Of a stretch of DNA of 64,000 nt, positions 1-64,000 are shown one piece after another. Numbering within the stretch: the stretch's first letter is position 1; each line of letters opens with the position of its first letter. The position numbers and the translations under genes are program-made. The notes beneath the pieces are model-generated. The model was not told the origin of the DNA and did not search any database. It saw only the letters and a list, made by a program, of their open reading frames with translations. The stretch is from an uncultured virus (IMG/VR IMGVR_UViG_3300024933_000029) (lineage: Duplodnaviria > Heunggongvirae > Uroviricota > Caudoviricetes), in the IMG/VR virus record IMGVR_UViG_3300024933_000029, positions 1-64,000 of that record. One strand, given 5' to 3'.

Positions 1-207
1 TCACCGGCGCCCCTCAGCCCAGGCCTTGACGTCGGCCATACGCCAGTAGCGGATGCGGCGGCTGGCGTTGATGAAGGGCTTGGGAAAGTCCGGGCGCTTG
101 GTCAGGCGCGCGGTGACGTGCTCGCGGCTCAGGCCCAGGTAGTTGGCGATGCCCTGGGTGTCCAGGCGCGGGGCGCTGTGAAAGAGTTCCATGTTCTGTT
201 GCGTCAT
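1..207 (-). CDS. AlpA/excisionase-like winged-helix protein
   Basis: 68 aa, IANYLGLSR...PDFPKP...RYWRMADVKAW AlpA pattern. Confidence 0.75.
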   Translation of the reverse strand: MTQQNMELFHSAPRLDTQGIANYLGLSREHVTARLTKRPDFPKPFINASRRIRYWRMADVKAWAEGRR

Positions 208-249
208 TGCGGTGTTCTCCGATGTCGTGTCCGGTGCTGGGGTGCTTGA

Positions 250-498
250 TCAGGCCTGGCGCGGCGTGATGGACTTGCCTGCCTTCTTGCGCTCCACACG
301 TTCAACTCGCTCGACTCGCAGCACGGGCCGGCCGCTGGCCAGCAGGGCGCAGGCCTGGGCGTGGCTGGCGCTGGCAGCCTTCAGTCGCAGCACGGGCAGC
401 AGGCGGGCGTCGGCCAGTTGATCCAGCTGCGCGGCGTCCACGCCGTGGGGTATGAGGGTGGCGCGATAGCTGCGCAGGGCGGTGATGTTGTGGTGCAT
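250..498 (-). CDS. Hypothetical phage protein
   Basis: 82-aa ORF in operon after gpA, GGAGGA RBS. Confidence 0.6.
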   Translation of the reverse strand: MHHNITALRSYRATLIPHGVDAAQLDQLADARLLPVLRLKAASASHAQACALLASGRPVLRVERVERVERKKAGKSITPRQA

Positions 499-519
499 GG
501 TGGGTCCTCCTGGGGTGGA

Positions 520-2496
520 TCAGCTGGTCAAGAAAGGGTGGTTGGATGGCGTGGCGCCGGATGCGGGGCGGTGCAGCACGGAATGGGGCACTGGATCGGC
601 ACCCGAATCGGGCCCGGCCGGGTTGGCCCGGTCCTCGCGCTGGTGCCCGCCGCGGCCGATGAGGGCGCGCAGCGTGTGGCCCGTGAGCCGGGCCGTACAG
701 TTATTGAAACCAGTCCAAGCGCGCGCCAGCGGCGCGCGGGCGGGCAGGGCGGGCGGGGCCACGTCGGCGACCTCGGCGCTTTCCGCACCTTGGGTTTCCT
801 GGAAATCCAGCGTGGCGCGCGCCACGCTGCGCCAGGCGATGCGCCGCGAGACCAGCCACTGGCCGCGCCGGGTTTCCAGGCCCACCACGCGGCCGCAGCC
901 GGGCGCGATGGCCTCGCCGTATTGGTTGACGGCGCCGGCGGGCACGGGGCGGCGTGCCATGCGCAGGTGCCAGCGGTCGCGGGCCAGGCAGTGGCCGCCC
1001 ATGGCTTCCATGTAGCGGCGCCAGTCGGCGGGGATGTCGGGCCCGTGGCGGTGGCTGGCGCCCCAGGCCTTCCAGCTGGCCTTGTCGCCGTCGATGCGGA
1101 TCTGTTCGACCTGGTCCTTGCTGACACGGCGCAGCTCGCGCCAGACGCAGACGCTGGGCATGCCCACGGCCTGGAACTGGCGAATGCCCCAGCAGGCGGC
1201 CCAGGCGTCCACGCGGCGGTGGCCGGGCATGCCGCCCTGCTCCACATCCCACAGGCGGCCCTGCACCACGTCCAGGTGGTCGGCCAGGGCCGCATGGCCC
1301 ACGCTCTTGGCGATGTACTTGGCCACGTAGCCGGCAGCGCCGCCGCCGGTCATGCGCTTGACGTTGACGCGGTTGCGCTGGGCGCCGCGCTCGTCGCCAT
1401 CTTCGCTGAGCCACCATTTGCGGATGGCGGCCTCGATGTGCCGGGCGTGCTCCTCGCACTCCGCCCAGACCAGGGCGTGCCAGTGCGGCGTGGCGTCATG
1501 GTGCGGCTCGGCCACGCGGATGCCGTACATGGCGATGCGCTGGCGGCCCAGGTGCGATCGCACGCGCGCCCACATGGTGCGCAGCCACAGCTGGGCATCG
1601 CGCGGCGTGCTGTGGCCGTCGTAATGCGGATTGGGGCGCGGCCGGCCGCCGCTGCCCAGCGTGACGGCGTGAAAGCGGCTGGGCGCCGTCAGCGTGAGAA
1701 AGAGGCCGACGTGGCTGCGCGCGTCGGCATATTCCTCTGCGCCGCGGATGCGCGTCATCAGCTCGCCGCCACGGATCACGGGGTTGGCCGGCGACAGCGC
1801 GGCCAGCTCGGCCAGGGTGAAGACCTGGCCGGCCTCGTTTCGGTAGAGGCTGCGCTCCAGCGCGCGGGCGTTGCGTTCGATCTGCGCGGTGCGCCGGCGC
1901 ACGGTGGTATTGCTGGCATAGCCGCCGGTGCGGCGGTTGACGATGCCCAGCTTGACGGCGCCAGCCTCCACGGTGCGCGTGACGTGGCGGCGCAGCATGC
2001 GGCGCCACCAGGCCGCGTCCAGCGCGCGGCGGATGGCGGGCTCGCCGGCCAGCGGCGTGCTTTCCTGCAGGCCCAGCATGCGCAGCATCAGCCGCACCAG
2101 GTCCACGCGTGCGGCCAGGTCCATGTTCTGGGCCTGGGCGCCGGCGTCGAGCTCACCGACTTCGTCGCTCAGGCGCCTGGCCATCTGGCAGATCTCGTAG
2201 TCGTCCAGATTCCATTCGGCCGCACGGCCGTGGCGGCTGGCAAAGTCGTCAATGGCGGCCAGCGCGTCGTGGCAGGCGGCCCATTCGGGCTGGCCGTTGG
2301 CGTGTTGCGCGCCCTTTTGCCAGTCGCCCAGGCCCAGCAGCTTCATGGGCTGCAGCCACTGCGGCGGCAAGGCTTTTTCCAGCGCCTGCATGGCGCGCTG
2401 GACCATGTGGGGGCGGGGCTTGTGCTGGTCCCATTGCTGCAGGCTGGCGGTGCGCAGCCTGCGGCCGGTGGATTTGGCGGCGAGCAGGATGGACAT
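520..2496 (-). CDS. P2-type replication initiation endonuclease gpA
   Basis: FLTLTAPSRFH, HUH motif EPHHDATPHWH, tyrosine motif GYVAKYIAK, WGIRQFQ. Confidence 0.93.
   Translation of the reverse strand: MSILLAAKSTGRRLRTASLQQWDQHKPRPHMVQRAMQALEKALPPQWLQPMKLLGLGDWQKGAQHANGQPEWAACHDALAAIDDFASRHGRAAEWNLDDYEICQMARRLSDEVGELDAGAQAQNMDLAARVDLVRLMLRMLGLQESTPLAGEPAIRRALDAAWWRRMLRRHVTRTVEAGAVKLGIVNRRTGGYASNTTVRRRTAQIERNARALERSLYRNEAGQVFTLAELAALSPANPVIRGGELMTRIRGAEEYADARSHVGLFLTLTAPSRFHAVTLGSGGRPRPNPHYDGHSTPRDAQLWLRTMWARVRSHLGRQRIAMYGIRVAEPHHDATPHWHALVWAECEEHARHIEAAIRKWWLSEDGDERGAQRNRVNVKRMTGGGAAGYVAKYIAKSVGHAALADHLDVVQGRLWDVEQGGMPGHRRVDAWAACWGIRQFQAVGMPSVCVWRELRRVSKDQVEQIRIDGDKASWKAWGASHRHGPDIPADWRRYMEAMGGHCLARDRWHLRMARRPVPAGAVNQYGEAIAPGCGRVVGLETRRGQWLVSRRIAWRSVARATLDFQETQGAESAEVADVAPPALPARAPLARAWTGFNNCTARLTGHTLRALIGRGGHQREDRANPAGPDSGADPVPHSVLHRPASGATPSNHPFLTS
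695..722 (-). promoter_or_regulatory. P2-type rolling-circle origin inside gpA
   Basis: Minus strand GCGCTTGGACTGGTTTCAATAACTGTAC resembles the P2 ori (ending TCAATAACTGT), in the 3' part of gene A. Confidence 0.65.
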
Positions 2497-2500
2497 GGGC

Positions 2501-2953
2501 TCAGGTCCTCAGGGCCAGCGCGCGCAGCGGCAGCAGGCAGCTGCGCAGCGCGCGGATCTGGCGGCGGATGGCGTCGCGCTCGGGCGGCGGCATTTCGCGC
2601 CAGTCGCGCAGGGCCAGCTCCTCGATCTCGCCGTCTATGCCCGCCAGCAGCACCAGGGCCATGCGGTAGTGGCTGGCCAGGCCCGCCCATTCGCGGCTTT
2701 CGGCGCTGCCCGAGCGGCCATTGGCGCAGCGCTGCGCGGCCTCGCGCTGCAGTTCGCGCAGGCGGATGCGGCAGTCCTGGACGCTCAGGCGCTGGTAGGC
2801 CTCGGGCAGCGCGGGCGGGTCCTCGGGCCGGTATTCGGGCGCGGGCGCATCGTCTGCCCGCAGCAGTCGCATCAGATCGGAAAGGCGCAGGTCGCCGAGC
2901 TTCATGGTCTGTCCAGGTCGTTTCAGGGTAAGCGCATCCCGCAGGGCCTTCAT
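2501..2953 (-). CDS. Hypothetical phage early protein
   Basis: 150-aa ORF between ogr and gpA. Confidence 0.6.
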   Translation of the reverse strand: MKALRDALTLKRPGQTMKLGDLRLSDLMRLLRADDAPAPEYRPEDPPALPEAYQRLSVQDCRIRLRELQREAAQRCANGRSGSAESREWAGLASHYRMALVLLAGIDGEIEELALRDWREMPPPERDAIRRQIRALRSCLLPLRALALRT

Positions 2954-3061
2954 GCAGGCTCCGCAGGTTGCGGGAAAGCGGGTGGGGTGGCGGCGGTGCA
3001 GGCGGGCTGCCCGCGCGCCGGGTGGGGCGCCGTCAGGAGCGGCGAAGGCGCCCCGGCCGCG

Positions 3062-3385
3062 CTAGCTGCGCGCGCCTTCGGTGGATTGGGCGGATTCGGC
3101 CGCCTGGGCTGCGCGGTGCGCTGCGCCTTCGTATTGCGAGGACGGCATGGCGTCCAGCTGGGTCTGCAGCAGCTTGCGCTTGATGTGCGTGCTCATCGGC
3201 AGGATCACCATGGGGTTGGGAATGGCGCTGGGGCTGATGGTGCGGTTGATCTCGGTCACCGCCGAGAACACATGGCCGCACTCGAAGTTGCGGCACTGGA
3301 AGATGGTCTCGCGGCTGGTGCTGGTCAGCTGCAGGCTGGTGCGGGTGTAGGCGTGTTCGTTGCAGTGGGGGCACATCATGCGCAT
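3062..3385 (-). CDS. ogr: Ogr/Delta-family zinc-finger late activator
   Basis: CPHC...RTS...FQCRNFECGHVF...TISPSA. Confidence 0.9.
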   Translation of the reverse strand: MRMMCPHCNEHAYTRTSLQLTSTSRETIFQCRNFECGHVFSAVTEINRTISPSAIPNPMVILPMSTHIKRKLLQTQLDAMPSSQYEGAAHRAAQAAESAQSTEGARS

Positions 3386-3446
3386 GGCAGGCTCCTGGGG
3401 GCAGTTGGGATCGAAGACAAGGCGGTGAACAGGTCGGCGCGGGTGG

Positions 3447-3677
3447 CTATCGCGTCTGATCGGCCTGGGGCAGCGGCGGCATCTGCTGCTCGTACTGCTG
3501 CATGCCCATGCGGTACAGCTTCAGCGCGAAGTTGGAGGCGCTGCGGCTTTCACGGCTGGCATAGCGGGCGTGGCGTTCGCGTTCGGATGCCGTCATGCGA
3601 AGTGGCACGGGCCTGTCATGAAGCACCGGATCCGCAGGGATACCGGGCACGGCTCTGGGGGAGTGCATGGCTGTCAT
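3447..3677 (-). CDS. Small DNA-binding protein (RHH-like, Cox/Cro position)
   Basis: First gene divergent from the repressor; RPVPLRM...RSASNFA. Confidence 0.55.
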   Translation of the reverse strand: MTAMHSPRAVPGIPADPVLHDRPVPLRMTASERERHARYASRESRSASNFALKLYRMGMQQYEQQMPPLPQADQTR

Positions 3678-3727
3678 GTAGTATTTGGGATGGTTTGGAT
3701 GGTTTGGTTACACGCTGACTGCATCAT

Positions 3728-3745
3728 TGCTCGAAATTTCGAGCA
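3728..3745. promoter_or_regulatory. Candidate repressor operator
   Basis: Perfect 18-bp palindrome TGCTCGAAATTTCGAGCA between divergent genes; core repeated at 3765-3774. Confidence 0.65.
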
Positions 3746-3754
3746 TGTCAATTG

Positions 3755-4087
3755 ATGAATAGAAGAAATTTCGATCACATCGGTGAAAGGCTGAGGCAAG
3801 AGCGTCTGCGTCTGGACGTGGCGCAGCTCGCCATGGCCGACGCCTGCGACGTCTCGCGCGGCACCCTGGCCACCTGGGAGAAGGGCGAGCAATCGCCCAA
3901 TGCGGCCGCCCTGGCCGTGATGGCGGGCCTGGGCGTGGATGTCCTGTATGTGGTCACGGGCCAGCATGCGAACGCATCGGTCCAGACCCTGGCGCCCGAC
4001 GAGCGCGAGCTGCTCGATTGCTATGGCCGGGCCGACGATTCGGGCCGCGCCGCCATCATGGCCGTGGCGACCCTGGCCGCGCGCTGA
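3755..4087 (+). CDS. XRE/HTH immunity repressor
   Basis: IGERLRQERLRL...VSRGTLATWEKGEQSPN...GVDVLYVVTG; no peptidase domain. Confidence 0.85.
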   Translation: MNRRNFDHIGERLRQERLRLDVAQLAMADACDVSRGTLATWEKGEQSPNAAALAVMAGLGVDVLYVVTGQHANASVQTLAPDERELLDCYGRADDSGRAAIMAVATLAAR

Positions 4088-4135
4088 ACGGCCTGCGCCG
4101 GCCGTTCCAGGACGCGTTCTACCCGCCCCTCTCGC

Positions 4136-5149
4136 TCACTTGGCGCGTGTTTCCAGCGTCAGCTTGGAGGTGAAGCCGCCGTCGCCCAGCTCATGCTGGA
4201 TCTTGACGACCAGCCACGGCGTGTCATCGATCTCCGCCTTGAACCCCTGCAGCTTCAGCGGCGTCTGCGGCATCAGGTCGGGCCGCGCCAGCGCCAGCTT
4301 CAGGCCCATGGTGGCCTTGGCGCGGTTGATGCGGCCCATCTCGGCCTTGGCGGCGGCCTGCGCCTCGGCCTCGCTGCCGTAGGTGTCCTTCAGGCGCTTT
4401 TCGTTGTCCTCGGCGCCCTGCGTGGCGCTGCGTTTCTCGGCACGATCCGCGTCGTTCCAGTACGCGCGCACGCCGCTGTAGTCGTTGCGTGCGGCCGTGT
4501 GGTAGTTGTGGCTGTCGCCCACGGCGCGCGTGAGCGTGGCGGCCTCCACGGTCTGGCCGCCGGCGGTGATCTTGCTGTCGATGGCGATGAAGGCCAGCTT
4601 GCCCTTCTTGACCGTGCACACGGCGTCGTACTGGCGCGCCAGGCGGCTGCAGAAGTTCAGGTCGCTCTCGTGGGTCTGGTCGATGTGGTCCACGCGCAGG
4701 TTCTCGAACTGCGCGTCCACGCGCACCTGCAGGCCGTTGCGCTGCGCAATGCTGCGCACGATCTGGCCCAGCGTGCTGTTGTGGTAGCTGTGCTCGGAGC
4801 GCGTGCGCAGCTGGCGCTTGAGCTCGGCCGAGCGCGCATGCACCACGATCCTGTCGGGCGCACCCTGGTGCTCCACCTCGTCCACCTCGTAGGTGCCCTT
4901 GTCGACCAGGCCGTGGCCGGCCCAGCCCAGCTTCAGCGCGATCTTGGAGCCCTTGCCCGGCATGGGCAGGCGCCCATCGCTGTCGTCCAGCGTGATGTCC
5001 AGCTTGTCGGCCTCTTCGCCGCGCGATTCGGACAGCGTCAGGTTCATCAGCCGCGTGTTCACGCTGCTGGTGATGTCGCGCCCGTCCAGGACGATTTCGT
5101 ACTGGGGCTTGGCGTGCAAGTATTCCTGCGTGGCCATCAGATCCACCAT
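4136..5149 (-). CDS. Baseplate hub / late control protein gpD
   Basis: ADKLDITLDDSDG, HIDQTHESDLNF; follows gpU. Confidence 0.9.
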   Translation of the reverse strand: MVDLMATQEYLHAKPQYEIVLDGRDITSSVNTRLMNLTLSESRGEEADKLDITLDDSDGRLPMPGKGSKIALKLGWAGHGLVDKGTYEVDEVEHQGAPDRIVVHARSAELKRQLRTRSEHSYHNSTLGQIVRSIAQRNGLQVRVDAQFENLRVDHIDQTHESDLNFCSRLARQYDAVCTVKKGKLAFIAIDSKITAGGQTVEAATLTRAVGDSHNYHTAARNDYSGVRAYWNDADRAEKRSATQGAEDNEKRLKDTYGSEAEAQAAAKAEMGRINRAKATMGLKLALARPDLMPQTPLKLQGFKAEIDDTPWLVVKIQHELGDGGFTSKLTLETRAK

Positions 5150-5583
5150 TCCCAGAAGTCTTCATCGGGCCAGGGATCGACGCCGCCGCTGCCTTCGGCC
5201 AGGTGGTCGTCCACGCGGGCCAGCTTGAGGTCGAACTCGATGCGGCGAGGCTTGCCGCCCGGTGTGTAGTGTGTGCCGGTCTGGCGCAGGTTTTCGATGA
5301 CCCAGGCCCCCAGCGGAGCATCGCCGCGCACCAGCGCCCAGGCCTTGCCGGAGTCGGCCATTTCGGTCAGGAAATCCAGCGACGCGGCCGTGCCCCGGAA
5401 CTCGGGCGCGAGCACGCCGCTGAGCGACATGCTGTCTTCGCCCGGGCCCAGCGACTGGCGGGCGGGGCGTGCGCCTACGCGGCTGTTGCTCGGATGGCGC
5501 CAGGCGCTGTCGCGCGCCATCTTGTCGAATGCCAGTGTGTCGATGCCAAAGGCAAACAGGCCCAGTGTGATCAGCATGCTCAT
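5137..5583 (-). CDS. Tail protein gpU
   Basis: MSMLITLGLFAF...WRHPSNSRVGARPARQ...RRIEFDLKLARVD; GAGGAG RBS. Confidence 0.88.
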   Translation of the reverse strand: MSMLITLGLFAFGIDTLAFDKMARDSAWRHPSNSRVGARPARQSLGPGEDSMSLSGVLAPEFRGTAASLDFLTEMADSGKAWALVRGDAPLGAWVIENLRQTGTHYTPGGKPRRIEFDLKLARVDDHLAEGSGGVDPWPDEDFWEWWI

Positions 5584-5588
5584 GCTCC

Positions 5589-8321
5589 TCAATCGATATC
5601 GGACAGCTGCGACAGCACGCTGGAGCGCTTGGCCATGTCGCGGCGGTCCAGCTCGGCGGCCACGGCGCGGGCAATGGCCTGCGCATCCTGGCCGGGCGCA
5701 GCGTTGACGGTGATATGGATGGTGGCGCCGGCCACCGGGGCCGGTGCCGGCGCCGGTGCAGCGGCGCTGGCCAGCGGCGGGCGGCTGTCGATGCGCACGG
5801 CGCCCGTGTCGGCCATGGCCGGCATGGCGCCCGTGGCCAGCGTGGCCGCCGTGGCTGCGGCCGCGACACCCTGGCGCAGTGCGCCGGCGCGGCCCTGGTC
5901 GGGTGCTGACGCATCGCCGGATTTGAACCACGAGCCCACCGACGAGGCCAGGCCGCTGATGCCCTTGCCCGCCAGGTCAGAGACCACGCCGAACAACCCG
6001 CCCGTAGCGCCATCCAGACCGGCCTTGCCGGCGTCCAGCAGCGTGCCGCCGACGCCCTTCCAGTCGCCGGCCTTGAAGGCGGTGGAAAGGCCGTCCCAGT
6101 TCTGCATGATCGAGCCACCCGCGCCCATCAGGCCGCCTGCGAGCCGGCCCATGGGTGTCATGCGCACCAGGCCCATCAGCGATGCGGCTGCACCACCCAG
6201 ACTGCCGCCCAGGCCACCGCCGACGGCTCCTGCGGCCCCCAGGCCGGCGCCCAGCAGGCCCATGACGGCGCCCGCACGGCCCTTGCCTGCACCTGTAGCT
6301 GCGCCTGCACCGCCGCCGAAGATGCGGCCTGCAGCGCGGCCCGCGCCGGCCAGTGCGGTGCCTATGCTGCCCATGGCAGCGCCGCGGCCCATCATGGCCA
6401 GCGACAGGACCACAGCGCCCAGCCCGCGCCTGAGCACGCCCGCAGCGTTGCTGGCCATGCGCAAGCCGCCGGCCAACAGGCCCATGGCACTGCCGCCGCC
6501 GCCCATCATGCCCAGCGACAGGACCACGGCCGCCAGGCCGCGCCTGAGCACACCCAAGGCACCGCTGCCTGCGCCCATGGCCGCACCCAGCAGGCCGAAC
6601 ACGGTGCGCGTGAGCAGCAGCGGCGCCAGCAGGCCGAACAGCACGCTGCTCACCACGCCGACGCCTGCGACCAGCAGGCCCAGCACGGCCACGATGCGCA
6701 GCGTCCACTGCACGATCTGGGGATGCTCCTTGACCCAGGCACGCATGCCTTCGGTCATCTCGCGCAGCGTGCCCAGCACGGCCTTGAGGTCGGACTCGAT
6801 GGTCGAGCCCATGTCGCTCAACAGGCCGTTGTAGCTGTCCTTGACGGACTCGTATTGGGCCGAGACCGAGTCCTTCAGGATGGCCACGCGCCCATCCATA
6901 TCCGCCTGTGACTTGAGCTGGGAGGCGATCTGCTGGTAGCCGCCCGGGCCCTGCTGGAGCAGCGCCTCCAGGGCCTTGCGCGTCTGCGCATCGCCGCCGG
7001 CCAGCTTGTCCAGCGCAGCGGCGCGCAGCTTGTCGCTGCCCAGGCTCTGCAGCTTTTGCAGCTGGGCCATCATCTGCTCGGTGCCGCCGAACTGGCCGCT
7101 GGCGTCCTTGAAGTCCAGCGACACGCCCTGGCTCGCCAGCATCTTGTTGACCTGGCCCAGCCTGGCCGGGTCCATGGAGTTCTTGACCAGGTTGCCGACG
7201 GCCTTGCCCGCGGCCTCGCCGCTGATGCTGGCGTCGTTGAGCATGAGCAGCAGCGGCGCGAACATCTGTCCCGACCTTGCGCCCTGCTGCCCCAGCTGCG
7301 GCAGGGCCTTGCCGATGGCATCCAGGCCCTTGACCATGCCTGTCGGGTCCAGTCCCAGGTGGGAGGTGCGCTGCACCGTGTCGGCCAGTGCGGCCATGTC
7401 GCCCGCGCTTGCGCGGGTGGCCTGCTGCAGCTGCGCCGCGAACTCGCCGGCCTCCTTGGCGGGCATGTTCAGCACCGCGCCCAGGTTGGCCGCCTGCCGG
7501 GCCACGCCGCCCAGCACATCCTGCGAGGACACGCCCTGGCGCTGCAGCTGGTTCATCATCGCGATGTAGTCGGCCGTGCTGCCGGGCATGTCGGTGCCCA
7601 GGCTCTTGGCCAAGTCCAGCACCTGCTGGTAATCGGCGCCCGGCTTGCCGTTGCTGCCCGCCATGGTGGCGCGCAGCTGCGCGGCGGCCTGGTCGTCGGT
7701 CATGAAGGCCTGGCTCACGGCGCGCACGGGCGTCAGCATCTTGCCGCCCGTCTCGCGCAGCGCCTGGCCGCGATCGGCCAGGGTCTTGCTCTGCTCGCGC
7801 AGGGCGTCGATTCTCTCCAGCCGCTGGGCGGCCGGTGCCACCACCTTGCGCTGCTTTTCCATCTGGGCCGTGGTGGCGCGGATGTCGTTGTGCAGCTTGC
7901 GCTCGTGCGCCGACAGGTTGCCCGTGTCCACGCCCGCGCCGCGCAGGCCTTCGCGCATGTCCATCAGGCGCGATCGCTGCGTGGCGCGCAGCAGCGCCAG
8001 GCGCTCTTCCTCGACCTGGGCCGAACGCAGCGCGCGCAGCATGGCGCGCGAGGGCTGCTCGCCCGCGCCCGATTCCAGCCGCAGCTGGGCCATCTGCTGG
8101 CGCGCGCCGCGCAGCCGTGCCGTGGTGTCTGCCAGGCCGCTGCGCAGCGCGCGGTAGTCGCCCAGCTGGGTTTGCTGCTGCTGCAGCTTCTTCAACTGGT
8201 CGACCGTTTCCTTGAGTTCCCGGGCCGTGTTGCTGCTGGTTCTGCCCAGCAGCGCCAGGGGCTGGTGCACGCGCTCGGCCTGCTTGAGCACCTCGTCCAG
8301 GCGCAGGGTGTCAACGGCCAT
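5589..8321 (-). CDS. Tail tape measure protein gpT
   Basis: 910 aa, Ala/Gly/Leu-rich, between E/E' and U. Confidence 0.88.
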   Translation of the reverse strand: MAVDTLRLDEVLKQAERVHQPLALLGRTSSNTARELKETVDQLKKLQQQQTQLGDYRALRSGLADTTARLRGARQQMAQLRLESGAGEQPSRAMLRALRSAQVEEERLALLRATQRSRLMDMREGLRGAGVDTGNLSAHERKLHNDIRATTAQMEKQRKVVAPAAQRLERIDALREQSKTLADRGQALRETGGKMLTPVRAVSQAFMTDDQAAAQLRATMAGSNGKPGADYQQVLDLAKSLGTDMPGSTADYIAMMNQLQRQGVSSQDVLGGVARQAANLGAVLNMPAKEAGEFAAQLQQATRASAGDMAALADTVQRTSHLGLDPTGMVKGLDAIGKALPQLGQQGARSGQMFAPLLLMLNDASISGEAAGKAVGNLVKNSMDPARLGQVNKMLASQGVSLDFKDASGQFGGTEQMMAQLQKLQSLGSDKLRAAALDKLAGGDAQTRKALEALLQQGPGGYQQIASQLKSQADMDGRVAILKDSVSAQYESVKDSYNGLLSDMGSTIESDLKAVLGTLREMTEGMRAWVKEHPQIVQWTLRIVAVLGLLVAGVGVVSSVLFGLLAPLLLTRTVFGLLGAAMGAGSGALGVLRRGLAAVVLSLGMMGGGGSAMGLLAGGLRMASNAAGVLRRGLGAVVLSLAMMGRGAAMGSIGTALAGAGRAAGRIFGGGAGAATGAGKGRAGAVMGLLGAGLGAAGAVGGGLGGSLGGAAASLMGLVRMTPMGRLAGGLMGAGGSIMQNWDGLSTAFKAGDWKGVGGTLLDAGKAGLDGATGGLFGVVSDLAGKGISGLASSVGSWFKSGDASAPDQGRAGALRQGVAAAATAATLATGAMPAMADTGAVRIDSRPPLASAAAPAPAPAPVAGATIHITVNAAPGQDAQAIARAVAAELDRRDMAKRSSVLSQLSDID

Positions 8322-8434
8322 GGAGGGCTCCCTGGCCGGTGCGGTGTTGGCGTTGGGTGGAGGTCATGGGCAAGGGGCGTGCAAGAGAGGGGCGAGAGGC
8401 GGGCGATGGAGTGGAAGTGGTGCTCAGTCCTGGC

Positions 8435-8551
8435 TCAGTCCTGGCTTTCGTAGCGCTCGCGCGCCCGTTCATGCCATTGGCCGAGTTCGGCCAGCGACAT
8501 GTCCTCCATGTCCGCCGGCCGCCAGTGGAAGACCATGGCCAGGTCGGCCAT
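8435..8551 (-). CDS. gpE' tail chaperone extension, reached by -1 frameshift
   Basis: MADLAMVFHWRPADMEDMSLAELGQWHERARER; in frame with a -1 shift at TTTTTTG (8599-8605). Confidence 0.85.
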   Translation of the reverse strand: MADLAMVFHWRPADMEDMSLAELGQWHERARERYESQD

Positions 8552-8559
8552 GGCGTCCT

Positions 8560-8919
8560 CTACGCGCTCGGGAATTGCTCCCTCTGCGCCTTCGGCACCA
8601 AAAAAGAGGCCACCTCCGTACCCAGGGTCACCAGGTCGGCGGGGTCCAGCTGCAGCACCTCGGCCTTGTGCAGCATGGGCTCGGTCACGCGCGGCAGCAG
8701 GGTCTGCAGCGCGGTCACGTTCATGTGCAGCAGCTCGACCAGCGACAGGCCGCGCAGCGCGCCGGCATTGGGGCGGCGCACCAGCACCCGGGCCAGGTCG
8801 CCGCCGGGGCGCTTGAGCGGCACGTCGAGCGTGATCTCGCGCGCATCGCCCGATGCGAGGGCGGCCGCGTTGGCGGCAGCCTGGTTCTGGAGGTCTTCCT
8901 GGGGCTTGGTGGTGTCCAT
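8560..8919 (-). CDS. Tail assembly chaperone gpE
   Basis: ITLDVPLKR...RRPNAGALRGLSL...LPRVTEP...LDPADL. Confidence 0.88.
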   Translation of the reverse strand: MDTTKPQEDLQNQAAANAAALASGDAREITLDVPLKRPGGDLARVLVRRPNAGALRGLSLVELLHMNVTALQTLLPRVTEPMLHKAEVLQLDPADLVTLGTEVASFLVPKAQREQFPSA

Positions 8920-8987
8920 GGTGTGTCAGCGTTCGGGTGAAGAAAAGAGGAGGACCGGGCCGGCCGGCCCGGTCAGTTGAGCCAGGC

Positions 8988-9497
8988 TCAGATGCCCAGC
9001 GCGGCGCGGACCTGGGCGAGGCGGTCGATGCCGTTGACGACTTCGACGAAGTTGACCGGATCGATCTCGATCAGCACCTGGCCGTTGATGGACAGGCGGT
9101 AGTAGCTGACGGCCAGCTTGTACTTGATCTCGGTCTTGTCGCCGGCCTTGGCCTTGCCGGGGTCGAACTCCGAGAAGCGGCCACGCATGACCACTTCCAG
9201 CGAGTCCACGCCTTCGCTGTCATCGCCCTGCAGGGCGCCGGCGAAGCGCAGCAGCACGCCGTCGTGGCGCAGCGTGCCCCAGGTGGAGATCAACTCCTTC
9301 ATGTAGCCGGCAGCGGTCAGGTCGGCCTCGATGGCCTCCATGCCGAAGTCCAGGCTGACCTCGCCGTTCATGCCGCCGGCGCGGTACTTCTCCATCTTGC
9401 GGGTGAGCTTGGGCAAGCCCACTTCGGGCATGTCGCCGATGTACGAGTTGCCATCCACGAAGGTGGCGAAATTCTTGAGAGAGCGGGGCAGTCCCAT
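8988..9497 (-). CDS. Major tail tube FII
   Basis: MGLPRSLKNF...LPKLTRKMEKYRAGGM...YYRLSINGQ. Confidence 0.92.
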   Translation of the reverse strand: MGLPRSLKNFATFVDGNSYIGDMPEVGLPKLTRKMEKYRAGGMNGEVSLDFGMEAIEADLTAAGYMKELISTWGTLRHDGVLLRFAGALQGDDSEGVDSLEVVMRGRFSEFDPGKAKAGDKTEIKYKLAVSYYRLSINGQVLIEIDPVNFVEVVNGIDRLAQVRAALGI

Positions 9498-9560
9498 GGT
9501 GCTTTTCTCCTGTGTATCCGGTGTGTTCGGTGTATTGGGTGTGTCGGGTGCGGCCGCCGC

Positions 9561-10754
9561 TTACTGGCCGGTGCCCACGCGCAGGGCGAAGTCGGCGAAG
9601 TAGCGATCGGTGATGCGCTGGCGAAAGCCCAGGTCCTCCAGCGGGGGCACGGGCGTGTAGTCGTAGTCCAGCACCAGCTTGCCGGCCTTGAGCGTGGCGG
9701 TCTCGTTGACCGTTTCGTCGTACCAGGCCTTGCCGTCCAGGATGTAGCCCAGGGCCTTCAACTCGCGGAACTTGGTGTTGATGCCTTCCAGGATGTCCTT
9801 GACCAGGCTGGGGTGCATGGGCTTGTCCACGGCCCAGAAATGCGCCTCGGCCATGGTGTCGGCCAGCACCTGCGCGGTGCGCACGCTGGACTCGAAGCGG
9901 AACAGCTCGCTGTCCGTGCAGGTGCGCGAGCCCCAGAAGCGGTGGCCCTGGCTCTGGATCAGCGTGGTGATGCCGGCCTGGTTGAGGATGCCGGCCTCGG
10001 TATCGGGGCTTTGCAGGTCCCAGTGCACATCGCGCGAGATGCCCAGCACGCCGGACAGCGGCACGTTGGACAGCGTCTTGTGCCAGCCCTGCTCCTGGTC
10101 GATGCGTGCGCGCAGGCCCAGGGCGTAGGCCACGGGCGAGGCGTCCTGCACGGCGGCGGTGGACAGGTCCAGTGCCTTGAAGCCGGGCCACAGCAGCATC
10201 AGCTCGCGCTGGCCGAAGTGCTCGCGGTAGGCCTGGGCCTCGGCCACATCGTTGCCGATGGCCGCTGCATACGCAAAGCCGCGCAGCTTGATGGCCACGG
10301 ACGCCAGAGCGTCGGTCACGGCCTGGCTGTCCAGGCCCGGCGCGCCCAGAATGCGCGGCTTGACGCCGAGCTGGGCCTGGGCCGCCAGCAGCGCCTGCAG
10401 GCCCGTGTACTGGTTGCCGGCGGTGGTGCCGATGACCTTGGCGTCCTGGTCGGTGCGGCGCTCGGCCTCGGTGGCGCCTTCGCCATCGGCCACGCGCACC
10501 ACGACCAGCACCGGGCGGCACTGCTCCTTGATGGCGTTCAGCGCCTGGGCCAGCGTGCCCTTGGTGCCGGCCTTGCCGATGGCCGCATCGACCTTGGTGA
10601 CCAGCACCGGACGGTTCAGCGGGAAAGTGGCCGCATCGGCGTCGCTGGCCGTGGCCACGAGGCCGATCACGGCCGTGGACACGATGCGGATGGAATTGAT
10701 GCCTTCGCTCACTTCCGTGACGCGAATGCCATGATGGAACGGGGCTGTCGCCAT
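9561..10754 (-). CDS. Contractile tail sheath FI
   Basis: HHGIRVTEV...STAVIGLVATA...GWHKTLSNV...RFWGSRT...DYDYTPVPPLEDL. Confidence 0.94.
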   Translation of the reverse strand: MATAPFHHGIRVTEVSEGINSIRIVSTAVIGLVATASDADAATFPLNRPVLVTKVDAAIGKAGTKGTLAQALNAIKEQCRPVLVVVRVADGEGATEAERRTDQDAKVIGTTAGNQYTGLQALLAAQAQLGVKPRILGAPGLDSQAVTDALASVAIKLRGFAYAAAIGNDVAEAQAYREHFGQRELMLLWPGFKALDLSTAAVQDASPVAYALGLRARIDQEQGWHKTLSNVPLSGVLGISRDVHWDLQSPDTEAGILNQAGITTLIQSQGHRFWGSRTCTDSELFRFESSVRTAQVLADTMAEAHFWAVDKPMHPSLVKDILEGINTKFRELKALGYILDGKAWYDETVNETATLKAGKLVLDYDYTPVPPLEDLGFRQRITDRYFADFALRVGTGQ

Positions 10755-10811
10755 GGTGTTCTCCGGGTTGGGGGGTGGTTGGGCCGTGGGGCTGTCGTCA
10801 AAAAGGGGTGG

Positions 10812-11297
10812 TCACGGCTGTTCGTGGGCTTGTACGGGGCCGTCCAGGATTTCCTGGGCACGCCCCGCGGCGATGAGTCCGAAGGCCTCGAACTGGCGCA
10901 GGCTGTCGGCCAGTTCGGGGTCGTCAAGATCGAGTTGCCGCGCCTGCTCGATGTCCTTGAGCAGCGAGCGCAGCGTGGCCGCGTTGAGCCGGTCGGCCTC
11001 GCCCGCCTCGGCACGGTCCACCACGGCCCACTCCAGCGCCGTGCGCTCGACCACGGTGAAGCGGCGGCGTAGGGCGTGGGGGGTGATGTGGCGGGGGGCG
11101 GGTTCGTTGGACGCTGCCTGGTCTTCAGGCAAGGCTTGCGCCACGTCTTCCCAGTGCGTGCCCGTCCAGCGGCGGCCGAGCACCGAGGTGTCGTAGCGGG
11201 GCAGGGGCAGCAGGTCGGGAGCGTTGAGTTCGGCGTGCGTTTCCGTGATGGCGAAGGCCACGCCGGTGGGGGTGAGCTGGGCGTAGTGGTGGGGCAT
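10812..11297 (-). CDS. Putative tail fibre assembly chaperone
   Basis: Follows fibre-like gene; ALRRRFT...GLIAAGRAQEIL C-terminus seen in fibre-adjacent proteins. Confidence 0.55.
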   Translation of the reverse strand: MPHHYAQLTPTGVAFAITETHAELNAPDLLPLPRYDTSVLGRRWTGTHWEDVAQALPEDQAASNEPAPRHITPHALRRRFTVVERTALEWAVVDRAEAGEADRLNAATLRSLLKDIEQARQLDLDDPELADSLRQFEAFGLIAAGRAQEILDGPVQAHEQP

Positions 11298-11692
11298 TAC
11301 TTGAACTCCACAACTTCCCAGGACAACTCGACGTTGGATGTATACGAGCCAGTAGTGCTTCTCAGAATTTCGATTCTGTTGCTGTCTAGCAATCTCATTC
11401 GAGTCAGGTTCGCAAAGCCGCTATCGCTCGCAGCGTAGTATCCAGTGCTGCCCAGAAATGAGACTAGGCACTTGCTTGGATTCACGGTGGCTATGCTGAT
11501 GACCGTTGGATTCGTTGCGTTGTACAAGATCGAAACGATCCCCCTTTGCACACTCTTGATCACGCTGCTGTTATTGACCTGAGTGGTCAGCCCGGCAATC
11601 TCGATGCGTGCACTTGACACGGCACTGCTCAGCGCAGCAATCTCCGCCCGCGTCTTTACCAGATCGGCACTGATGACGGCATCCAGGCTCAT
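11297..11692 (-). CDS. Putative fibre-tip / receptor-binding protein
   Basis: N-terminal coiled coil then IKSVQRG...SWEVVEF beta domain; visibly lower GC. Confidence 0.55.
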   Translation of the reverse strand: MSLDAVISADLVKTRAEIAALSSAVSSARIEIAGLTTQVNNSSVIKSVQRGIVSILYNATNPTVISIATVNPSKCLVSFLGSTGYYAASDSGFANLTRMRLLDSNRIEILRSTTGSYTSNVELSWEVVEFK

Positions 11693-11839
11693 GCAGGCAC
11701 CTTTGCGCAAGCTGCGGTGTTGGCGGGATCGACAGTGATGGTTTGTGTCATGCTGAAGTTCATGCAGCCAAGGCGGCCTGGTTGTCCTGGCAGGGCCTGC
11801 AGCCTGCAAGGCCGCTGGCGCTGTGCCCGGGTTGCATTG

Positions 11840-11898
11840 ATGTTCTCGCGGCAGGGGCATGGGCGCCAGCGACCTTGGCTGTGCCGGAGGGCTGCACA
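11840..11898 (-). promoter_or_regulatory. Ogr-type late promoter (sheath operon)
   Basis: TGT-N13-ACA at 11880-11898, 34 nt, then GAACAT. Confidence 0.65.
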
Positions 11899-11934
11899 GA
11901 GGCTTGGTTTTGCACCGGTGCGGGATGCAGATCA

Positions 11935-11972
11935 GAAACGGAAAAGCCCCAGCTACGTGTGCGCTGAGGCTT
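11935..11972 (-). terminator. Intrinsic terminator of the baseplate/fibre operon
   Basis: AAGCCTCAGC...GCTGGGGCTT hairpin followed by TTCCGTTTC. Confidence 0.6.
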
Positions 11973-12022
11973 GAAGGGAAGAGCACTATGTGGATGTAAA
12001 GCCCGCGTTTGGCTTCTTGGAA

Positions 12023-12703
12023 TCAGTACTCTTCGATGCGGATGAACCCGCCTGTTGCCGCAACCGGAGGCAAGAAGGTTTTTGATGTGTAGTTGTAGAC
12101 TCCTCCAGCCCCTCCTGCTCCGTAGCCAGTGGCTGCTTGCACCACTCCTGACACGATGCGCGCGCCGGTTCCCATAGTTGAGTTGCCTCCGGTTGCATTC
12201 GTACCCGCCAGCCCGGGGATGACGCCGGTCGCATAGAGCACACCACTCTGCCCATTGGCACCGTTTCCGTCGCCAGCCGGGGACCCCGAATATCCTCCGA
12301 GGGCGATATATCCACCAAGGACAGTCCGTCCGCTGGCGGGTACTCCCACCTCGTATGGGACTGAGGATGGAAGTCTGACGCGGTGTTGCAGTTCGGAGCC
12401 ACCGCCACCACTACCACCACTGTAGTAGCCATAGCTTATTTGGGCACCTGGAGCACCCGATCCGCCCGGACCCATCAGTGTGATGATTTGGTAAGAGCTT
12501 TCAGGCAGAACAGCGTGCGTCCCCGCCCCCGACGTATACTCCGTCACCCTCAGCGGCTTGCGCGCAGCGGCCGTCCCCAAACCGGCCAACGTACTCTCGA
12601 TCTGCGCCAGCTTCGTCGTCAGCGCAGTCGTCTGCGACTGCACCGTGTTGACCTGACCCTGCAGCGCCTTGACGCCTGCATTCGTGATGGGATCGAAACT
12701 CAT
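12023..12703 (-). CDS. Glycine-rich fibre / receptor-binding-like protein
   Basis: N-terminal coiled coil, GPGGSG/GGSGGGG/GYGAGGAGG, ends GFIRIEEY; atypical codon usage. Confidence 0.6.
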   Translation of the reverse strand: MSFDPITNAGVKALQGQVNTVQSQTTALTTKLAQIESTLAGLGTAAARKPLRVTEYTSGAGTHAVLPESSYQIITLMGPGGSGAPGAQISYGYYSGGSGGGGSELQHRVRLPSSVPYEVGVPASGRTVLGGYIALGGYSGSPAGDGNGANGQSGVLYATGVIPGLAGTNATGGNSTMGTGARIVSGVVQAATGYGAGGAGGVYNYTSKTFLPPVAATGGFIRIEEY

Positions 12704-13239
12704 CCCTGTACCTCCGTCGCATTGACCCCCGACACCCGCCCCGTGGCGGCGTCGTAGGCATAGGTTTCCGTGCGCACGCGCCCGCGGTAGCTGGTCTGCT
12801 GCTGGGAGACGCGGCCGGCGCCGTCGTAGCTGACGGCGGTGGTGGCGCTGAAGCCGTTGACGCTGCGCGTGATGCTGCTGATGCGGCCCTGGGCGTCGTA
12901 GCCGAAGCTTTCGCTGGTGGCGCCGTTGGCCGGGCCCAGCGCGATGTGCTCGGGATTGAGCTTGAGGTTGACGCCGGCCACGCCATTGACGCTGGCCACC
13001 TTGCCTGTGCTCAGGGCCTGGGTCGCGGTCTCCAGCTGCTCTATGCGGCGGGCCACGATGTCCATGGCGTCCTGCACGCCCTGGGAGCTGGCCTTGGTGT
13101 CGATGAGCTGGCGCGCTGCGGTCAGCGCCTGGTCCACGTCCTGCACGGCCTGGCGCAGGCGCAGCACGTCGTCTTCCAGGCGGTTGTCGGGGTGGGGCAG
13201 GGGCCAGCCCTGCGCTGTCTTGTCGTCGTGCAATGTCAT
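12700..13239 (-). CDS. Tail-associated protein with short YD-like repeats
   Basis: PLPHPDNRLEDDVLRLR, VASVNG, YDAQGR/YDGAGR/YDAATGR. Confidence 0.6.
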   Translation of the reverse strand: MTLHDDKTAQGWPLPHPDNRLEDDVLRLRQAVQDVDQALTAARQLIDTKASSQGVQDAMDIVARRIEQLETATQALSTGKVASVNGVAGVNLKLNPEHIALGPANGATSESFGYDAQGRISSITRSVNGFSATTAVSYDGAGRVSQQQTSYRGRVRTETYAYDAATGRVSGVNATEVQG

Positions 13240-16200
13240 ATCACGATGGCTCGCAGGTTGGTGACCTGGGGACGGGCGCCGTGGCTGCCCGTGAGGACCA
13301 AGCGGACACGCAGGCGCTCAGCGCTGATGCCGGTGAGGCGGTAGCTCAGCTCCAGCACGCCTGCGGTCTGGGGCTGGTGCTCAGGTAGGGCACGTTGGTC
13401 CAGGCGCTGCTGCCTTCGGCCTGCATCTGCACGGCCAGGGCGCTGCCGGCGGGCAGCACGGCCTCGGCCACGACGTTGAGCGTGACGTTGGTGCCGGCGT
13501 TGATGGCGGGGCTGATGTAGTCGCCCGTGGCCTGCAGGCTGCCGGCCACCAGCTGCATGCCCGGCAGCAGGTGGGCCGCGTGGTTGGTATTGCCGGAGAG
13601 CTTGGCGCGCACGGCCACGTTGCCGCTGTAGCGGCTGGCCAATTGCACGGGCTGCCCTGCAGCGGCCTCGAGCGTGGTGCCGTCCTCCAACTGCATGGCG
13701 AAGACCAGTTGCGCGTCGGCCGCGGGCAGCATGGCGCCGGCCTGGACCATGAGGTCGGTGGCGTCCTGCACGGCGATGCTGCCCAGCTCGATGGTGCGCG
13801 TGTTGGCCGTGTGTTCGGTCGCCAGCAGCTCGAATGCCAGGTCGCGTGTCTGGTGCGGTGTCCAGGTGCTGGCGTTGCTGCTGGACAGCAGCACGCCCAC
13901 GCTGTAGGGCTGGCTGGTGACCCACTGGGCACGTGCGGCGTCCCAGCCGCCCAGCTCGGCCACAGCCAGGGCCGTGGTGTTGTCGTTGGTCAGCACGACG
14001 ATGGCGTATTCGACACCGGACTCCAGCAACGCAGGTGCCCATTGCGCCTGGGTGGGCTTGGCGCCAGCGATGTCGGCCTGGATCTGTGCGGGCTTGAGCA
14101 CGCATTCCGCCAGGATGCTGCGCGATGGCACACCGCCGGTGACTTCGCGCAGCTGTACCTGCACATCCTTGTCACCCACGGTAGAGAACCACAGGCGCGT
14201 GCCGCAGATCTCCCGGGTGGAGCTCAGCGTGAACGTCTGGGCCAGCGGGTCGTAGATCTGGACAGTGATCTTGGACACGCTGCGTTCGAGCAGTTGGCCC
14301 TGGCCGGTGAAGACGGCTTCGGCGTGGCTGCCGGCGCGGCCTGTGAAGCGCACGCTCTTGGTGCCCGAGGGCACGCCCGCCGGGATCTTGAACTTGCCCT
14401 TCAGGCCCTGGGCCGTGGCCACGAGCGTGCCGCCTGCCAGCGGCTGGGGCGTTACGGCAATACCACCAAAAATCAGCTCGGTGAGGGTTTCGCCCAGCGG
14501 GAAATCCAGCCAGAACTGCACCTCGATCTGCCGCAGATGCTCCAGTGCCGAAGTGGACTCGGACAGCAGCTTCTGGGTCTCCGTGGGACGCGCCTGGCTG
14601 GGTGTGAGCCAGACCAGGATGGGGTTGGCCCACTGGGTCTGCACGTCGGTCCAGTAGTCCACGGCGGGTGTCAGGGTGGCGGCGCTTGGCAGAACGTCGA
14701 AGGCGCCGTATGGGTTGACCAGCATCGTGCCGGTGCGCCCCAGCTGGCCCAGCACGGACACGGGCTGGTAGGGCGTGGTCTGGGGCGAGGTGATGTCGGT
14801 GCCGATCTGGTGCAGCGCGGCGTTCATGGGCAGTTGCAACTGGCCGCCCAGAATGTGGGCGGACTGGCTGCGCCCTGCATCGCGCAGGCCGTTGTCGATC
14901 ATGGGATCCGCAAACAACCCCTTCTTGACCCCGCTGTGCCGCCCCGACACGTCCACCGACAGCCGCAGCTCGGCCAGGTCGGCGTAGATGGTCTGGATGT
15001 GGTCCTGGTAGGCCTTGAGGGTCTGCATGGGCACGACGCGCACGGCGTCCTGGTCCACGCGGCGGTTGCTGTCCCAGCTTTGGTAGACCGAGGCCAGGGC
15101 CAGGGTGCCGCTGGGGGCGGCCGGAACCTTGGGCGACCAGGCGGCGGGCACGCCGGGCACCCACTGCAGCTGGCCTTCGCTGTTGAGCACCAGGCGGTCG
15201 TAGCGGCGCAGCGCGTAGTGGTAGCTGACCAGCACCAGGGTGTCCTTGAGCGCGCCTTCCACGGTGAAGCCCGTGGAGTCCACGGCCGTGGGCGTGGCGT
15301 TGAGCATGTACTGGTAGGTGACCTGGTAGGTGCTGCCGGGCACGGGCTCGGCGCCCGAGGGGCTCCAGTCGATCTGGCCGCCCACCAGCTTCCAGTCCGT
15401 GCCCTGCACGTAGGTGGTGCCAGCCTGGACCACGCTGTCCACGGCCAGTACGGCGTTGTCGGGCAGCGGGTCGGCCGCGCCCGTGAAGCCGCCGTGCGTG
15501 AGCGTGACGGTCTTGCGGGCCTGCACGCGCACCTGGGGTGTGCCAACAGCGGGCTGGCGGTCGAAGCGGATGCGCTGGGCGGCCGTGCCGGCCGAGGTGT
15601 GGGGCTCGCTGTCCACGAAGAACAGGTCGGGCTTGGCCTCGTAGACCAGGCGGCGGCTGGCACCCAGTTCCAGCGGATGGCCGTTGACGCGGGCGGCGCC
15701 CTCGCGCACGGTGTAGACCTGCTGGCCGGTGGCCAGGTCCTCGCCCATGATTACGTCCAGGCCGCGCACCACGTAGGTGCCGCCCGCGCTGTCGCGGTCA
15801 TAGCGGGCCAGGGCCTGGGTGACGGCATCGATGTTGGGCGGCGGCTCCTTGGGCATGACGGAGCCGTCGATGATGGTCCACACGGGATAGAAGGTGCCGG
15901 CCGTGCCGTCGCCCTGCGCACCCCAGACCAGGGTCACGCGCTCGCGCAGCGCACCGGGCTCGCCATAGCCGCGCGTGCCGGCGGCGGGGTTGAGCAGTTC
16001 GGGGTCCTGCAGCTCGGTGACGGTGTCGGTCTGCAGGTAGGCGCCCACGTAGACCGTGCCCACGGTGGCCACGGTGAGCGTGCCCGGCGTGATGCCGCGC
16101 ACGGCGCCGGCCACGTAGAGTGCGCCGGCCTCGATGGTGGTGGCGCCCGTGTCCGCGGAGGTGATGCACTGGCAGCCGCGGACGATGTCGCCCTCCTTGA

Positions 16201-16351
16201 ACAGCACATCTGTGATGCCGCGCAGGCGGTGCTGCTGCATGCTCTGCAGCTCGTTGAGTTCGGCCGATTGCAGCACGCGGTCGGCCGCGAACTGCAGCCT
16301 GTCGTAGCGCTTGCCGGCGTCGAAGCGGTCGTAGATCTTGGTCTGGCTCAT
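13236..16351 (-). CDS. Large DUF4815-like tail/baseplate protein, frameshifted near the 3' end
   Basis: N-terminus YDRFD...RVLQSAELNELQ; ORF stops at 13346 but a natural-looking C-terminus continues to 13236 in another frame. Confidence 0.7.
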
Positions 16352-16361
16352 GGGGTGCCGT

Positions 16362-16847
16362 TCAGAAGGGGAGGATGATTTCTTCGACCTGGCGCACGCT
16401 GCCGCTGCGCAGAATTCGGGGGCGGCGCTCCAGCGTGTACAGCTCGCCCTTGCCGGTCAGCTGGCTGGCCAGCACCCAGCGCTGGCCGGGCGGCACGTCC
16501 GTGGCGACCTGGGTGCCGAAGAACACGCCCATCTCGCGCACGTCCTCGCCCTTGGCATCGTCGAAGCCGAAGGCCGCACGCAGGTAGACGAAGGTGGTGG
16601 GTGTGTCGCTGACGCTGTAGCGCGCGCCGCTGGGCAGCTCGATCTCGCCGTTGTCGTCCGGCCGCGCAAAGCGCACCTCGGTGACAAGGCGGCGGCCGAT
16701 TTCGTCGACCAGGGCGTTGGCGGTGATGGGTTCGGGCTCGGGCGCGGCATCCCAGGCGGGCAGGCCGCGGCCCCAGGCGATGTGGATGGTCTGGGCGGCG
16801 ACGGCCTTGGCGAGGGCGATGCGGCCCGCTTGCTGCAGAACTGCCAT
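16362..16847 (-). CDS. Baseplate/tail accessory protein
   Basis: 161 aa between gpI and the large tail gene; GRIALA...HIAWGRG. Confidence 0.6.
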   Translation of the reverse strand: MAVLQQAGRIALAKAVAAQTIHIAWGRGLPAWDAAPEPEPITANALVDEIGRRLVTEVRFARPDDNGEIELPSGARYSVSDTPTTFVYLRAAFGFDDAKGEDVREMGVFFGTQVATDVPPGQRWVLASQLTGKGELYTLERRPRILRSGSVRQVEEIILPF

Positions 16848-16849
16848 GT

Positions 16850-17830
16850 TCAGGGTTCCTCGGGTTCTTCGGTGGTGGTGGTGCGGGTTTCGAAGGATCG
16901 GCGCCAGGGCGTGCTGTCCCAGCGTCCGGTCCAGGTACGGGTGTTGTCGTGCGGGCGCTCGGTGCTGGCCCAGGGGTGCAGACTGGCCAGGGCCAGCGGT
17001 GCGGGCGCCGTCCAGGCGCTGTGGGTGGCCATGGCCTGGGCGGGAATGGGGCGCAGCGGCGCGTAGTAGGCGGGCTCGCCCGTGGTGGTGGCGTTGACTT
17101 CGGTGATGCCCAGGCTGGCGTCGATCAGGATCTCGCTGTCCAGCGTCCAGGCATCGAGCAGCATGCGGTCGGCATAGGTGGCGATGGTGGTGACGCGGAA
17201 CAGCTGGGCCGTGAGCACGCCGTCCGAAGGCGGTGCCTCGGTGCCGGTGCGGCGGGGCAGGCCCTGGCTGAGCTTGACGGGTTCGCCATACGGCGACACA
17301 TCGATCCAGGTGCCGCTGTCGTTGTCCAGCATGCCGGCGTCCAGGCCCGGGCCGTGGTCCAGCCGCAGCGGGCGCAGATCGTGGCCGTGGAAGACGCGGT
17401 AAAAGCGCACGTGCGCCGGCAGGCTGGCGCGCACCACATGGGCCACGCTGGCCAGCTCTGCGTCGCCGATGATGCGGCCCAGGTCCAGGTGCAGCCAGGC
17501 ACCATCCTCGTCGAGCTGCGCGCCGTCATATCCCAGCCAGCCCAGCGCACGCTGCAGGGACGCGGCCGTGCCGCGCTCGCGCAGCCAGGGCAGGCCGTTG
17601 GCGATGAGTGCGGGTACGTCTTCGAAGTAGCGGTCGAACTGGGCAATGCCCCATTCGGCCGCCAGCCAGGGCAGAAAGGCCGCAGGCTCGCCCTGGGCCG
17701 GCGCGGGAAAGGCGCCGGCCAGGCCGTCCCAATTCGGGACGACCTGGTCCACGGCCTTCTCCAGCGCCGTGGCGTTGGGCGGCAGCACGTGGCGGCGGGG
17801 CGCCGTCGGGACGATGGCGGCGGTGCTCAT
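16850..17830 (-). CDS. Baseplate wedge / tail protein I
   Basis: LPPNATALE...FLPWLAAEWG...RGTAASLQRAL. Confidence 0.8.
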   Translation of the reverse strand: MSTAAIVPTAPRRHVLPPNATALEKAVDQVVPNWDGLAGAFPAPAQGEPAAFLPWLAAEWGIAQFDRYFEDVPALIANGLPWLRERGTAASLQRALGWLGYDGAQLDEDGAWLHLDLGRIIGDAELASVAHVVRASLPAHVRFYRVFHGHDLRPLRLDHGPGLDAGMLDNDSGTWIDVSPYGEPVKLSQGLPRRTGTEAPPSDGVLTAQLFRVTTIATYADRMLLDAWTLDSEILIDASLGITEVNATTTGEPAYYAPLRPIPAQAMATHSAWTAPAPLALASLHPWASTERPHDNTRTWTGRWDSTPWRRSFETRTTTTEEPEEP

Positions 17831-18684
17831 GCCTGCAGGCCCTCGTCCACCAGCTGGACGCGGCCCAGCACCGGGTATTCGTCGGCGGCCAGCGGCGTGA
17901 GTTCGGCCGGGGCCTGGGCGTCGGGGTAGGTGACGCGGGCAATGCCGTCCACATGCAGGCGCGTGGTGATCCACGAGCGCGGCACATCGCGGCCCAGCAG
18001 CGCGTAGGCTGCAATCTGGGCGGCCAGGCCGGCCTGCAGGCGCGCCACGATATCCACGGGCGCACCGGGCTCGCGCAGCAGGTGCGCCGTGATGTCGATG
18101 GGGTGCGGGCGCGCCAGCGATACCGACACGGGTACGCCCAGCGGCCGCGCGCCTGGCGCATTGAGGGCCGACAGCACGATGGCCAGGGTCTCTTCGGCCT
18201 GTGCGGGCTCGACCAGCCACAGCTGCACGCTCACGCGGCCGGGCTGGGGTTGCGTGGCAATGGCGCTGTGCACATTGGCGCTGGCCGTCATGGCCAGGTG
18301 CTCGTAGTGCTCTGCCGTTCCGCTGCCGGCCAGCGCGCGCACGCGCAGCAGGATGCGCTGGCGGTAGCGTTCGTCGCTTTCCCCGGGCATTCGGGCCACG
18401 TCATAGAAGGCGCCCTTGTGGTCCAGGTCCGAGCCCTGGGCGAACGCAATCAGGTGCGCACGCGCGGCATCATTGACGCGCGCCCGGTACAGCAGCTCGC
18501 GGTAGGCGTGCGCCTCCAGCAGCTTGTTGAGCGGCTCGCTCTCCAGCGCCAGGACTTCGGCGGCCTCCGGGTGGCGCGCCAGCAGATCGGCGCGGTGGGC
18601 GTCGAGGATGCGCTCGAAATCCAGCGTCTCGACGACGCCGGGCGGCGGCAGGGCGTCCAGTGCAGGGGTCATGTCTTGCTTCAT
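17827..18684 (-). CDS. Baseplate protein J
   Basis: LPPPGVVETLDFE...LESEPL...AYRELLYRARVNDAA. Confidence 0.9.
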   Translation of the reverse strand: MKQDMTPALDALPPPGVVETLDFERILDAHRADLLARHPEAAEVLALESEPLNKLLEAHAYRELLYRARVNDAARAHLIAFAQGSDLDHKGAFYDVARMPGESDERYRQRILLRVRALAGSGTAEHYEHLAMTASANVHSAIATQPQPGRVSVQLWLVEPAQAEETLAIVLSALNAPGARPLGVPVSVSLARPHPIDITAHLLREPGAPVDIVARLQAGLAAQIAAYALLGRDVPRSWITTRLHVDGIARVTYPDAQAPAELTPLAADEYPVLGRVQLVDEGLQA

Positions 18685-19031
18685 GAAAGGGTGCGGGCGA
18701 TGGGCATCTGCAGGCTCAGCGGTGCCGGGCGGCGCGTGTTGTTGAAGGTGCCGATCAGCGTCAGGTCGGCGCGCCCGGGTGCGGCCGGATCGCGCTCGAT
18801 CACGATGCGCGTCAGCCGGATGCGCGGCTCCCATCGCATCAGCGCGCTGGCCACGGCGGCGCGCAGGCGCGCCTGGGTGGCGTTGTTGTCGGGCTGGTCC
18901 AGCAGCGCCGGGACCAGCGATCCATAGTCGCGGCGCATCACGCGCGAGCCGATGGGCGTGGACAGGATGTCGGCCACGCTCTGGCGCAGATGCTCCATGC
19001 CCTCAATGCGGCGGCCTGTATGGCGGTTCAT
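18681..19031 (-). CDS. Baseplate protein W (gp25-like)
   Basis: HLRQSVADILSTPIGSRVMRRDYGS...WEPRI. Confidence 0.92.
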   Translation of the reverse strand: MNRHTGRRIEGMEHLRQSVADILSTPIGSRVMRRDYGSLVPALLDQPDNNATQARLRAAVASALMRWEPRIRLTRIVIERDPAAPGRADLTLIGTFNNTRRPAPLSLQMPIARTLS

Positions 19032-19633
19032 AGCGGCCCCTGCGTGATGGCGTCGCCCGCCCTGACGCCACCATGGCGATGGCGCAGCAGGCTGATGGGG
19101 CCGGTGGTCACGTCGGGCGCGCCGGCCAGGCCTTGCGCATTGACGGTGGCCGATCCGCCACCGGCCTGCAGGCTGATGCCTTGCTCGTCGATGCTGATCA
19201 CCGAGTTGCCCACGCGCAGCGTGATGCCGTGGGCCACGTTGATGTTGAGACGGCCCGTGGTGCTGTCGTGCTCCATGAAATCGGTGGGGCTCCACTGCGT
19301 GTGGCACACCCCTTCGCGGTCGCTGGGCTGGGCTGCGGCGCTGCTGTAGATGCCGGTCAGCGCCACGGCGCCCAGCAGGTCGCCGCCGGGCGACAGCAGC
19401 ACGCACTGCTCGCCCACGGCAGGCGGCCACCAGACGCTGGCGTTCTCGCCCGCGGCGCGCAGGGCCAGCCAGGGAATCCAGTTGGTGGTCAGGTTGCCGG
19501 TCTTGACGCGGCAGCGCGCAGGGCGCGCATGGCGGACTGCGGCGATGGTGCCCGTGCGGATCAGCCCTTCCAGGCGGCGGATGATCTCGTACGGGCTCTC
19601 GGTTTGTGCGACGGGCGAATCCATGGCGTTCAT
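19028..19633 (-). CDS. Baseplate spike V (start may be 19624)
   Basis: LIRTGTI...WIPW...WWPPAVGEQ...HRHGGV. Confidence 0.9.
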   Translation of the reverse strand: MNAMDSPVAQTESPYEIIRRLEGLIRTGTIAAVRHARPARCRVKTGNLTTNWIPWLALRAAGENASVWWPPAVGEQCVLLSPGGDLLGAVALTGIYSSAAAQPSDREGVCHTQWSPTDFMEHDSTTGRLNINVAHGITLRVGNSVISIDEQGISLQAGGGSATVNAQGLAGAPDVTTGPISLLRHRHGGVRAGDAITQGPL

Positions 19634-19690
19634 GGTGCCGGCCGGGCCCTTGCGTGTCGCCGTGTGCCGGGCGTGGCGCACGCCGCCACA
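19632..19690 (-). promoter_or_regulatory. Ogr-type late promoter (V operon)
   Basis: TGT-N13-ACG dyad at 19672-19690, 34 nt, then CACCAT. Confidence 0.6.
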
Positions 19691-19719
19691 TGCAGCCCGG
19701 CATGGAGCAGGGCCACGCC

Positions 19720-20229
19720 TCAGCGCGGGTCGTAGTTCCACTCGGCCACCTTCTCGCCGAACAGGAACAGCTCCCACAACTGGCGCTGCGCAATGTCGAG
19801 CTGGCCTGGCGGCTCGGGCTTGTAGATCAGGTCGAAGGCGCCGGGGCTGCCCTCGCGCGGGCGCGCCAACACGGCCTCCACCAGGTCGATCTCGATGGCG
19901 AGCTGCTGCGGCTGCGAGGCGGCTGCAGGGTCCGTGGAAGGAGGCGCAATGTCGAAGCGGATCGCCTGCTCGCGCTTTTCGGCATGGTCGAACAGGTCGG
20001 GCTGGTGGCGCCGCGCCCAGACCAGCAACGGCACGGTCACGGCATCGATGCTGTCGGTGAAGTCCGCAATCACCAGGCTCAGCGTGTAGCGGTATTCCCA
20101 GGAAAGGGACGGCGTGCCCGTGTTGACCACACGGCCCCTCTGGATGGTGAAACGGATGTTCCCCGGCGACTGTTGCAGCTGGGGCAGGGCAGCGACGAGC
20201 GCGTCGCGCAGGCTAGCGGGCTTGAGCAT
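19720..20229 (-). CDS. Tail completion / terminator protein R
   Basis: MLKPASLRDAL...SLSWEYRYTL...VPLLVW..RHQPDL. Confidence 0.85.
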   Translation of the reverse strand: MLKPASLRDALVAALPQLQQSPGNIRFTIQRGRVVNTGTPSLSWEYRYTLSLVIADFTDSIDAVTVPLLVWARRHQPDLFDHAEKREQAIRFDIAPPSTDPAAASQPQQLAIEIDLVEAVLARPREGSPGAFDLIYKPEPPGQLDIAQRQLWELFLFGEKVAEWNYDPR

Positions 20230-20779
20230 GGCGTGGGTCCTGGGTCATGGTGCTGGTCAGGGCACTCGTCAGCGCGAGCCCGGCGTCGTAGGCGCGCTCG
20301 CAGGCGCTGCCTCGGTGGCGGGCGTCGTCAGCAATGCGCGCCAGCGCTCCCGCTCGCTCGTCAGCGCGGCGCTGCAGCTCGGCGAGCAGATCGAGGGCTG
20401 CGGTGTCTGGCGTGCACTGTCCGGCAGCGGCGCGAGCCTGGGCGGCGGCACGGTGGGCGGTGATGTAGTCGGCGAGGTCGCCGCGCAGCCGGCCAGCAGC
20501 AGCGCGGGCAGCATCGGCATCCGCCGCAGCGCGCGCCAGGGCCAGGTCCGTGTCGCGTGCAAGAAAGTCGAGGCGTTCACGGTAGGCTCCTTCCCGTTGT
20601 CGATAGCGTTCGGATGCGTGCAGGGCGGCGGTGGCAGCGGCCTGGCGGTCTGTCGCCAGATCCGTGCGCGCCTGCGCCGCATCGCGCTCGGCACCCAGCC
20701 GCGCCAGCGATTGCCATACCAGCAGCGCCGCCAGCAGCAGGGCCAGCAGCTGCCAGGCATGGGTTTGCAGGCGGTCCAT
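20213..20779 (-). CDS. Rz-like inner-membrane spanin
   Basis: N-terminal TM then coiled coil, ...RGSACERAYD; directly after endolysin. Confidence 0.75.
   Translation of the reverse strand: MDRLQTHAWQLLALLLAALLVWQSLARLGAERDAAQARTDLATDRQAAATAALHASERYRQREGAYRERLDFLARDTDLALARAAADADAARAAAGRLRGDLADYITAHRAAAQARAAAGQCTPDTAALDLLAELQRRADERAGALARIADDARHRGSACERAYDAGLALTSALTSTMTQDPRHAQAR
20269..20580 (-). CDS. Rz1-like outer-membrane lipoprotein embedded in Rz
   Basis: AAGGAG RBS, GTG start, lipobox LLLAGC, Pro-rich mature part. Confidence 0.7.
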   Translation of the reverse strand: MNASTFLHATRTWPWRALRRMPMLPALLLAGCAATSPTTSPPTVPPPRLAPLPDSARQTPQPSICSPSCSAALTSERERWRALLTTPATEAAPASAPTTPGSR

Positions 20780-21360
20780 CAAGGCTGGGCCTCCATGCAG
20801 GCCGCGTGGCGCGCCTGCTGGCGTGTCCACACGCCGCGGCACACCTTGTTGCCGGGAGCCGAGCAGTCGAAGCGCCAGCGCGTGGGCCGGCCTGCGCCAT
20901 CCCATCGATAGGCGCTGAAGCCCTGCAAAGGCTGGCTGCTGGTCATGAATCGCCAGGACAGATAGGACTGGCAGGCGCCGGCGTAGTCGCCAGCCCGTGT
21001 CCTGGCCAGCATCGAGGAGCCGCGCCAGGCCCCGCAGCTGTATTGGCCTGCGAAGTCCACCGCCTGGGCGAACTCGGCCGGGTGCACCCGCGTGTCGCCC
21101 AGCGAATCACGCACGCAGGCGCCGTACTGCTGCTCCAGCAGGTTGATGGCCAGCTCGCGCGCCCGTTCGCGGGTGATGGGTGGGTCGGCCAGGGTCACGC
21201 GTGTGCCGTCCTCGTAGCGCGTGGCGCCGTGGCCGATGGTGGGCACATCGCCGCGAACCGGGATGATCGGATCTGCGCTGAAACCTTCTGCGGCAATCCA
21301 GGCCGCGAGAATGGCCGCGCCAATGCCCAGGCCTGCCGCTGGCATGCGGGCCGTGCTCAT
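20779..21360 (-). CDS. SAR-type endolysin (GH24 lysozyme)
   Basis: Hydrophobic N-terminus then EG...DVPTIGHG. Confidence 0.85.
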   Translation of the reverse strand: MSTARMPAAGLGIGAAILAAWIAAEGFSADPIIPVRGDVPTIGHGATRYEDGTRVTLADPPITRERARELAINLLEQQYGACVRDSLGDTRVHPAEFAQAVDFAGQYSCGAWRGSSMLARTRAGDYAGACQSYLSWRFMTSSQPLQGFSAYRWDGAGRPTRWRFDCSAPGNKVCRGVWTRQQARHAACMEAQP

Positions 21361-21623
21361 GGGGCCGCTCCGGTGTCTGTGGCGGTCGAAGACGCCTTCC
21401 TGCGCGCAGCGTCCTCGGCCTGGCGCGCGCGCCGGTCCTCGCGCTCATTGCGCCAGCGCCACAGCAGATACACGGCCTGCAGCAGCACGTAGACGATGGT
21501 CAGCGCGGTCGCGGTATGGGTCATGGTCCAGCCATTGGCCACGTTAGCGGCCACGACGGTGACGGGAGGCGCGGCCTTGGCGCCTTCCAGGGCGGCGGTC
21601 TTGACGATAGTTTCTCGGTCCAT
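21357..21623 (-). CDS. Holin
   Basis: Small TM protein with basic C-terminus just upstream of endolysin. Confidence 0.7.
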   Translation of the reverse strand: MDRETIVKTAALEGAKAAPPVTVVAANVANGWTMTHTATALTIVYVLLQAVYLLWRWRNEREDRRARQAEDAARRKASSTATDTGAAP

Positions 21624-21624
21624 G

Positions 21625-21828
21625 TCAATCCCAGAAACTGATCAGGGGCAGGCTGGGGGCCTGGGTGGGTTCGGTCAGCTCGACGGCCAGGCCAGCGGGC
21701 AGATGGGGACCGTGGGCCGACAGGCCCGGGTTGCGCTCCAGCGTGGCTTCCACCACGCCGCGCGTGGCGCCCAGCTGGCGCATGCACAGCTCGTCCAGCG
21801 TTTCGTATTCACGGGCAATGGCCAGCAT
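21625..21828 (-). CDS. Tail protein X (LysM-like)
   Basis: ETLDELCMRQLG...VVEATLERNPGL...HLPAG...FWD. Confidence 0.88.
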   Translation of the reverse strand: MLAIAREYETLDELCMRQLGATRGVVEATLERNPGLSAHGPHLPAGLAVELTEPTQAPSLPLISFWD

Positions 21829-22080
21829 CAGGCGCGCTCCCTGTGTGCATGGTCGGCGGGAGCGGCGGCACGGGCCGGTGGCGGTATCGCCTGATCCGGC
21901 GCGGGAAAGGGAATGGCAAGACTCACTGAAGCTCCTCGTGGGCCGGCCCGCGCGGACCTGTTCCTGGTGCACCCGCCATGCGTGTGGCTGCGGATGCCGG
22001 GAACGCCTCAGGCCACCGGATCGCGGTGGCACCGGGCAGGCGGTAGGCCGGGTCCGGCGCGCGGGCCGGGTATGAATGCC

Positions 22081-22139
22081 ATGTTTGCCGACGGGAGCAG
22101 GCCCGGCAATCGCTGCAGCCTGTGCGCGCTGCGGGCACG
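22081..22139 (-). promoter_or_regulatory. Ogr-type late promoter (X/lysis operon, former head-operon position)
   Basis: CGT-N13-ACA at 22121-22139, 34 nt, then AAACAT. Confidence 0.6.
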
Positions 22140-22163
22140 CCAGCGGCCATGCCGAACGCAGAA

Positions 22164-22196
22164 ATGACAAGACCCCGCAGAGCGGGGTCTTGTCAT
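22164..22196. terminator. Hairpin terminator after the SOS gene
   Basis: ATGACAAGACCCCGC-AGA-GCGGGGTCTTGTCAT, perfect 15-bp stem. Confidence 0.7.
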
Positions 22197-22213
22197 GGTG
22201 GGGGTGAGCGGGT

Positions 22214-22432
22214 CTAGCAGCGCTTGCTGCCAACTACCTGGCTGCGATGAAGATGGTCGGACAGGTCACCCGCCGCCGCGCTGAGCTTGCGTGACACGGG
22301 CAGCAGCAATGCGGTAATGGCCGAGGCGTGCACGGCCGTGCCCCGGGCTGCAGCCAGCAGCTCGCAGATGGCTGCCACTTGCTCGCTGGCGCTTTCCACA
22401 TCGTCCCTGACCGTCTCAATCTGGTGCTGCAT
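22214..22432 (-). CDS. Small LexA-regulated hypothetical protein
   Basis: 72-aa helical ORF directly behind a promoter carrying an SOS box. Confidence 0.65.
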   Translation of the reverse strand: MQHQIETVRDDVESASEQVAAICELLAAARGTAVHASAITALLLPVSRKLSAAAGDLSDHLHRSQVVGSKRC

Positions 22433-22445
22433 CGCGTCTTCTTTC

Positions 22446-22490
22446 TACTGTATGCACATACAGTATAGGTCGAATGACCAGATGTTTCAA
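22446..22490 (-). promoter_or_regulatory. Sigma70 promoter with LexA (SOS) box
   Basis: TTGAAA-17-TATACT; TACTGTATGCACATACAGTA (CTGT-N8-ACAG) at 22446-22465 overlaps the -10. Confidence 0.88.
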
Positions 22491-23003
22491 TTTGATGTGA
22501 CCCTTTTTCATCTGCTGATTGGCGATGACGGGCAGGGCCTTTGGTCGGGCTGCGCGCATGTTGGGTTGGCGTGTGCCGAGCGGCCTCGAAAGCCTTTTGT
22601 TGGCCCGCACGGATCCCGCGCAGTGAAGGCAAGTGATTGTTTTTGAATGGTTGACGACCCGCCCCCCGCGCACCACGCACCAACGCCGCTCAACTGCGGC
22701 GAACACTGCTCAAGCCCGCTTCCTGTAGAGGAGGCGCATTGGCCAGGCGGATTGCGGGATTCCCCTGCAAGAGCGCGCGTCTGGAAGGCAAAACCGCCTC
22801 GTTTATAATGTCCGGCTTCGCTTACATCACGGGTTGAGCGAACCATGTGCGGTCCCCAGCGGCCAGGTGCATGTGATGTAAGCCCTTGAAATCTGAGGTG
22901 CCGCGCGGCCAACTGGCTTGGCTCGCGTCGCACCGTGACTTTTGCGCAATACGGTGCGGGCTGTACAGCAGCCGGCACGGTCCAATCCCTCATAGGAACA
23001 AAC

Positions 23004-24314
23004 ATGGCCGTTACTGTTGAAACCCTTGAAAAGCTCGAGCGCAAGATCACGCTGAGCCTGCCCCTGAACTCCATCCAGAGCGAAGTCGAGAACCGCCTCA
23101 AGCAAGTGGCGCGCACCGTGAAGATGGACGGCTTCCGTCCCGGCAAGGTGCCGATGAGCGTGGTGGCCCAGCGTTATGGCTACTCGGTGCAGTACGAAGT
23201 GCTCAACGACAAGGTTGGCGAGGCTTTTGCACAGGCCGTCAACGAAGCCAAGCTGCGCGTGGCTGGCCAGCCCCGCATCTCCGAAAAGGAAGGCGCTCCC
23301 GAGGGCGAGGCCCAGTTCGAAGCCATCTTCGAAGTGATGCCTGAAGTCAAGATCGGTGACCTGACCTCGGCCGAAGTCGAGAAGCTGACCGCCGAAGTGG
23401 ACGACGCCGCCATCGACAAGACCGTGGACATCCTGCGCAAGCAGCGCCGCACCTTCGCGCAGCGCGCCCAGGCCGATGTGGCCGTGGACGGCGACCGCGT
23501 GACCGTGGACTTCGAAGGCAAGATCGACGGCGAGACCTTCTCCGGCGGCAAGGCTGAAGACTTCCAGTTCCTGGTCGGCGAAGGCCAGATGCTCAAGGAA
23601 TTCGAAGACGCAGTGCGCGGCATGAAGGCTGGCGAGTCCAAGACTTTCCCGCTGGCATTCCCCGCCGACTACCACGGCAAGGACGTGGCCGGCAAGACCG
23701 CCGATTTCCTGGTGACGGTCAAGAAGATCGAAGCCGCCAACCTGCCCGAAGTGGACGAGGCTTTTGCCAAGGCACTGGGCGTGGCTGAAGGCACGGTCGA
23801 AGGCCTGCGCGCCGACATCAAGAAGAACCTGGAGCGTGAAGTCAAGTTCCGCGTCCAGGGCCGCAACAAGCAGGCCGTGATGGACGCCCTGGTGTCCAAG
23901 GCCGAGTTGGAACTGCCCAAGGCTTCGGTGCAGGCTGAAGTCGCACGTCTGCTGGAAGGCGCCCGCGCCGAGCTGCAGCAGCGCGGCATCAAGGACGCCG
24001 AGAAGGCCGAGATCCCTGAAGACGTGTTCCTGCCCCAAGCCGAGCGCCGCGTGCGCCTGGGCCTGGTGGTGGCAGAGCTGGTGCGCGCCAACGAGCTGCA
24101 CGCCACGCCCGACCAGATCAAGGCCCACGTGGAAGAGCTGGCCGCCAGCTACGAAAAGCCCGAAGACGTGGCACGCTGGTACTTCGGCGACCGCCAACGC
24201 CTGGCTGAAGTCGAAGCCGTTGTCATCGAAAACAACGTGACCGAGTTCGTGCTGGGCAAGGCCAAGGTCTCCGACAAGGCCGTGTCCTTCGACGAACTGA
24301 TGGGCCAGGCCTGA
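23004..24314 (+). CDS. tig: Trigger factor
   Basis: [13 protein letters not shown]...DGFRPGKVP; upstream of clpP. Confidence 0.97.
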
Positions 24315-24372
24315 GGGTTTGAGCACCGCCTGCCTGCCGCTTCGTGAGATCGGCGGGCGGGTTGGCATCTGC

Positions 24373-24408
24373 GGGGCTTGTGCTTTGGCGCACAAGCCCC
24401 ATTTTCTT
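24373..24408 (+). terminator. Hairpin/terminator after tig
   Basis: GGGGCTTGTGC...GCACAAGCCCC followed by ATTTTCTT. Confidence 0.6.
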
Positions 24409-24449
24409 TCCGGATACGGCTAAAGTAGCCCCCTAGTACTGGAGAAAAC

Positions 24450-25058
24450 ATGAGCGCATTGGAAACTCAGGGTTTGGGCATGATCCCAATGGTCATCGAA
24501 CAGTCCGGCCGCGGAGAGCGGTCGTACGACATCTACTCGCGCCTGCTCAAGGACCGGGTGATCTTCCTGGTGGGCCCTGTCAATGACCAGACGGCCAACC
24601 TCGTCGTGGCCCAGCTGCTGTTCCTTGAAAGCGAAAACCCCGACAAGGACATTTCGTTCTACATCAACAGCCCTGGCGGTTCCGTGAGCGCCGGCCTGGC
24701 CATCTTCGACACGATGAACTTCATCAAGCCCGATGTGTCCACGCTGTGCACCGGCATCGCAGCCAGCATGGGCGCCTTCCTGCTGGCCGCTGGCACCAAG
24801 GGCAAGCGCTTTGCGCTGCCCAACTCCCAGGTCATGATCCACCAGCCGCTGGGCGGCATGCAGGGCCAGGCCACCGAGATCGAGATCCACGCACGCGAGA
24901 TCCTCAAGACCCGCGAGCGCCTGAACAAGATCCTGGCCGAGCGCACGGGCCAGCCGCTGGAAAAGATCCAGCACGACACCGAGCGCGACTACTTCCTGTC
25001 CGCCGAGGAAGCCAAGGACTACGGCCTGGTCGATCAGGTGATCAACAAGCGCTCCTGA
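24450..25058 (+). CDS. clpP: Clp protease proteolytic subunit
   Basis: [25 protein letters not shown]. Confidence 0.98.
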
Positions 25059-25165
25059 AGTCCGGAGGCTGCATGAGAATGGGCGGCGTTTTCCCCCTAC
25101 GGAAAACGCCGCTTTCCATTTGGTTATCATCCTTTTCCATATTTCTGTAACAAGGCACCGACCCC

Positions 25166-26428
25166 ATGGCCGAGAAAAAAGGCTCCTCCAGCGAAAAAAA
25201 CCTTTATTGCACCTTCTGCGGCAAGAGCCAGCATGAGGTCAAGAAGCTGATCGCGGGTCCGTCAGTCTTTATCTGCGACGAGTGCATCGATCTCTGCAAC
25301 GAGATCATCCGCGACGAGCAGCCCAGCACCGAGGCCAAGGACGGCCGAGGCGACCTGCCCACGCCCGCCGAAATCAAGGCCAACCTCGACAACTACGTGA
25401 TTGGCCAGGACCTGCCCAAGCGCACGCTGGCCGTTGCCGTCTACAACCACTACAAGCGCCTGCGTCACAAGGACAAGGCCGGCAAGGACGAGATTGAGCT
25501 GGCCAAGAGCAACATCCTGCTCATCGGTCCCACGGGCTCCGGCAAGACGCTGCTGGCGCAGACGCTGGCGCGCATGCTCAACGTTCCCTTCGTCATGGCC
25601 GATGCCACCACGCTGACCGAAGCCGGTTACGTGGGCGAGGACGTCGAGAACATCATCCAGAAGCTGCTGCAAAGCTGCGAGTACGACGTCGAGCGTGCAC
25701 AGCGCGGCATCGTCTACATCGACGAGATCGACAAGATCTCGCGCAAGTCCGACAACCCCAGCATCACGCGCGACGTGTCTGGCGAGGGCGTGCAGCAGGC
25801 CCTGCTCAAGCTCATCGAAGGCACCATGGCCAGCGTCCCTCCGCAAGGCGGCCGCAAGCATCCGAACCAGGACTTCCTGCAGATCGACACGACCAACATC
25901 CTGTTCATCTGCGGCGGCGCGTTCGCGGGCCTGGAGAAGGTCATCGAGAACCGCACCGAGGCGTCTGGCATCGGCTTTGGCGCCACGGTCAAGAGCAAGA
26001 AGCAGCGTTCCATCTCGGAAGTGTTCCAGGAGATCGAGCCTGAAGACCTGATCAAGTTCGGCATCATCCCCGAGCTGGTCGGCCGCATGCCCGTGGTCAC
26101 GGCCCTGGCCGAACTGGGCGAAGACGCCCTGGTGCAGATCCTGACCGAGCCCAAGAACGCCCTGGTCAAGCAGTACAGCAAGCTGCTGGCCATGGAAGGC
26201 GTGGAGCTGGAGATCCGGCCTGCCGCGCTCAAGGCCATCGCCCGCAAGGCGCTGGCGCGCAAGACGGGTGCCCGTGGCCTGCGCTCCATCCTGGAGCAAT
26301 CGCTGATCGGCACCATGTACGAGCTGCCCAATGCCGACAATGTCGAAAAGGTAGTGGTGGACGAGTCCACCATCGAAGACGGAAAGGCGCCGCTGCTGGT
26401 TTACCGCGAAGCGGCCAAGAAGGCCTGA
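25166..26428 (+). CDS. clpX: Clp protease ATP-binding subunit
   Basis: CTFCGKSQ zinc finger, [19 protein letters not shown]. Confidence 0.98.
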
Positions 26429-26495
26429 TGCGCCGCCGCCTGCAAAGGTCCGGCAGCGCAAGTCCCTGCGGCCCGAAATCCTTTCGGGCCGCAGG

Positions 26496-26524
26496 GTTGA
26501 AATACACCGGTGTGCGGACCATCT
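26496..26524 (+). promoter_or_regulatory. Possible sigma32 promoter of lon, after a hairpin at 26464-26496
   Basis: GTTGAAA-N14-GACCATCT resembles the RpoH consensus. Confidence 0.45.
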
Positions 26525-26548
26525 TCCGCTGACAAACCGAGGATTCCC

Positions 26549-28963
<2,415 letters not shown>

Positions 28964-29066
28964 AGATGAAAAAATGTAGCGTTTTTCCTGAACCCTCCAA
29001 GAACTACGCTACAATTCATCCCATCGCAGCAAACGACGTTGTAGAATGTCAGGCTTCGGTAGAAAT

Positions 29067-29142
29067 GCGGGAATAGCTCAGTTGGTAGAGCGCAACCTTG
29101 CCAAGGTTGAGGTCGACGGTTCGAACCCGTTTTCCCGCTCCA
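29067..29142 (+). tRNA. tRNA-Gly(GCC)
   Basis: GCGGGAATAGCTCAGTTGG...TTGCCAA...TTCGAA...CCA. Confidence 0.97.
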
Positions 29143-29209
29143 GATTTTGAACATGCTTTCGGGTGTGTTCAGTTCTGGTGGCGGTTGGCTGCCAGAATGG
29201 ATGATTCAA

Positions 29210-29285
29210 GCGGGAATAGCTCAGTTGGTAGAGCGCAACCTTGCCAAGGTTGAGGTCGACGGTTCGAACCCGTTTTCCCGCTCCA
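29210..29285 (+). tRNA. tRNA-Gly(GCC)
   Basis: Identical second copy. Confidence 0.97.
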
Positions 29286-29346
29286 GTTTTGGATGTGTGC
29301 CTAGTGCACATCCGATTCAGGTGACGGTTGGTTGCTTGAATTTTTT

Positions 29347-29422
29347 GCGGGAATAGCTCAGTTGGTAGAGCGCAACCTTGCCAAGGTTGAGGTCGACGGT
29401 TCGAACCCGTTTTCCCGCTCCA
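29347..29422 (+). tRNA. tRNA-Gly(GCC)
   Basis: Identical third copy. Confidence 0.97.
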
Positions 29423-29465
29423 GTTTTAAAAACTGCAGCAATGCTGCATGTTTGATAGTGATCTT

Positions 29466-29539
29466 GGCGCGATAGCAAAGCGGTTATGCCCCGGATTGCA
29501 AATCCGGTTAGACCAGTTCGACTCTGGTTCGCGCCTCCA
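29466..29539 (+). tRNA. tRNA-Cys(GCA), probable prophage attachment site
   Basis: GGCGCGATAGCAAAGCGG...TTGCAAA...CCA; integrase follows. Confidence 0.95.
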
Positions 29540-29553
29540 AAAATTCTAATTAG

Positions 29554-29566
29554 AATCAAGTACTTA
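29554..29566 (+). promoter_or_regulatory. IHF site in the att arm
   Basis: AATCAAGTACTTA matches WATCAANNNNTTR. Confidence 0.6.
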
Positions 29567-29567
29567 T

Positions 29568-29590
29568 AAGGCCCTTCGGGGCCTTTTTTC
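29568..29590 (+). terminator. Intrinsic terminator after tRNA operon
   Basis: AAGGCCC-TTCG-GGGCCTT followed by a T tract. Confidence 0.85.
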
Positions 29591-29715
29591 ATTTCCGGCA
29601 CGATTCAATATAGGCTCAATCGATCTCAAACCGCGCAGAAACTGCGGTCGAACCACGCCTAATTTGCATAGTTTGTCGATGAGGTGAGTACACTCCGGCC
29701 GAACTTCACAGGGAG

Positions 29716-30930
29716 GTGAGTTTGTCGAGTGTGCGCAAAACGCCCCGAGGGCGATATGAGCTGACGATTCGCAGCAAGCTGCTGCCGAAGCCGGTCTATA
29801 TGACGTTCGACGACCAGGCCGAGGCCGAGCAGTACGGCCAGCAGGTCGACCAGCTGCTCGCTGCCGGCGTGGTGCCGGCGGGCCTGGTGCAGCAGACGGC
29901 TTCAGCCCCGAAGCCCACTGAGCGGCTGCGATTCGTGCTGGTGGCTTGGATCAACACAGGCCAGCCGGCGGCTACCGACATCCCGGTCCTCGAGCTGCTG
30001 GTCGATGAGGTGGGCAAGGTGCTGATCGCCGACCTCACGTACAAATGGGCCGAGGCCTGGGTGCGCAGCCTCAAGCTGGAGCGCAATTTCTCGCCGGGCA
30101 CCATCCGCAAGCGCGTGGGCTCGCTGTCACGCTGCCTGGACTGGTGGCTGCGGCAGCATCCCGATGCCATGGTGGGCAACCCGCTGCGCCTGTTGCCCAA
30201 GGGTGCGGCCACATACACCCCGAAGGACCGGGCCGACATCGAGGCGCTCAACGCTGCGGCCGGCGACCAGGCCAAGCCCAAGGTTGCCAAGGAAGATGTC
30301 CAGCGCGAGCGCCGGCTGCTGCCGGGCGAGCTGGACCGCATCGAGCGGGTGCTGGCCGGCGAGCGGCGGCCGGACCGCGAGCGCACCATCAAGCTGGACG
30401 ACGCGCCAGCCCTGCGCGCCATGTTCCTACTGATCCTCTACACGGGGCTGCGGCTGCGCGAGGCCTACACGCTCCGGCGTGGGCAGTTCAGCCTGGCGAC
30501 GCGGGTGATCCGGGCCAAGGCCAGCAAGCAGTGGCACGGCAAGGTCAAGTACCGCGAGGTGCCCATGCGGCCTGAGCTTTTCGGCGTGCTGGAGGCCTAC
30601 CTGCAGGCCCTGCCGGATGAGGGCGAGCAGCAGCTGGTGTTTCCGTGGTGGACGGGGGAAGAGGATGCGCAGGAGCTGGCCAGGGTCTCGTCGCGGCTTT
30701 CCAATCGGTTCGCCAGCCTGTTTGGCTATGCACAGTGCGACGGGCTGACGGAGCACGACCTGCGGCATGAGGCGACGTGCCTGTGGTTCGAGATGCGTAC
30801 CAAGACAGGGGACTGGATGTTCCGCGAGGCAGAGATCCATCGAATCATGGGCTGGGCGCCTGGCAGCAAGATGGCCCAGCGGTACGCCAGCTTCCGTGCG
30901 GAAGATCTGGCGGCCCGGATGTGGTCTTAG
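29716..30930 (+). CDS. int: Tyrosine integrase
   Basis: YTGLRLRE, HDLRH, MGW...RYA. Confidence 0.92.
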   Translation: MSLSSVRKTPRGRYELTIRSKLLPKPVYMTFDDQAEAEQYGQQVDQLLAAGVVPAGLVQQTASAPKPTERLRFVLVAWINTGQPAATDIPVLELLVDEVGKVLIADLTYKWAEAWVRSLKLERNFSPGTIRKRVGSLSRCLDWWLRQHPDAMVGNPLRLLPKGAATYTPKDRADIEALNAAAGDQAKPKVAKEDVQRERRLLPGELDRIERVLAGERRPDRERTIKLDDAPALRAMFLLILYTGLRLREAYTLRRGQFSLATRVIRAKASKQWHGKVKYREVPMRPELFGVLEAYLQALPDEGEQQLVFPWWTGEEDAQELARVSSRLSNRFASLFGYAQCDGLTEHDLRHEATCLWFEMRTKTGDWMFREAEIHRIMGWAPGSKMAQRYASFRAEDLAARMWS

Positions 30931-31304
30931 CAGCCGGCCGCAGCCAGCGGCGGCAGGGCTGGCGGTACTCGCCGCTGGCGGCCCCTTGCCTTTGGGGTGC
31001 TGCTCGGCAGGAGTGCGGCCGGCGGTGCAGCCGTGGGGGCCGCTGAAGCGGCCTGAGCGGCCTTGCCGCGCAGCTGGGCTGCATCGCGCGTTGCGCCCAG
31101 CTGCGCGCGCCTGGCTGCGGCCTCTTCGCGCGCCATCTCGTTGAGGCGCTCGAAGAGGGCCTGGCGCGGGATGATCCAGCCACGGCCCACCTTCACGCCA
31201 GGCAGATCGCCGCACTTAACGCGCGCTGCTGCTGTTTCTTTGTCGCAGGCAAACAGCTCGGCCAGGTCTTCGACGGTCAGGATTTCGGTGTCAGCGCTGG
31301 TCAT
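30927..31304 (-). CDS. Excisionase-like HTH protein
   Basis: ILTVEDLAELF...GDLPGVKVGRGWII; converges on int. Confidence 0.75.
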   Translation of the reverse strand: MTSADTEILTVEDLAELFACDKETAAARVKCGDLPGVKVGRGWIIPRQALFERLNEMAREEAAARRAQLGATRDAAQLRGKAAQAASAAPTAAPPAALLPSSTPKARGRQRRVPPALPPLAAAGC

Positions 31305-31704
31305 CGCTGCTTGCCTCCAGTGCGTGTTTTGGGACATTGAAAAACTGCAGGCGACCCTTCCATGGCACGAAGGGAATGGGCCGGCTGTCGCGTAGCACGA
31401 AGCCGAAGCTGCCCTCCTGTTTCCACTTCGACGTACTGTGCTCCACGCAGTCCACGATGCGGGTCCAGCCGACCAAGCCGCCCCGCTGCAGCTGCTCGTA
31501 GGCGGGGAGCCCGCTGGCGGGGAGCATGCCGGCGTTGCCCAGCTCTTCGGTGATCTGGTCGTAGTAGGCGCGGGTCATCGTGAGGCCGGCGTGCACCAGC
31601 ACGTTGCCGCGAAACGTGGTGTTCCAGTCGCGGTTCTCGATATCCTTGTGACCGTGGACGATGAGCCAGGCCCAGGGTTGGCGGATGCTCAGTGCGGGGA
31701 TCAT
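31291..31704 (-). CDS. ASCH-domain protein
   Basis: ALSIRQPWAWLIVHGHKDIENRDW. Confidence 0.88.
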   Translation of the reverse strand: MIPALSIRQPWAWLIVHGHKDIENRDWNTTFRGNVLVHAGLTMTRAYYDQITEELGNAGMLPASGLPAYEQLQRGGLVGWTRIVDCVEHSTSKWKQEGSFGFVLRDSRPIPFVPWKGRLQFFNVPKHALEASSDDQR

Positions 31705-33512
31705 GCTGCTTTCCTCAGTGCTGCTCGGCTGTTCCAGTTCGCCGCGATGACGGCCCTGCCCAGCGATGGCGGCACGGCGTTGCCGCACATGCGCACCTGG
31801 GTGGTTTTGGAGAAGACGCGGCCGTCGTGCCCCCGGTCGATGACATAAGTGCGGGGGAAGTCGTTGGCGTTGTAGAGTTCGCGCGGCGTGAGCATGCGCA
31901 GCTGGATGTCCACGACGACGTAGGGCGTGCCGCGCAGCCAGACCGTGACCAGTGCCAGCCGGTCTTTGGTGGTGCTGGTGGCCATGGGCTCGCGCAGCTC
32001 GCCGAGCTGGCCGCCCTGGCCGTAGTAGCGGATCAGGAATGCAGCCACGCGCAGCGCGCCGGCCTCTGCCTCGGGCGATAGGTGGTACTCGACCAGCGCG
32101 TGGTGCTCGGCGCCGGCAGTCACGGCTGGCACTGGCTCTCGCATTTCCTTGCCGATGCAGTTCTTGCGCAGTGTGGTCAGGTGGGCGGTGACGACGCGCT
32201 GCTGTGATCCGCTGGCCGTGCTGGTGGTCATCGGCGAGCGTGCATCGTGGGCCGGCGTGGCATTGAATCCACCGTTCGCCTGTTCGACAAATGCGGCCAC
32301 AGCCGCGAACTTGCCAGCGCCCACCACGGTGCCCATGGGCTGCTCCAGGTCCAGCGCGCGCGGAGCCTGGCCCTCGCGCTCGCCGTAGCCCATCTGCACC
32401 ATGGTGCCCACGGCCAGCGCTTGGCCGCCGCCGCTGGCTGTCACGGTGCCCACAGGCTGATGCACATCCTTGGCTCCGTAGCTCCAGCGTGGCGCGTCTG
32501 GGGTGCCCTGGCCGTGGCCGGCCTGCACCATCACAGGGGCAGCAACCGCATGCGATCCTCCACGCGGCCAAGCCGTGACGGTGGACAGCGGGTCTTTCGC
32601 GCTGGACAGCCCATGCCTTGACCAATTCGCAATCTGCACGATGAAGGGGTCTAAACTGTCCAGCACGTAACGCTTCATGCCGTGGGCAATCCGTCGCATC
32701 GTGGCATCGGCCAGCGGCTTCTCGCGCTCGAAGATGCTGCGGCCCTGGATGTTCCAGTCGATGCACTCGGCGGCCGACCGCCAGCGCTTCTGCCCCTTCT
32801 TCGGTTCCTTGAAGTGCGTGGGCTCGGGCCATTGGATGGGCGCGCCGTCGCAGCGGGCCACCATGAACAGGCGGCTACGCGTCGTCGGGGCGCCGTAGTC
32901 AGCAGCGCAGAGCACGCGCCACTCCACGACATAGCCCAGGCGCTCCAGCGCTCGCACGAACGCGCGCCAGGTGCGGCCGACATGCTTGGGGTCGGGCACC
33001 AGGTGCTGGTCGTGCACGGGCACGCGCTCGCCGGGCGCGGCCACGGTGCCGTCCAGTTTCACGACTCTGCGCGTCTTGGGGCAGCGCTTCGCAATAAGCG
33101 GCCCCCACAGCAGGATCTGCTTGACGTTCTCCAGCGTGATGATGCGCGGACGCTTCATGCCTGCCCAGCGCACGCCGATCCAGGCCAGGCCGCGCAGCTT
33201 CTTGGAACGCGGCTGGCCGCCGCGCGCCTGGCTGTGATGGGTGCAGTCTGGCGACATGTGCAGAAGGCCCACCGGCCGGCCGCGCGTGGCCTTGCGCGGG
33301 CAGACTTCGAACACGTCCTTGCGGTAGTGCTCAGTCTGGGGATGGTTCGCTTCGTGCATGCTGCACGCATCGCTGTCGTGGTTGACGGCGATGTCCACAT
33401 GTCGCCCGATGGCCTGCTCGATGCCCTCGGACATGCCGCCGCCGCAGGCGAATTCGTCTACGACCAACTCGTCTTCGAGGCCCAGGATGAATTGGGGATT
33501 TTGCATGGTCAA
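31701..33512 (-). CDS. DNA (cytosine-5) methyltransferase
   Basis: DEFACGGG, SPDCTHHS, LENV, YGAPTTRSRLF, RMCGNAV. Confidence 0.9.
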   Translation of the reverse strand: MTMQNPQFILGLEDELVVDEFACGGGMSEGIEQAIGRHVDIAVNHDSDACSMHEANHPQTEHYRKDVFEVCPRKATRGRPVGLLHMSPDCTHHSQARGGQPRSKKLRGLAWIGVRWAGMKRPRIITLENVKQILLWGPLIAKRCPKTRRVVKLDGTVAAPGERVPVHDQHLVPDPKHVGRTWRAFVRALERLGYVVEWRVLCAADYGAPTTRSRLFMVARCDGAPIQWPEPTHFKEPKKGQKRWRSAAECIDWNIQGRSIFEREKPLADATMRRIAHGMKRYVLDSLDPFIVQIANWSRHGLSSAKDPLSTVTAWPRGGSHAVAAPVMVQAGHGQGTPDAPRWSYGAKDVHQPVGTVTASGGGQALAVGTMVQMGYGEREGQAPRALDLEQPMGTVVGAGKFAAVAAFVEQANGGFNATPAHDARSPMTTSTASGSQQRVVTAHLTTLRKNCIGKEMREPVPAVTAGAEHHALVEYHLSPEAEAGALRVAAFLIRYYGQGGQLGELREPMATSTTKDRLALVTVWLRGTPYVVVDIQLRMLTPRELYNANDFPRTYVIDRGHDGRVFSKTTQVRMCGNAVPPSLGRAVIAANWNSRAALRKAA

Positions 33513-34309
33513 GGCCTCACTTCGCCTGCTGCCAAGGCTGCGTCACGGTCCAGGCGCTCCAGCTCGGCGATGATCAGCGCGCCAGATTTCACCAGCTCGC
33601 GGCGGCGATCACCCGGCTTGAACGAGGTGGGAAGCCAGCTAATGGGCCACAGGCTCATGTCGTTGGCATCGAGCGCAAACCGAGTGAATGGAGGGGTTGC
33701 GTACCAAGCTGCTGCGAGTGCGAGTTCGGAACCCTGATACACGTCGTCGTGCTTGGTGGAGCAGCCTTCAGCGCTCACTTGGCGGCGGCGCTCGTCGATC
33801 ACATCACGCTCGGCTTTGCTCCTCAGCATCCGGCGTGTAACCACTGACGGCTCAGCGGGCGCAGCAGGCGTCTCAGGGCTCGCAACCTGGGCCTTGGCCG
33901 ATAGCTTGATCAGTTCCTCGGCCAGCTTTTTTATCTGGTCGAGCATGGCCGTCGCGTCCACGCTGAAGCCCGGTGCGGAGTGGCGGCTGGGCTCGGTCTG
34001 TGCGTCGACGCACGCCGGGGGGCAATCTGTGGGCGCGGGCTTAGCAGGTGCTGTCTCGATGGCGAGACGCAGTTCGGCCACGCGGTCATCCATCCATCCG
34101 TCCCGTGACAAAACGGCGAACAAGCCCTTCTGCCGAGACCATTCGGCGATGACGGCCTCGCAGGCCACCAATAAGCCATGGGTCTCAGCACATGCAGAAG
34201 GCGCCGTGGCCAGAGCTTCCTTCCACACGATGTTGGCGTTATTGCGGTGCATATGGCAGTTGAAGCCGGCCAGGAAGAAGTGGCTGTCACGATCAGAAGT
34301 TGTGGTCAT
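33509..34309 (-). CDS. Hypothetical phage protein
   Basis: C-terminal ERRRQVSAEG...HDD...RRELVKSGALIIAELERLDR domain common in phages. Confidence 0.65.
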   Translation of the reverse strand: MTTTSDRDSHFFLAGFNCHMHRNNANIVWKEALATAPSACAETHGLLVACEAVIAEWSRQKGLFAVLSRDGWMDDRVAELRLAIETAPAKPAPTDCPPACVDAQTEPSRHSAPGFSVDATAMLDQIKKLAEELIKLSAKAQVASPETPAAPAEPSVVTRRMLRSKAERDVIDERRRQVSAEGCSTKHDDVYQGSELALAAAWYATPPFTRFALDANDMSLWPISWLPTSFKPGDRRRELVKSGALIIAELERLDRDAALAAGEVRP

Positions 34310-36459
34310 TGGCGTGCCTCCTGTTGCTCGGTATTGATGATTTCCAGCTCGGTGTAGTCGGCGCTCAGGTTCCAGCGCTTGGCCGCGTCCAGGGCGTCCT
34401 CGTCGAGTAGGTCGACCTCGGGGTCAATGGGCAGCTCGATCAGCCACGCGCGGTCGCCGAGGCGCTCAGTGACCATGGCCAGGCGTCCCCTGGTGGGCAG
34501 GAGCTTCTTGCCGGGTCCGCGCAGGTCGACGCGGATGCGGACCTGCTGCATCGGTTCGATGGAGTTGGGAGTGGTGACCTCGGCGGCGGCCATCGCGTCC
34601 GCGATCGCGCGGCTGGCCTCTGCGGCCGTGGCCTTGCCCTTCTTGAGCTTGGGCGTGGCCTTGTCTGTGGGTGCTGCCTTGCCTGCGCGTGCGGCGGCCT
34701 CGGCTTTCATCTCGTCTTGCACTTGGCTTTGGATCGACTCGAGATCCACGTTGGCCAGGTCCACCAAGTCCTCGAGGAGTGGCTCGCCCTGGTCCAGGCC
34801 GAGGGTGCAACCCATCATGAGCATGTACTGGATCTGCGCGGGCAGATCCTGCTCGGCGAGATCCTCCAGGGCATTCTCCAAGTCCATTTCTGCCCGACCA
34901 GCCTTGCTGTCAACCTGGAACATGCGGTGCAGGAGGCGAGGGGGGGTCTGGACGGCCAGCAGTTTCAGGATCTGCAGGGCAATGCGGCTGGGTATGTGGT
35001 CCAGCCCTTCGGGCACGCACTGCAGGAGCCCGTCGATCGTTGCCTCGGCCGCGCGCTCGCGCCAGCGCATTTCGTACTCGCGCTTCAGCGCTTCCCGCGT
35101 GGGCTCGGCCGGCGGCTCGGCTTGGGCCTTGGCAGCCGCTTGCCGCTCGCCCTTGACCTTCACCGCCGCGCTGGCGGTGTGCGTGGCCACGGCCTCCACC
35201 AGGTTGCCGCTGGGCGCTTCGATCAGCACCACGTTTGCTGCCGGCACGTCCTGGCCCAGCACCTGGCGCACGGGCGCGCTGCTGCCCTGGCTGGGCTTGT
35301 CCAGCAGTAGGTAGCCACGGGGCGTGCCGTTTTCGCTGGGCATGATGTCGCGCGCTTGGCGGCCGGTGATGATCTGCTGTCCGCGCTGTTGGGCTTGGGC
35401 CTTGACACGCTCGAAGTGAGCGTCTTTCTTGTCGGCAAAGCAGGCGGTGTCAGTACAGACGTCCGCATCGTTCTTGTCCCATAGCTCCGGCGACGCGCCC
35501 GTGTGCTTGGGGCAGACCGAGCAGGCGCCAGCAGATGGGCACAGCGTGGCATCGTCCAGTGCGAACGGGGCCTGGTCCAGCTTGAGCATGTAGCTGCGCC
35601 GGGCCATGTCCAGGGCGCTGCGGTAGCTCATGGGGCCGCCGTCCGGGCCGCCGGTGAGCACGCGCTGCGTGTACTCGGCCTGGATGGCCTGGGTAGGCCG
35701 CTGGGCCACCAGCAGGGCCACGCTGCGCGTGAGCGTGCCGGCCTTGAGGCCGGTGATGGCTTCGGGGCACAGCGTTAGCAGGCGCAAGGACTCGAACACA
35801 TGGGTGCGGCTCTTGCGCAGGGCCTCGCCCGCTGTGTCGGCATTCATGCCATGGTCTTCGACCAGGCGCTGTACGCCCAGGGCTTCGTCCAGCGGGTTGA
35901 GGTCGATGCGGTGCAGGTTTTCGATCAGCTGCATCAACTGCGCCTGCATGTTGTCCGCGTCCCGCTCAAGGTAGGGGACGGCGCGCAGGCCGGCGATCTG
36001 GGCGGCGCGGTAGCGGCGCTCACCGGCGATGATTTCGTGCGTGGCGTGGCGGGTGGCCTCGTCCTCGAAGGTGTCCTGCAGGCGCTCGGCCGGCAGGCGG
36101 CGCAGCAGCAAGGGCTGCAGCACGCCGTACAACTTCATGGTGGCGGCCATGTCGTGCAACGCATCGTCCTCGACCACGCGGCGATTGGTGCGGCTGGGCA
36201 CGATCTGGATGATGGGCAGCGTGGGGTGCTGGGCTGCTGCGTCAGTGGGGCCGCGATCATTCACCACCTCGAAGGCATCCATGGGCAGGTTGACCAGGCT
36301 GTCGCCTACGGCGATCTGGTACTGGCGCCCGCCGGGCGTCTTTCCGATCACCTTGCCGCGCTGGCCGGCCTGGGGGTGGGGCTTGCCGCCCTTGCCCGTG
36401 GCCTCGGCGCTGATGACGACATCGCGGTCGATCAGGGGGTCTTTATTTTTGGGAGCCAC
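34306..36459 (-). CDS. Large ParB/Spo0J-family protein
   Basis: GVLQPLL, IIAGERRYRA, ENLHRIDL, HTH, Cys cluster CPSAGACSVC...CTDTACF. Confidence 0.85.
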   Translation of the reverse strand: MAPKNKDPLIDRDVVISAEATGKGGKPHPQAGQRGKVIGKTPGGRQYQIAVGDSLVNLPMDAFEVVNDRGPTDAAAQHPTLPIIQIVPSRTNRRVVEDDALHDMAATMKLYGVLQPLLLRRLPAERLQDTFEDEATRHATHEIIAGERRYRAAQIAGLRAVPYLERDADNMQAQLMQLIENLHRIDLNPLDEALGVQRLVEDHGMNADTAGEALRKSRTHVFESLRLLTLCPEAITGLKAGTLTRSVALLVAQRPTQAIQAEYTQRVLTGGPDGGPMSYRSALDMARRSYMLKLDQAPFALDDATLCPSAGACSVCPKHTGASPELWDKNDADVCTDTACFADKKDAHFERVKAQAQQRGQQIITGRQARDIMPSENGTPRGYLLLDKPSQGSSAPVRQVLGQDVPAANVVLIEAPSGNLVEAVATHTASAAVKVKGERQAAAKAQAEPPAEPTREALKREYEMRWRERAAEATIDGLLQCVPEGLDHIPSRIALQILKLLAVQTPPRLLHRMFQVDSKAGRAEMDLENALEDLAEQDLPAQIQYMLMMGCTLGLDQGEPLLEDLVDLANVDLESIQSQVQDEMKAEAAARAGKAAPTDKATPKLKKGKATAAEASRAIADAMAAAEVTTPNSIEPMQQVRIRVDLRGPGKKLLPTRGRLAMVTERLGDRAWLIELPIDPEVDLLDEDALDAAKRWNLSADYTELEIINTEQQEARQ

Positions 36460-36688
36460 GGCTGGCCTCCTTTTCGTTGAGTTGCTGCACGCGCTCGGCG
36501 GCGACCTTGCGGCGCGCCTCGAGCAGCTCGGTGGGCATGGGGTCGAATTGATCGCACTGCGTTGTGGCCGCGAACGTGTGGCCTGGTGCGTACTGCTTGC
36601 CGCAGTGCGCGAAGCCCAGGCGCACCATGCGGGGGTCGCTGGAGTCGGGCTGCCAGTGCGAGCAGGCCCTGCAGGCGGGCCTGCTCAT
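36443..36688 (-). CDS. Small Cys-rich hypothetical protein
   Basis: CRACSHW...HC...C; overlaps neighbours. Confidence 0.55.
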   Translation of the reverse strand: MSRPACRACSHWQPDSSDPRMVRLGFAHCGKQYAPGHTFAATTQCDQFDPMPTELLEARRKVAAERVQQLNEKEASRGSQK

Positions 36689-36972
36689 GAGTGCCCCCGG
36701 AGATACACGCGTTTGCCGCTAATCAGGCTGGGCAGCTTGAAGGCGTCCATTGCACCCGGGCGCACGGAAGGCTGCAGCTCCGTTGCCACCAGGTTGCCCT
36801 TTGTGGTGCTGGCCCGGATGGGTTGTTCCCGCTCTGGCGTGGTCACGCGTTCGCGCATGCGGCGTTGGCGCAGCGCTTTGGCGGATGGCACAGGTTCTTG
36901 CGCAGAGTCGATGGCGCTGCGATTTGTGCCAAAGCCGGCGCCGTGGTTGATGGGGGTCAGGGCGGGTTTCAT
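36685..36972 (-). CDS. Hypothetical protein
   Basis: RPGAMDAFKLPS motif; coupled ORF. Confidence 0.55.
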   Translation of the reverse strand: MKPALTPINHGAGFGTNRSAIDSAQEPVPSAKALRQRRMRERVTTPEREQPIRASTTKGNLVATELQPSVRPGAMDAFKLPSLISGKRVYLRGHS

Positions 36973-37268
36973 GCGAGATCCTTGCGGGGGCTGGCCGTTG
37001 ACACGGCGCGGATGAGTTGGGCCAGGCAGTCCATGCGCTGCCAGGTGAAGCGGGGGGTGGTGGTGTACAGCTCGGCCTGCTGGCCCTTGAGCTGGCGCGC
37101 CAGCGTCATGGCGGCATGGCTGCTGCTGGCGGTGCTGTCTGGGTAGATGTGCCGGGCATGCACGGCCTGGCCGTCCTGCGTCTTGAGTTCGACCTCGAGC
37201 ACGGGCCGACCATCCGTGGTGGTGCGGCAGACACAGGCGGTGACCTGGCCCTGAATGCGCAGCTCCAT
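36969..37268 (-). CDS. Hypothetical protein, possible OB-fold
   Basis: IQGQV...RTTTDGRPVLEVEL beta-rich start; GGAGG RBS. Confidence 0.5.
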   Translation of the reverse strand: MELRIQGQVTACVCRTTTDGRPVLEVELKTQDGQAVHARHIYPDSTASSSHAAMTLARQLKGQQAELYTTTPRFTWQRMDCLAQLIRAVSTASPRKDLA

Positions 37269-37270
37269 GG

Positions 37271-37426
37271 TCAGCCTCCTGTGAACAGGTGGATTGCCGA
37301 TGCGATGAAGGGGCCGGCGATCAGGGCCGCGGCAATGGCAGTCAGGGCCACCAGTTGGCGGCGCACGATGCGTTGATGCCGGCGGTTGGGGTGCGGCCCA
37401 TCCAGTTCAATGCGCGGCCTGCTCAT
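37271..37426 (-). CDS. Small membrane protein
   Basis: 51 aa with C-terminal TM; ATGA coupling. Confidence 0.45.
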   Translation of the reverse strand: MSRPRIELDGPHPNRRHQRIVRRQLVALTAIAAALIAGPFIASAIHLFTGG

Positions 37427-37554
37427 GGCTGCACCCTGATGGCCGAGGCGCTGTGCACGCGGTGGAAGCACTGCGCCAGGATGACGGCCAGGCCGCCGCT
37501 CAGGTAGGCGCCGGTGAAGGTGCGGCCGGCGACGCGTACGCGGTAGGTATTCAT
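37423..37554 (-). CDS. Small hypothetical protein (43 aa)
   Basis: MNTYRVRVAG...; ATGA overlaps at both ends. Confidence 0.45.
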   Translation of the reverse strand: MNTYRVRVAGRTFTGAYLSGGLAVILAQCFHRVHSASAIRVQP

Positions 37555-38189
37555 GCCGGCCTCCCCGCGAATGCGTGCTCGGTCAGGAAATCCATCGTCA
37601 GCGGGTACTGCCGCAGGTACTCGCCGAAGTCGATTGCGCCGCCCCGGCCGCGCCAGTGGATCAGCTCGCGAAACAGCTGCGGCGTGGTGGTGGTCGTTGG
37701 TGCTGTCTCGATGACGAAGTAGCGTCGATCGAACTCGGCCTGCAGCAAAGCTGTGTTGCTTGTGACGAAAACGAGATTCAGGCGATTGAGCTCGACGCGT
37801 GAGGGATGGCCCTTTGCGTGGATCTGCAGTGAGGGGTTGCTGATCAGGGGCTTTAGTTGCTCGTACTGTTTTTCGAGCGTCGGCGCTTCGTCGAACGTCA
37901 CCAGGCGCTTGCCGGACAGAAAGCTATTGAAACGCTGATCCAGAACACTGGCACTACTCAGCGGCAGCGAGTCCGTGCCGTGAATGTGCTCCATGACGTC
38001 CACCAGCATGCCGGTGCCGTTGCCGCGCGGGCCGCGCAGTATCAGGGCCTTGCTGAGCTTGCCGTGCGGATGCTGCAGGGGGTGCGCCAGCCAGGACAGC
38101 AGCAGACTGGCAGTGATCGGGTTGGGCTGGCCGCCGGGCGCGCTGGTGAGGTGCTCCACGAGGTCGAGCATGGGCTGGACGGTGTTCAT
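37551..38189 (-). CDS. Truncated helicase-ATPase paralogue with degenerate Walker A
   Basis: Aligns by eye with 42033-43691; GPRGNGTG lacks the Lys. Confidence 0.75.
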   Translation of the reverse strand: MNTVQPMLDLVEHLTSAPGGQPNPITASLLLSWLAHPLQHPHGKLSKALILRGPRGNGTGMLVDVMEHIHGTDSLPLSSASVLDQRFNSFLSGKRLVTFDEAPTLEKQYEQLKPLISNPSLQIHAKGHPSRVELNRLNLVFVTSNTALLQAEFDRRYFVIETAPTTTTTPQLFRELIHWRGRGGAIDFGEYLRQYPLTMDFLTEHAFAGRPA

Positions 38190-38584
38190 ACCGCTTCCCC
38201 CATCTGCTGCTTCAGGGTTTCGCGGACCTGCAGCAGGCGCATGGTCAGCATGCCCAGCGCGGTTTGCCGGCCCCAATCTCCTGGCCGGCCTGCGTACTTG
38301 ATCAGGGGGTCGAGCAGCTGCGCCCAGCGCGCGTATTCGTCCGGCGACAGGTCGCAGGAGGCGAGCTTCTGCTCTGGTGCCGGAAGCGTTGCATTCGCGG
38401 CCTCGGCGGCGGCTTGGGCGCGCTGCGTGTCGATGGTGACGCGCACGACGTCGACCTGGCCACGCAGCTTTTTCAGCAGCAGGCCGACATCGGTTTCTTG
38501 GTGGGGATCGTTCTCGAAGCCGGCGACGAACCGCTCGGCCTCTTGAAGCGTTTCATGGAGCGCGAGAAGGGGGACAAGGGACAT
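38186..38584 (-). CDS. Hypothetical protein, first gene of early-left operon
   Basis: 132 aa, GGAGG RBS, downstream of operators. Confidence 0.6.
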   Translation of the reverse strand: MSLVPLLALHETLQEAERFVAGFENDPHQETDVGLLLKKLRGQVDVVRVTIDTQRAQAAAEAANATLPAPEQKLASCDLSPDEYARWAQLLDPLIKYAGRPGDWGRQTALGMLTMRLLQVRETLKQQMGEAV

Positions 38585-38622
38585 GGAACCTCCAGCACCC
38601 GGGATGGGTGTCGGAGGTGATT

Positions 38623-38659
38623 ATCCAAAATGGATTACTTGTGTCAATCCATTTTGGAT
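38623..38659. promoter_or_regulatory. Left operators
   Basis: Two ATCCA-N3-TGGAT sites (38623, 38647). Confidence 0.75.
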
Positions 38660-38674
38660 TTCTTGGCTGGCCGC

Positions 38675-39148
38675 TTACGTCTTGTGGCCCTCGGCATGGG
38701 CTGCCATCCGAACGGTTGCGTCGCTAAGGTCGGCCAGCATCAGGCTCATTTCCTTGCCCACACGCGCGAGCACGAACACCAGTACTGCGCCTGCAACGCC
38801 ACCGATCGCGGCGGCAATGCCGGCCCGCATTGCCAGAGATAGTCCCCCTAGCAAGATAAGAACGGCCAAAACGACGCCGCACCAATACAGGAGATTTGCC
38901 ACCGCCCGGAACGTGGGGTAGATACTTTCCTCGCGTAGTTGCGAGGCAAACGCATGATGGTCCACGTCTGTTGTTGGGGCGCGGCCTGTCAAGGGTTTTG
39001 GGGTGGGTTGGGGTCTCGACGGCAGTCCCTCGCGGAGGGCTTGCTCAACCTTGGAGTACACGGCGCCGCAGGAAGGGCACGCGAGAGGCGGCTCTGCGTC
39101 GTATTGGACGTTGTGTCCGCACTTCAGGCATTGCTTATGGCTGGTCAC
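38675..39148 (-). CDS. Zinc-ribbon membrane protein downstream of cI
   Basis: CLKCG...CPSCG and two TM segments; GTG start with RBS. Confidence 0.65.
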   Translation of the reverse strand: MTSHKQCLKCGHNVQYDAEPPLACPSCGAVYSKVEQALREGLPSRPQPTPKPLTGRAPTTDVDHHAFASQLREESIYPTFRAVANLLYWCGVVLAVLILLGGLSLAMRAGIAAAIGGVAGAVLVFVLARVGKEMSLMLADLSDATVRMAAHAEGHKT

Positions 39149-39216
39149 TAGGCCTCCCTCCTGAGGATCGTTTAACAAATTGATAGATCTTCGCTCCAGT
39201 CGAGTTTGGCGGCGCT

Positions 39217-39615
39217 CTAGTTTGTTGTGCCGTTTTTCGCCGGGGCAGGACTTTTGATTTGTGCTGTTTCTTCTGGCAGCGGAGCAACAGCGTTCACCAT
39301 GGAGCCAATTGCATCCCAGAGGCTTTCTGGTAGTCGGCCAGTGCGCTCCAGCAGTATCAGCTTGCGCACAACCGCCTTGGCTGGGCCAGTAAGGCCATCC
39401 GTAGTGTCGTTGGGGTCGGTGCCATATGTGAGCCAGGTACGTGTGACCCCCAGGTGATCCGCGATCTGGTTGATCTCCTCGAAGGCGGGCTGCCGAGCTC
39501 CAGCCAACCACTTCTGCATGCCTGCAGGGGTCATGCTGAACTGCTCGGCCAAACGCTCCTGCGAGATGCCAAGTTCGCGCATGCGGGACTTCGCCCGATC
39601 TCTCCATGTATCCAT
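39217..39615 (-). CDS. CI-like HTH repressor
   Basis: RMRELGISQERLAE...WLAGARQP...WLTYG; no S24 peptidase. Confidence 0.8.
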   Translation of the reverse strand: MDTWRDRAKSRMRELGISQERLAEQFSMTPAGMQKWLAGARQPAFEEINQIADHLGVTRTWLTYGTDPNDTTDGLTGPAKAVVRKLILLERTGRLPESLWDAIGSMVNAVAPLPEETAQIKSPAPAKNGTTN

Positions 39616-39678
39616 GGAGCAAGTTTCCCAAGCCGTCGTCGCTTGTGGAATGCACAAAATGGAGTTCATGGCTTTGTG

Positions 39679-39706
39679 ATCCATTGTGGATTGATCCATA
39701 ATGGAT
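39679..39706. promoter_or_regulatory. Right operators
   Basis: Two ATCCA-N3-TGGAT sites (39679, 39694). Confidence 0.75.
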
Positions 39707-39708
39707 CA

Positions 39709-39933
39709 ATGCAGCTCAAAACCTACCTTCAGAAGCATGGGATCACCATGGCCTCCTTCGGGCAGCGCCTTGATCCGCCGGTTAGCGCCGGAAAGGTCAA
39801 CCACTGGTTGCGTGGGACGCGACGGGTGAGCCTCGAAGAGGCACTCCAGATCGAGGTCCTCACACAGGGCGAAGTCGGATTGCGTGAGTTGGCTAACCGT
39901 AGGGCGCCGGAGCAGGGGGCGGCTCATGCATAG
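39709..39933 (+). CDS. Cro/YdaS-like protein
   Basis: MQLKTYL...VNHWLRG...ALQIEVLTQGEV; divergent from cI. Confidence 0.8.
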   Translation: MQLKTYLQKHGITMASFGQRLDPPVSAGKVNHWLRGTRRVSLEEALQIEVLTQGEVGLRELANRRAPEQGAAHA

Positions 39934-40106
39934 CCTTGAAGGTGCGGCTATCACTCGCCGCAGCCTGCTGCTGGCCTTCCTTGCCGCCCCCCCGGTAACG
40001 GGCGTCAAGGAAAGCCCCGCCCGCACGCCGTTCTGCCGGGATCTCGCCAGCGACGTCGCTGCGTGGGATGCCGCCCGGCTCTCAGATCGCTGGGTGGACT
40101 GGTGCG

Positions 40107-40343
40107 CTACGCGGCCGACCCACTCACTGCCGCCCCGTGCAGCCCGGTCAGCAGAGTAGCCGTGGCCACATCCCCTTCTTTTTCCGCTGCCGCCCCGAAC
40201 GTGGCCAGCGCTTCCGCGAAGCGCCGCTGCTCGGCCGCCGGCATGTGCTGCACGGCCAGCATGGTCAGCGCGCCCAACGCCGCCTCGATGGCGTCGATGC
40301 GCTGCAGGGCCTCCTCGATTCGCGGTGATGTGTTGGCCGGCAT
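40107..40343 (-). CDS. Hypothetical protein antisense to the rightward operon
   Basis: 78 aa, AAAGGA RBS. Confidence 0.5.
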   Translation of the reverse strand: MPANTSPRIEEALQRIDAIEAALGALTMLAVQHMPAAEQRRFAEALATFGAAAEKEGDVATATLLTGLHGAAVSGSAA

Positions 40344-40502
40344 GGATGTGTCCTTTCTTGGTTTCGTGGTTGCCAGGGGTGTGTTCCGCCCCGGGCGCAT
40401 TTTCCGCCCGGTGCCCGTCATGGGCCTGGGCGGCTTTTTCTTGCGAGGTTTCGGTGCATGGGTTCATGCACCGAAGTCTCTTTTTTTTGCCTCGTCGAGG
40501 CA

Positions 40503-40539
40503 TTCCGAACGGTTCCGAAAGATTCGGAATGGTTCGGAA
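40503..40539. repeat. Four TTC(C/G)GAA units at 10-bp period
   Basis: Units at 40503, 40513, 40523, 40533 form a dyad. Confidence 0.8.
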
Positions 40540-40580
40540 CGGGGCCGCAAACCGGCCGGATCACAGTAGAGAGGTGACCC

Positions 40581-40970
40581 ATGGATGACGATGAAATCCT
40601 GATGTATGACGATGAGTTAGACGCGGCCAAGGCGGCCGTCCAGCGCCTGGGCGGCGCGAAGAAGGTGGGCGAGATGCTCTACCCCGAGAAGACGCCCGAG
40701 GCAGCCGCGCGCTACCTGCTGGATGCGCTCAACCCCTCGCGCTCCGAGCGGCTGAACCCCGGCCAGGTGCTGCTGCTGATGCGCAAGGCGCGCGAGATCG
40801 GCTTCCACGGCCTGACCGCCTATTTCATGCGCGAGGCTGGCTATGCCCCGCCCGTGCCCTTGGACCCGGTCACCGAGACTGCCCGCCTGGCGCACACGCT
40901 GGAGCGGGTGATGGGCACGGCGCTGCAGGTCGCTGCCCAACTCGAGCGCTTGAAGGGGGGCAAGGCCTGA
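40581..40970 (+). CDS. CII-like regulatory protein
   Basis: LGGAKKVG...LLDALNP...ERL; sits between cro and replication genes. Confidence 0.55.
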   Translation: MDDDEILMYDDELDAAKAAVQRLGGAKKVGEMLYPEKTPEAAARYLLDALNPSRSERLNPGQVLLLMRKAREIGFHGLTAYFMREAGYAPPVPLDPVTETARLAHTLERVMGTALQVAAQLERLKGGKA

Positions 40971-42040
40971 TGGACAACTATCAGGATGTCCTGCGCCAAA
41001 TGGAGTACTTCGGGATTGAGCTGCGCGACCGGGATCTCCGCCTCATGGATGACCGCATACGCAAGGGCTGCAAGACCACGTGCGGCAAAGGCGGGAAGGA
41101 CTGGTACAAGCTGCACCTGTGGCAGCCAGACGCTGGCGGCACGTATGTGGTCGGCTCGTTCGGCACCTATCGTCATGGCGGCGATTGGCAGCGGGTGGAG
41201 ATTGACCTGGCGCCGCTGTCCGAGGCCGAGCGCGCCCGCCAGGCCGCCCACCGTAAGGCCCTGGCCGAGGCAGCAGCACTTGAGCGCGCACAGGAGATCG
41301 CCAACGCTGCGGCCGAGGCCATCGATATCTGGCGCAAGGGCGTGCGCGCGGCCACTACGCCGTATCTGGACCGCAAGCAGGTGCAGGGCGAGGCCTTCCG
41401 TGCGCTCGATCGCCCGATTTCGCTGCGCTGGCCTTCCCGCAAGCGTGGCGAGGATGACGTGGTGGTGCGCCTGCCGGTTGGCACCACGCTACTGCCCCTG
41501 GTGCGGCCGGATCTGCCCCGAGACCAGGCACTGCGCGGCCTGCAGTTCATCAAGCCGGACGGGATGAAGATCTACCTGCGGGCCTTCGACAAGCCGGGCT
41601 GCTGCATCCGCCTCGGTGAGATCGACGCCGGCAGCACGGCGCTGTTGATGGTGGTCGAGGGCTATGCCACAGGCCTGACCGCCCGCATGGCGGTGGACCA
41701 CCAGCACCCGGTGTTCGTGGCCCTCGACGCCGGCAACCTGGCCGAGGTCGTGCGCGTGCTGCGGGCGCTGTTCCCGGCCACGCGCATCCTGATCCTGGCC
41801 GACGACGACTACATGACCAGGGACAAGCGCACGGGGGCGCTGCTCAACCCGGGCCGCACGGCCGCGCGCCGTGCGGCCAAAGCCACGGACGGCTGCGACT
41901 TGGTCTGGCCGATCTTCAAGCCCTTGACACGGGGGCCGAAGGATACCGACTTCAACGATCTGCACGTCCTCGAGGGCCTGGACGTGGTGCGCCGGCAGCT
42001 GGTGGGCGTGGTCGAGGCGATGGCGAGGCGCTATGGCTGA
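40970..42040 (+). CDS. Toprim-domain primase
   Basis: YLDRK, LQFI, VEGYATG, DAGNL, LADDD, TDFNDL. Confidence 0.85.
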   Translation: MDNYQDVLRQMEYFGIELRDRDLRLMDDRIRKGCKTTCGKGGKDWYKLHLWQPDAGGTYVVGSFGTYRHGGDWQRVEIDLAPLSEAERARQAAHRKALAEAAALERAQEIANAAAEAIDIWRKGVRAATTPYLDRKQVQGEAFRALDRPISLRWPSRKRGEDDVVVRLPVGTTLLPLVRPDLPRDQALRGLQFIKPDGMKIYLRAFDKPGCCIRLGEIDAGSTALLMVVEGYATGLTARMAVDHQHPVFVALDAGNLAEVVRVLRALFPATRILILADDDYMTRDKRTGALLNPGRTAARRAAKATDGCDLVWPIFKPLTRGPKDTDFNDLHVLEGLDVVRRQLVGVVEAMARRYG

Positions 42041-43691
42041 GCACACCGACGATATCGACGCTGGCGGGGCCTCGTTCCCGCCCCCGCCGCCACCGCATGC
42101 GACCGAAGAGTCGCATGCTTCGTCGGCTCTCGGCGCGCCAGCGCCGCTGGATAACTCTGTCGTGCACGTCGACTTTCAGTCAGGTGTGCGCGTGCCGCCA
42201 GGCGAGGCGCAGGCCGAGCCATCTCGTTCGTCGCCCCCCCGCCCCCCCAAAGTGAGCGCAGCTGCGCGCGACTCTGGGGATGGGGGTGGCAAGGCCCCTG
42301 CCGACAAGGCCGATCCGCCAGTGCAGGGCAAGAAAAAGGAGAAGACGGTCGATTGGGGGAAGTTCAACCACCTGGCCGAGAACTTCGTGCTGATCTACGG
42401 CACGGACACCGTATGGGACGGTGCCGAGCGGATGATCATGAAGATCGCCAACATGGGCCACGCCCACGGCGCCGAAATGGTCCGCATGTGGAAGGCCAAT
42501 GAGAAGCGCAAGACGGTGCGGCTGGAGGACGTGGTCTTCGATCCGACGATGAAGGCCGACCCGGTCACCACGGTGAATCTGTTCGACGGCATGGCCATGG
42601 TTCCCGAGGCCGGCGACGTGACCCCCGTGCTGGAGCTGATCTCCTACCTGACCAGCCGGGCCACGCCAGATGAGGCCGACACCGGCGACATCATGCATTG
42701 GCTGCTGCGCTGGTTGGCCTACCCGCTGCAGCACCCGGGTGCCAAGCTGCGCACGGCCGTGGTGATGCACGGCGACGAAGGCGCGGGCAAGAACTTTCTG
42801 TTCGACATCATGGTCGCCATCTACGGCAAGTACGGGGCGCTGGTGGGGCAGGATGAGCTGGAGGACAAGTTCAACGATTGGCGCAGCTGCAAGCTGTTCG
42901 TGGTGGGCGACGAAGTGTCCAGCAGGGCCGAGCTGGTTCACAACAAGAACCGGCTGAAGGCGCTGATCACCTCGCCGACCGTGCAGATCAATCCCAAGAA
43001 TCTGACGCGGCGCGAGGAGAAGAACCACATGAACATCGCGTTCCTGTCGAACGAGCTGCAGCCGCTCGCCCTGGACAACTCGGACCGGCGCTACCTGGTG
43101 GTGTACACGCCCCGGGCCAAGGACATCGAGTACTACAAGAAGCTGGGCGAGTGGCGCGACAACGGGGGCGTGGCCGCGTTCTACGACTACCTGCTCAAGT
43201 ACCCGCTGGGGGACTTCCACCCCTACGCCCCGGCCCCCATGACGGAAGCCAAGACGGCGCTGATCGAGATCAACCGCAAGAGCCCCGAGATCTTCTGGAG
43301 CGAGTGGCAGGCCGGCGAGCTGGACCTGCCCTACAACGCCTGCGCCGTCAGCCAGGCCTATGCCGCCTACCTCAAGTGGTGCCAGCGATCCGGCGATCGC
43401 TACCCCGAGAAGCAAACGCGCTTCACCCCAATGGTCCTGCGTTTCTCTGAGGGGCAGGGGTACCCGGCACGGGTCAAGCCAATGAATGTCACGCGGCCTG
43501 GTGCCGCGAAGAAGACCGAGCGAATGTTCTTGGTGACCGATCCGATTCTGGGCGAGGGCGACCAGCGCATGACAGAGAGCGAGTGGGCCACCACTGCGGT
43601 GCGTGACTTCGGCGATGCACTGCGCAAGTACATGGGATACGGCAGCGGCGCCCCTTCCCCCGAAGGGCATGAGCCAGAGGGAGGTCAGTGA
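42033..43691 (+). CDS. Primase-associated helicase/ATPase (DUF5906-like)
   Basis: HGDEGAGKN Walker A, VVGDE, LSN, DRRY. Confidence 0.85.
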   Translation: MAEHTDDIDAGGASFPPPPPPHATEESHASSALGAPAPLDNSVVHVDFQSGVRVPPGEAQAEPSRSSPPRPPKVSAAARDSGDGGGKAPADKADPPVQGKKKEKTVDWGKFNHLAENFVLIYGTDTVWDGAERMIMKIANMGHAHGAEMVRMWKANEKRKTVRLEDVVFDPTMKADPVTTVNLFDGMAMVPEAGDVTPVLELISYLTSRATPDEADTGDIMHWLLRWLAYPLQHPGAKLRTAVVMHGDEGAGKNFLFDIMVAIYGKYGALVGQDELEDKFNDWRSCKLFVVGDEVSSRAELVHNKNRLKALITSPTVQINPKNLTRREEKNHMNIAFLSNELQPLALDNSDRRYLVVYTPRAKDIEYYKKLGEWRDNGGVAAFYDYLLKYPLGDFHPYAPAPMTEAKTALIEINRKSPEIFWSEWQAGELDLPYNACAVSQAYAAYLKWCQRSGDRYPEKQTRFTPMVLRFSEGQGYPARVKPMNVTRPGAAKKTERMFLVTDPILGEGDQRMTESEWATTAVRDFGDALRKYMGYGSGAPSPEGHEPEGGQ

Positions 43692-43700
43692 TGCGGGCTG

Positions 43701-43928
43701 GTTACGCCATTACGCGGGCGCGTAACGCTGGAATCCAGCAACGGCGCGGGTTGTTACGCGGTTATGCCGTTACGCGCTTCACACACATGCATGTGTGTGG
43801 GTGTGCGGGTGCGGGCGTGTGTGCATGGGCGCGGGTATGCGTGTGCGACGTGTGCGTAACCACGTAATCGTGTAACTCGCTAGGCGTGGCGCGGGTTTCG
43901 TGTTTACGCGCGCTCGTAACCGCGTAAT
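43701..43928. repeat. Iteron array, probable replication origin
   Basis: Twelve GTTACGC-like heptamers in mirror arrangement plus a 20-bp palindrome. Confidence 0.75.
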
Positions 43929-44044
43929 CACTTCTTTGTTTTTTGAGAAGAGAGGAAGAAGAAATGGATAGGCAGGATCTGGCGACGGCAGGCGGCGCGG
44001 CGGCCCCCACCTCTGGCATGGGGTATACCCCACCCCCCGGCATA

Positions 44045-44155
44045 GGTACTCCCGGCCCAGGATTTTCCGGGGGTAATTCGGCCCCCGCGCGAGCGCTAGT
44101 GGCTGGTCTGGGGAAAAGTGAACGAAGTGGTGAACGCTGGGGGTGGAAGTGAACG
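44045..44155 (+). promoter_or_regulatory. Candidate cos region
   Basis: GGTACTCCC (cosQ-like) and three GTGAACG direct repeats just before small terminase. Confidence 0.4.
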
Positions 44156-44724
44156 GGCGCGTCGAGCTGGTCACGCAGGCCGAGTACGCGAGGCGCCGGG
44201 GCGTGGCGAAGTCCGCCGTGGCCAAGGCCGTGAAGGAACAGCGCATCACCTTGATCGACGGGAAGATCGATCCGGCCGTGGCCGACATCCAGTGGCAGCA
44301 GAACACGCGCGCCAGGGCCGACAGCGGGCGCGCTGGCGCGTCGCTGCCGATAGAGCAAGGGGGAGGGCGGTCCACCGCTGAAAACGCGGCACAGGGCCAG
44401 GATTCCCCAGCCGCTGCGCCAAACGATGACTACCAAAGCCTGCGCGTGCGCCGGGAGCGTGCGTCGGTTGAGCGCGAAGAACGCGAGAACGCCCGCGAGG
44501 CCAAGCTGCTGGTGGCCCGCGAGGCGGCCTGGCGCGGCGTTTTCGATGCCTTCCGCGCGCTGCGCGACGAGGCCATGGGCGTGCCCCAGCGCGCAGCGCC
44601 GCAGCTGGTGGGCCTTGCCGACTCGCGCGCAATCGAGAGGATCATCCACGACGAGATGCTCAAGGCCTTCGGTGCTGCCGAACGCAGGCTGCAGGGCGTC
44701 TTGCCCGGGGAGGCCTCGCAATGA
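44143..44724 (+). CDS. Terminase small subunit
   Basis: TQAEYARRRGVAKSAV HTH plus coiled coil; overlaps large subunit. Confidence 0.8.
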   Translation: MEVNGRVELVTQAEYARRRGVAKSAVAKAVKEQRITLIDGKIDPAVADIQWQQNTRARADSGRAGASLPIEQGGGRSTAENAAQGQDSPAAAPNDDYQSLRVRRERASVEREERENAREAKLLVAREAAWRGVFDAFRALRDEAMGVPQRAAPQLVGLADSRAIERIIHDEMLKAFGAAERRLQGVLPGEASQ

Positions 44725-46877
44725 ACCTCGCAGATGGGTATGGACTGATGGTCCAGGCAGCTGTCGAGGGCATGCGCCCGGACCCCGAGCTGCGCTGCGA
44801 CGAGTGGGCCGAAGAGTTCATGAAGCTGCCCAAGAGCGGTCCCAAACCGGGCGAGTTCCGCTTCGATCACAGCTACCCCGCCCGGCGCGTGCACCAGGTG
44901 CTTTCGCCGGGGCACCCCTGCAAGCGCGTGGTCGCCAAGGTCGCGTCGCAGATGTTCAAGACGCAGACGGCGCTCAACTGGATCGCCTCCCTGATCCATC
45001 GCAGGCCGCGCAACATCCTTGCCCTCGAGCCCACGGATACCCTGGTCAAGCGTTTCTCGGCGCGGGTCTCCACGATGATCCGTAACGTGCCTGAGCTGGC
45101 CGAGCGTGTGGCCGCTGCCAAGAGCCGGGATTCCCGCAACACGGTACAGGCCAAGGATTTCCTGGGCGATGCGACCCTGTACATGAATACGGCCGGCTCG
45201 GCTGCCAACCTGGCCGAAGTCTCCGCCCCCTACATCTACGTCGATGAGATCGACCGCCTCGAATTGAACGTGGACGGCGAAGGCGATCCCGTCGAACTGG
45301 CCGAGGCCCGGGCCACACAGTACGCGAACGACAGCAAATTCTTCTATACCTCGAGCCCCGCCATCGAGGGCTTCTCGAAGATCGACACGCTGTTCGAGAT
45401 GGGCACCAAGGAGTACTACCACGTCCCTTGTCCACATTGCGGTGAACTGCAGCCGCTGCTGCTGGAGAACTTCAGGTTCCGGCGAGACGAAGAAACGGGC
45501 TTCATGGATCGCGCCTGGTTCGTCTGCCCGCACTGCTGGTGTGAGATCGACGAGCGGCACAAGACCATGATGCTGCGCGACGAGGCCGCAGGCGGACGGG
45601 CGCGGTGGGTCGCCACGGCGCAGGGTGATGGGGAGACGGTCAGCTTCACGCTGTCGGCCTTTTACATGCCTGTCGGTGCGGTGACATGGCTCACGCTGGC
45701 GCGACAGTACGCCCGGGCCAAGGACCGCCTGGCGCGTGGCGACCATGAGGGCATGCAGGTGTTCTACAACACGCGCTTGGGCCTGTCGTACAAGAATTCT
45801 GAGACCGTGACCACGGCCAAACAGCTGCGCGATCGCGCGGAGAAGTACCCGTTGCGCGTGCTCCCCGATGCGGCCCTGGTGGCCATCCTGACGGCTGACA
45901 CCCAGCCCAACCGCTTGGAGGTGCAGATCGAGGCCTGGGGGCCTGGCCTAGAGCATTGGGTGATCGACTACATCGTCCTCAACGGCGCGCCAACTGACCC
46001 GCCCGATACCCCGGGCAGCGTGTGGCAGCGCTTGGACGAGATCCGGCGCACGCCGCTGCTGCACGCATCGGGCCGGCCCATCATGATCAGCGCCTATGGC
46101 ATCGATGCCGGCGGCGCGAACACGCAGGACGTCTACAACTACGGGTCAGCGCGCCGCACCTTGAACTGCACGGTGCTGCATGGTTCCTCGCGCCCAAACA
46201 AGCCCATCATGGGCAGCGCTCCCAGCCGCGTGGACATCGATTGGGGCGGCACCAAGACGCCCGGCGGCGTGGAGCTGTGGACGGTCGGTACCGACGTCGC
46301 CAAGGACTGGCTTTCCAACCGCATGCAGCTGGCCGAAGGCCCGGGCGCCATGCACTTCAACGATGCGCTGCCACCCGAATGGTTCGACCAGATGGTGGTT
46401 GAGCAGGCGCGTACGCGCTGGCAGAAGGGTCGCGCCATCCGCGAATGGGTCAAGCCCAATGGCGCGCGCAATGAGGCCTGGGACGTCAGCGTCTACAACC
46501 TTGCCATCGCCCATCAGCTGGGCCTGCACAAGTGGACCCCGTTGGATTGGCAGCGGCTGCGCGACAAGCTGATCCCGCCCATCGGTGATCTGTTTGCACC
46601 TGTACCGGCGCCAGTGCCGGCCCCCGTGCTGGCGGCGCCGCCAGCGCCCGAGCCGGCCGCGCCTGTGGCGCCCGTCCCGATGCCGGCACGCTGGCATGTA
46701 CAGACGTCTGTACATGCCGAAGTGCCGAGCCCGGCGACCGTGGTCCTGCCGCCGCCCGCAATGCCTCCACCGGCACCTGTCCCGCCCCCGCCGCCTGTCG
46801 CGGCCCCTTCACCCCTGCCACCCCTTGCCCGCCCGGCGCCAGTTGGCCGCCGCATTTATTCGAGAGGAATCCAATGA
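44721..46877 (+). CDS. Terminase large subunit (lambda gpA family) with Pro-rich tail
   Basis: SQMFKT, DEIDR, GEGDP, HVPCPHCG, RNEAWD. Confidence 0.92.
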   Translation: MNLADGYGLMVQAAVEGMRPDPELRCDEWAEEFMKLPKSGPKPGEFRFDHSYPARRVHQVLSPGHPCKRVVAKVASQMFKTQTALNWIASLIHRRPRNILALEPTDTLVKRFSARVSTMIRNVPELAERVAAAKSRDSRNTVQAKDFLGDATLYMNTAGSAANLAEVSAPYIYVDEIDRLELNVDGEGDPVELAEARATQYANDSKFFYTSSPAIEGFSKIDTLFEMGTKEYYHVPCPHCGELQPLLLENFRFRRDEETGFMDRAWFVCPHCWCEIDERHKTMMLRDEAAGGRARWVATAQGDGETVSFTLSAFYMPVGAVTWLTLARQYARAKDRLARGDHEGMQVFYNTRLGLSYKNSETVTTAKQLRDRAEKYPLRVLPDAALVAILTADTQPNRLEVQIEAWGPGLEHWVIDYIVLNGAPTDPPDTPGSVWQRLDEIRRTPLLHASGRPIMISAYGIDAGGANTQDVYNYGSARRTLNCTVLHGSSRPNKPIMGSAPSRVDIDWGGTKTPGGVELWTVGTDVAKDWLSNRMQLAEGPGAMHFNDALPPEWFDQMVVEQARTRWQKGRAIREWVKPNGARNEAWDVSVYNLAIAHQLGLHKWTPLDWQRLRDKLIPPIGDLFAPVPAPVPAPVLAAPPAPEPAAPVAPVPMPARWHVQTSVHAEVPSPATVVLPPPAMPPPAPVPPPPPVAAPSPLPPLARPAPVGRRIYSRGIQ

Positions 46878-47368
46878 CCCGCCACGACGATCTACACGAC
46901 CCCGAAGCCCTGCGCCTGGCAGCCGCCGCGCCTGGCCAGGATGACGATGCCGAGCCAGATGCCGGTGATGAGCAGCGAGATCTCGACCAGCTGTGCGAGC
47001 GCTGGGTGGCCTGGAAAGCCACGCGGCGCTTCTACGGTCCGTCGCCGAGCATGGGCTCCATCCTTGGCCAGCTCAGCGGCTCACGCACCAGGCCGCTGCG
47101 TACTGATGGTCCGAATGCGGCCTGTAGCGCCGAACTGGCGGCCTTCCACCTCGCATACCAGTGCCAGCCGGATGCGTTGGACAAGCGCGTGTTCGACCTC
47201 TACTACGTGCATCGGGTCACGCCCGTGAAGGTCGCCGCCTCTGCGCTGGAAATCAGCCGACAGCACTACTACCTGGTGCTGGCCTCGTTCCGAAAGCGGC
47301 TTTACTCTGCGTCACAGGCCATTCTTGAGGAATGGAATCCAGGCAATAGCGCAGAAGTCAAGGAATAA
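46874..47368 (+). CDS. Q-like antiterminator / late regulator
   Basis: C-terminal HTH VKVAASALEISRQHYY; followed by a non-coding stretch and terminator. Confidence 0.55.
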   Translation: MTRHDDLHDPEALRLAAAAPGQDDDAEPDAGDEQRDLDQLCERWVAWKATRRFYGPSPSMGSILGQLSGSRTRPLRTDGPNAACSAELAAFHLAYQCQPDALDKRVFDLYYVHRVTPVKVAASALEISRQHYYLVLASFRKRLYSASQAILEEWNPGNSAEVKE

Positions 47369-47516
47369 AGTGTCAGCTCTGGATATGACAATTTAGGGCT
47401 CGCTTTGATATGACACTTTGGCCCAAAATTGGCATCAATTCAGGTAGGTCTAAAAAATCCGCCTGACGCAGAAAACATCCTCCCGACACCCAACCGCAGC
47501 AGCGAAAGTCGGTATC

Positions 47517-47554
47517 AGCCCCCGGTCTCCGAAAGGAGTCGGGGGCTTTGTTTT
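47517..47554 (+). terminator. tR'-like terminator in late leader
   Basis: AGCCCCCGGTCTCC-GAAA-GGAGTCGGGGGCT followed by TTGTTTT. Confidence 0.7.
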
Positions 47555-47567
47555 GGAGACTCCATCC

Positions 47568-48320
47568 ATGCTTTCCATCCAACGCACGGGCGCCTCGATC
47601 GCCGACGTGATCGCGTCCGTGCGCGGTGTGCCGTCGCGCATGATCCCCTATGCGGCGGCCACGGCGCTGACTCGCTGCGCCAAGCAGGCACAGGCCGAGG
47701 ATCTGCCGGCCGAGATGCGCAAGGTGTTCTCCAACCCCGTTCCCTACACGCTCAACGCGCTGCGCATCGAGCCCGCCACCAAGGACAACCTGATGGCGCG
47801 CGTCATGGTCAAGACCGGCGCGCATGCCCCGGGCGTCGCCCCGGAAAACTTCCTGTTCCCGGAGGTCGAGGGCGGCGTGCGCAAGCACAAGGGTCTGGAG
47901 ATGGCCCTGCGCTACCAGGGCGTGCTGTCGCCCACGCAGTACGCCATGCCGGGCGCAGCGGCCAAGCTGGACGCCTACGGCAACGTCAGCGGCGCCCAGG
48001 TTCGCACCATCCTCAACGCCCTCAAGGGCATCCGCGCCGCCAGCTCCACGCGCGACCGTGCCACGGGTGCCAAGCTGCGCAAGGGCCGGCGCCTGGCCAA
48101 CGACATGTTCGTAGGCCAGCCGCAGGGCGGTGGTCGGCCTGACGGCATCTGGCGGCGCGAGGGCAAGCGCCTGCGCGCCCTGTTCGTCTTCACCAGCGAC
48201 GCGCCGGACTACTCGGTTCGGCTCGACTTCAGCGGCACCGTGCAGCGTGTGGCGCTGGCGCGCTTCCGCCCCGAGTTCGAGCGTGCGATCGCCGACCTGC
48301 AATCCAAAGGATCTTGGTAA
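47568..48320 (+). CDS. Phage morphogenesis protein (gpZ-like)
   Basis: ATALTRCAK...VFSNPVPYTLNA; basic. Confidence 0.55.
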   Translation: MLSIQRTGASIADVIASVRGVPSRMIPYAAATALTRCAKQAQAEDLPAEMRKVFSNPVPYTLNALRIEPATKDNLMARVMVKTGAHAPGVAPENFLFPEVEGGVRKHKGLEMALRYQGVLSPTQYAMPGAAAKLDAYGNVSGAQVRTILNALKGIRAASSTRDRATGAKLRKGRRLANDMFVGQPQGGGRPDGIWRREGKRLRALFVFTSDAPDYSVRLDFSGTVQRVALARFRPEFERAIADLQSKGSW

Positions 48321-48562
48321 TGACTGATGCCGCCACTGAGCTGACGCAGGAGCGCGAGCGCCTGCAGTCCTATCTCGACGCCGAGCAACGCATCCTGAAC
48401 TCGCAGGAATACATGATCGGCAACGGACAGACCGCCAGGCGCAACCGCCGTGCCGATCTCGAGCAGGTTCGCGCAGGGATCGAGCAGTGCCGCGCCAATA
48501 TCGAACGCCTGCAGGGCCGGACCGGCCGCGTGCGCCGCGTCGCTTACCTGTCCCCCCGGTAA
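48320..48562 (+). CDS. Head-tail joining protein (gpW-like)
   Basis: YLDAEQRIL..QEY.IG...RRADL just before portal. Confidence 0.7.
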   Translation: MTDAATELTQERERLQSYLDAEQRILNSQEYMIGNGQTARRNRRADLEQVRAGIEQCRANIERLQGRTGRVRRVAYLSPR

Positions 48563-48568
48563 ACGGCC

Positions 48569-50170
48569 ATGGAACTCAATCTGCTTGACCGCGCGATTGC
48601 AGCGGTGGCTCCGGGCTGGGCGGCCGATAGGGCGCTGTCCCGCGCCAAGGTCCAGACGCTGGGGGCAATGCAGGCCATGGGCGGCGAGATGCCATCCGCC
48701 GGCTCTGCCTCTCCACGCCGCTTCTGGAATCCGCGTCCCCGGGACGCCCGGTCGGACACGATGCGCCAACTGCCTTTCCAGCGCGGCGCATCCCGCGAAC
48801 TGGCGCGCACCAGCCCCATCGCGGTGGGTGCCATCAACACCAATATCGACCGGGTAGTCGGCACCGGCCTGGCGCTCAGCGCGCAGCCGAGCCTCGCGGT
48901 GCTGGGCTGGTCAAAGGACCGCGCCCTGGCTTGGAAAGCCAAAGTGCAGCAGGAGTTCAGCCTGTGGGCCGACAGCACTGAGTGCGATATCGAGGGCAAG
49001 CAGAATTTCTACCAGCTGCAGGCGCTGGTCCTGCGGTCCGCGCTGGAAAGTGGTGACTGCTTCTCTCTGCTGCCAGATGGCAAGCGCACGGCCACCCAGC
49101 CCTACCAGCTGCGCATCCAGGTGCTGGAAGCCGATCGCGTCGGCAACCCCGGCGGAAAGGCCGACAGCGACACCGTCTCCGGCGGCGTGCGCCTGAACGC
49201 TCACGGTGCCCCGGAGGCCTACCACCTGTACGACAAGCACCCGGGCAGCGGCTTGCCGACAGCGGGAGGCGCTTACAAGGGCGAATGGATCGAGCGCCTG
49301 GGCCGCAGCGGCCGGCGTCGCATGCTGCACCACTTCCGCTGCCTGCGTCCGGGAATGCCCCGGGGCGTGCCTTACCTGGCACCAATCATCGACTGCATCA
49401 AGCAGATCTCGCGCTATACCGAGGCCGAGATCATGGCGGCGGTGCTGACCGCCTACCTCACGGTGTTCATCGAGGCGCCAGGCGGCAACGCGGCGCCGGT
49501 GTTTGACGGCGGCAGCGCGACGCACAGCGAGGCACCTGCCGACATTGCCCTGGGCATGGGGGCCGTGGTTGGGCTGGCACCTGGCGAGAAGGCAACCTTC
49601 GTCAACCCGTCCCGGCCGAATCCCAATTTCGAGCCCTTCATTCAGGCAGTCATCAAGCAGATGGGTATCGCCCTGGGCCTTCCCTTCGAGCTGCTGGTCA
49701 AGCAATTCAACTCCAGCTATTCCGCCAGCAAGGCTGCGCTGCTGGATGCCTGGGTGTACTTCCGCAGCGTGCGCTACTGGCTGTCGCTGAGCTTCTGCCA
49801 ACCCGTGTTCGAGACCTGGCTGGCCGAGGCCGTGGCCATTGGCCGCGTGCCCGCGCCGGGCTTCTTTGCCGACCCGCTGCTGCGCTGGGCCTACACGCGG
49901 GCCGCCTGGCCGGGCGACAGCATGGGCAGCATCGATCCCAAGGCCGAAGTGCAGGCCTATGTGGAGGCCATCGACGCGCGGCTGATGACGCGCGAGCGCG
50001 CCGAGTGGGAACTGTTCGGCAGCGGCTGGGACGAGACCTACGACCAGAAGCTAGCCGAGTACGAGCGCCTGGTCAAAGACGGAATGCTGCCCACGCCCAA
50101 GGCCGGCGCCGCTGCGCCCCAGCAGCCGAAGAGCAACCCCAAGAACCCCGCAACGCAGGAGCCTGCATGA
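48569..50170 (+). CDS. Lambda-family portal protein
   Basis: VVGTGL, LEAD, RPGMPRGVP, SYSASKAAL, IDPKAE. Confidence 0.92.
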   Translation: MELNLLDRAIAAVAPGWAADRALSRAKVQTLGAMQAMGGEMPSAGSASPRRFWNPRPRDARSDTMRQLPFQRGASRELARTSPIAVGAINTNIDRVVGTGLALSAQPSLAVLGWSKDRALAWKAKVQQEFSLWADSTECDIEGKQNFYQLQALVLRSALESGDCFSLLPDGKRTATQPYQLRIQVLEADRVGNPGGKADSDTVSGGVRLNAHGAPEAYHLYDKHPGSGLPTAGGAYKGEWIERLGRSGRRRMLHHFRCLRPGMPRGVPYLAPIIDCIKQISRYTEAEIMAAVLTAYLTVFIEAPGGNAAPVFDGGSATHSEAPADIALGMGAVVGLAPGEKATFVNPSRPNPNFEPFIQAVIKQMGIALGLPFELLVKQFNSSYSASKAALLDAWVYFRSVRYWLSLSFCQPVFETWLAEAVAIGRVPAPGFFADPLLRWAYTRAAWPGDSMGSIDPKAEVQAYVEAIDARLMTRERAEWELFGSGWDETYDQKLAEYERLVKDGMLPTPKAGAAAPQQPKSNPKNPATQEPA

Positions 50171-50487
50171 GCACAGATTTCACGCCGCTGGTCGAGCCGC
50201 ACCACGCGCGCCGCCGTCTGGCATTCGATCCCACGGTGAACCTCGGCCACATCCTCACGTTCGTGGGCGCCTTGGTAGCTGGCGTCTCGGCATACAGCAC
50301 GCTGGACAAGCGCATCAGCGTCATCGAGTCCCAGGCTGCCGTTGTTACCGACCGGACGCGCGAACAGGACTCGCGCATGAAAGAAACGCTGTCCGACATC
50401 AAGAGCGATGTCAAAGACCTGCAGCGTTCGCTGAATGACGTCAACCGCAATCTGGGTGGGACGCCTACAAGGGGAGCCGCACCATGA
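50167..50487 (+). CDS. Single-TM coiled-coil protein (holin-like)
   Basis: TVNLGHILTFVGALVAGV then coiled coil; coupled at both ends. Confidence 0.55.
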   Translation: MSTDFTPLVEPHHARRRLAFDPTVNLGHILTFVGALVAGVSAYSTLDKRISVIESQAAVVTDRTREQDSRMKETLSDIKSDVKDLQRSLNDVNRNLGGTPTRGAAP

Positions 50488-51836
50488 CGCTGCACGACAT
50501 GATCCTGGGCGCCTGGGCCATCGAGCCGGGCATGCTGCGCGAGATCCAGGGCATCTACGCCATGCACCTGCGCGGCGAGAAGCTGGATCTTGACGCCATC
50601 GAGGCCCGGCTGGGCCGGCCGCTGGCGCACGAACAGCAGGAGTACGAGGTCTTGCCCGGCGGCGTGGCGCTGTTGAAGCTGTCCGGCGTGATGGCACCCA
50701 AGGCCAACCTGTTCATGCGCGTGTCGGGCGGCATCAGCACCCGGCAGGCCACGCTGCAGATCGAAAGCGCCCTGGCAGACGCGCGGGTGCGCAGCATCGT
50801 GGTGGCGATGGACACGCCTGGCGGCAACGTGATCGGCGTGCCGGAGTTTGCCCAGGCCATTCACGATGCCGGTGCCATCAAGCCGCTGGTCGTGCACGCC
50901 AGCGAGATGCTGCTGAGCGCAGGCATGTGGTCCGGCAGCGGCGCCAACGCCATCTTTGTCAGCGGCTCTGTCGTCAGCGTGGGCAGCATCGGCGTGGTGG
51001 TGGACCGCGAGTTCGACCCCTCGTCCCGCGTGCAGCAGGAAAGCATCACAGCGGGCAAATACAAGCGCTTGTCCAAGCCGAACGAGCCCCTGTCCGATGA
51101 GGCCCGGGCCGTTGTCCAGGCGGACGTGGACTACGTCTACACGCTGTTCGTGGACGACGTTGCGCGTTACCGGGGCGTCAGCGCCGAGCAAGTTCTGGAG
51201 CACATGGCCGATGGCCGCGTGTTCCGTGGCCAGCAGGCCATCGATGCGGGGTTGGTGGACGGTGTCTCCACCCTCGACGCATTGCTGGACCGCATGGCCG
51301 CAGATCCCACCGAGTTCGCGTCGCGCCGCAAGGCCGTGATCAAGCCGGTGGCCCCGTCAGCAAGCGCCGGTGCTGCGCCCAAAGACAAATCCTCAACCCG
51401 TGATCCAAAGGAAACAGCAATGTCCGATTCCATCACGCGTGCGTCTTTCGAGCAGGACCACGCCTCTCTCTTCGCGGCCATCCAGGCCGAGTTCACCGTC
51501 CTGGGTGCCACCCAGGAGCGCGACCGCATCAAGGCGGTCCTCGCCGTGGGCGAGGGACTGCCAGGCCACGAGGAACTGCTGCAGGGCCTGGCCTTCGACG
51601 GCAAGACCTCGGCCGCCGACGCCAGCCTGGCGGTGCTGGGCGCTGAGAAGGCGCTGCGCGCTGCTGCCATCGAGGCCCACAAGCAGGATGCGCCGCCCGC
51701 CGCCAAGGGCAGCGCCGCCCCGGCCGACAACGGCGAAAAGACCAAGGCGCAGCAGGTCGAAGAGGCCAAGGCCGTGGCGAAGGAGCGGGGCATCAGCCTC
51801 GTCGCCGCGCTCAAGGAACTGGGCTACGCCAGCTGA
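50484..51836 (+). CDS. S49 prohead protease/scaffold
   Basis: DTPGG, VGSIGV, AGKYK, GLVD. Confidence 0.88.
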   Translation: MTLHDMILGAWAIEPGMLREIQGIYAMHLRGEKLDLDAIEARLGRPLAHEQQEYEVLPGGVALLKLSGVMAPKANLFMRVSGGISTRQATLQIESALADARVRSIVVAMDTPGGNVIGVPEFAQAIHDAGAIKPLVVHASEMLLSAGMWSGSGANAIFVSGSVVSVGSIGVVVDREFDPSSRVQQESITAGKYKRLSKPNEPLSDEARAVVQADVDYVYTLFVDDVARYRGVSAEQVLEHMADGRVFRGQQAIDAGLVDGVSTLDALLDRMAADPTEFASRRKAVIKPVAPSASAGAAPKDKSSTRDPKETAMSDSITRASFEQDHASLFAAIQAEFTVLGATQERDRIKAVLAVGEGLPGHEELLQGLAFDGKTSAADASLAVLGAEKALRAAAIEAHKQDAPPAAKGSAAPADNGEKTKAQQVEEAKAVAKERGISLVAALKELGYAS

Positions 51837-51873
51837 GCGCCCGGATCGTCAACCCCCTCACTAGGAGCACAAC

Positions 51874-52245
51874 ATGCCCTCCGGGAACATTTCCACTCTG
51901 ACCCTCACCGTGGTGGCCAGCGCCGCCGTCTCGGCCGAACGCTTCGTCACGCAGTCCGGCGGCTATCCCACCGCCGGCGGCGTTGCCTTCGGTGTCACGC
52001 GCACCAGCGCAGCCCAGGCCGGTGATCTGCTGCCCGTCGATGTGCAGGGCACCTCCATCGTCGAGGCGGGCGCTGCCATCACCCTGGACGCGGCCCTGAT
52101 GGTCGACGCGCAGGGCCGCGTCGTGCCATTGACCGTGGGCAGCAAGAGCCCCGTGGCCCGAGCGCTCGGCGCAGCTGCCGCAGCGGGCGATCGCATCGAG
52201 GTGTTGCTGGTTCCGTCCGCCGGCCTGGTCAGCACTGCCGCCTGA
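51874..52245 (+). CDS. Capsid decoration protein
   Basis: VEAGAAI...DAQGR...ALGAAAAAGDRIEVLL. Confidence 0.75.
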   Translation: MPSGNISTLTLTVVASAAVSAERFVTQSGGYPTAGGVAFGVTRTSAAQAGDLLPVDVQGTSIVEAGAAITLDAALMVDAQGRVVPLTVGSKSPVARALGAAAAAGDRIEVLLVPSAGLVSTAA

Positions 52246-52281
52246 TCCATTCCATCCCTGAATCACTCTCTGGAGAAACTC

Positions 52282-53220
52282 ATGCCGCAACCCAACCTTT
52301 CCGATCTCCGCGTCGTCGATCCCATCCTCACCGAGGTGGCGCGGGGCTACGGCTCGCCAAATGCCAAGATCGCCAGCATCCTGTTCCCCATCGTGCAGGT
52401 CGGCCAGCGAGCCGGCACCATCCTGGTTTTCGGCCCTGAGAGCTTTCGCCTGGTGAACACGGCTCGTGCGCCCGGTGCGAACACCAAGCGCATCCAGCTG
52501 GGCTATGCCAAGGGCAAGTACTCGCTGGTGGATCACCGCCTGGAAGGCCAGGTCCCCATCGAGAATGAAGAGGAAGCACAGGCCGTTCCCGGCATCGACA
52601 TGGGCGCCATGGCGGTCAACACGGTGCAGGACGTGATGGCCAATGAGCGCGAGAAGCTCGCCTCCGATCTGGCTCGCAACCCTGCCAACTACCCCACGGA
52701 AAACAAGACGGCCTTGTCCGGCTCCAGCAAGTGGACCGACCCCAACAGCAACCCGGCCGAGGATGTCAACGAGGCCAAGGAAGTGATCCGCAAGAAGATC
52801 GGCAAGAAGCCGAATGTCATGACCGTTGGCCCCCGGGTGTTGTCGGCGCTGCGCAACCACCCCAAGATCCTGGACCGCATCAGCGTGACGGTGGACCGCG
52901 TGCCGGCGACCATCGAGCAGTTGCAGCGCCTGCTGGAGATCGACCGCATCGTCGAAGGCGAAGCTACCTACTACGAGGGCAGCGAATTCAAGGACATGTG
53001 GGGCCTGGACGCCATCCTGGCCTACACCACGCCGGCCTCGATGCAGCAGCGGGGTTCGCCGAACTACGGCTACACGTACCAGCTCAAGGACCGCCCCCAA
53101 GTCGAAGAGCCGTACTTCGACAAGAACACGCAGACGTGGTACTACCCCGTCTCCGACGCCTACAGCCCCGAGCTGGTCGGCGCCACAGCGGGCTTCCTGT
53201 TCCAGGGCGCGGCAGCGTAA
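52282..53220 (+). CDS. Major capsid protein
   Basis: VDPILTEVARGY...LFPIV...; position in head operon. Confidence 0.85.
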   Translation: MPQPNLSDLRVVDPILTEVARGYGSPNAKIASILFPIVQVGQRAGTILVFGPESFRLVNTARAPGANTKRIQLGYAKGKYSLVDHRLEGQVPIENEEEAQAVPGIDMGAMAVNTVQDVMANEREKLASDLARNPANYPTENKTALSGSSKWTDPNSNPAEDVNEAKEVIRKKIGKKPNVMTVGPRVLSALRNHPKILDRISVTVDRVPATIEQLQRLLEIDRIVEGEATYYEGSEFKDMWGLDAILAYTTPASMQQRGSPNYGYTYQLKDRPQVEEPYFDKNTQTWYYPVSDAYSPELVGATAGFLFQGAAA

Positions 53221-53225
53221 CGGCC

Positions 53226-53660
53226 ATGCCGAAGTACACCGTACTGTCGCCCGTCAAGCATGACGGGAAGCGCCACAACGTGGACAGCACCATCACGCTC
53301 AAGGCCGACGAGGGTGCGGCACTGGTCGCGTTGGGCGTGCTTGAAGACCCGGCCATCGACGCGGCCCGTGCCGCAGCCGAGAAGGCCGAAGCCGAACGCC
53401 TGGCGGCCGAGAAGGCTGCTGCGGACAAGGCCGAAGCCGAGCGCCTGGCTGCCGAGAAGGCTGCTGCGGAGAAGGCCGAAGCCGAGCGCGTGGCCGCCGA
53501 GAAGGCTGCTACGGAGAAGGCTGAAGCCGAGCGTCTGGCTGCCGAGAAGGCTGCCACGGAGAAGGCCGAAGCCGAACGCTTGGCTGCCGAGAAGGCTGCT
53601 ACGGAGAAGGCCGAAGCCGAACGCCTCGCTGACGACAAGGCCAAGGGCGGGAAGGCCTGA
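53226..53660 (+). CDS. Post-capsid protein with 15-aa tandem repeats
   Basis: MPKYTVLSPVKHDGK then six AAEKAEAERLAAEKA-type units. Confidence 0.75.
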   Translation: MPKYTVLSPVKHDGKRHNVDSTITLKADEGAALVALGVLEDPAIDAARAAAEKAEAERLAAEKAAADKAEAERLAAEKAAAEKAEAERVAAEKAATEKAEAERLAAEKAATEKAEAERLAAEKAATEKAEAERLADDKAKGGKA

Positions 53661-53662
53661 CC

Positions 53663-53998
53663 ATGCTGGACCTCGACCGCGACCTGCGCGAAGTGTTCTA
53701 CGGCGACGACTTCGCCCTGGCGTTCTCCATCGAGCGACAGGGCGCGGTCGTGGGCTCGGCCGCAGGGATTCTCGGCGTCATAGACGACGAGGCCCTGGAT
53801 GGCCGGGTCTTCGCTGCAGAGCGCACGCTGCGGCTGCCCTCGATGCACGAACTGCGCGAGCGCGATGTGCTGATCATGCTGGCCGATGAGCTCACCATCG
53901 GCGTGCGGATCGGTGACCGTTTCCGCGTACTGGCCGAGCCGAAGCGCGTCAACGATGGATCTGAGATGGAGGCGCTGCTGGGCAGCGTGCAGCCATGA
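53663..53998 (+). CDS. Head-tail joining protein
   Basis: 111 aa beta-rich, FII-like position. Confidence 0.6.
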   Translation: MLDLDRDLREVFYGDDFALAFSIERQGAVVGSAAGILGVIDDEALDGRVFAAERTLRLPSMHELRERDVLIMLADELTIGVRIGDRFRVLAEPKRVNDGSEMEALLGSVQP

Positions 53999-54456
53999 GC
54001 CAGCCCCATCCTGACGTGCTGCGCTATGGCGCGCCTTTCGTGATCGGTCGCACCGTCTACCAGGCGCTGCAGGCTGCACCAGGTCTGCAGGGTGCTGTGC
54101 TGCGCGATAACCCCTTGGCCGCTGCCGACCTGAAGACAGGCGGGCGGGTGCTGTTCGTGGAGGACCAGGCGGACAAGCCCAGGGGCGACCAGCCCGGCCA
54201 GCGTCCCCGACGTTCCTACGGATTCTCCCTCGGTGTCATCAGCCGGGTGGAAGCCGCACGCGAGCAGGCCCATGCCGACTACCGCGTCGCCAAGCGTGCC
54301 GTGCTCGAGTGCATGCCGCTGCTCACGCAGATGGGCATCGAGATCGAGGGCGGCGGCATGGCCGAGGGCGAGGTGCGCTACCAGCTCGAAAACATCGACG
54401 TGGGCGGCGCCCTGGTGCTGGGCCTGTTCACGCTCGCCTACCGCGATCCGACATAG
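53995..54456 (+). CDS. Putative tail terminator
   Basis: 153 aa immediately before tail tube. Confidence 0.55.
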   Translation: MSQPHPDVLRYGAPFVIGRTVYQALQAAPGLQGAVLRDNPLAAADLKTGGRVLFVEDQADKPRGDQPGQRPRRSYGFSLGVISRVEAAREQAHADYRVAKRAVLECMPLLTQMGIEIEGGGMAEGEVRYQLENIDVGGALVLGLFTLAYRDPT

Positions 54457-54521
54457 GCGTCGGATCGATTCAGCAGATTGCCCGCCTTGCGCGGGTTTTG
54501 TTTTTTTGGAAGGAAATCACC

Positions 54522-55298
54522 ATGTCCACTACAGCACGTGCCATCCTGGCCGGCGGCCTTGTCTCGCTGAACCCCTGGAACACGGCCACTCTGGCCTATG
54601 ACGGTTTCGGGCCTCCACTGGATGCCGACAAGTTCGAGATCAAGCCCAATTTCGAGGAGAAGGTCTCGGGATCCCGGTCGCACCTCGACTATGGCCAGGC
54701 CCGGGCCTCGGTGGTGCTGCCCAAGCCCACCGAGATCACCATCGAGCTGTCGGCCGCCAGCACCACCGCAATGGCGATGCAGTTCCAGGGCCTGGTCGCG
54801 AAGCTCACCCAGGGCGCCGGCACGATCACCGCGCAGGAAATGACGATCAACGCCGTGGGCGTCTGGTTGCCGGTGGGCAAGCGCAACCTGGTGGAGCAGG
54901 GCTTCTCTCTCTCCCCCGATGGTGCAGGCGATCCCTTTGTCCTTGGTACCCACTACGAGGTCAACTGGCTGCGCGGGGAGATCCGTGTTCTTGCGGTCGA
55001 CGGCGCGCCGGCCAAGAACGATGTGGTGAAGCTGTCCGCGACGTACCAGGCTGTCGACGGCAAGAAGATCCTGGGCGGGCGTGTCACCCAGGTGCGTTGC
55101 CAGGCGCGCTTCGATGGAAAGAACATGGTCGACGGGTCGCCTATCGAAGTGGATGTCCACGAATGCGTGCTGGGCGCCAACAAAGGTTTCGACTTCCTGG
55201 GCTCGGACTACTCGGCCATCACGCTGACCGGAAAGATCGTCACGCCGCCCGGAAAGACCGAGGGCTACGAGGTCCGTCTCCCGACCGCAGGCGACTGA
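54522..55298 (+). CDS. Major tail tube protein
   Basis: 258 aa, strong RBS, before tape measure. Confidence 0.7.
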   Translation: MSTTARAILAGGLVSLNPWNTATLAYDGFGPPLDADKFEIKPNFEEKVSGSRSHLDYGQARASVVLPKPTEITIELSAASTTAMAMQFQGLVAKLTQGAGTITAQEMTINAVGVWLPVGKRNLVEQGFSLSPDGAGDPFVLGTHYEVNWLRGEIRVLAVDGAPAKNDVVKLSATYQAVDGKKILGGRVTQVRCQARFDGKNMVDGSPIEVDVHECVLGANKGFDFLGSDYSAITLTGKIVTPPGKTEGYEVRLPTAGD

Positions 55299-55481
55299 TC
55301 AGCGGCGCGGTGCAGACGTCTGTACCGCGCCCATCAGCAGCAGCACCGGCCATCCCACCACCACGGTGGCGATGGCCCCGGCACCGATCGCCATCAGGCG
55401 CTCGGAATCCAGCCACAGGCCCAGCAGGGCCAGCGGCAATCCCGCGCACACCAGTGCGATGCACCAGATCAATCCCTTCAT
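55299..55481 (-). CDS. Small two-TM membrane protein, antisense
   Basis: MKGLIWCIALVCAGLPLALLGLW...; GAGG RBS; fills the gap exactly. Confidence 0.55.
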   Translation of the reverse strand: MKGLIWCIALVCAGLPLALLGLWLDSERLMAIGAGAIATVVVGWPVLLLMGAVQTSAPRR

Positions 55482-55504
55482 CCGCTGACCTCTGAGCGCC
55501 CAAC

Positions 55505-58500
55505 ATGGCAGACCCAAAGATCAAATACGACATCGAAGCCGCCGTCAAGGGCGAGGCCGATGCCGAGCAACTGGCGAAGACGCTGCGGGATGTCGGGGAT
55601 GTGCTCGAGGGCGATCTGCAGAAAAGCGCCCAGGACGCAGCCCAGGCCCTCGAGGCGCTGGGCGCCAAGCAGCGGGCGCTGAACGAATTCGGGGCACTGA
55701 AGCTGCAGACGCAGTCTCTGTCGCAGGAGTTTGAAAAAGCCGTCTCCACCGTCGATCGCCTGGGCAACGAGCTGCAAGATGCGGGCGGCAAAACGCAGAC
55801 ACTCGCCACCGCCGAGAAGACCGCGACGACTGCCACCCAGCAGGCCCAGGCCGAACTGCAGCGCAAGAAAGACGCGCTCAAGGCTGTGCGCGATGAGACC
55901 ACGGGCACGGCCAGGCGCACGGACGACTACCGCAATACTGTCGCGGGCCTGAAGGACGGCATCAAGGCTGCGACCGCCGAGCTGAAGTCTCAGCAGGCCG
56001 GCCAGCGCGAAGCGGCCCAGGCTGCGACTACCGCGCAGAATGCCGAGGCTGCGCTGCGCAAGGAATACGACCTTGCCATCGGCAGCGCAGCGAAGCTGTC
56101 GAGCGAACTGCGCGTCAAGAACGGCACACTGGCCGCCGTTCGGGACCAGATGCAGGCCGTGGGCCTGAGCACCACGAACCTGACTGCTCAGGAGCGCAAC
56201 CTGCAGGGCGCCGTGCAGCAAGTCCGAGAGGCCGTGGCGGCCATGGCGCCGGCATACCAGCAGGCCGCTGCAGCATCCTCGCAGTCCACCCAGGTGCAGG
56301 CAGCGAACCAGCGCACGCTGCGTGAGGGCATGTCATCGATCAGCGCGCAGCTGCAGCGCATCCAGCAGATCGCCACGCTGGCGATTGGCGGTGGCTACTT
56401 CGGTGGTTTGATCAAGGACGTAGGCGCGACAGCCGACGAATTCAAGAACCTCGAGGCCCGTGTCAAGCTCGCCACGGGTGAAGGCCCACTGTTCGAGAAG
56501 TCCTTCGGCGGCGTGCAGCGCGTCGCCCTGGCGACCAACAGCTCGCTGGAGGAAACCGGCAACCTGTTCGCGCGCCTGACCAAAGCCTCGCAGGAGGGCG
56601 GCATGGCTGCAGCCGCCGCGCAGGAGCGGGCGCTGCGGCTGACCACCACCATCAACCAGGCCACGCAACTGTCGGGCGGCGCGGCCGAGTCCGCCAGGGC
56701 CGCGCTGACGCAGCTGATCCAGGGCCTGCAGTCCGGCGTGCTGCGCGGTGAAGAATTCAACAGCGTGATGGAGCAGGCTCCGCGCCTGGCGGAGGCGCTG
56801 GCCAAGGGTCTGAACGTCACCACGGGCGAGCTGCGGGAGATGGCCGGGCAGGGCGCCCTGACGGCGGAAACCGTCATGAAGGCCCTGGAGGGCCAGGCAG
56901 ATGTCGTGGCGCGCGAGTACGGCAAGCTGCCGCCCACCGTGGGCCGTGCCCTGCAGAATCTTTCCACGCAGTGGACCCTGTATGTGGGCGCAGCCGACAA
57001 GGGGCTGATCAGCAGCACGAACGCTGCCAAGGTCATCGACGCCCTGGCCGGCAACCTCGACATTCTGGTCAACACGCTGACGATGGCGGGCAAGGTCTGG
57101 GGCGCGATGCAGATCGCCAAGATTGCCGAATGGTTTGCCGGCTGGGCCGCCAAGACGATCGCGGCCACCCAGGCGGTCGAGGCCAACAGCGTGGCCACGA
57201 CCGCCAACACGGCCGCGCACCGTGCCAATGCCATCGCTGTCAACGCCAGCGCGGCGGCCCAGGCGGCCAACGCTGCTGCCTCTGCCACCAGCACCGCCGC
57301 CCAGACTGCGAATGCCAAGTCCTGGGGCGAGCTGGGTAACGCCCTCAAGGGCGTGAATGCCACCCAGGGGGAATTGCAGCGGCAGACCGCGCAGAGCACG
57401 GCTGCCCTCGACGCCTCGGTGGCGGCCAAAGGTCGTTTTGCTGCCGCTGCTGCCTCGGCCAACACAAGTGTGGGTATCTTGGGCCGAGGTGTAGGCGCAC
57501 TCACGGGCCTGCTCGGAGGCCCGCTAGGCTTGGGCGTCGCGCTGACGTTCCTGGCACCGGAGATTCAGCGACTGGGCGTTTGGCTGGGTGAGACCGCCGC
57601 CAAGGCCATGGGCTACGGCAAGTCCCTGGAAGAGGCCGAGCGCCAGTCGCGCCTGTCTGAGGAAGCCGCCAAGCAGCATGCCGAGGCGCTGCGCCGCCAG
57701 GCTGTGGCCCTCGAGGAAGTCCGCAACCGAAGTTTTGACCTCAACAAGGAGTCGACAGGACTGATCGGCCAGTTTGACAAGCTGCGCAAGGAGGGCGATA
57801 CGGCGGCAGAGGCTATCGCAAAGATCGGTAAGGATTTTGATCTGGGATCGGCGCCGGGCATCCGCAACGCCTCGGCCGTGCTGGACAAGCTGGTCGCTGA
57901 CGGAAAGATCAGCGCGAGCGAATTCCAGGGCGCCTGGGCCAAGGCGCTGGACGGGCAGGATCTGATGAAGTTCGAGATCCTTGCGCGGCAGGCCTTTGCC
58001 ACGGCGGGCAGCGAGGCCAAGAAGCTGGGCAAGCAGATCGAAGACGCCATCAAGTCGGGCGCCTCTGAGGAAGTCGTCAACGGTCTGCGCCAACGCCTGC
58101 AGGGTGCCCTCGCGGCGGCCACGCGAGAGGGTGAGCGCGTGGCCGAGATGATGGACAACGTCCTGCGGGCAGCCGTGCAGCGCACGGGGCTGGAGTTCAC
58201 GGCCCTGGAGGGCGGCATTGGCAAGGCGTCGCGCAGCGCGCTGAATGATCTTGATGTCGTGATCCGGGGTCTCGATCGCCTCAAGCAGCAGGGTATTGAC
58301 ACCGGCCGCGTGCTCGAGGCCAGCCTGGTCAAGGCCATCAACACCGCCGACAGCCAGAAGGCCCTCGACGAGGTGCGCGTGCGCGTCGAGCAGCTGCGCA
58401 AGGTCCTGGGCGACAAGGTGGCGGACGGACTCCTCGACCAGGCGAAGACCAAGGCGCTGGAATTGTCCGATGCCCTGGACAAGGCCAAGCCCGGCATCAA

Positions 58501-59428
58501 CAGCCTGCGCGAGGCCATGAAGGCGCTGGGCGTCACGTCCGATGAGGCGCTCAAGCAAGTGGCGACCAGCTCACGCTCTGCCTTTGATTTCATGGTGTCC
58601 TCCGGCAAGGCGAGCGCGCGGGAGCTGAGTGAAGGCTTCAAAAAAGCGGCCGAAGATGCGATCGCGGCAAACAAGGGTATTGCGCCCGAATGGGTCAAGT
58701 CGGCAGCTTCAGTACGCGGCTTCAAGATTGAGGTCGACGATGCGGGTCGCGCGACCCTCAAGTCAGTCGGGGACATTGGCCGTTCGGCCAAGTCGGCCGG
58801 CGATCAGTTCAAGGATCTGGGGCGCACCGCTGCAGACGTTCTGCGCAGCATGGGCATCGAGGCAGACAAGGTCTCCGACAAGGTCCAGCAACTGGTCAAG
58901 CAGGGGCAGATGCTAAGCGCAGCCTTCCAGCAGAGGCAGGACAACCGCAACCGCGAGCTCGACGACTCCAAGTACATGAACAGGGGCACAACCGCTGCCC
59001 AGGATCTTGTGCCCACGTTCAACAGCCGGGAGGAGGCCGAGGCCTGGAAACAGGCCTGGCTGGAGCAGTACGAGCGCGACAACCCGTTCCGTACAACGGC
59101 CGGTCAGTTGGGCAACTACATGCGCGATCTCACCATGTTCGAGTTTGACCGGGAGCTTGACGCGCTGAAGATCCGCGAAGCCATGGAGACCGCCAAGAAG
59201 AAGGCCGAAGGCGGGGCTGGTGGCAGCGGTACTGGCGGCGGTGGGGAAGGCGGCGGCGGTAGTGGTGGTGGTAGTGGCGGGCGCATCGACCGCATCGTGA
59301 ACATCTACATCGGCAACAGCATGGCCTACCCCGTTCCCACAAACCTGACGGGCCAGCAGTCCATCGAGGCGCTGGCCCGTGAGGTGCTGCGCGTGATCGA
59401 GCAGCAAAAGATCCAGTTGGGAGCCTGA
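55505..59428 (+). CDS. Tape measure protein
   Basis: 1307 aa Ala-rich; QGLQSGVLRGEEFNSVMEQ motif. Confidence 0.92.
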   Translation: MADPKIKYDIEAAVKGEADAEQLAKTLRDVGDVLEGDLQKSAQDAAQALEALGAKQRALNEFGALKLQTQSLSQEFEKAVSTVDRLGNELQDAGGKTQTLATAEKTATTATQQAQAELQRKKDALKAVRDETTGTARRTDDYRNTVAGLKDGIKAATAELKSQQAGQREAAQAATTAQNAEAALRKEYDLAIGSAAKLSSELRVKNGTLAAVRDQMQAVGLSTTNLTAQERNLQGAVQQVREAVAAMAPAYQQAAAASSQSTQVQAANQRTLREGMSSISAQLQRIQQIATLAIGGGYFGGLIKDVGATADEFKNLEARVKLATGEGPLFEKSFGGVQRVALATNSSLEETGNLFARLTKASQEGGMAAAAAQERALRLTTTINQATQLSGGAAESARAALTQLIQGLQSGVLRGEEFNSVMEQAPRLAEALAKGLNVTTGELREMAGQGALTAETVMKALEGQADVVAREYGKLPPTVGRALQNLSTQWTLYVGAADKGLISSTNAAKVIDALAGNLDILVNTLTMAGKVWGAMQIAKIAEWFAGWAAKTIAATQAVEANSVATTANTAAHRANAIAVNASAAAQAANAAASATSTAAQTANAKSWGELGNALKGVNATQGELQRQTAQSTAALDASVAAKGRFAAAAASANTSVGILGRGVGALTGLLGGPLGLGVALTFLAPEIQRLGVWLGETAAKAMGYGKSLEEAERQSRLSEEAAKQHAEALRRQAVALEEVRNRSFDLNKESTGLIGQFDKLRKEGDTAAEAIAKIGKDFDLGSAPGIRNASAVLDKLVADGKISASEFQGAWAKALDGQDLMKFEILARQAFATAGSEAKKLGKQIEDAIKSGASEEVVNGLRQRLQGALAAATREGERVAEMMDNVLRAAVQRTGLEFTALEGGIGKASRSALNDLDVVIRGLDRLKQQGIDTGRVLEASLVKAINTADSQKALDEVRVRVEQLRKVLGDKVADGLLDQAKTKALELSDALDKAKPGINSLREAMKALGVTSDEALKQVATSSRSAFDFMVSSGKASARELSEGFKKAAEDAIAANKGIAPEWVKSAASVRGFKIEVDDAGRATLKSVGDIGRSAKSAGDQFKDLGRTAADVLRSMGIEADKVSDKVQQLVKQGQMLSAAFQQRQDNRNRELDDSKYMNRGTTAAQDLVPTFNSREEAEAWKQAWLEQYERDNPFRTTAGQLGNYMRDLTMFEFDRELDALKIREAMETAKKKAEGGAGGSGTGGGGEGGGGSGGGSGGRIDRIVNIYIGNSMAYPVPTNLTGQQSIEALAREVLRVIEQQKIQLGA

Positions 59429-59432
59429 CCTC

Positions 59433-59852
59433 ATGAGCATTTATTTGTCCAACGGCGCCCAGGTGCTGGAGCTGCCGCGTGACCTGATCTGGGTGGATGA
59501 GCTGACCTGGTCGAAGGTCTCCCAGAAGACCGAGCGCGGCATCTTCGGCACGCTGGTCATCGATGCCATGGCCCGCAACGGGGGCCAGCCGATCACGCTG
59601 CAGGGCGACGGCGATAGCGCGTGGATCTCGCGAGCGACGCTGCGCACGCTCAAGGCCTGGTCCGGCATTCCCGGGCTGCGCATGACGCTGCGCATCCTGG
59701 CCGAGGAATTCGAGGTCGTCTTCGACCATGGCGACGCCGAGGAGACGCGGGCCATCGCGATGCAGTCGGTCATCGAGTACAGCGACCCCGAAGACAGCGA
59801 CTACTACTGCAGCCTGGTGCTGCGCTTTATTGAGGCGAGCGAAACCCTATGA
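59433..59852 (+). CDS. Distal tail protein
   Basis: LPRDLIWVDELTW...GQPITL after tape measure. Confidence 0.65.
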   Translation: MSIYLSNGAQVLELPRDLIWVDELTWSKVSQKTERGIFGTLVIDAMARNGGQPITLQGDGDSAWISRATLRTLKAWSGIPGLRMTLRILAEEFEVVFDHGDAEETRAIAMQSVIEYSDPEDSDYYCSLVLRFIEASETL

Positions 59853-61711
59853 CCATCAAAGACGGCGACATCCGCCTACTCGAATCCAAGGTGATGACCG
59901 ATGACGCCAACGGCGGCGGCGGCCCCACGGGCAACGTCATCCCCTGGGGCAAGAGCAATGGCGTCTTCGAGGACATCACAGAAGTGGACCGGGCCGGCGG
60001 CGACGTGTCCATCCGACAGGTGCACGCGGCCGTGCAAACGCCCACCACCGAGCCGCTGATGGACACCAACATCATTGTCTCGGCCGTGCCCAACGATCCG
60101 AATGTGTCCATCACCATCGCGCCCTGCGGCGTATTCGCGCGCCGTACAGAGATTGCTGCCGCTATTGCGGCCTACCTGATACCGGGCACGGAGTGGGGCG
60201 GCTACCTGCTCGAGAATCACGTCCAGGGGCAGGGCTCGATCATGATCTTCCACCGGCCCGGCACGCCAGCGCCGACCATCGGCCGCACACTGATCCTCGT
60301 CTACAACGAAGGGCAGGCCAGCCAGGTGCTGCAGTATGTGCGTGTGCTGCGCGCCGAAACCGAGACCCTGCAGTTTTCCTATTCCAGCGGCGGCGGCTAC
60401 ACGGACTACACCGCCAGCGTCACCACGTGCGAGATCACCCCCCGGCTGCGCAGCGCCTTCCCGGGGTCGCCACCCAACCGTAGCTATGCGGCGGACCCAT
60501 CCAAGACCCGCATCCGGGACACCACCGTCGCAGATGCGGCCAGCTTCTACGGCGCTCAGCCTCTGACGGCAGCGGCGCAGTTGGGCGAGAGCATGCTGCG
60601 GGTGGCCAGCATCTACACCCAGCTGGTGCCCAACTCCCGCACCGAGACTGCGGCGCTGGACCAACGCCCGGCCGGCGTGCGGCAACTGGTGCTCGCCACC
60701 TCGCCTCGCGAGATCCGCGTGCCCAATGCGCCGCACACGCGCCGTATCAAAGTAGGCCAGGAAAACCGCAGTTTCAGCTGGGTGGCTATCCTCAAGCCGT
60801 TCCCGGCGCCAAACACGCTGGTGGTCTCGTTCCAGGTGATGGGCGTCTGGTACACCGCATCCGACAACGGCCAGGGGGAGCTGACGGGATCGGCCGTGGG
60901 CACCGTCAACTATGCGAACGGCTCGGTGTCCGTGACGCTGCCCGCACTGCCAGACGTGGGCAGCTCCATCATCTTCCAGTGGGGTGAGGCCTCGGCCTTC
61001 GTGAACCGCTCCAGTGCCACGGGCTGGCGGCTGCCCGAGCACGCCATGCGCCTGCCGCACCAGGGCATCAAGCCGGGCTCGCTGGTCATCAAATGGCCCT
61101 CTGGCGGCGTCGTGCGCACAGCCACAGGCAACGGCCAGGGTGCGCTACAGGGCGATGCAACAGGCGAAATCAACTACGCCTCGGCCGCGCTGCTGCTGCG
61201 CCCTCAGTTCATGATCGATGCGGGCGGGCAGTTCTTGATCGAGTACGACTACGCGGTGGTCATCAACAAAAACGTCCTAGTCAACCTCGACGCAGGCGGC
61301 TACGGCGCGATCACCCTGGACACCATCCCTGCGCCCGGCACCGTGTCCGTGGGATGGATCACCGTGCGCAATCTCTCGGCCAGCTCCGGCGCCTCATCCG
61401 GTGGCACCTCGGTCTCCAAAAACGGCGGCAGCGGCAAATTCAGCTACCTGCCCCAGGTTCCCCCGGCGCCTGCGCCCGTCATCACCTCGCGCGTGCCGCT
61501 TTCCGATGGCTCGACCACGGGCAAGTACATGGCTCAGGGCGGGGCGCGCGCCAGCGGCGGGGCCGTCTACATCGAGGTCGGCGCCACCAGCTCGCCCGAA
61601 GGCAATCACTACGTGCCGCCTGACGTCGATGGCGTGGTCTGGACCGATGCCGAGTACACGGCGGGCGTCAAGTCGATCGGCGGTGTGGAGTATCGGCGCT
61701 GGGGCGCCTGA
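59849..61711 (+). CDS. Tail tip protein, N-terminal part
   Basis: DIRLLESKVMTDDANGGG...FEDITEVDRAGG. Confidence 0.7.
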   Translation: MTIKDGDIRLLESKVMTDDANGGGGPTGNVIPWGKSNGVFEDITEVDRAGGDVSIRQVHAAVQTPTTEPLMDTNIIVSAVPNDPNVSITIAPCGVFARRTEIAAAIAAYLIPGTEWGGYLLENHVQGQGSIMIFHRPGTPAPTIGRTLILVYNEGQASQVLQYVRVLRAETETLQFSYSSGGGYTDYTASVTTCEITPRLRSAFPGSPPNRSYAADPSKTRIRDTTVADAASFYGAQPLTAAAQLGESMLRVASIYTQLVPNSRTETAALDQRPAGVRQLVLATSPREIRVPNAPHTRRIKVGQENRSFSWVAILKPFPAPNTLVVSFQVMGVWYTASDNGQGELTGSAVGTVNYANGSVSVTLPALPDVGSSIIFQWGEASAFVNRSSATGWRLPEHAMRLPHQGIKPGSLVIKWPSGGVVRTATGNGQGALQGDATGEINYASAALLLRPQFMIDAGGQFLIEYDYAVVINKNVLVNLDAGGYGAITLDTIPAPGTVSVGWITVRNLSASSGASSGGTSVSKNGGSGKFSYLPQVPPAPAPVITSRVPLSDGSTTGKYMAQGGARASGGAVYIEVGATSSPEGNHYVPPDVDGVVWTDAEYTAGVKSIGGVEYRRWGA

Positions 61712-61731
61712 ACAATCAAGGGGGCAGAAAC

Positions 61732-63636
61732 ATGGACGGAGTATCAGTGGGCCGCATATCGGGCGGCGTTGTCATGCAGACAACAAGGACATCGACAAGC
61801 TCGTCTTCGACGCACAGCCGGTCCAGCTATCAGACAAGCAAGACGCAGGACACCGTGCGCCACCTGTTGACCGATGACGGCCAGGGCACGTTCGGCCCGG
61901 ACGGCACCATCAACTACGCGGGCAAGTTCCTCAACATCAAGTTCGTCCAACTGGACAGCAAGACCGAGGGCTACAACAGCGACTACGAAAACGCCCAGAG
62001 TTTTGAAGAGACCACGATGGGCGGCGGCGGTAGTGACCCGAGCTTTTCGACGGTCTCCAAGGGCGGTGATCGCAGCGATACCTCGGTCAGCGAAGAACTG
62101 CTGGCGGCGAGCACCGTAACGGTGACCTATGCCGAGGACTTCGCCAGTGCCCAGCACCACACAATGAATTTCACGCCCGAGCCGGTGGTGCTGGACCTGT
62201 GTCCCTACACCACCGACTACATCGTGCCGGGCAGCGTGCGGTTTCGGTGGATGGGTCATGTCTACGAGGACTACGACGGCGTGCTTGTGCGCGACCGCAC
62301 GTCCACGGCGCTGGGCTTCGTGGCCGGCGCGCTGGACTACTCTAGCGGTGTGGCGCGGATCTTCGACTATGTGGTCGATGGCCCGGCCACCGACCTGGTG
62401 GTCGAGAGCCTGTGGACCGTGCGCCAGAACTGGACCACGGCCAGCATCTTCATGCGCACGGCCGCCGCGCCCATCAAGCCCAGCGGCTTCGTGATGAACC
62501 TCTCCGATGCCACTGGCGAGCAGATCACGGCTTCGGCTGGCATCGACGGCGTTATCTCGGGCACGCACCTGCGCGGCAAGATCGACTACCAGAGCGGCGT
62601 GGTCGAGCTGCAGTTTGGCGACTATGTGTTGGACACCTCGCTGACCCCTGCCCAGAAGACCGAATGGTGGTACTCGGCCGATGATATCGGTGCCGTGCAG
62701 CCGAACCGCATCTGGCGCCCCTGGCCCGTGGACCCGACCACGCTGCGCTACAACAGCGTCAGCTACTTCTATTTGCCGCTGGACGCGGACGTGATCGGCC
62801 TGGACCCCGTGCGGCTGCCGCCCGATGGTCGCGTGCCCATCTACCGCGTGGGCAGCTACATCGTGATCGGCCACACCGGGACGGTCGGCCCCGTCACCGT
62901 AACCAACGGCCAGGTCATCAATTGTGGCCGCGTGCGGCTGTCACGGGCCTATGTCATCGGCGCCGATGGCCAGCGCATCCAGCATGGCTGGAGCGTGGAT
63001 CTGGAGGCCGGCAAGATCACGGTCAGCGACATCTCGGGCTGGGCCCAGCCCGTGACCTTCCAGCACCGCATCGAGGAGATGGCGCGCGTCAGCGATGTGC
63101 AGATCAACGGCATGCTGGCGATCACCAAGCAGCTGAGCCACGAGTTTCCCGTGGGCAGCGTGGTCTCCAGTGCGCTGATGGCAGGAACGCTGCGCGCCCG
63201 CGTCAGCCTGATGTTTGACCAGGCCACTTGGCAGAGCAGGTGGCAGGACACGGTCGACGGCCCCGAGGCCTTGGCCAGCTACAACGACACCATCGCGCCC
63301 CTGGTCGTCACAAATGCCGGCGCGCTGCCCGAGCGCTGGATGTGCCGTTTCTTGAGCGCCACGACCTTTGAATTCATCGGCGAGCACGTGGGCAATCTGG
63401 GCACTGGTTCCACCAACGTCGATTTCGCGCCCATCAACCCGATCAGCGGCGTGCCCTACATCACCATCCGCGCCCTCGGCTGGGGCCAGGGGTGGAGCGC
63501 GGGCAACGTGCTGCGCATCAACACCGAGGGCGGCATCGCCCCCCATGCCCTGATCCGCACCGTGCAGCCCAGCGAGGCCGTGGCCGACGACTACCAGTTC
63601 GAGCACCTTGTGCGCGGCAGCGTCGACCGACCCTGA
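61732..63636 (+). CDS. Tail tip protein, C-terminal part
   Basis: LPLDADVIGLDPVRLPPDGRVPIYR...RGSVDRP. Confidence 0.7.
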   Translation: MDGVSVGRISGGVVMQTTRTSTSSSSTHSRSSYQTSKTQDTVRHLLTDDGQGTFGPDGTINYAGKFLNIKFVQLDSKTEGYNSDYENAQSFEETTMGGGGSDPSFSTVSKGGDRSDTSVSEELLAASTVTVTYAEDFASAQHHTMNFTPEPVVLDLCPYTTDYIVPGSVRFRWMGHVYEDYDGVLVRDRTSTALGFVAGALDYSSGVARIFDYVVDGPATDLVVESLWTVRQNWTTASIFMRTAAAPIKPSGFVMNLSDATGEQITASAGIDGVISGTHLRGKIDYQSGVVELQFGDYVLDTSLTPAQKTEWWYSADDIGAVQPNRIWRPWPVDPTTLRYNSVSYFYLPLDADVIGLDPVRLPPDGRVPIYRVGSYIVIGHTGTVGPVTVTNGQVINCGRVRLSRAYVIGADGQRIQHGWSVDLEAGKITVSDISGWAQPVTFQHRIEEMARVSDVQINGMLAITKQLSHEFPVGSVVSSALMAGTLRARVSLMFDQATWQSRWQDTVDGPEALASYNDTIAPLVVTNAGALPERWMCRFLSATTFEFIGEHVGNLGTGSTNVDFAPINPISGVPYITIRALGWGQGWSAGNVLRINTEGGIAPHALIRTVQPSEAVADDYQFEHLVRGSVDRP

Positions 63637-63653
63637 TTTTTTGGAGATCACCC

Positions 63654-64000
63654 ATGGCATCCCTTGTCGATACCAGCGTCAAGCACTTTCTCTCAACCAT
63701 GTATGGGGCGCCCGTGCAGGCCGGCCAGGTCGGCAGCAAGCTCGCCGTGCTCGACGCCTGCCTGGTCACGGGCTTCGGCCTGCGCGCAGCCACGCGCATC
63801 ACCGTGGTGGCCGGCGTGGCCACAGTGGAATTCACAGCGGGCGCGTCTCTCCCGCCTCCACCCGACAGCGTGCTGCTGATTGATGGCGCCGCGCAGGCCC
63901 TGCTCAACGGCGAGCAGCGGGTGTCCGAGTCTGCCAGTGGCCTTTTCCGGTTTCGCACTGCTGCGCCTGACAGCGTGGACACCGGCGCGGGCATCACTTT
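63654..64000 (+). CDS. Virion structural / fibre protein (partial)
   Basis: MASLVDTSVKHF...VLDACLVTGFG, open to window end. Confidence 0.6.
   Translation, partial: MASLVDTSVKHFLSTMYGAPVQAGQVGSKLAVLDACLVTGFGLRAATRITVVAGVATVEFTAGASLPPPPDSVLLIDGAAQALLNGEQRVSESASGLFRFRTAAPDSVDTGAGIT

Follow-up and report, generated by a model that had tools for sequence, protein, structure and literature searches.

R-type pyocins and other classic R-tailocins are head-less contractile tails that are encoded with a lysis cassette, induced through the SOS response, and described as lacking nucleic acid replication genes (PMC12090994). Two tailocin loci derived from P2-type phages are closer to the locus described here. 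In the portions of its paper covered here, BceTMilo, a proven tailocin of Burkholderia cenocepacia whose RecA-dependent induction gives about 600 particles per cell, has a P2-type tail with a breakpoint exactly between X and L, with S deleted and R kept; it likewise retains an integrase, Xis, Ogr, a CI-like repressor and a complete lysis cassette, and is conserved across strains (PMC5411513). In place of gpA and its origin it carries a 930-aa CHC2 zinc-finger protein (KL3 gp03); the word 'replication' is absent from the main text of that paper, and the portions covered yielded nothing on excision or copy number (PMC5411513). The Xenorhabdus xenorhabdicin locus Xnp1/xbp1 is also a P2 remnant without capsid, portal and terminase that keeps Ogr and CI and has a variable fibre region; a gene called GpA is induced there by mitomycin C, the introduction of the same paper says that the locus has no replication genes, and neither integrase nor att was found in the portions of the sources covered (PMC8855722, PMC13280938). 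In the literature searched, we found no Delftia tailocin.

The window (the whole 64,000-nucleotide stretch analysed) holds, at positions 1–22,736, most of a P2/phiCTX-type element of ~26–29 kb that is inserted in Delftia at the tRNA-Leu(TAG)/tig site. We read it, with modest confidence, as an R-type (contractile) Delftia tailocin locus that would be SOS-induced, excising and replicating, and that derives from a Comamonadaceae P2/phiCTX-type prophage. Separate deletions would have taken out all genes for the head, for packaging and for head joining, sparing the promoters and the SOS gene that lie in between. The same record contains a second, complete prophage, which is lambda-like and has its own non-contractile tail genes. 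An ARAGORN tRNA-Cys call at 43,006–43,094 sits within an ORF and was disregarded. The tail and lysis region of the element is laid out as follows.

4136–5149, minus strand: gpD (D/U/T block, 4136–8321, matching phrog_52, 76 and 28)
about 5137–5598, minus strand: gpU (PHROG match, same block)
5589–8321, minus strand: tape measure gpT, 910 aa, which would set a tail length of roughly 135–140 nm (PHROG match, same block)
8435–8919, minus strand: tail chaperones gpE and frameshift product gpE', with a T-run slippery site near 8605
8988–9497, minus strand: tail tube FII (tube/sheath block matching TIGR01611 and phrog_23; dN/dS 0.08)
9561–10754, minus strand: sheath FI (same block; dN/dS 0.04)
10812–12703, minus strand: strain-variable tail-tip cassette (weak phrog_863 match)
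11880–11898: Ogr-type late-promoter box inside this cassette
12700–16847, minus strand: YD-repeat protein, DUF4815 baseplate/fibre protein (1001 aa) and BW3TFN protein
16850–19633, minus strand: baseplate genes I, J, W and V
19634–19719, minus strand: 86-bp gap at the gpS place of complete relatives, retaining an Ogr-type box (19672–19690)
19720–20229, minus strand: tail terminator gpR (phrog_65)
20213–20773, minus strand: Rz (lysis cassette, 20213–21623)
about 20269–20520, minus strand: embedded Rz1 with lipobox (same cassette)
20779–21360, minus strand: lysozyme, the endolysin (same cassette)
21357–21623, minus strand: holin (same cassette)
21625–21831, minus strand: gpX (phrog_46)
21832–22139, minus strand: gap at the O-N-M-L place of complete relatives, with an Ogr-type late-promoter box ahead of it (22121–22139)
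22164–22196, no strand: hairpin ending the SOS gene (from sequence and gene order in complete prophages)

PHROG and Pfam scans place X through D as a first-pass annotation of the sequence had proposed, with all contractile-tail and lysis genes present: the tail set is complete (sheath, tube, tape measure, baseplate, terminator and candidate fibre) and the element has its own lysis cassette. The tail-tip cassette, which would set the target range, measures 1.9–3.1 kb between anchors in the six copies compared. In G468, the J-I-fibre block is swapped for a type 78–84% identical to that of complete phages. Exchange of baseplate-fibre modules seems to take place between the element and complete phages at the same site.

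Complete Comamonadaceae P2-like Peduoviridae (Acidovorax phages Acica and Alfacinha; G005 and G464–G467) share the gene order and ori core of the element but are longer, at 36–39 kb, and still carry Q, P, O, N, M, L and S. Tblastn with these seven genes from two complete relatives gave no match in the 72.4-kb record at E<=1e-3, and in four element copies no match of the same queries had an E value below 0.046, in line with the earlier claim that portal, terminases, scaffold, capsid, gpL and gpS are absent. In the gaps, no DNA left over from head genes or from S was found beyond gene ends and att. The spacings given before also hold: R stop and V start are 86 bp apart (about 90 bp proposed), and X is preceded at 290 bp by the Ogr-type box, or at about 245 bp when counted from the inferred -10 (about 250 bp proposed). 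The two separate clean losses envisaged earlier should, however, probably be three or four, namely Q-P, O-N-M-L, S and probably cos, with the Q-P loss placed by gene order in complete prophages between the 22164–22196 hairpin and the late promoter. A cos profile, insensitive for Delftia-type phages, scored 48 in G005 and 43 in Acica, which have a clear cos-like site, unlike the element copies at 4.5 or less; it scored 7.9 in G467 and was negative in the trimmed G464–G466 and in L131.

That these tails are joined to heads from another element, a role the first-pass annotation had entertained, would fit the complete tail module and the presence of a second, complete prophage in the record. We regard it as very improbable and unsupported, since gpS and gpL are absent, R is only 36–39% identical to that of the complete Delftia P2-like phages G464–G467, and the neighbouring lambda-like prophage has non-contractile tail genes of its own.

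The early region is laid out as follows.

1–207, minus strand: AlpA/Xis-like excisionase candidate (phrog_66, HTH_17)
250–498, minus strand: 82-aa early hypothetical protein (ORF; dN/dS 0.18 against G043)
520–2496, minus strand: P2-type rolling-circle initiator gpA (PF05840, phrog_91)
690–725, minus strand: ori-like motif within gpA, core identical in G001, G043 and the complete phages G005, Acica and G464–G467
2501–2953, minus strand: 150-aa hypothetical protein upstream of gpA, also present in complete relatives
3062–3385, minus strand: Ogr/Delta late-gene activator (phrog_603, NF007241)
3447–3677, minus strand: Arc-like regulator in the Cox/Cro position (phrog_3431)
3752–4087, plus strand: short XRE-HTH repressor (HTH_3/HTH_31 only)

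The scans thus locate the repressor, ogr, gpA with ori and the AlpA-like gene where the first-pass annotation had them. The last of these is best read as an excisionase, being 92% identical to the gene adjoining the integrase in complete phage G465. The HUH and YxxKY motifs of gpA are intact, and the motif at 690–725 is one that we take to be a P2-type origin. The repressor has no peptidase domain and is therefore probably not cleaved through RecA. The right end of the element and its flank contain the following features.

22214–22432, minus strand: helical-hairpin protein of 72 aa, LexA-controlled, candidate antirepressor (putative function)
22448–22490, minus strand: LexA box (22448–22463) overlapping the -10 of a sigma-70-type promoter, with the -35 at 22490
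22613–22619, minus strand: arm-type repeat, present once at this end and three times at the integrase end (putative role)
22662–22736, no strand: att core on the tig side, a duplicate of the tRNA-Leu(TAG) 3' end with the trailer
22935–28963, plus strand: host flank tig-clpP-clpX-lon, outside the element (named from translation and, in part, from a gene order that we assume)

A perfect LexA box is by itself not above chance (1 found, 0.75 expected); it is credible as a genuine site because it overlaps the only sigma-70-type promoter in 21.6–23.0 kb and is conserved in G043. The family of the 72-aa protein adjoins portal gene Q in complete prophages, and its structure model has a pLDDT of 88.9. 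No function emerged from searches of PHROG, Pfam and PDB sequences or from Foldseek, with weak DUF1484 matches in 4 of 12; its Atlas neighbour 'Derepression' (PF25738) scored only 0.84, and neither its sequence nor its structure gave a match to Tum. G467, which uses the att site of the element, has a LexA-box gene beside Q; direct BLASTP did not align this small gene to the 72-aa protein, and a shuffle test (p 0.0014) with the family alignment placed it in the family. By analogy with Tum of inducible P2-like phages, where a LexA box, a small gene and a repressor without self-cleaving domain follow the same logic (PMC12055606), the 72-aa protein is a candidate antirepressor.

The first-pass annotation had ended the element at 22,490, short of the att core. 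The record starts exactly at the stop codon of the AlpA/Xis-like gene, which points to a trimmed provirus call. Beyond it, close copies (G001, L009, L082) carry HipA-like and HipB-like genes, an intact integrase, attR, tRNA-Leu(TAG) and host genes, so that the head genes whose presence there would have undone the earlier reading are ruled out, and the integrase and att sought there are intact. The element occurs in many strains and in a second species (~87% identity), and part of the stretch appears in 20 sequencing-run rows from 13 studies, always as contigs. For the metagenome contigs, the analysis covered 1.5-kb flanks. A gpR match was found in 13 of 401 family genomes; five non-Delftia loci and G015, inspected as possible head-less relatives, all have heads. 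A plasmid form was rejected, PLSDB giving only two short, distant matches.

Within G001, and likewise within G043, both 72-bp copies of att have the same sequence, yet 13 of 72 sites differ between these genomes, which indicates that the element ends still recombine. AttP junctions occur in five assemblies or records, which are identical and so represent one strain; one contig of 27,167 bp carries a terminal repeat of 157 bp. The element probably still excises and replicates. It is unlikely, in our judgement, that the tailocin instead works from an integrated copy, its yield independent of excision, with gpA acting in situ or inactive and attP marking a chromosomal tandem dimer made by recombination between att repeats. 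One contig does hold two copies in tandem at 27,010-bp spacing, which alone would explain both the junction and the 'circle'; attP comes from a single strain, no empty attB was seen in 27 of 27 core matches, and homogenised att copies would call for homologous exchange rather than Int. In four DNA runs compared with an attP-containing locus, the pieces listed broke at the core and none of those listed bridged it, one having an attR loose end; this gives no verdict for either reading. A tailocin independent of excision would hardly account for conserved arm-type repeats and for dN/dS values of 0.06 for the integrase (G001 against G043, compared separately) and 0.11 for Xis.

All 27 element genes compared with G043 have dN/dS below 1 (0.04–0.58), the gpT comparison (49% identity) being unreliable for this measure. 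The value for gpA (0.32; codon-position test p 6e-10) exceeds that of most tail genes. Purifying selection across strains agrees with the domesticated head-less tail element proposed at first pass, and the strain-specific decay that would have spoken against it is not seen, the exceptions being L002, G013 and G469. Slow decay of a defective prophage, kept in place by addiction to a HipBA-like module and by the immunity that its repressor gives against phages targeting the same site, could draw on the HipA/HipB pair within the element, the two frameshifts in L002 (in J and I) and the loss in G013 and G469, which nest among carriers, so that the element is not fixed. We nevertheless find this improbable: addiction and immunity leave unexplained the dN/dS of 0.04–0.08 in sheath and tube, the retention of three late-promoter boxes and the restriction of deletions to head functions, and a confirmed break was found in only 1 of 16 locus records checked (L002).

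Synonymous divergence of gpA and int (0.26 each) matches that of host tig, clpP and clpX (0.21–0.25), which argues that both genes were retained through long, mostly vertical inheritance. Correlations between element and host distances are modest (rho 0.39–0.63, p 0.02–0.07), and this imperfect congruence, the patchy presence within the clade and the use of the site by complete P2-like phages (the G465 integrase is 88% identical, and its integrase family and Xis are shared) would suit a still-mobile selfish element or satellite whose circle spreads in particles of other phages or by transduction, with int and gpA selected for spread and the tails as cargo. Such spread seems to us a rather remote prospect, as synonymous divergence tracks the host, no P2 capsid gene was found in carriers G001 and G043, and, in a weak test, the att-proximal interval where G467 has a cos-like site shows none.

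We return to the SOS-induced tailocin locus, for which excision and amplification are plausible. On DNA damage, LexA would be cleaved and the 72-aa gene expressed from the box and promoter seen here, and its product would, like Tum, inactivate the short non-cleavable repressor. Xis and Int, whose genes and att sites are in place and whose junction is seen in one strain, would then excise a ~26–27 kb circle; gpA, with its motifs, would nick ori and raise copy number; and Ogr would fire the three late promoters to make head-less contractile tails, particles being expected from BceTMilo, which holin, endolysin and spanins would release. We propose, tentatively and at slightly short of an even call, that the tailocin is an inducible replicon, in which SOS-triggered excision and rolling-circle amplification by gpA raise particle yield, and that Delftia and Burkholderia, independently of each other, retained an integrase and a replication-type gene to this end, as Xenorhabdus did with gpA. 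For Burkholderia, this presumes a replication role for the CHC2 protein. Integrase, excisionase, gpA and ori are under purifying selection across two species in an element without the means to package DNA alone. If true, a replicon tailocin would contradict the textbook view of tailocins without replication genes. The element represents an intermediate stage of prophage domestication, alongside complete phages at the same site. It raises the question of whether gene amplification sets tailocin yield, which could explain the high yield of BceTMilo and guide production strains.

Compared with complete P2-like phages, whose gpA is 53–78% identical, the element has lost its head functions and kept the means of copying. 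R-type pyocins differ in their PrtR/PrtN control, where the element has Ogr and a P2-type switch (PMC12090994). That pyocins lack replication genes, as the first-pass annotation stated, holds, but two other P2-derived tailocin loci (BceTMilo and Xnp1) keep one; with gpA and ori intact here, in departure from the classic description, we file the element with the BceTMilo-like kind and not with pyocins. More novelty was implied at first than is warranted, since the element shares its gene content and breakpoints with BceTMilo: the layout was already known, and the element is a further case with the putative copying step as its twist. BceTMilo differs in its parent phage, lysis genes and fibre, and its Table S3, within the portions covered, lists no LexA-controlled gene and no HipBA pair, unlike the Delftia element (PMC5411513). 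Judged by gene content and order, the Delftia element matches a BceTMilo-like P2-derived tailocin architecture of independent ancestry.

The window comprises the opening 64 kb of one virus record of 72,400 bases. This record begins exactly on the first ORF's stop codon, which marks it as a trimmed provirus call. It holds the following parts:

1-22,736: P2-type element
same record, outside the element: host genes tig-clpP-clpX-lon and tRNAs
29,716-64,000, running to 72,400 in the full record (G000): distinct lambda-like prophage that has terminases, portal, capsid and tape measure of its own

The lambda-like prophage also carries an integrase beside tRNA-Cys, a DNA methyltransferase, a ParB-like protein and a split primase-helicase; a short fragment resembling a primase lies at 37,551-38,276. 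Since a Delftia acidovorans MMO-42 contig (L081) is 96-98% identical to the element and its flank, the host group appears to be Delftia.

All tail and lysis genes listed by the first-pass annotation are present in the element, as are an embedded Rz1 and the site of the E/E' frameshift. The head genes it had called missing were indeed unmatched in the record: tblastn queries taken from two complete relatives (Q, P, O, N, M, L and S) returned nothing at E ≤ 1e-3, with a best E of 0.046 across four element copies, and the same search recovered R, V and X at once. We therefore rejected a complete prophage as an explanation of the element. The short gaps also hold, with 86 bp between R and V (about 90 bp claimed) and 290 bp between X and the first Ogr-type box (about 250 bp claimed for the late promoter), a motif that we take to be that of P2. 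Three such boxes are left, upstream of X, V and the sheath block.

Head genes could have lain just left of the window. Beyond its first base, the carrier genome G001 instead shows HipA-like and HipB-like genes, a tyrosine integrase of 338 aa, another copy of att and tRNA-Leu(TAG), so that no head genes lie to the left, and the integrase and att sought there are both found. The duplicated att core spans ~75 bp (window 22,662-22,736); a 7-base repeat, with three copies on the integrase side and one on the X side in both species, may represent arm sites. The HipA/HipB-like toxin-antitoxin pair lies between xis and int (L098, 10,407-12,112) and is conserved in G043, the second-species carrier, and in contig G002:C59; it was not found in the complete P2-like relatives G464-G467. 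The tRNA-Leu(TAG)/tig site is an integration hotspot (L131, L136, L107, L239, L240, G467), where at least two complete P2-like phages, and also other elements unrelated to them, have integrated.

In complete P2-like prophages of the same family the order is att, cos, LexA box, small gene, Q, P, O, N, M, L, X, lysis, R, S, V. The element retains the small gene (a 72-aa ORF, window 22214..22432, minus strand), its terminator-like hairpin and the late promoter, and lacks Q-P on one side of this promoter, O-L on the other, and S. Because the deletions hit only head functions and spare the intervening regulatory sites, they point to selection rather than random decay. The cos site was probably lost as well: in G467, which occupies the same integration site, att and the LexA box flank a cos-like motif, and the corresponding interval of the element is shorter and has none, a soft point as the cos profile recognises Delftia-type phages poorly. 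Within the genus, 14 of 77 genomes contain a match to the small gene; in fetched non-element loci it adjoins portal Q in seven of eight and follows a LexA-type box in all eight. In Comamonas/Delftia P2-like prophages, LexA-box genes of 60-75 aa beside the portal (L217-L224; L199, 862-1044) make up an unnamed family with weak DUF1484 similarity, a candidate new antirepressor family.

In the element, a sigma-70-type promoter has its -35 at 22,490, and the window's only perfect LexA box overlaps its -10; the box keeps its position in G043 while the DNA upstream diverges. The repressor, an HTH protein of 108-111 aa, has no peptidase domain, making RecA cleavage unlikely. Induction of the P2-like phage DuoHS is reported to require a LexA-controlled tum gene (PMC12055606). 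Position and regulation suggest the 72-aa protein as a candidate antirepressor; its structure model is a helical hairpin with no informative match.

Strain-specific neutral decay is contradicted by Nei-Gojobori dN/dS against G043, the comparison across relatives that had been proposed, which lies below 1 in all 27 element genes (0.04-0.58; no stops): sheath 0.04, tube 0.08, Xis 0.11, small gene 0.19 and gpA 0.32, with integrase at 0.06 (G001 against G043). The same picture comes from a codon-position test, on which GC bias has less influence: in gpA 122 changes fall at third and 44 at second positions (p 6e-10), and in int 57 and 4. HUH and YxxKY motifs are preserved in gpA, and the ori core is the same in the element and complete phages. 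Among 16 locus records screened, frameshifts in J and I occur only in L002 (1,883-3,718), reflecting either decay or sequencing error; remaining flags trace to the ends of records, to a divergent end or to a module swap. No P2 capsid gene was found in G001 or G043. The feature is real and under selection. Matching dS of gpA and int (0.26) and of tig, clpP and clpX (0.21-0.25) is consistent with mostly vertical descent; within species, element-host distances correlate at 0.39-0.63 against 0.88 for host-host (eight strains).

An exact-match search with a 48-base core found 20 metagenome and 7 viral stretches, flanked as tig-X (attL, 11), int-tRNA (attR, 8), int-X (attP, 4) or tig-other element (3), with one cut off and none of the 27 an empty site. 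Both ends are present on seven contigs, at distances of 25.9-29.2 kb (from 1.5-kb flanks); the element spans 25.7 kb in G001 and 26.5 kb in G043 (~87% identical), the only full-length carriers among 61 genomes of the genus. The site is empty in G052, holds another element in G010 and complete P2-like phages in other strains (L131, G467), and the element is absent from G013 and G469, both inside the carrier clade (tig tree, 99/98 support). The element thus occurs widely and has not gone to fixation. A third and a fourth, more divergent lineage are hinted at by locus L208, with intact attL and a small gene 89% identical, and by proteins P0004 (81%) and P0010 (75%), both listing a longest contig of 51,994 bases.

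The region from the YD-repeat gene to the sheath, which would set the target range, differs in length among six copies, between 1.9 and 3.1 kb. The J-I-fibre block of G468 matches complete phages G464, G465 and G467 at 78-84% identity, against 66-78% for the window, and one copy only (G003/L005, 7,860-10,000) has a 2.1-kb insertion between Rz and R encoding a tail-fibre-like product of 455 aa and another of 124 aa. Such tail-tip/fibre variability has also been reported for tailocin loci (PMC13280938).

An attP junction occurs in five records (L006, L009, L082, L113, L127), identical base for base to one another and to attL/attR records L007, L111 and L125, and so representing one strain. One contig of this strain carries attL, attP and attR at 27,010-base spacing, and G002:C59, of 27,167 bases with a 157-base terminal repeat, covers the whole element. 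This circular-looking contig (L082 / G002:C59) is binned as Alphaproteobacteria though identical to Delftia-flanked copies, and is probably mis-binned. The junction is probably real DNA; it fits a free circle as well as a tandem dimer in the chromosome. Independent but indirect evidence comes from the att copies: in G001 and in G043 alike the two are the same, whereas the G001 and G043 sequences differ from each other at 13 of 72 positions, which indicates continuing exchange between the ends; the adjacent 27 bases also match in five of seven metagenome pairs, themselves preselected by exact match. This homogeneity shows that recombination occurs, not that Int carries it out. Gene conservation and the one-strain junction lead us to prefer, at roughly even chances, a reading in which the element excises and amplifies itself.

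Full-text literature, subscription journals and bioRxiv supplements excluded, yielded neither a Delftia tailocin nor tests of tailocin-locus excision or amplification, the latter being cheap to test, and PMC13626063 contained nothing relevant. A review describes tailocins as lacking replication genes (PMC12090994), and we rejected a pyocin-type locus on this no-replication criterion. Xenorhabdus Xnp1 is reported to have a mitomycin C-induced GpA gene (PMC8855722), and BglaTNB6 is another head-less Burkholderia prophage tailocin (PMC11524443). BceTMilo (PMC5411513) has the same X/L breakpoint as the Delftia element, also lacks S, and retains integrase, Xis, a 930-aa CHC2 zinc-finger protein, Ogr and CI. 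We consider it likely that the element acts as an R-type tailocin of the BceTMilo kind, making bactericidal tails; its architecture is already known, and the Delftia case is new.
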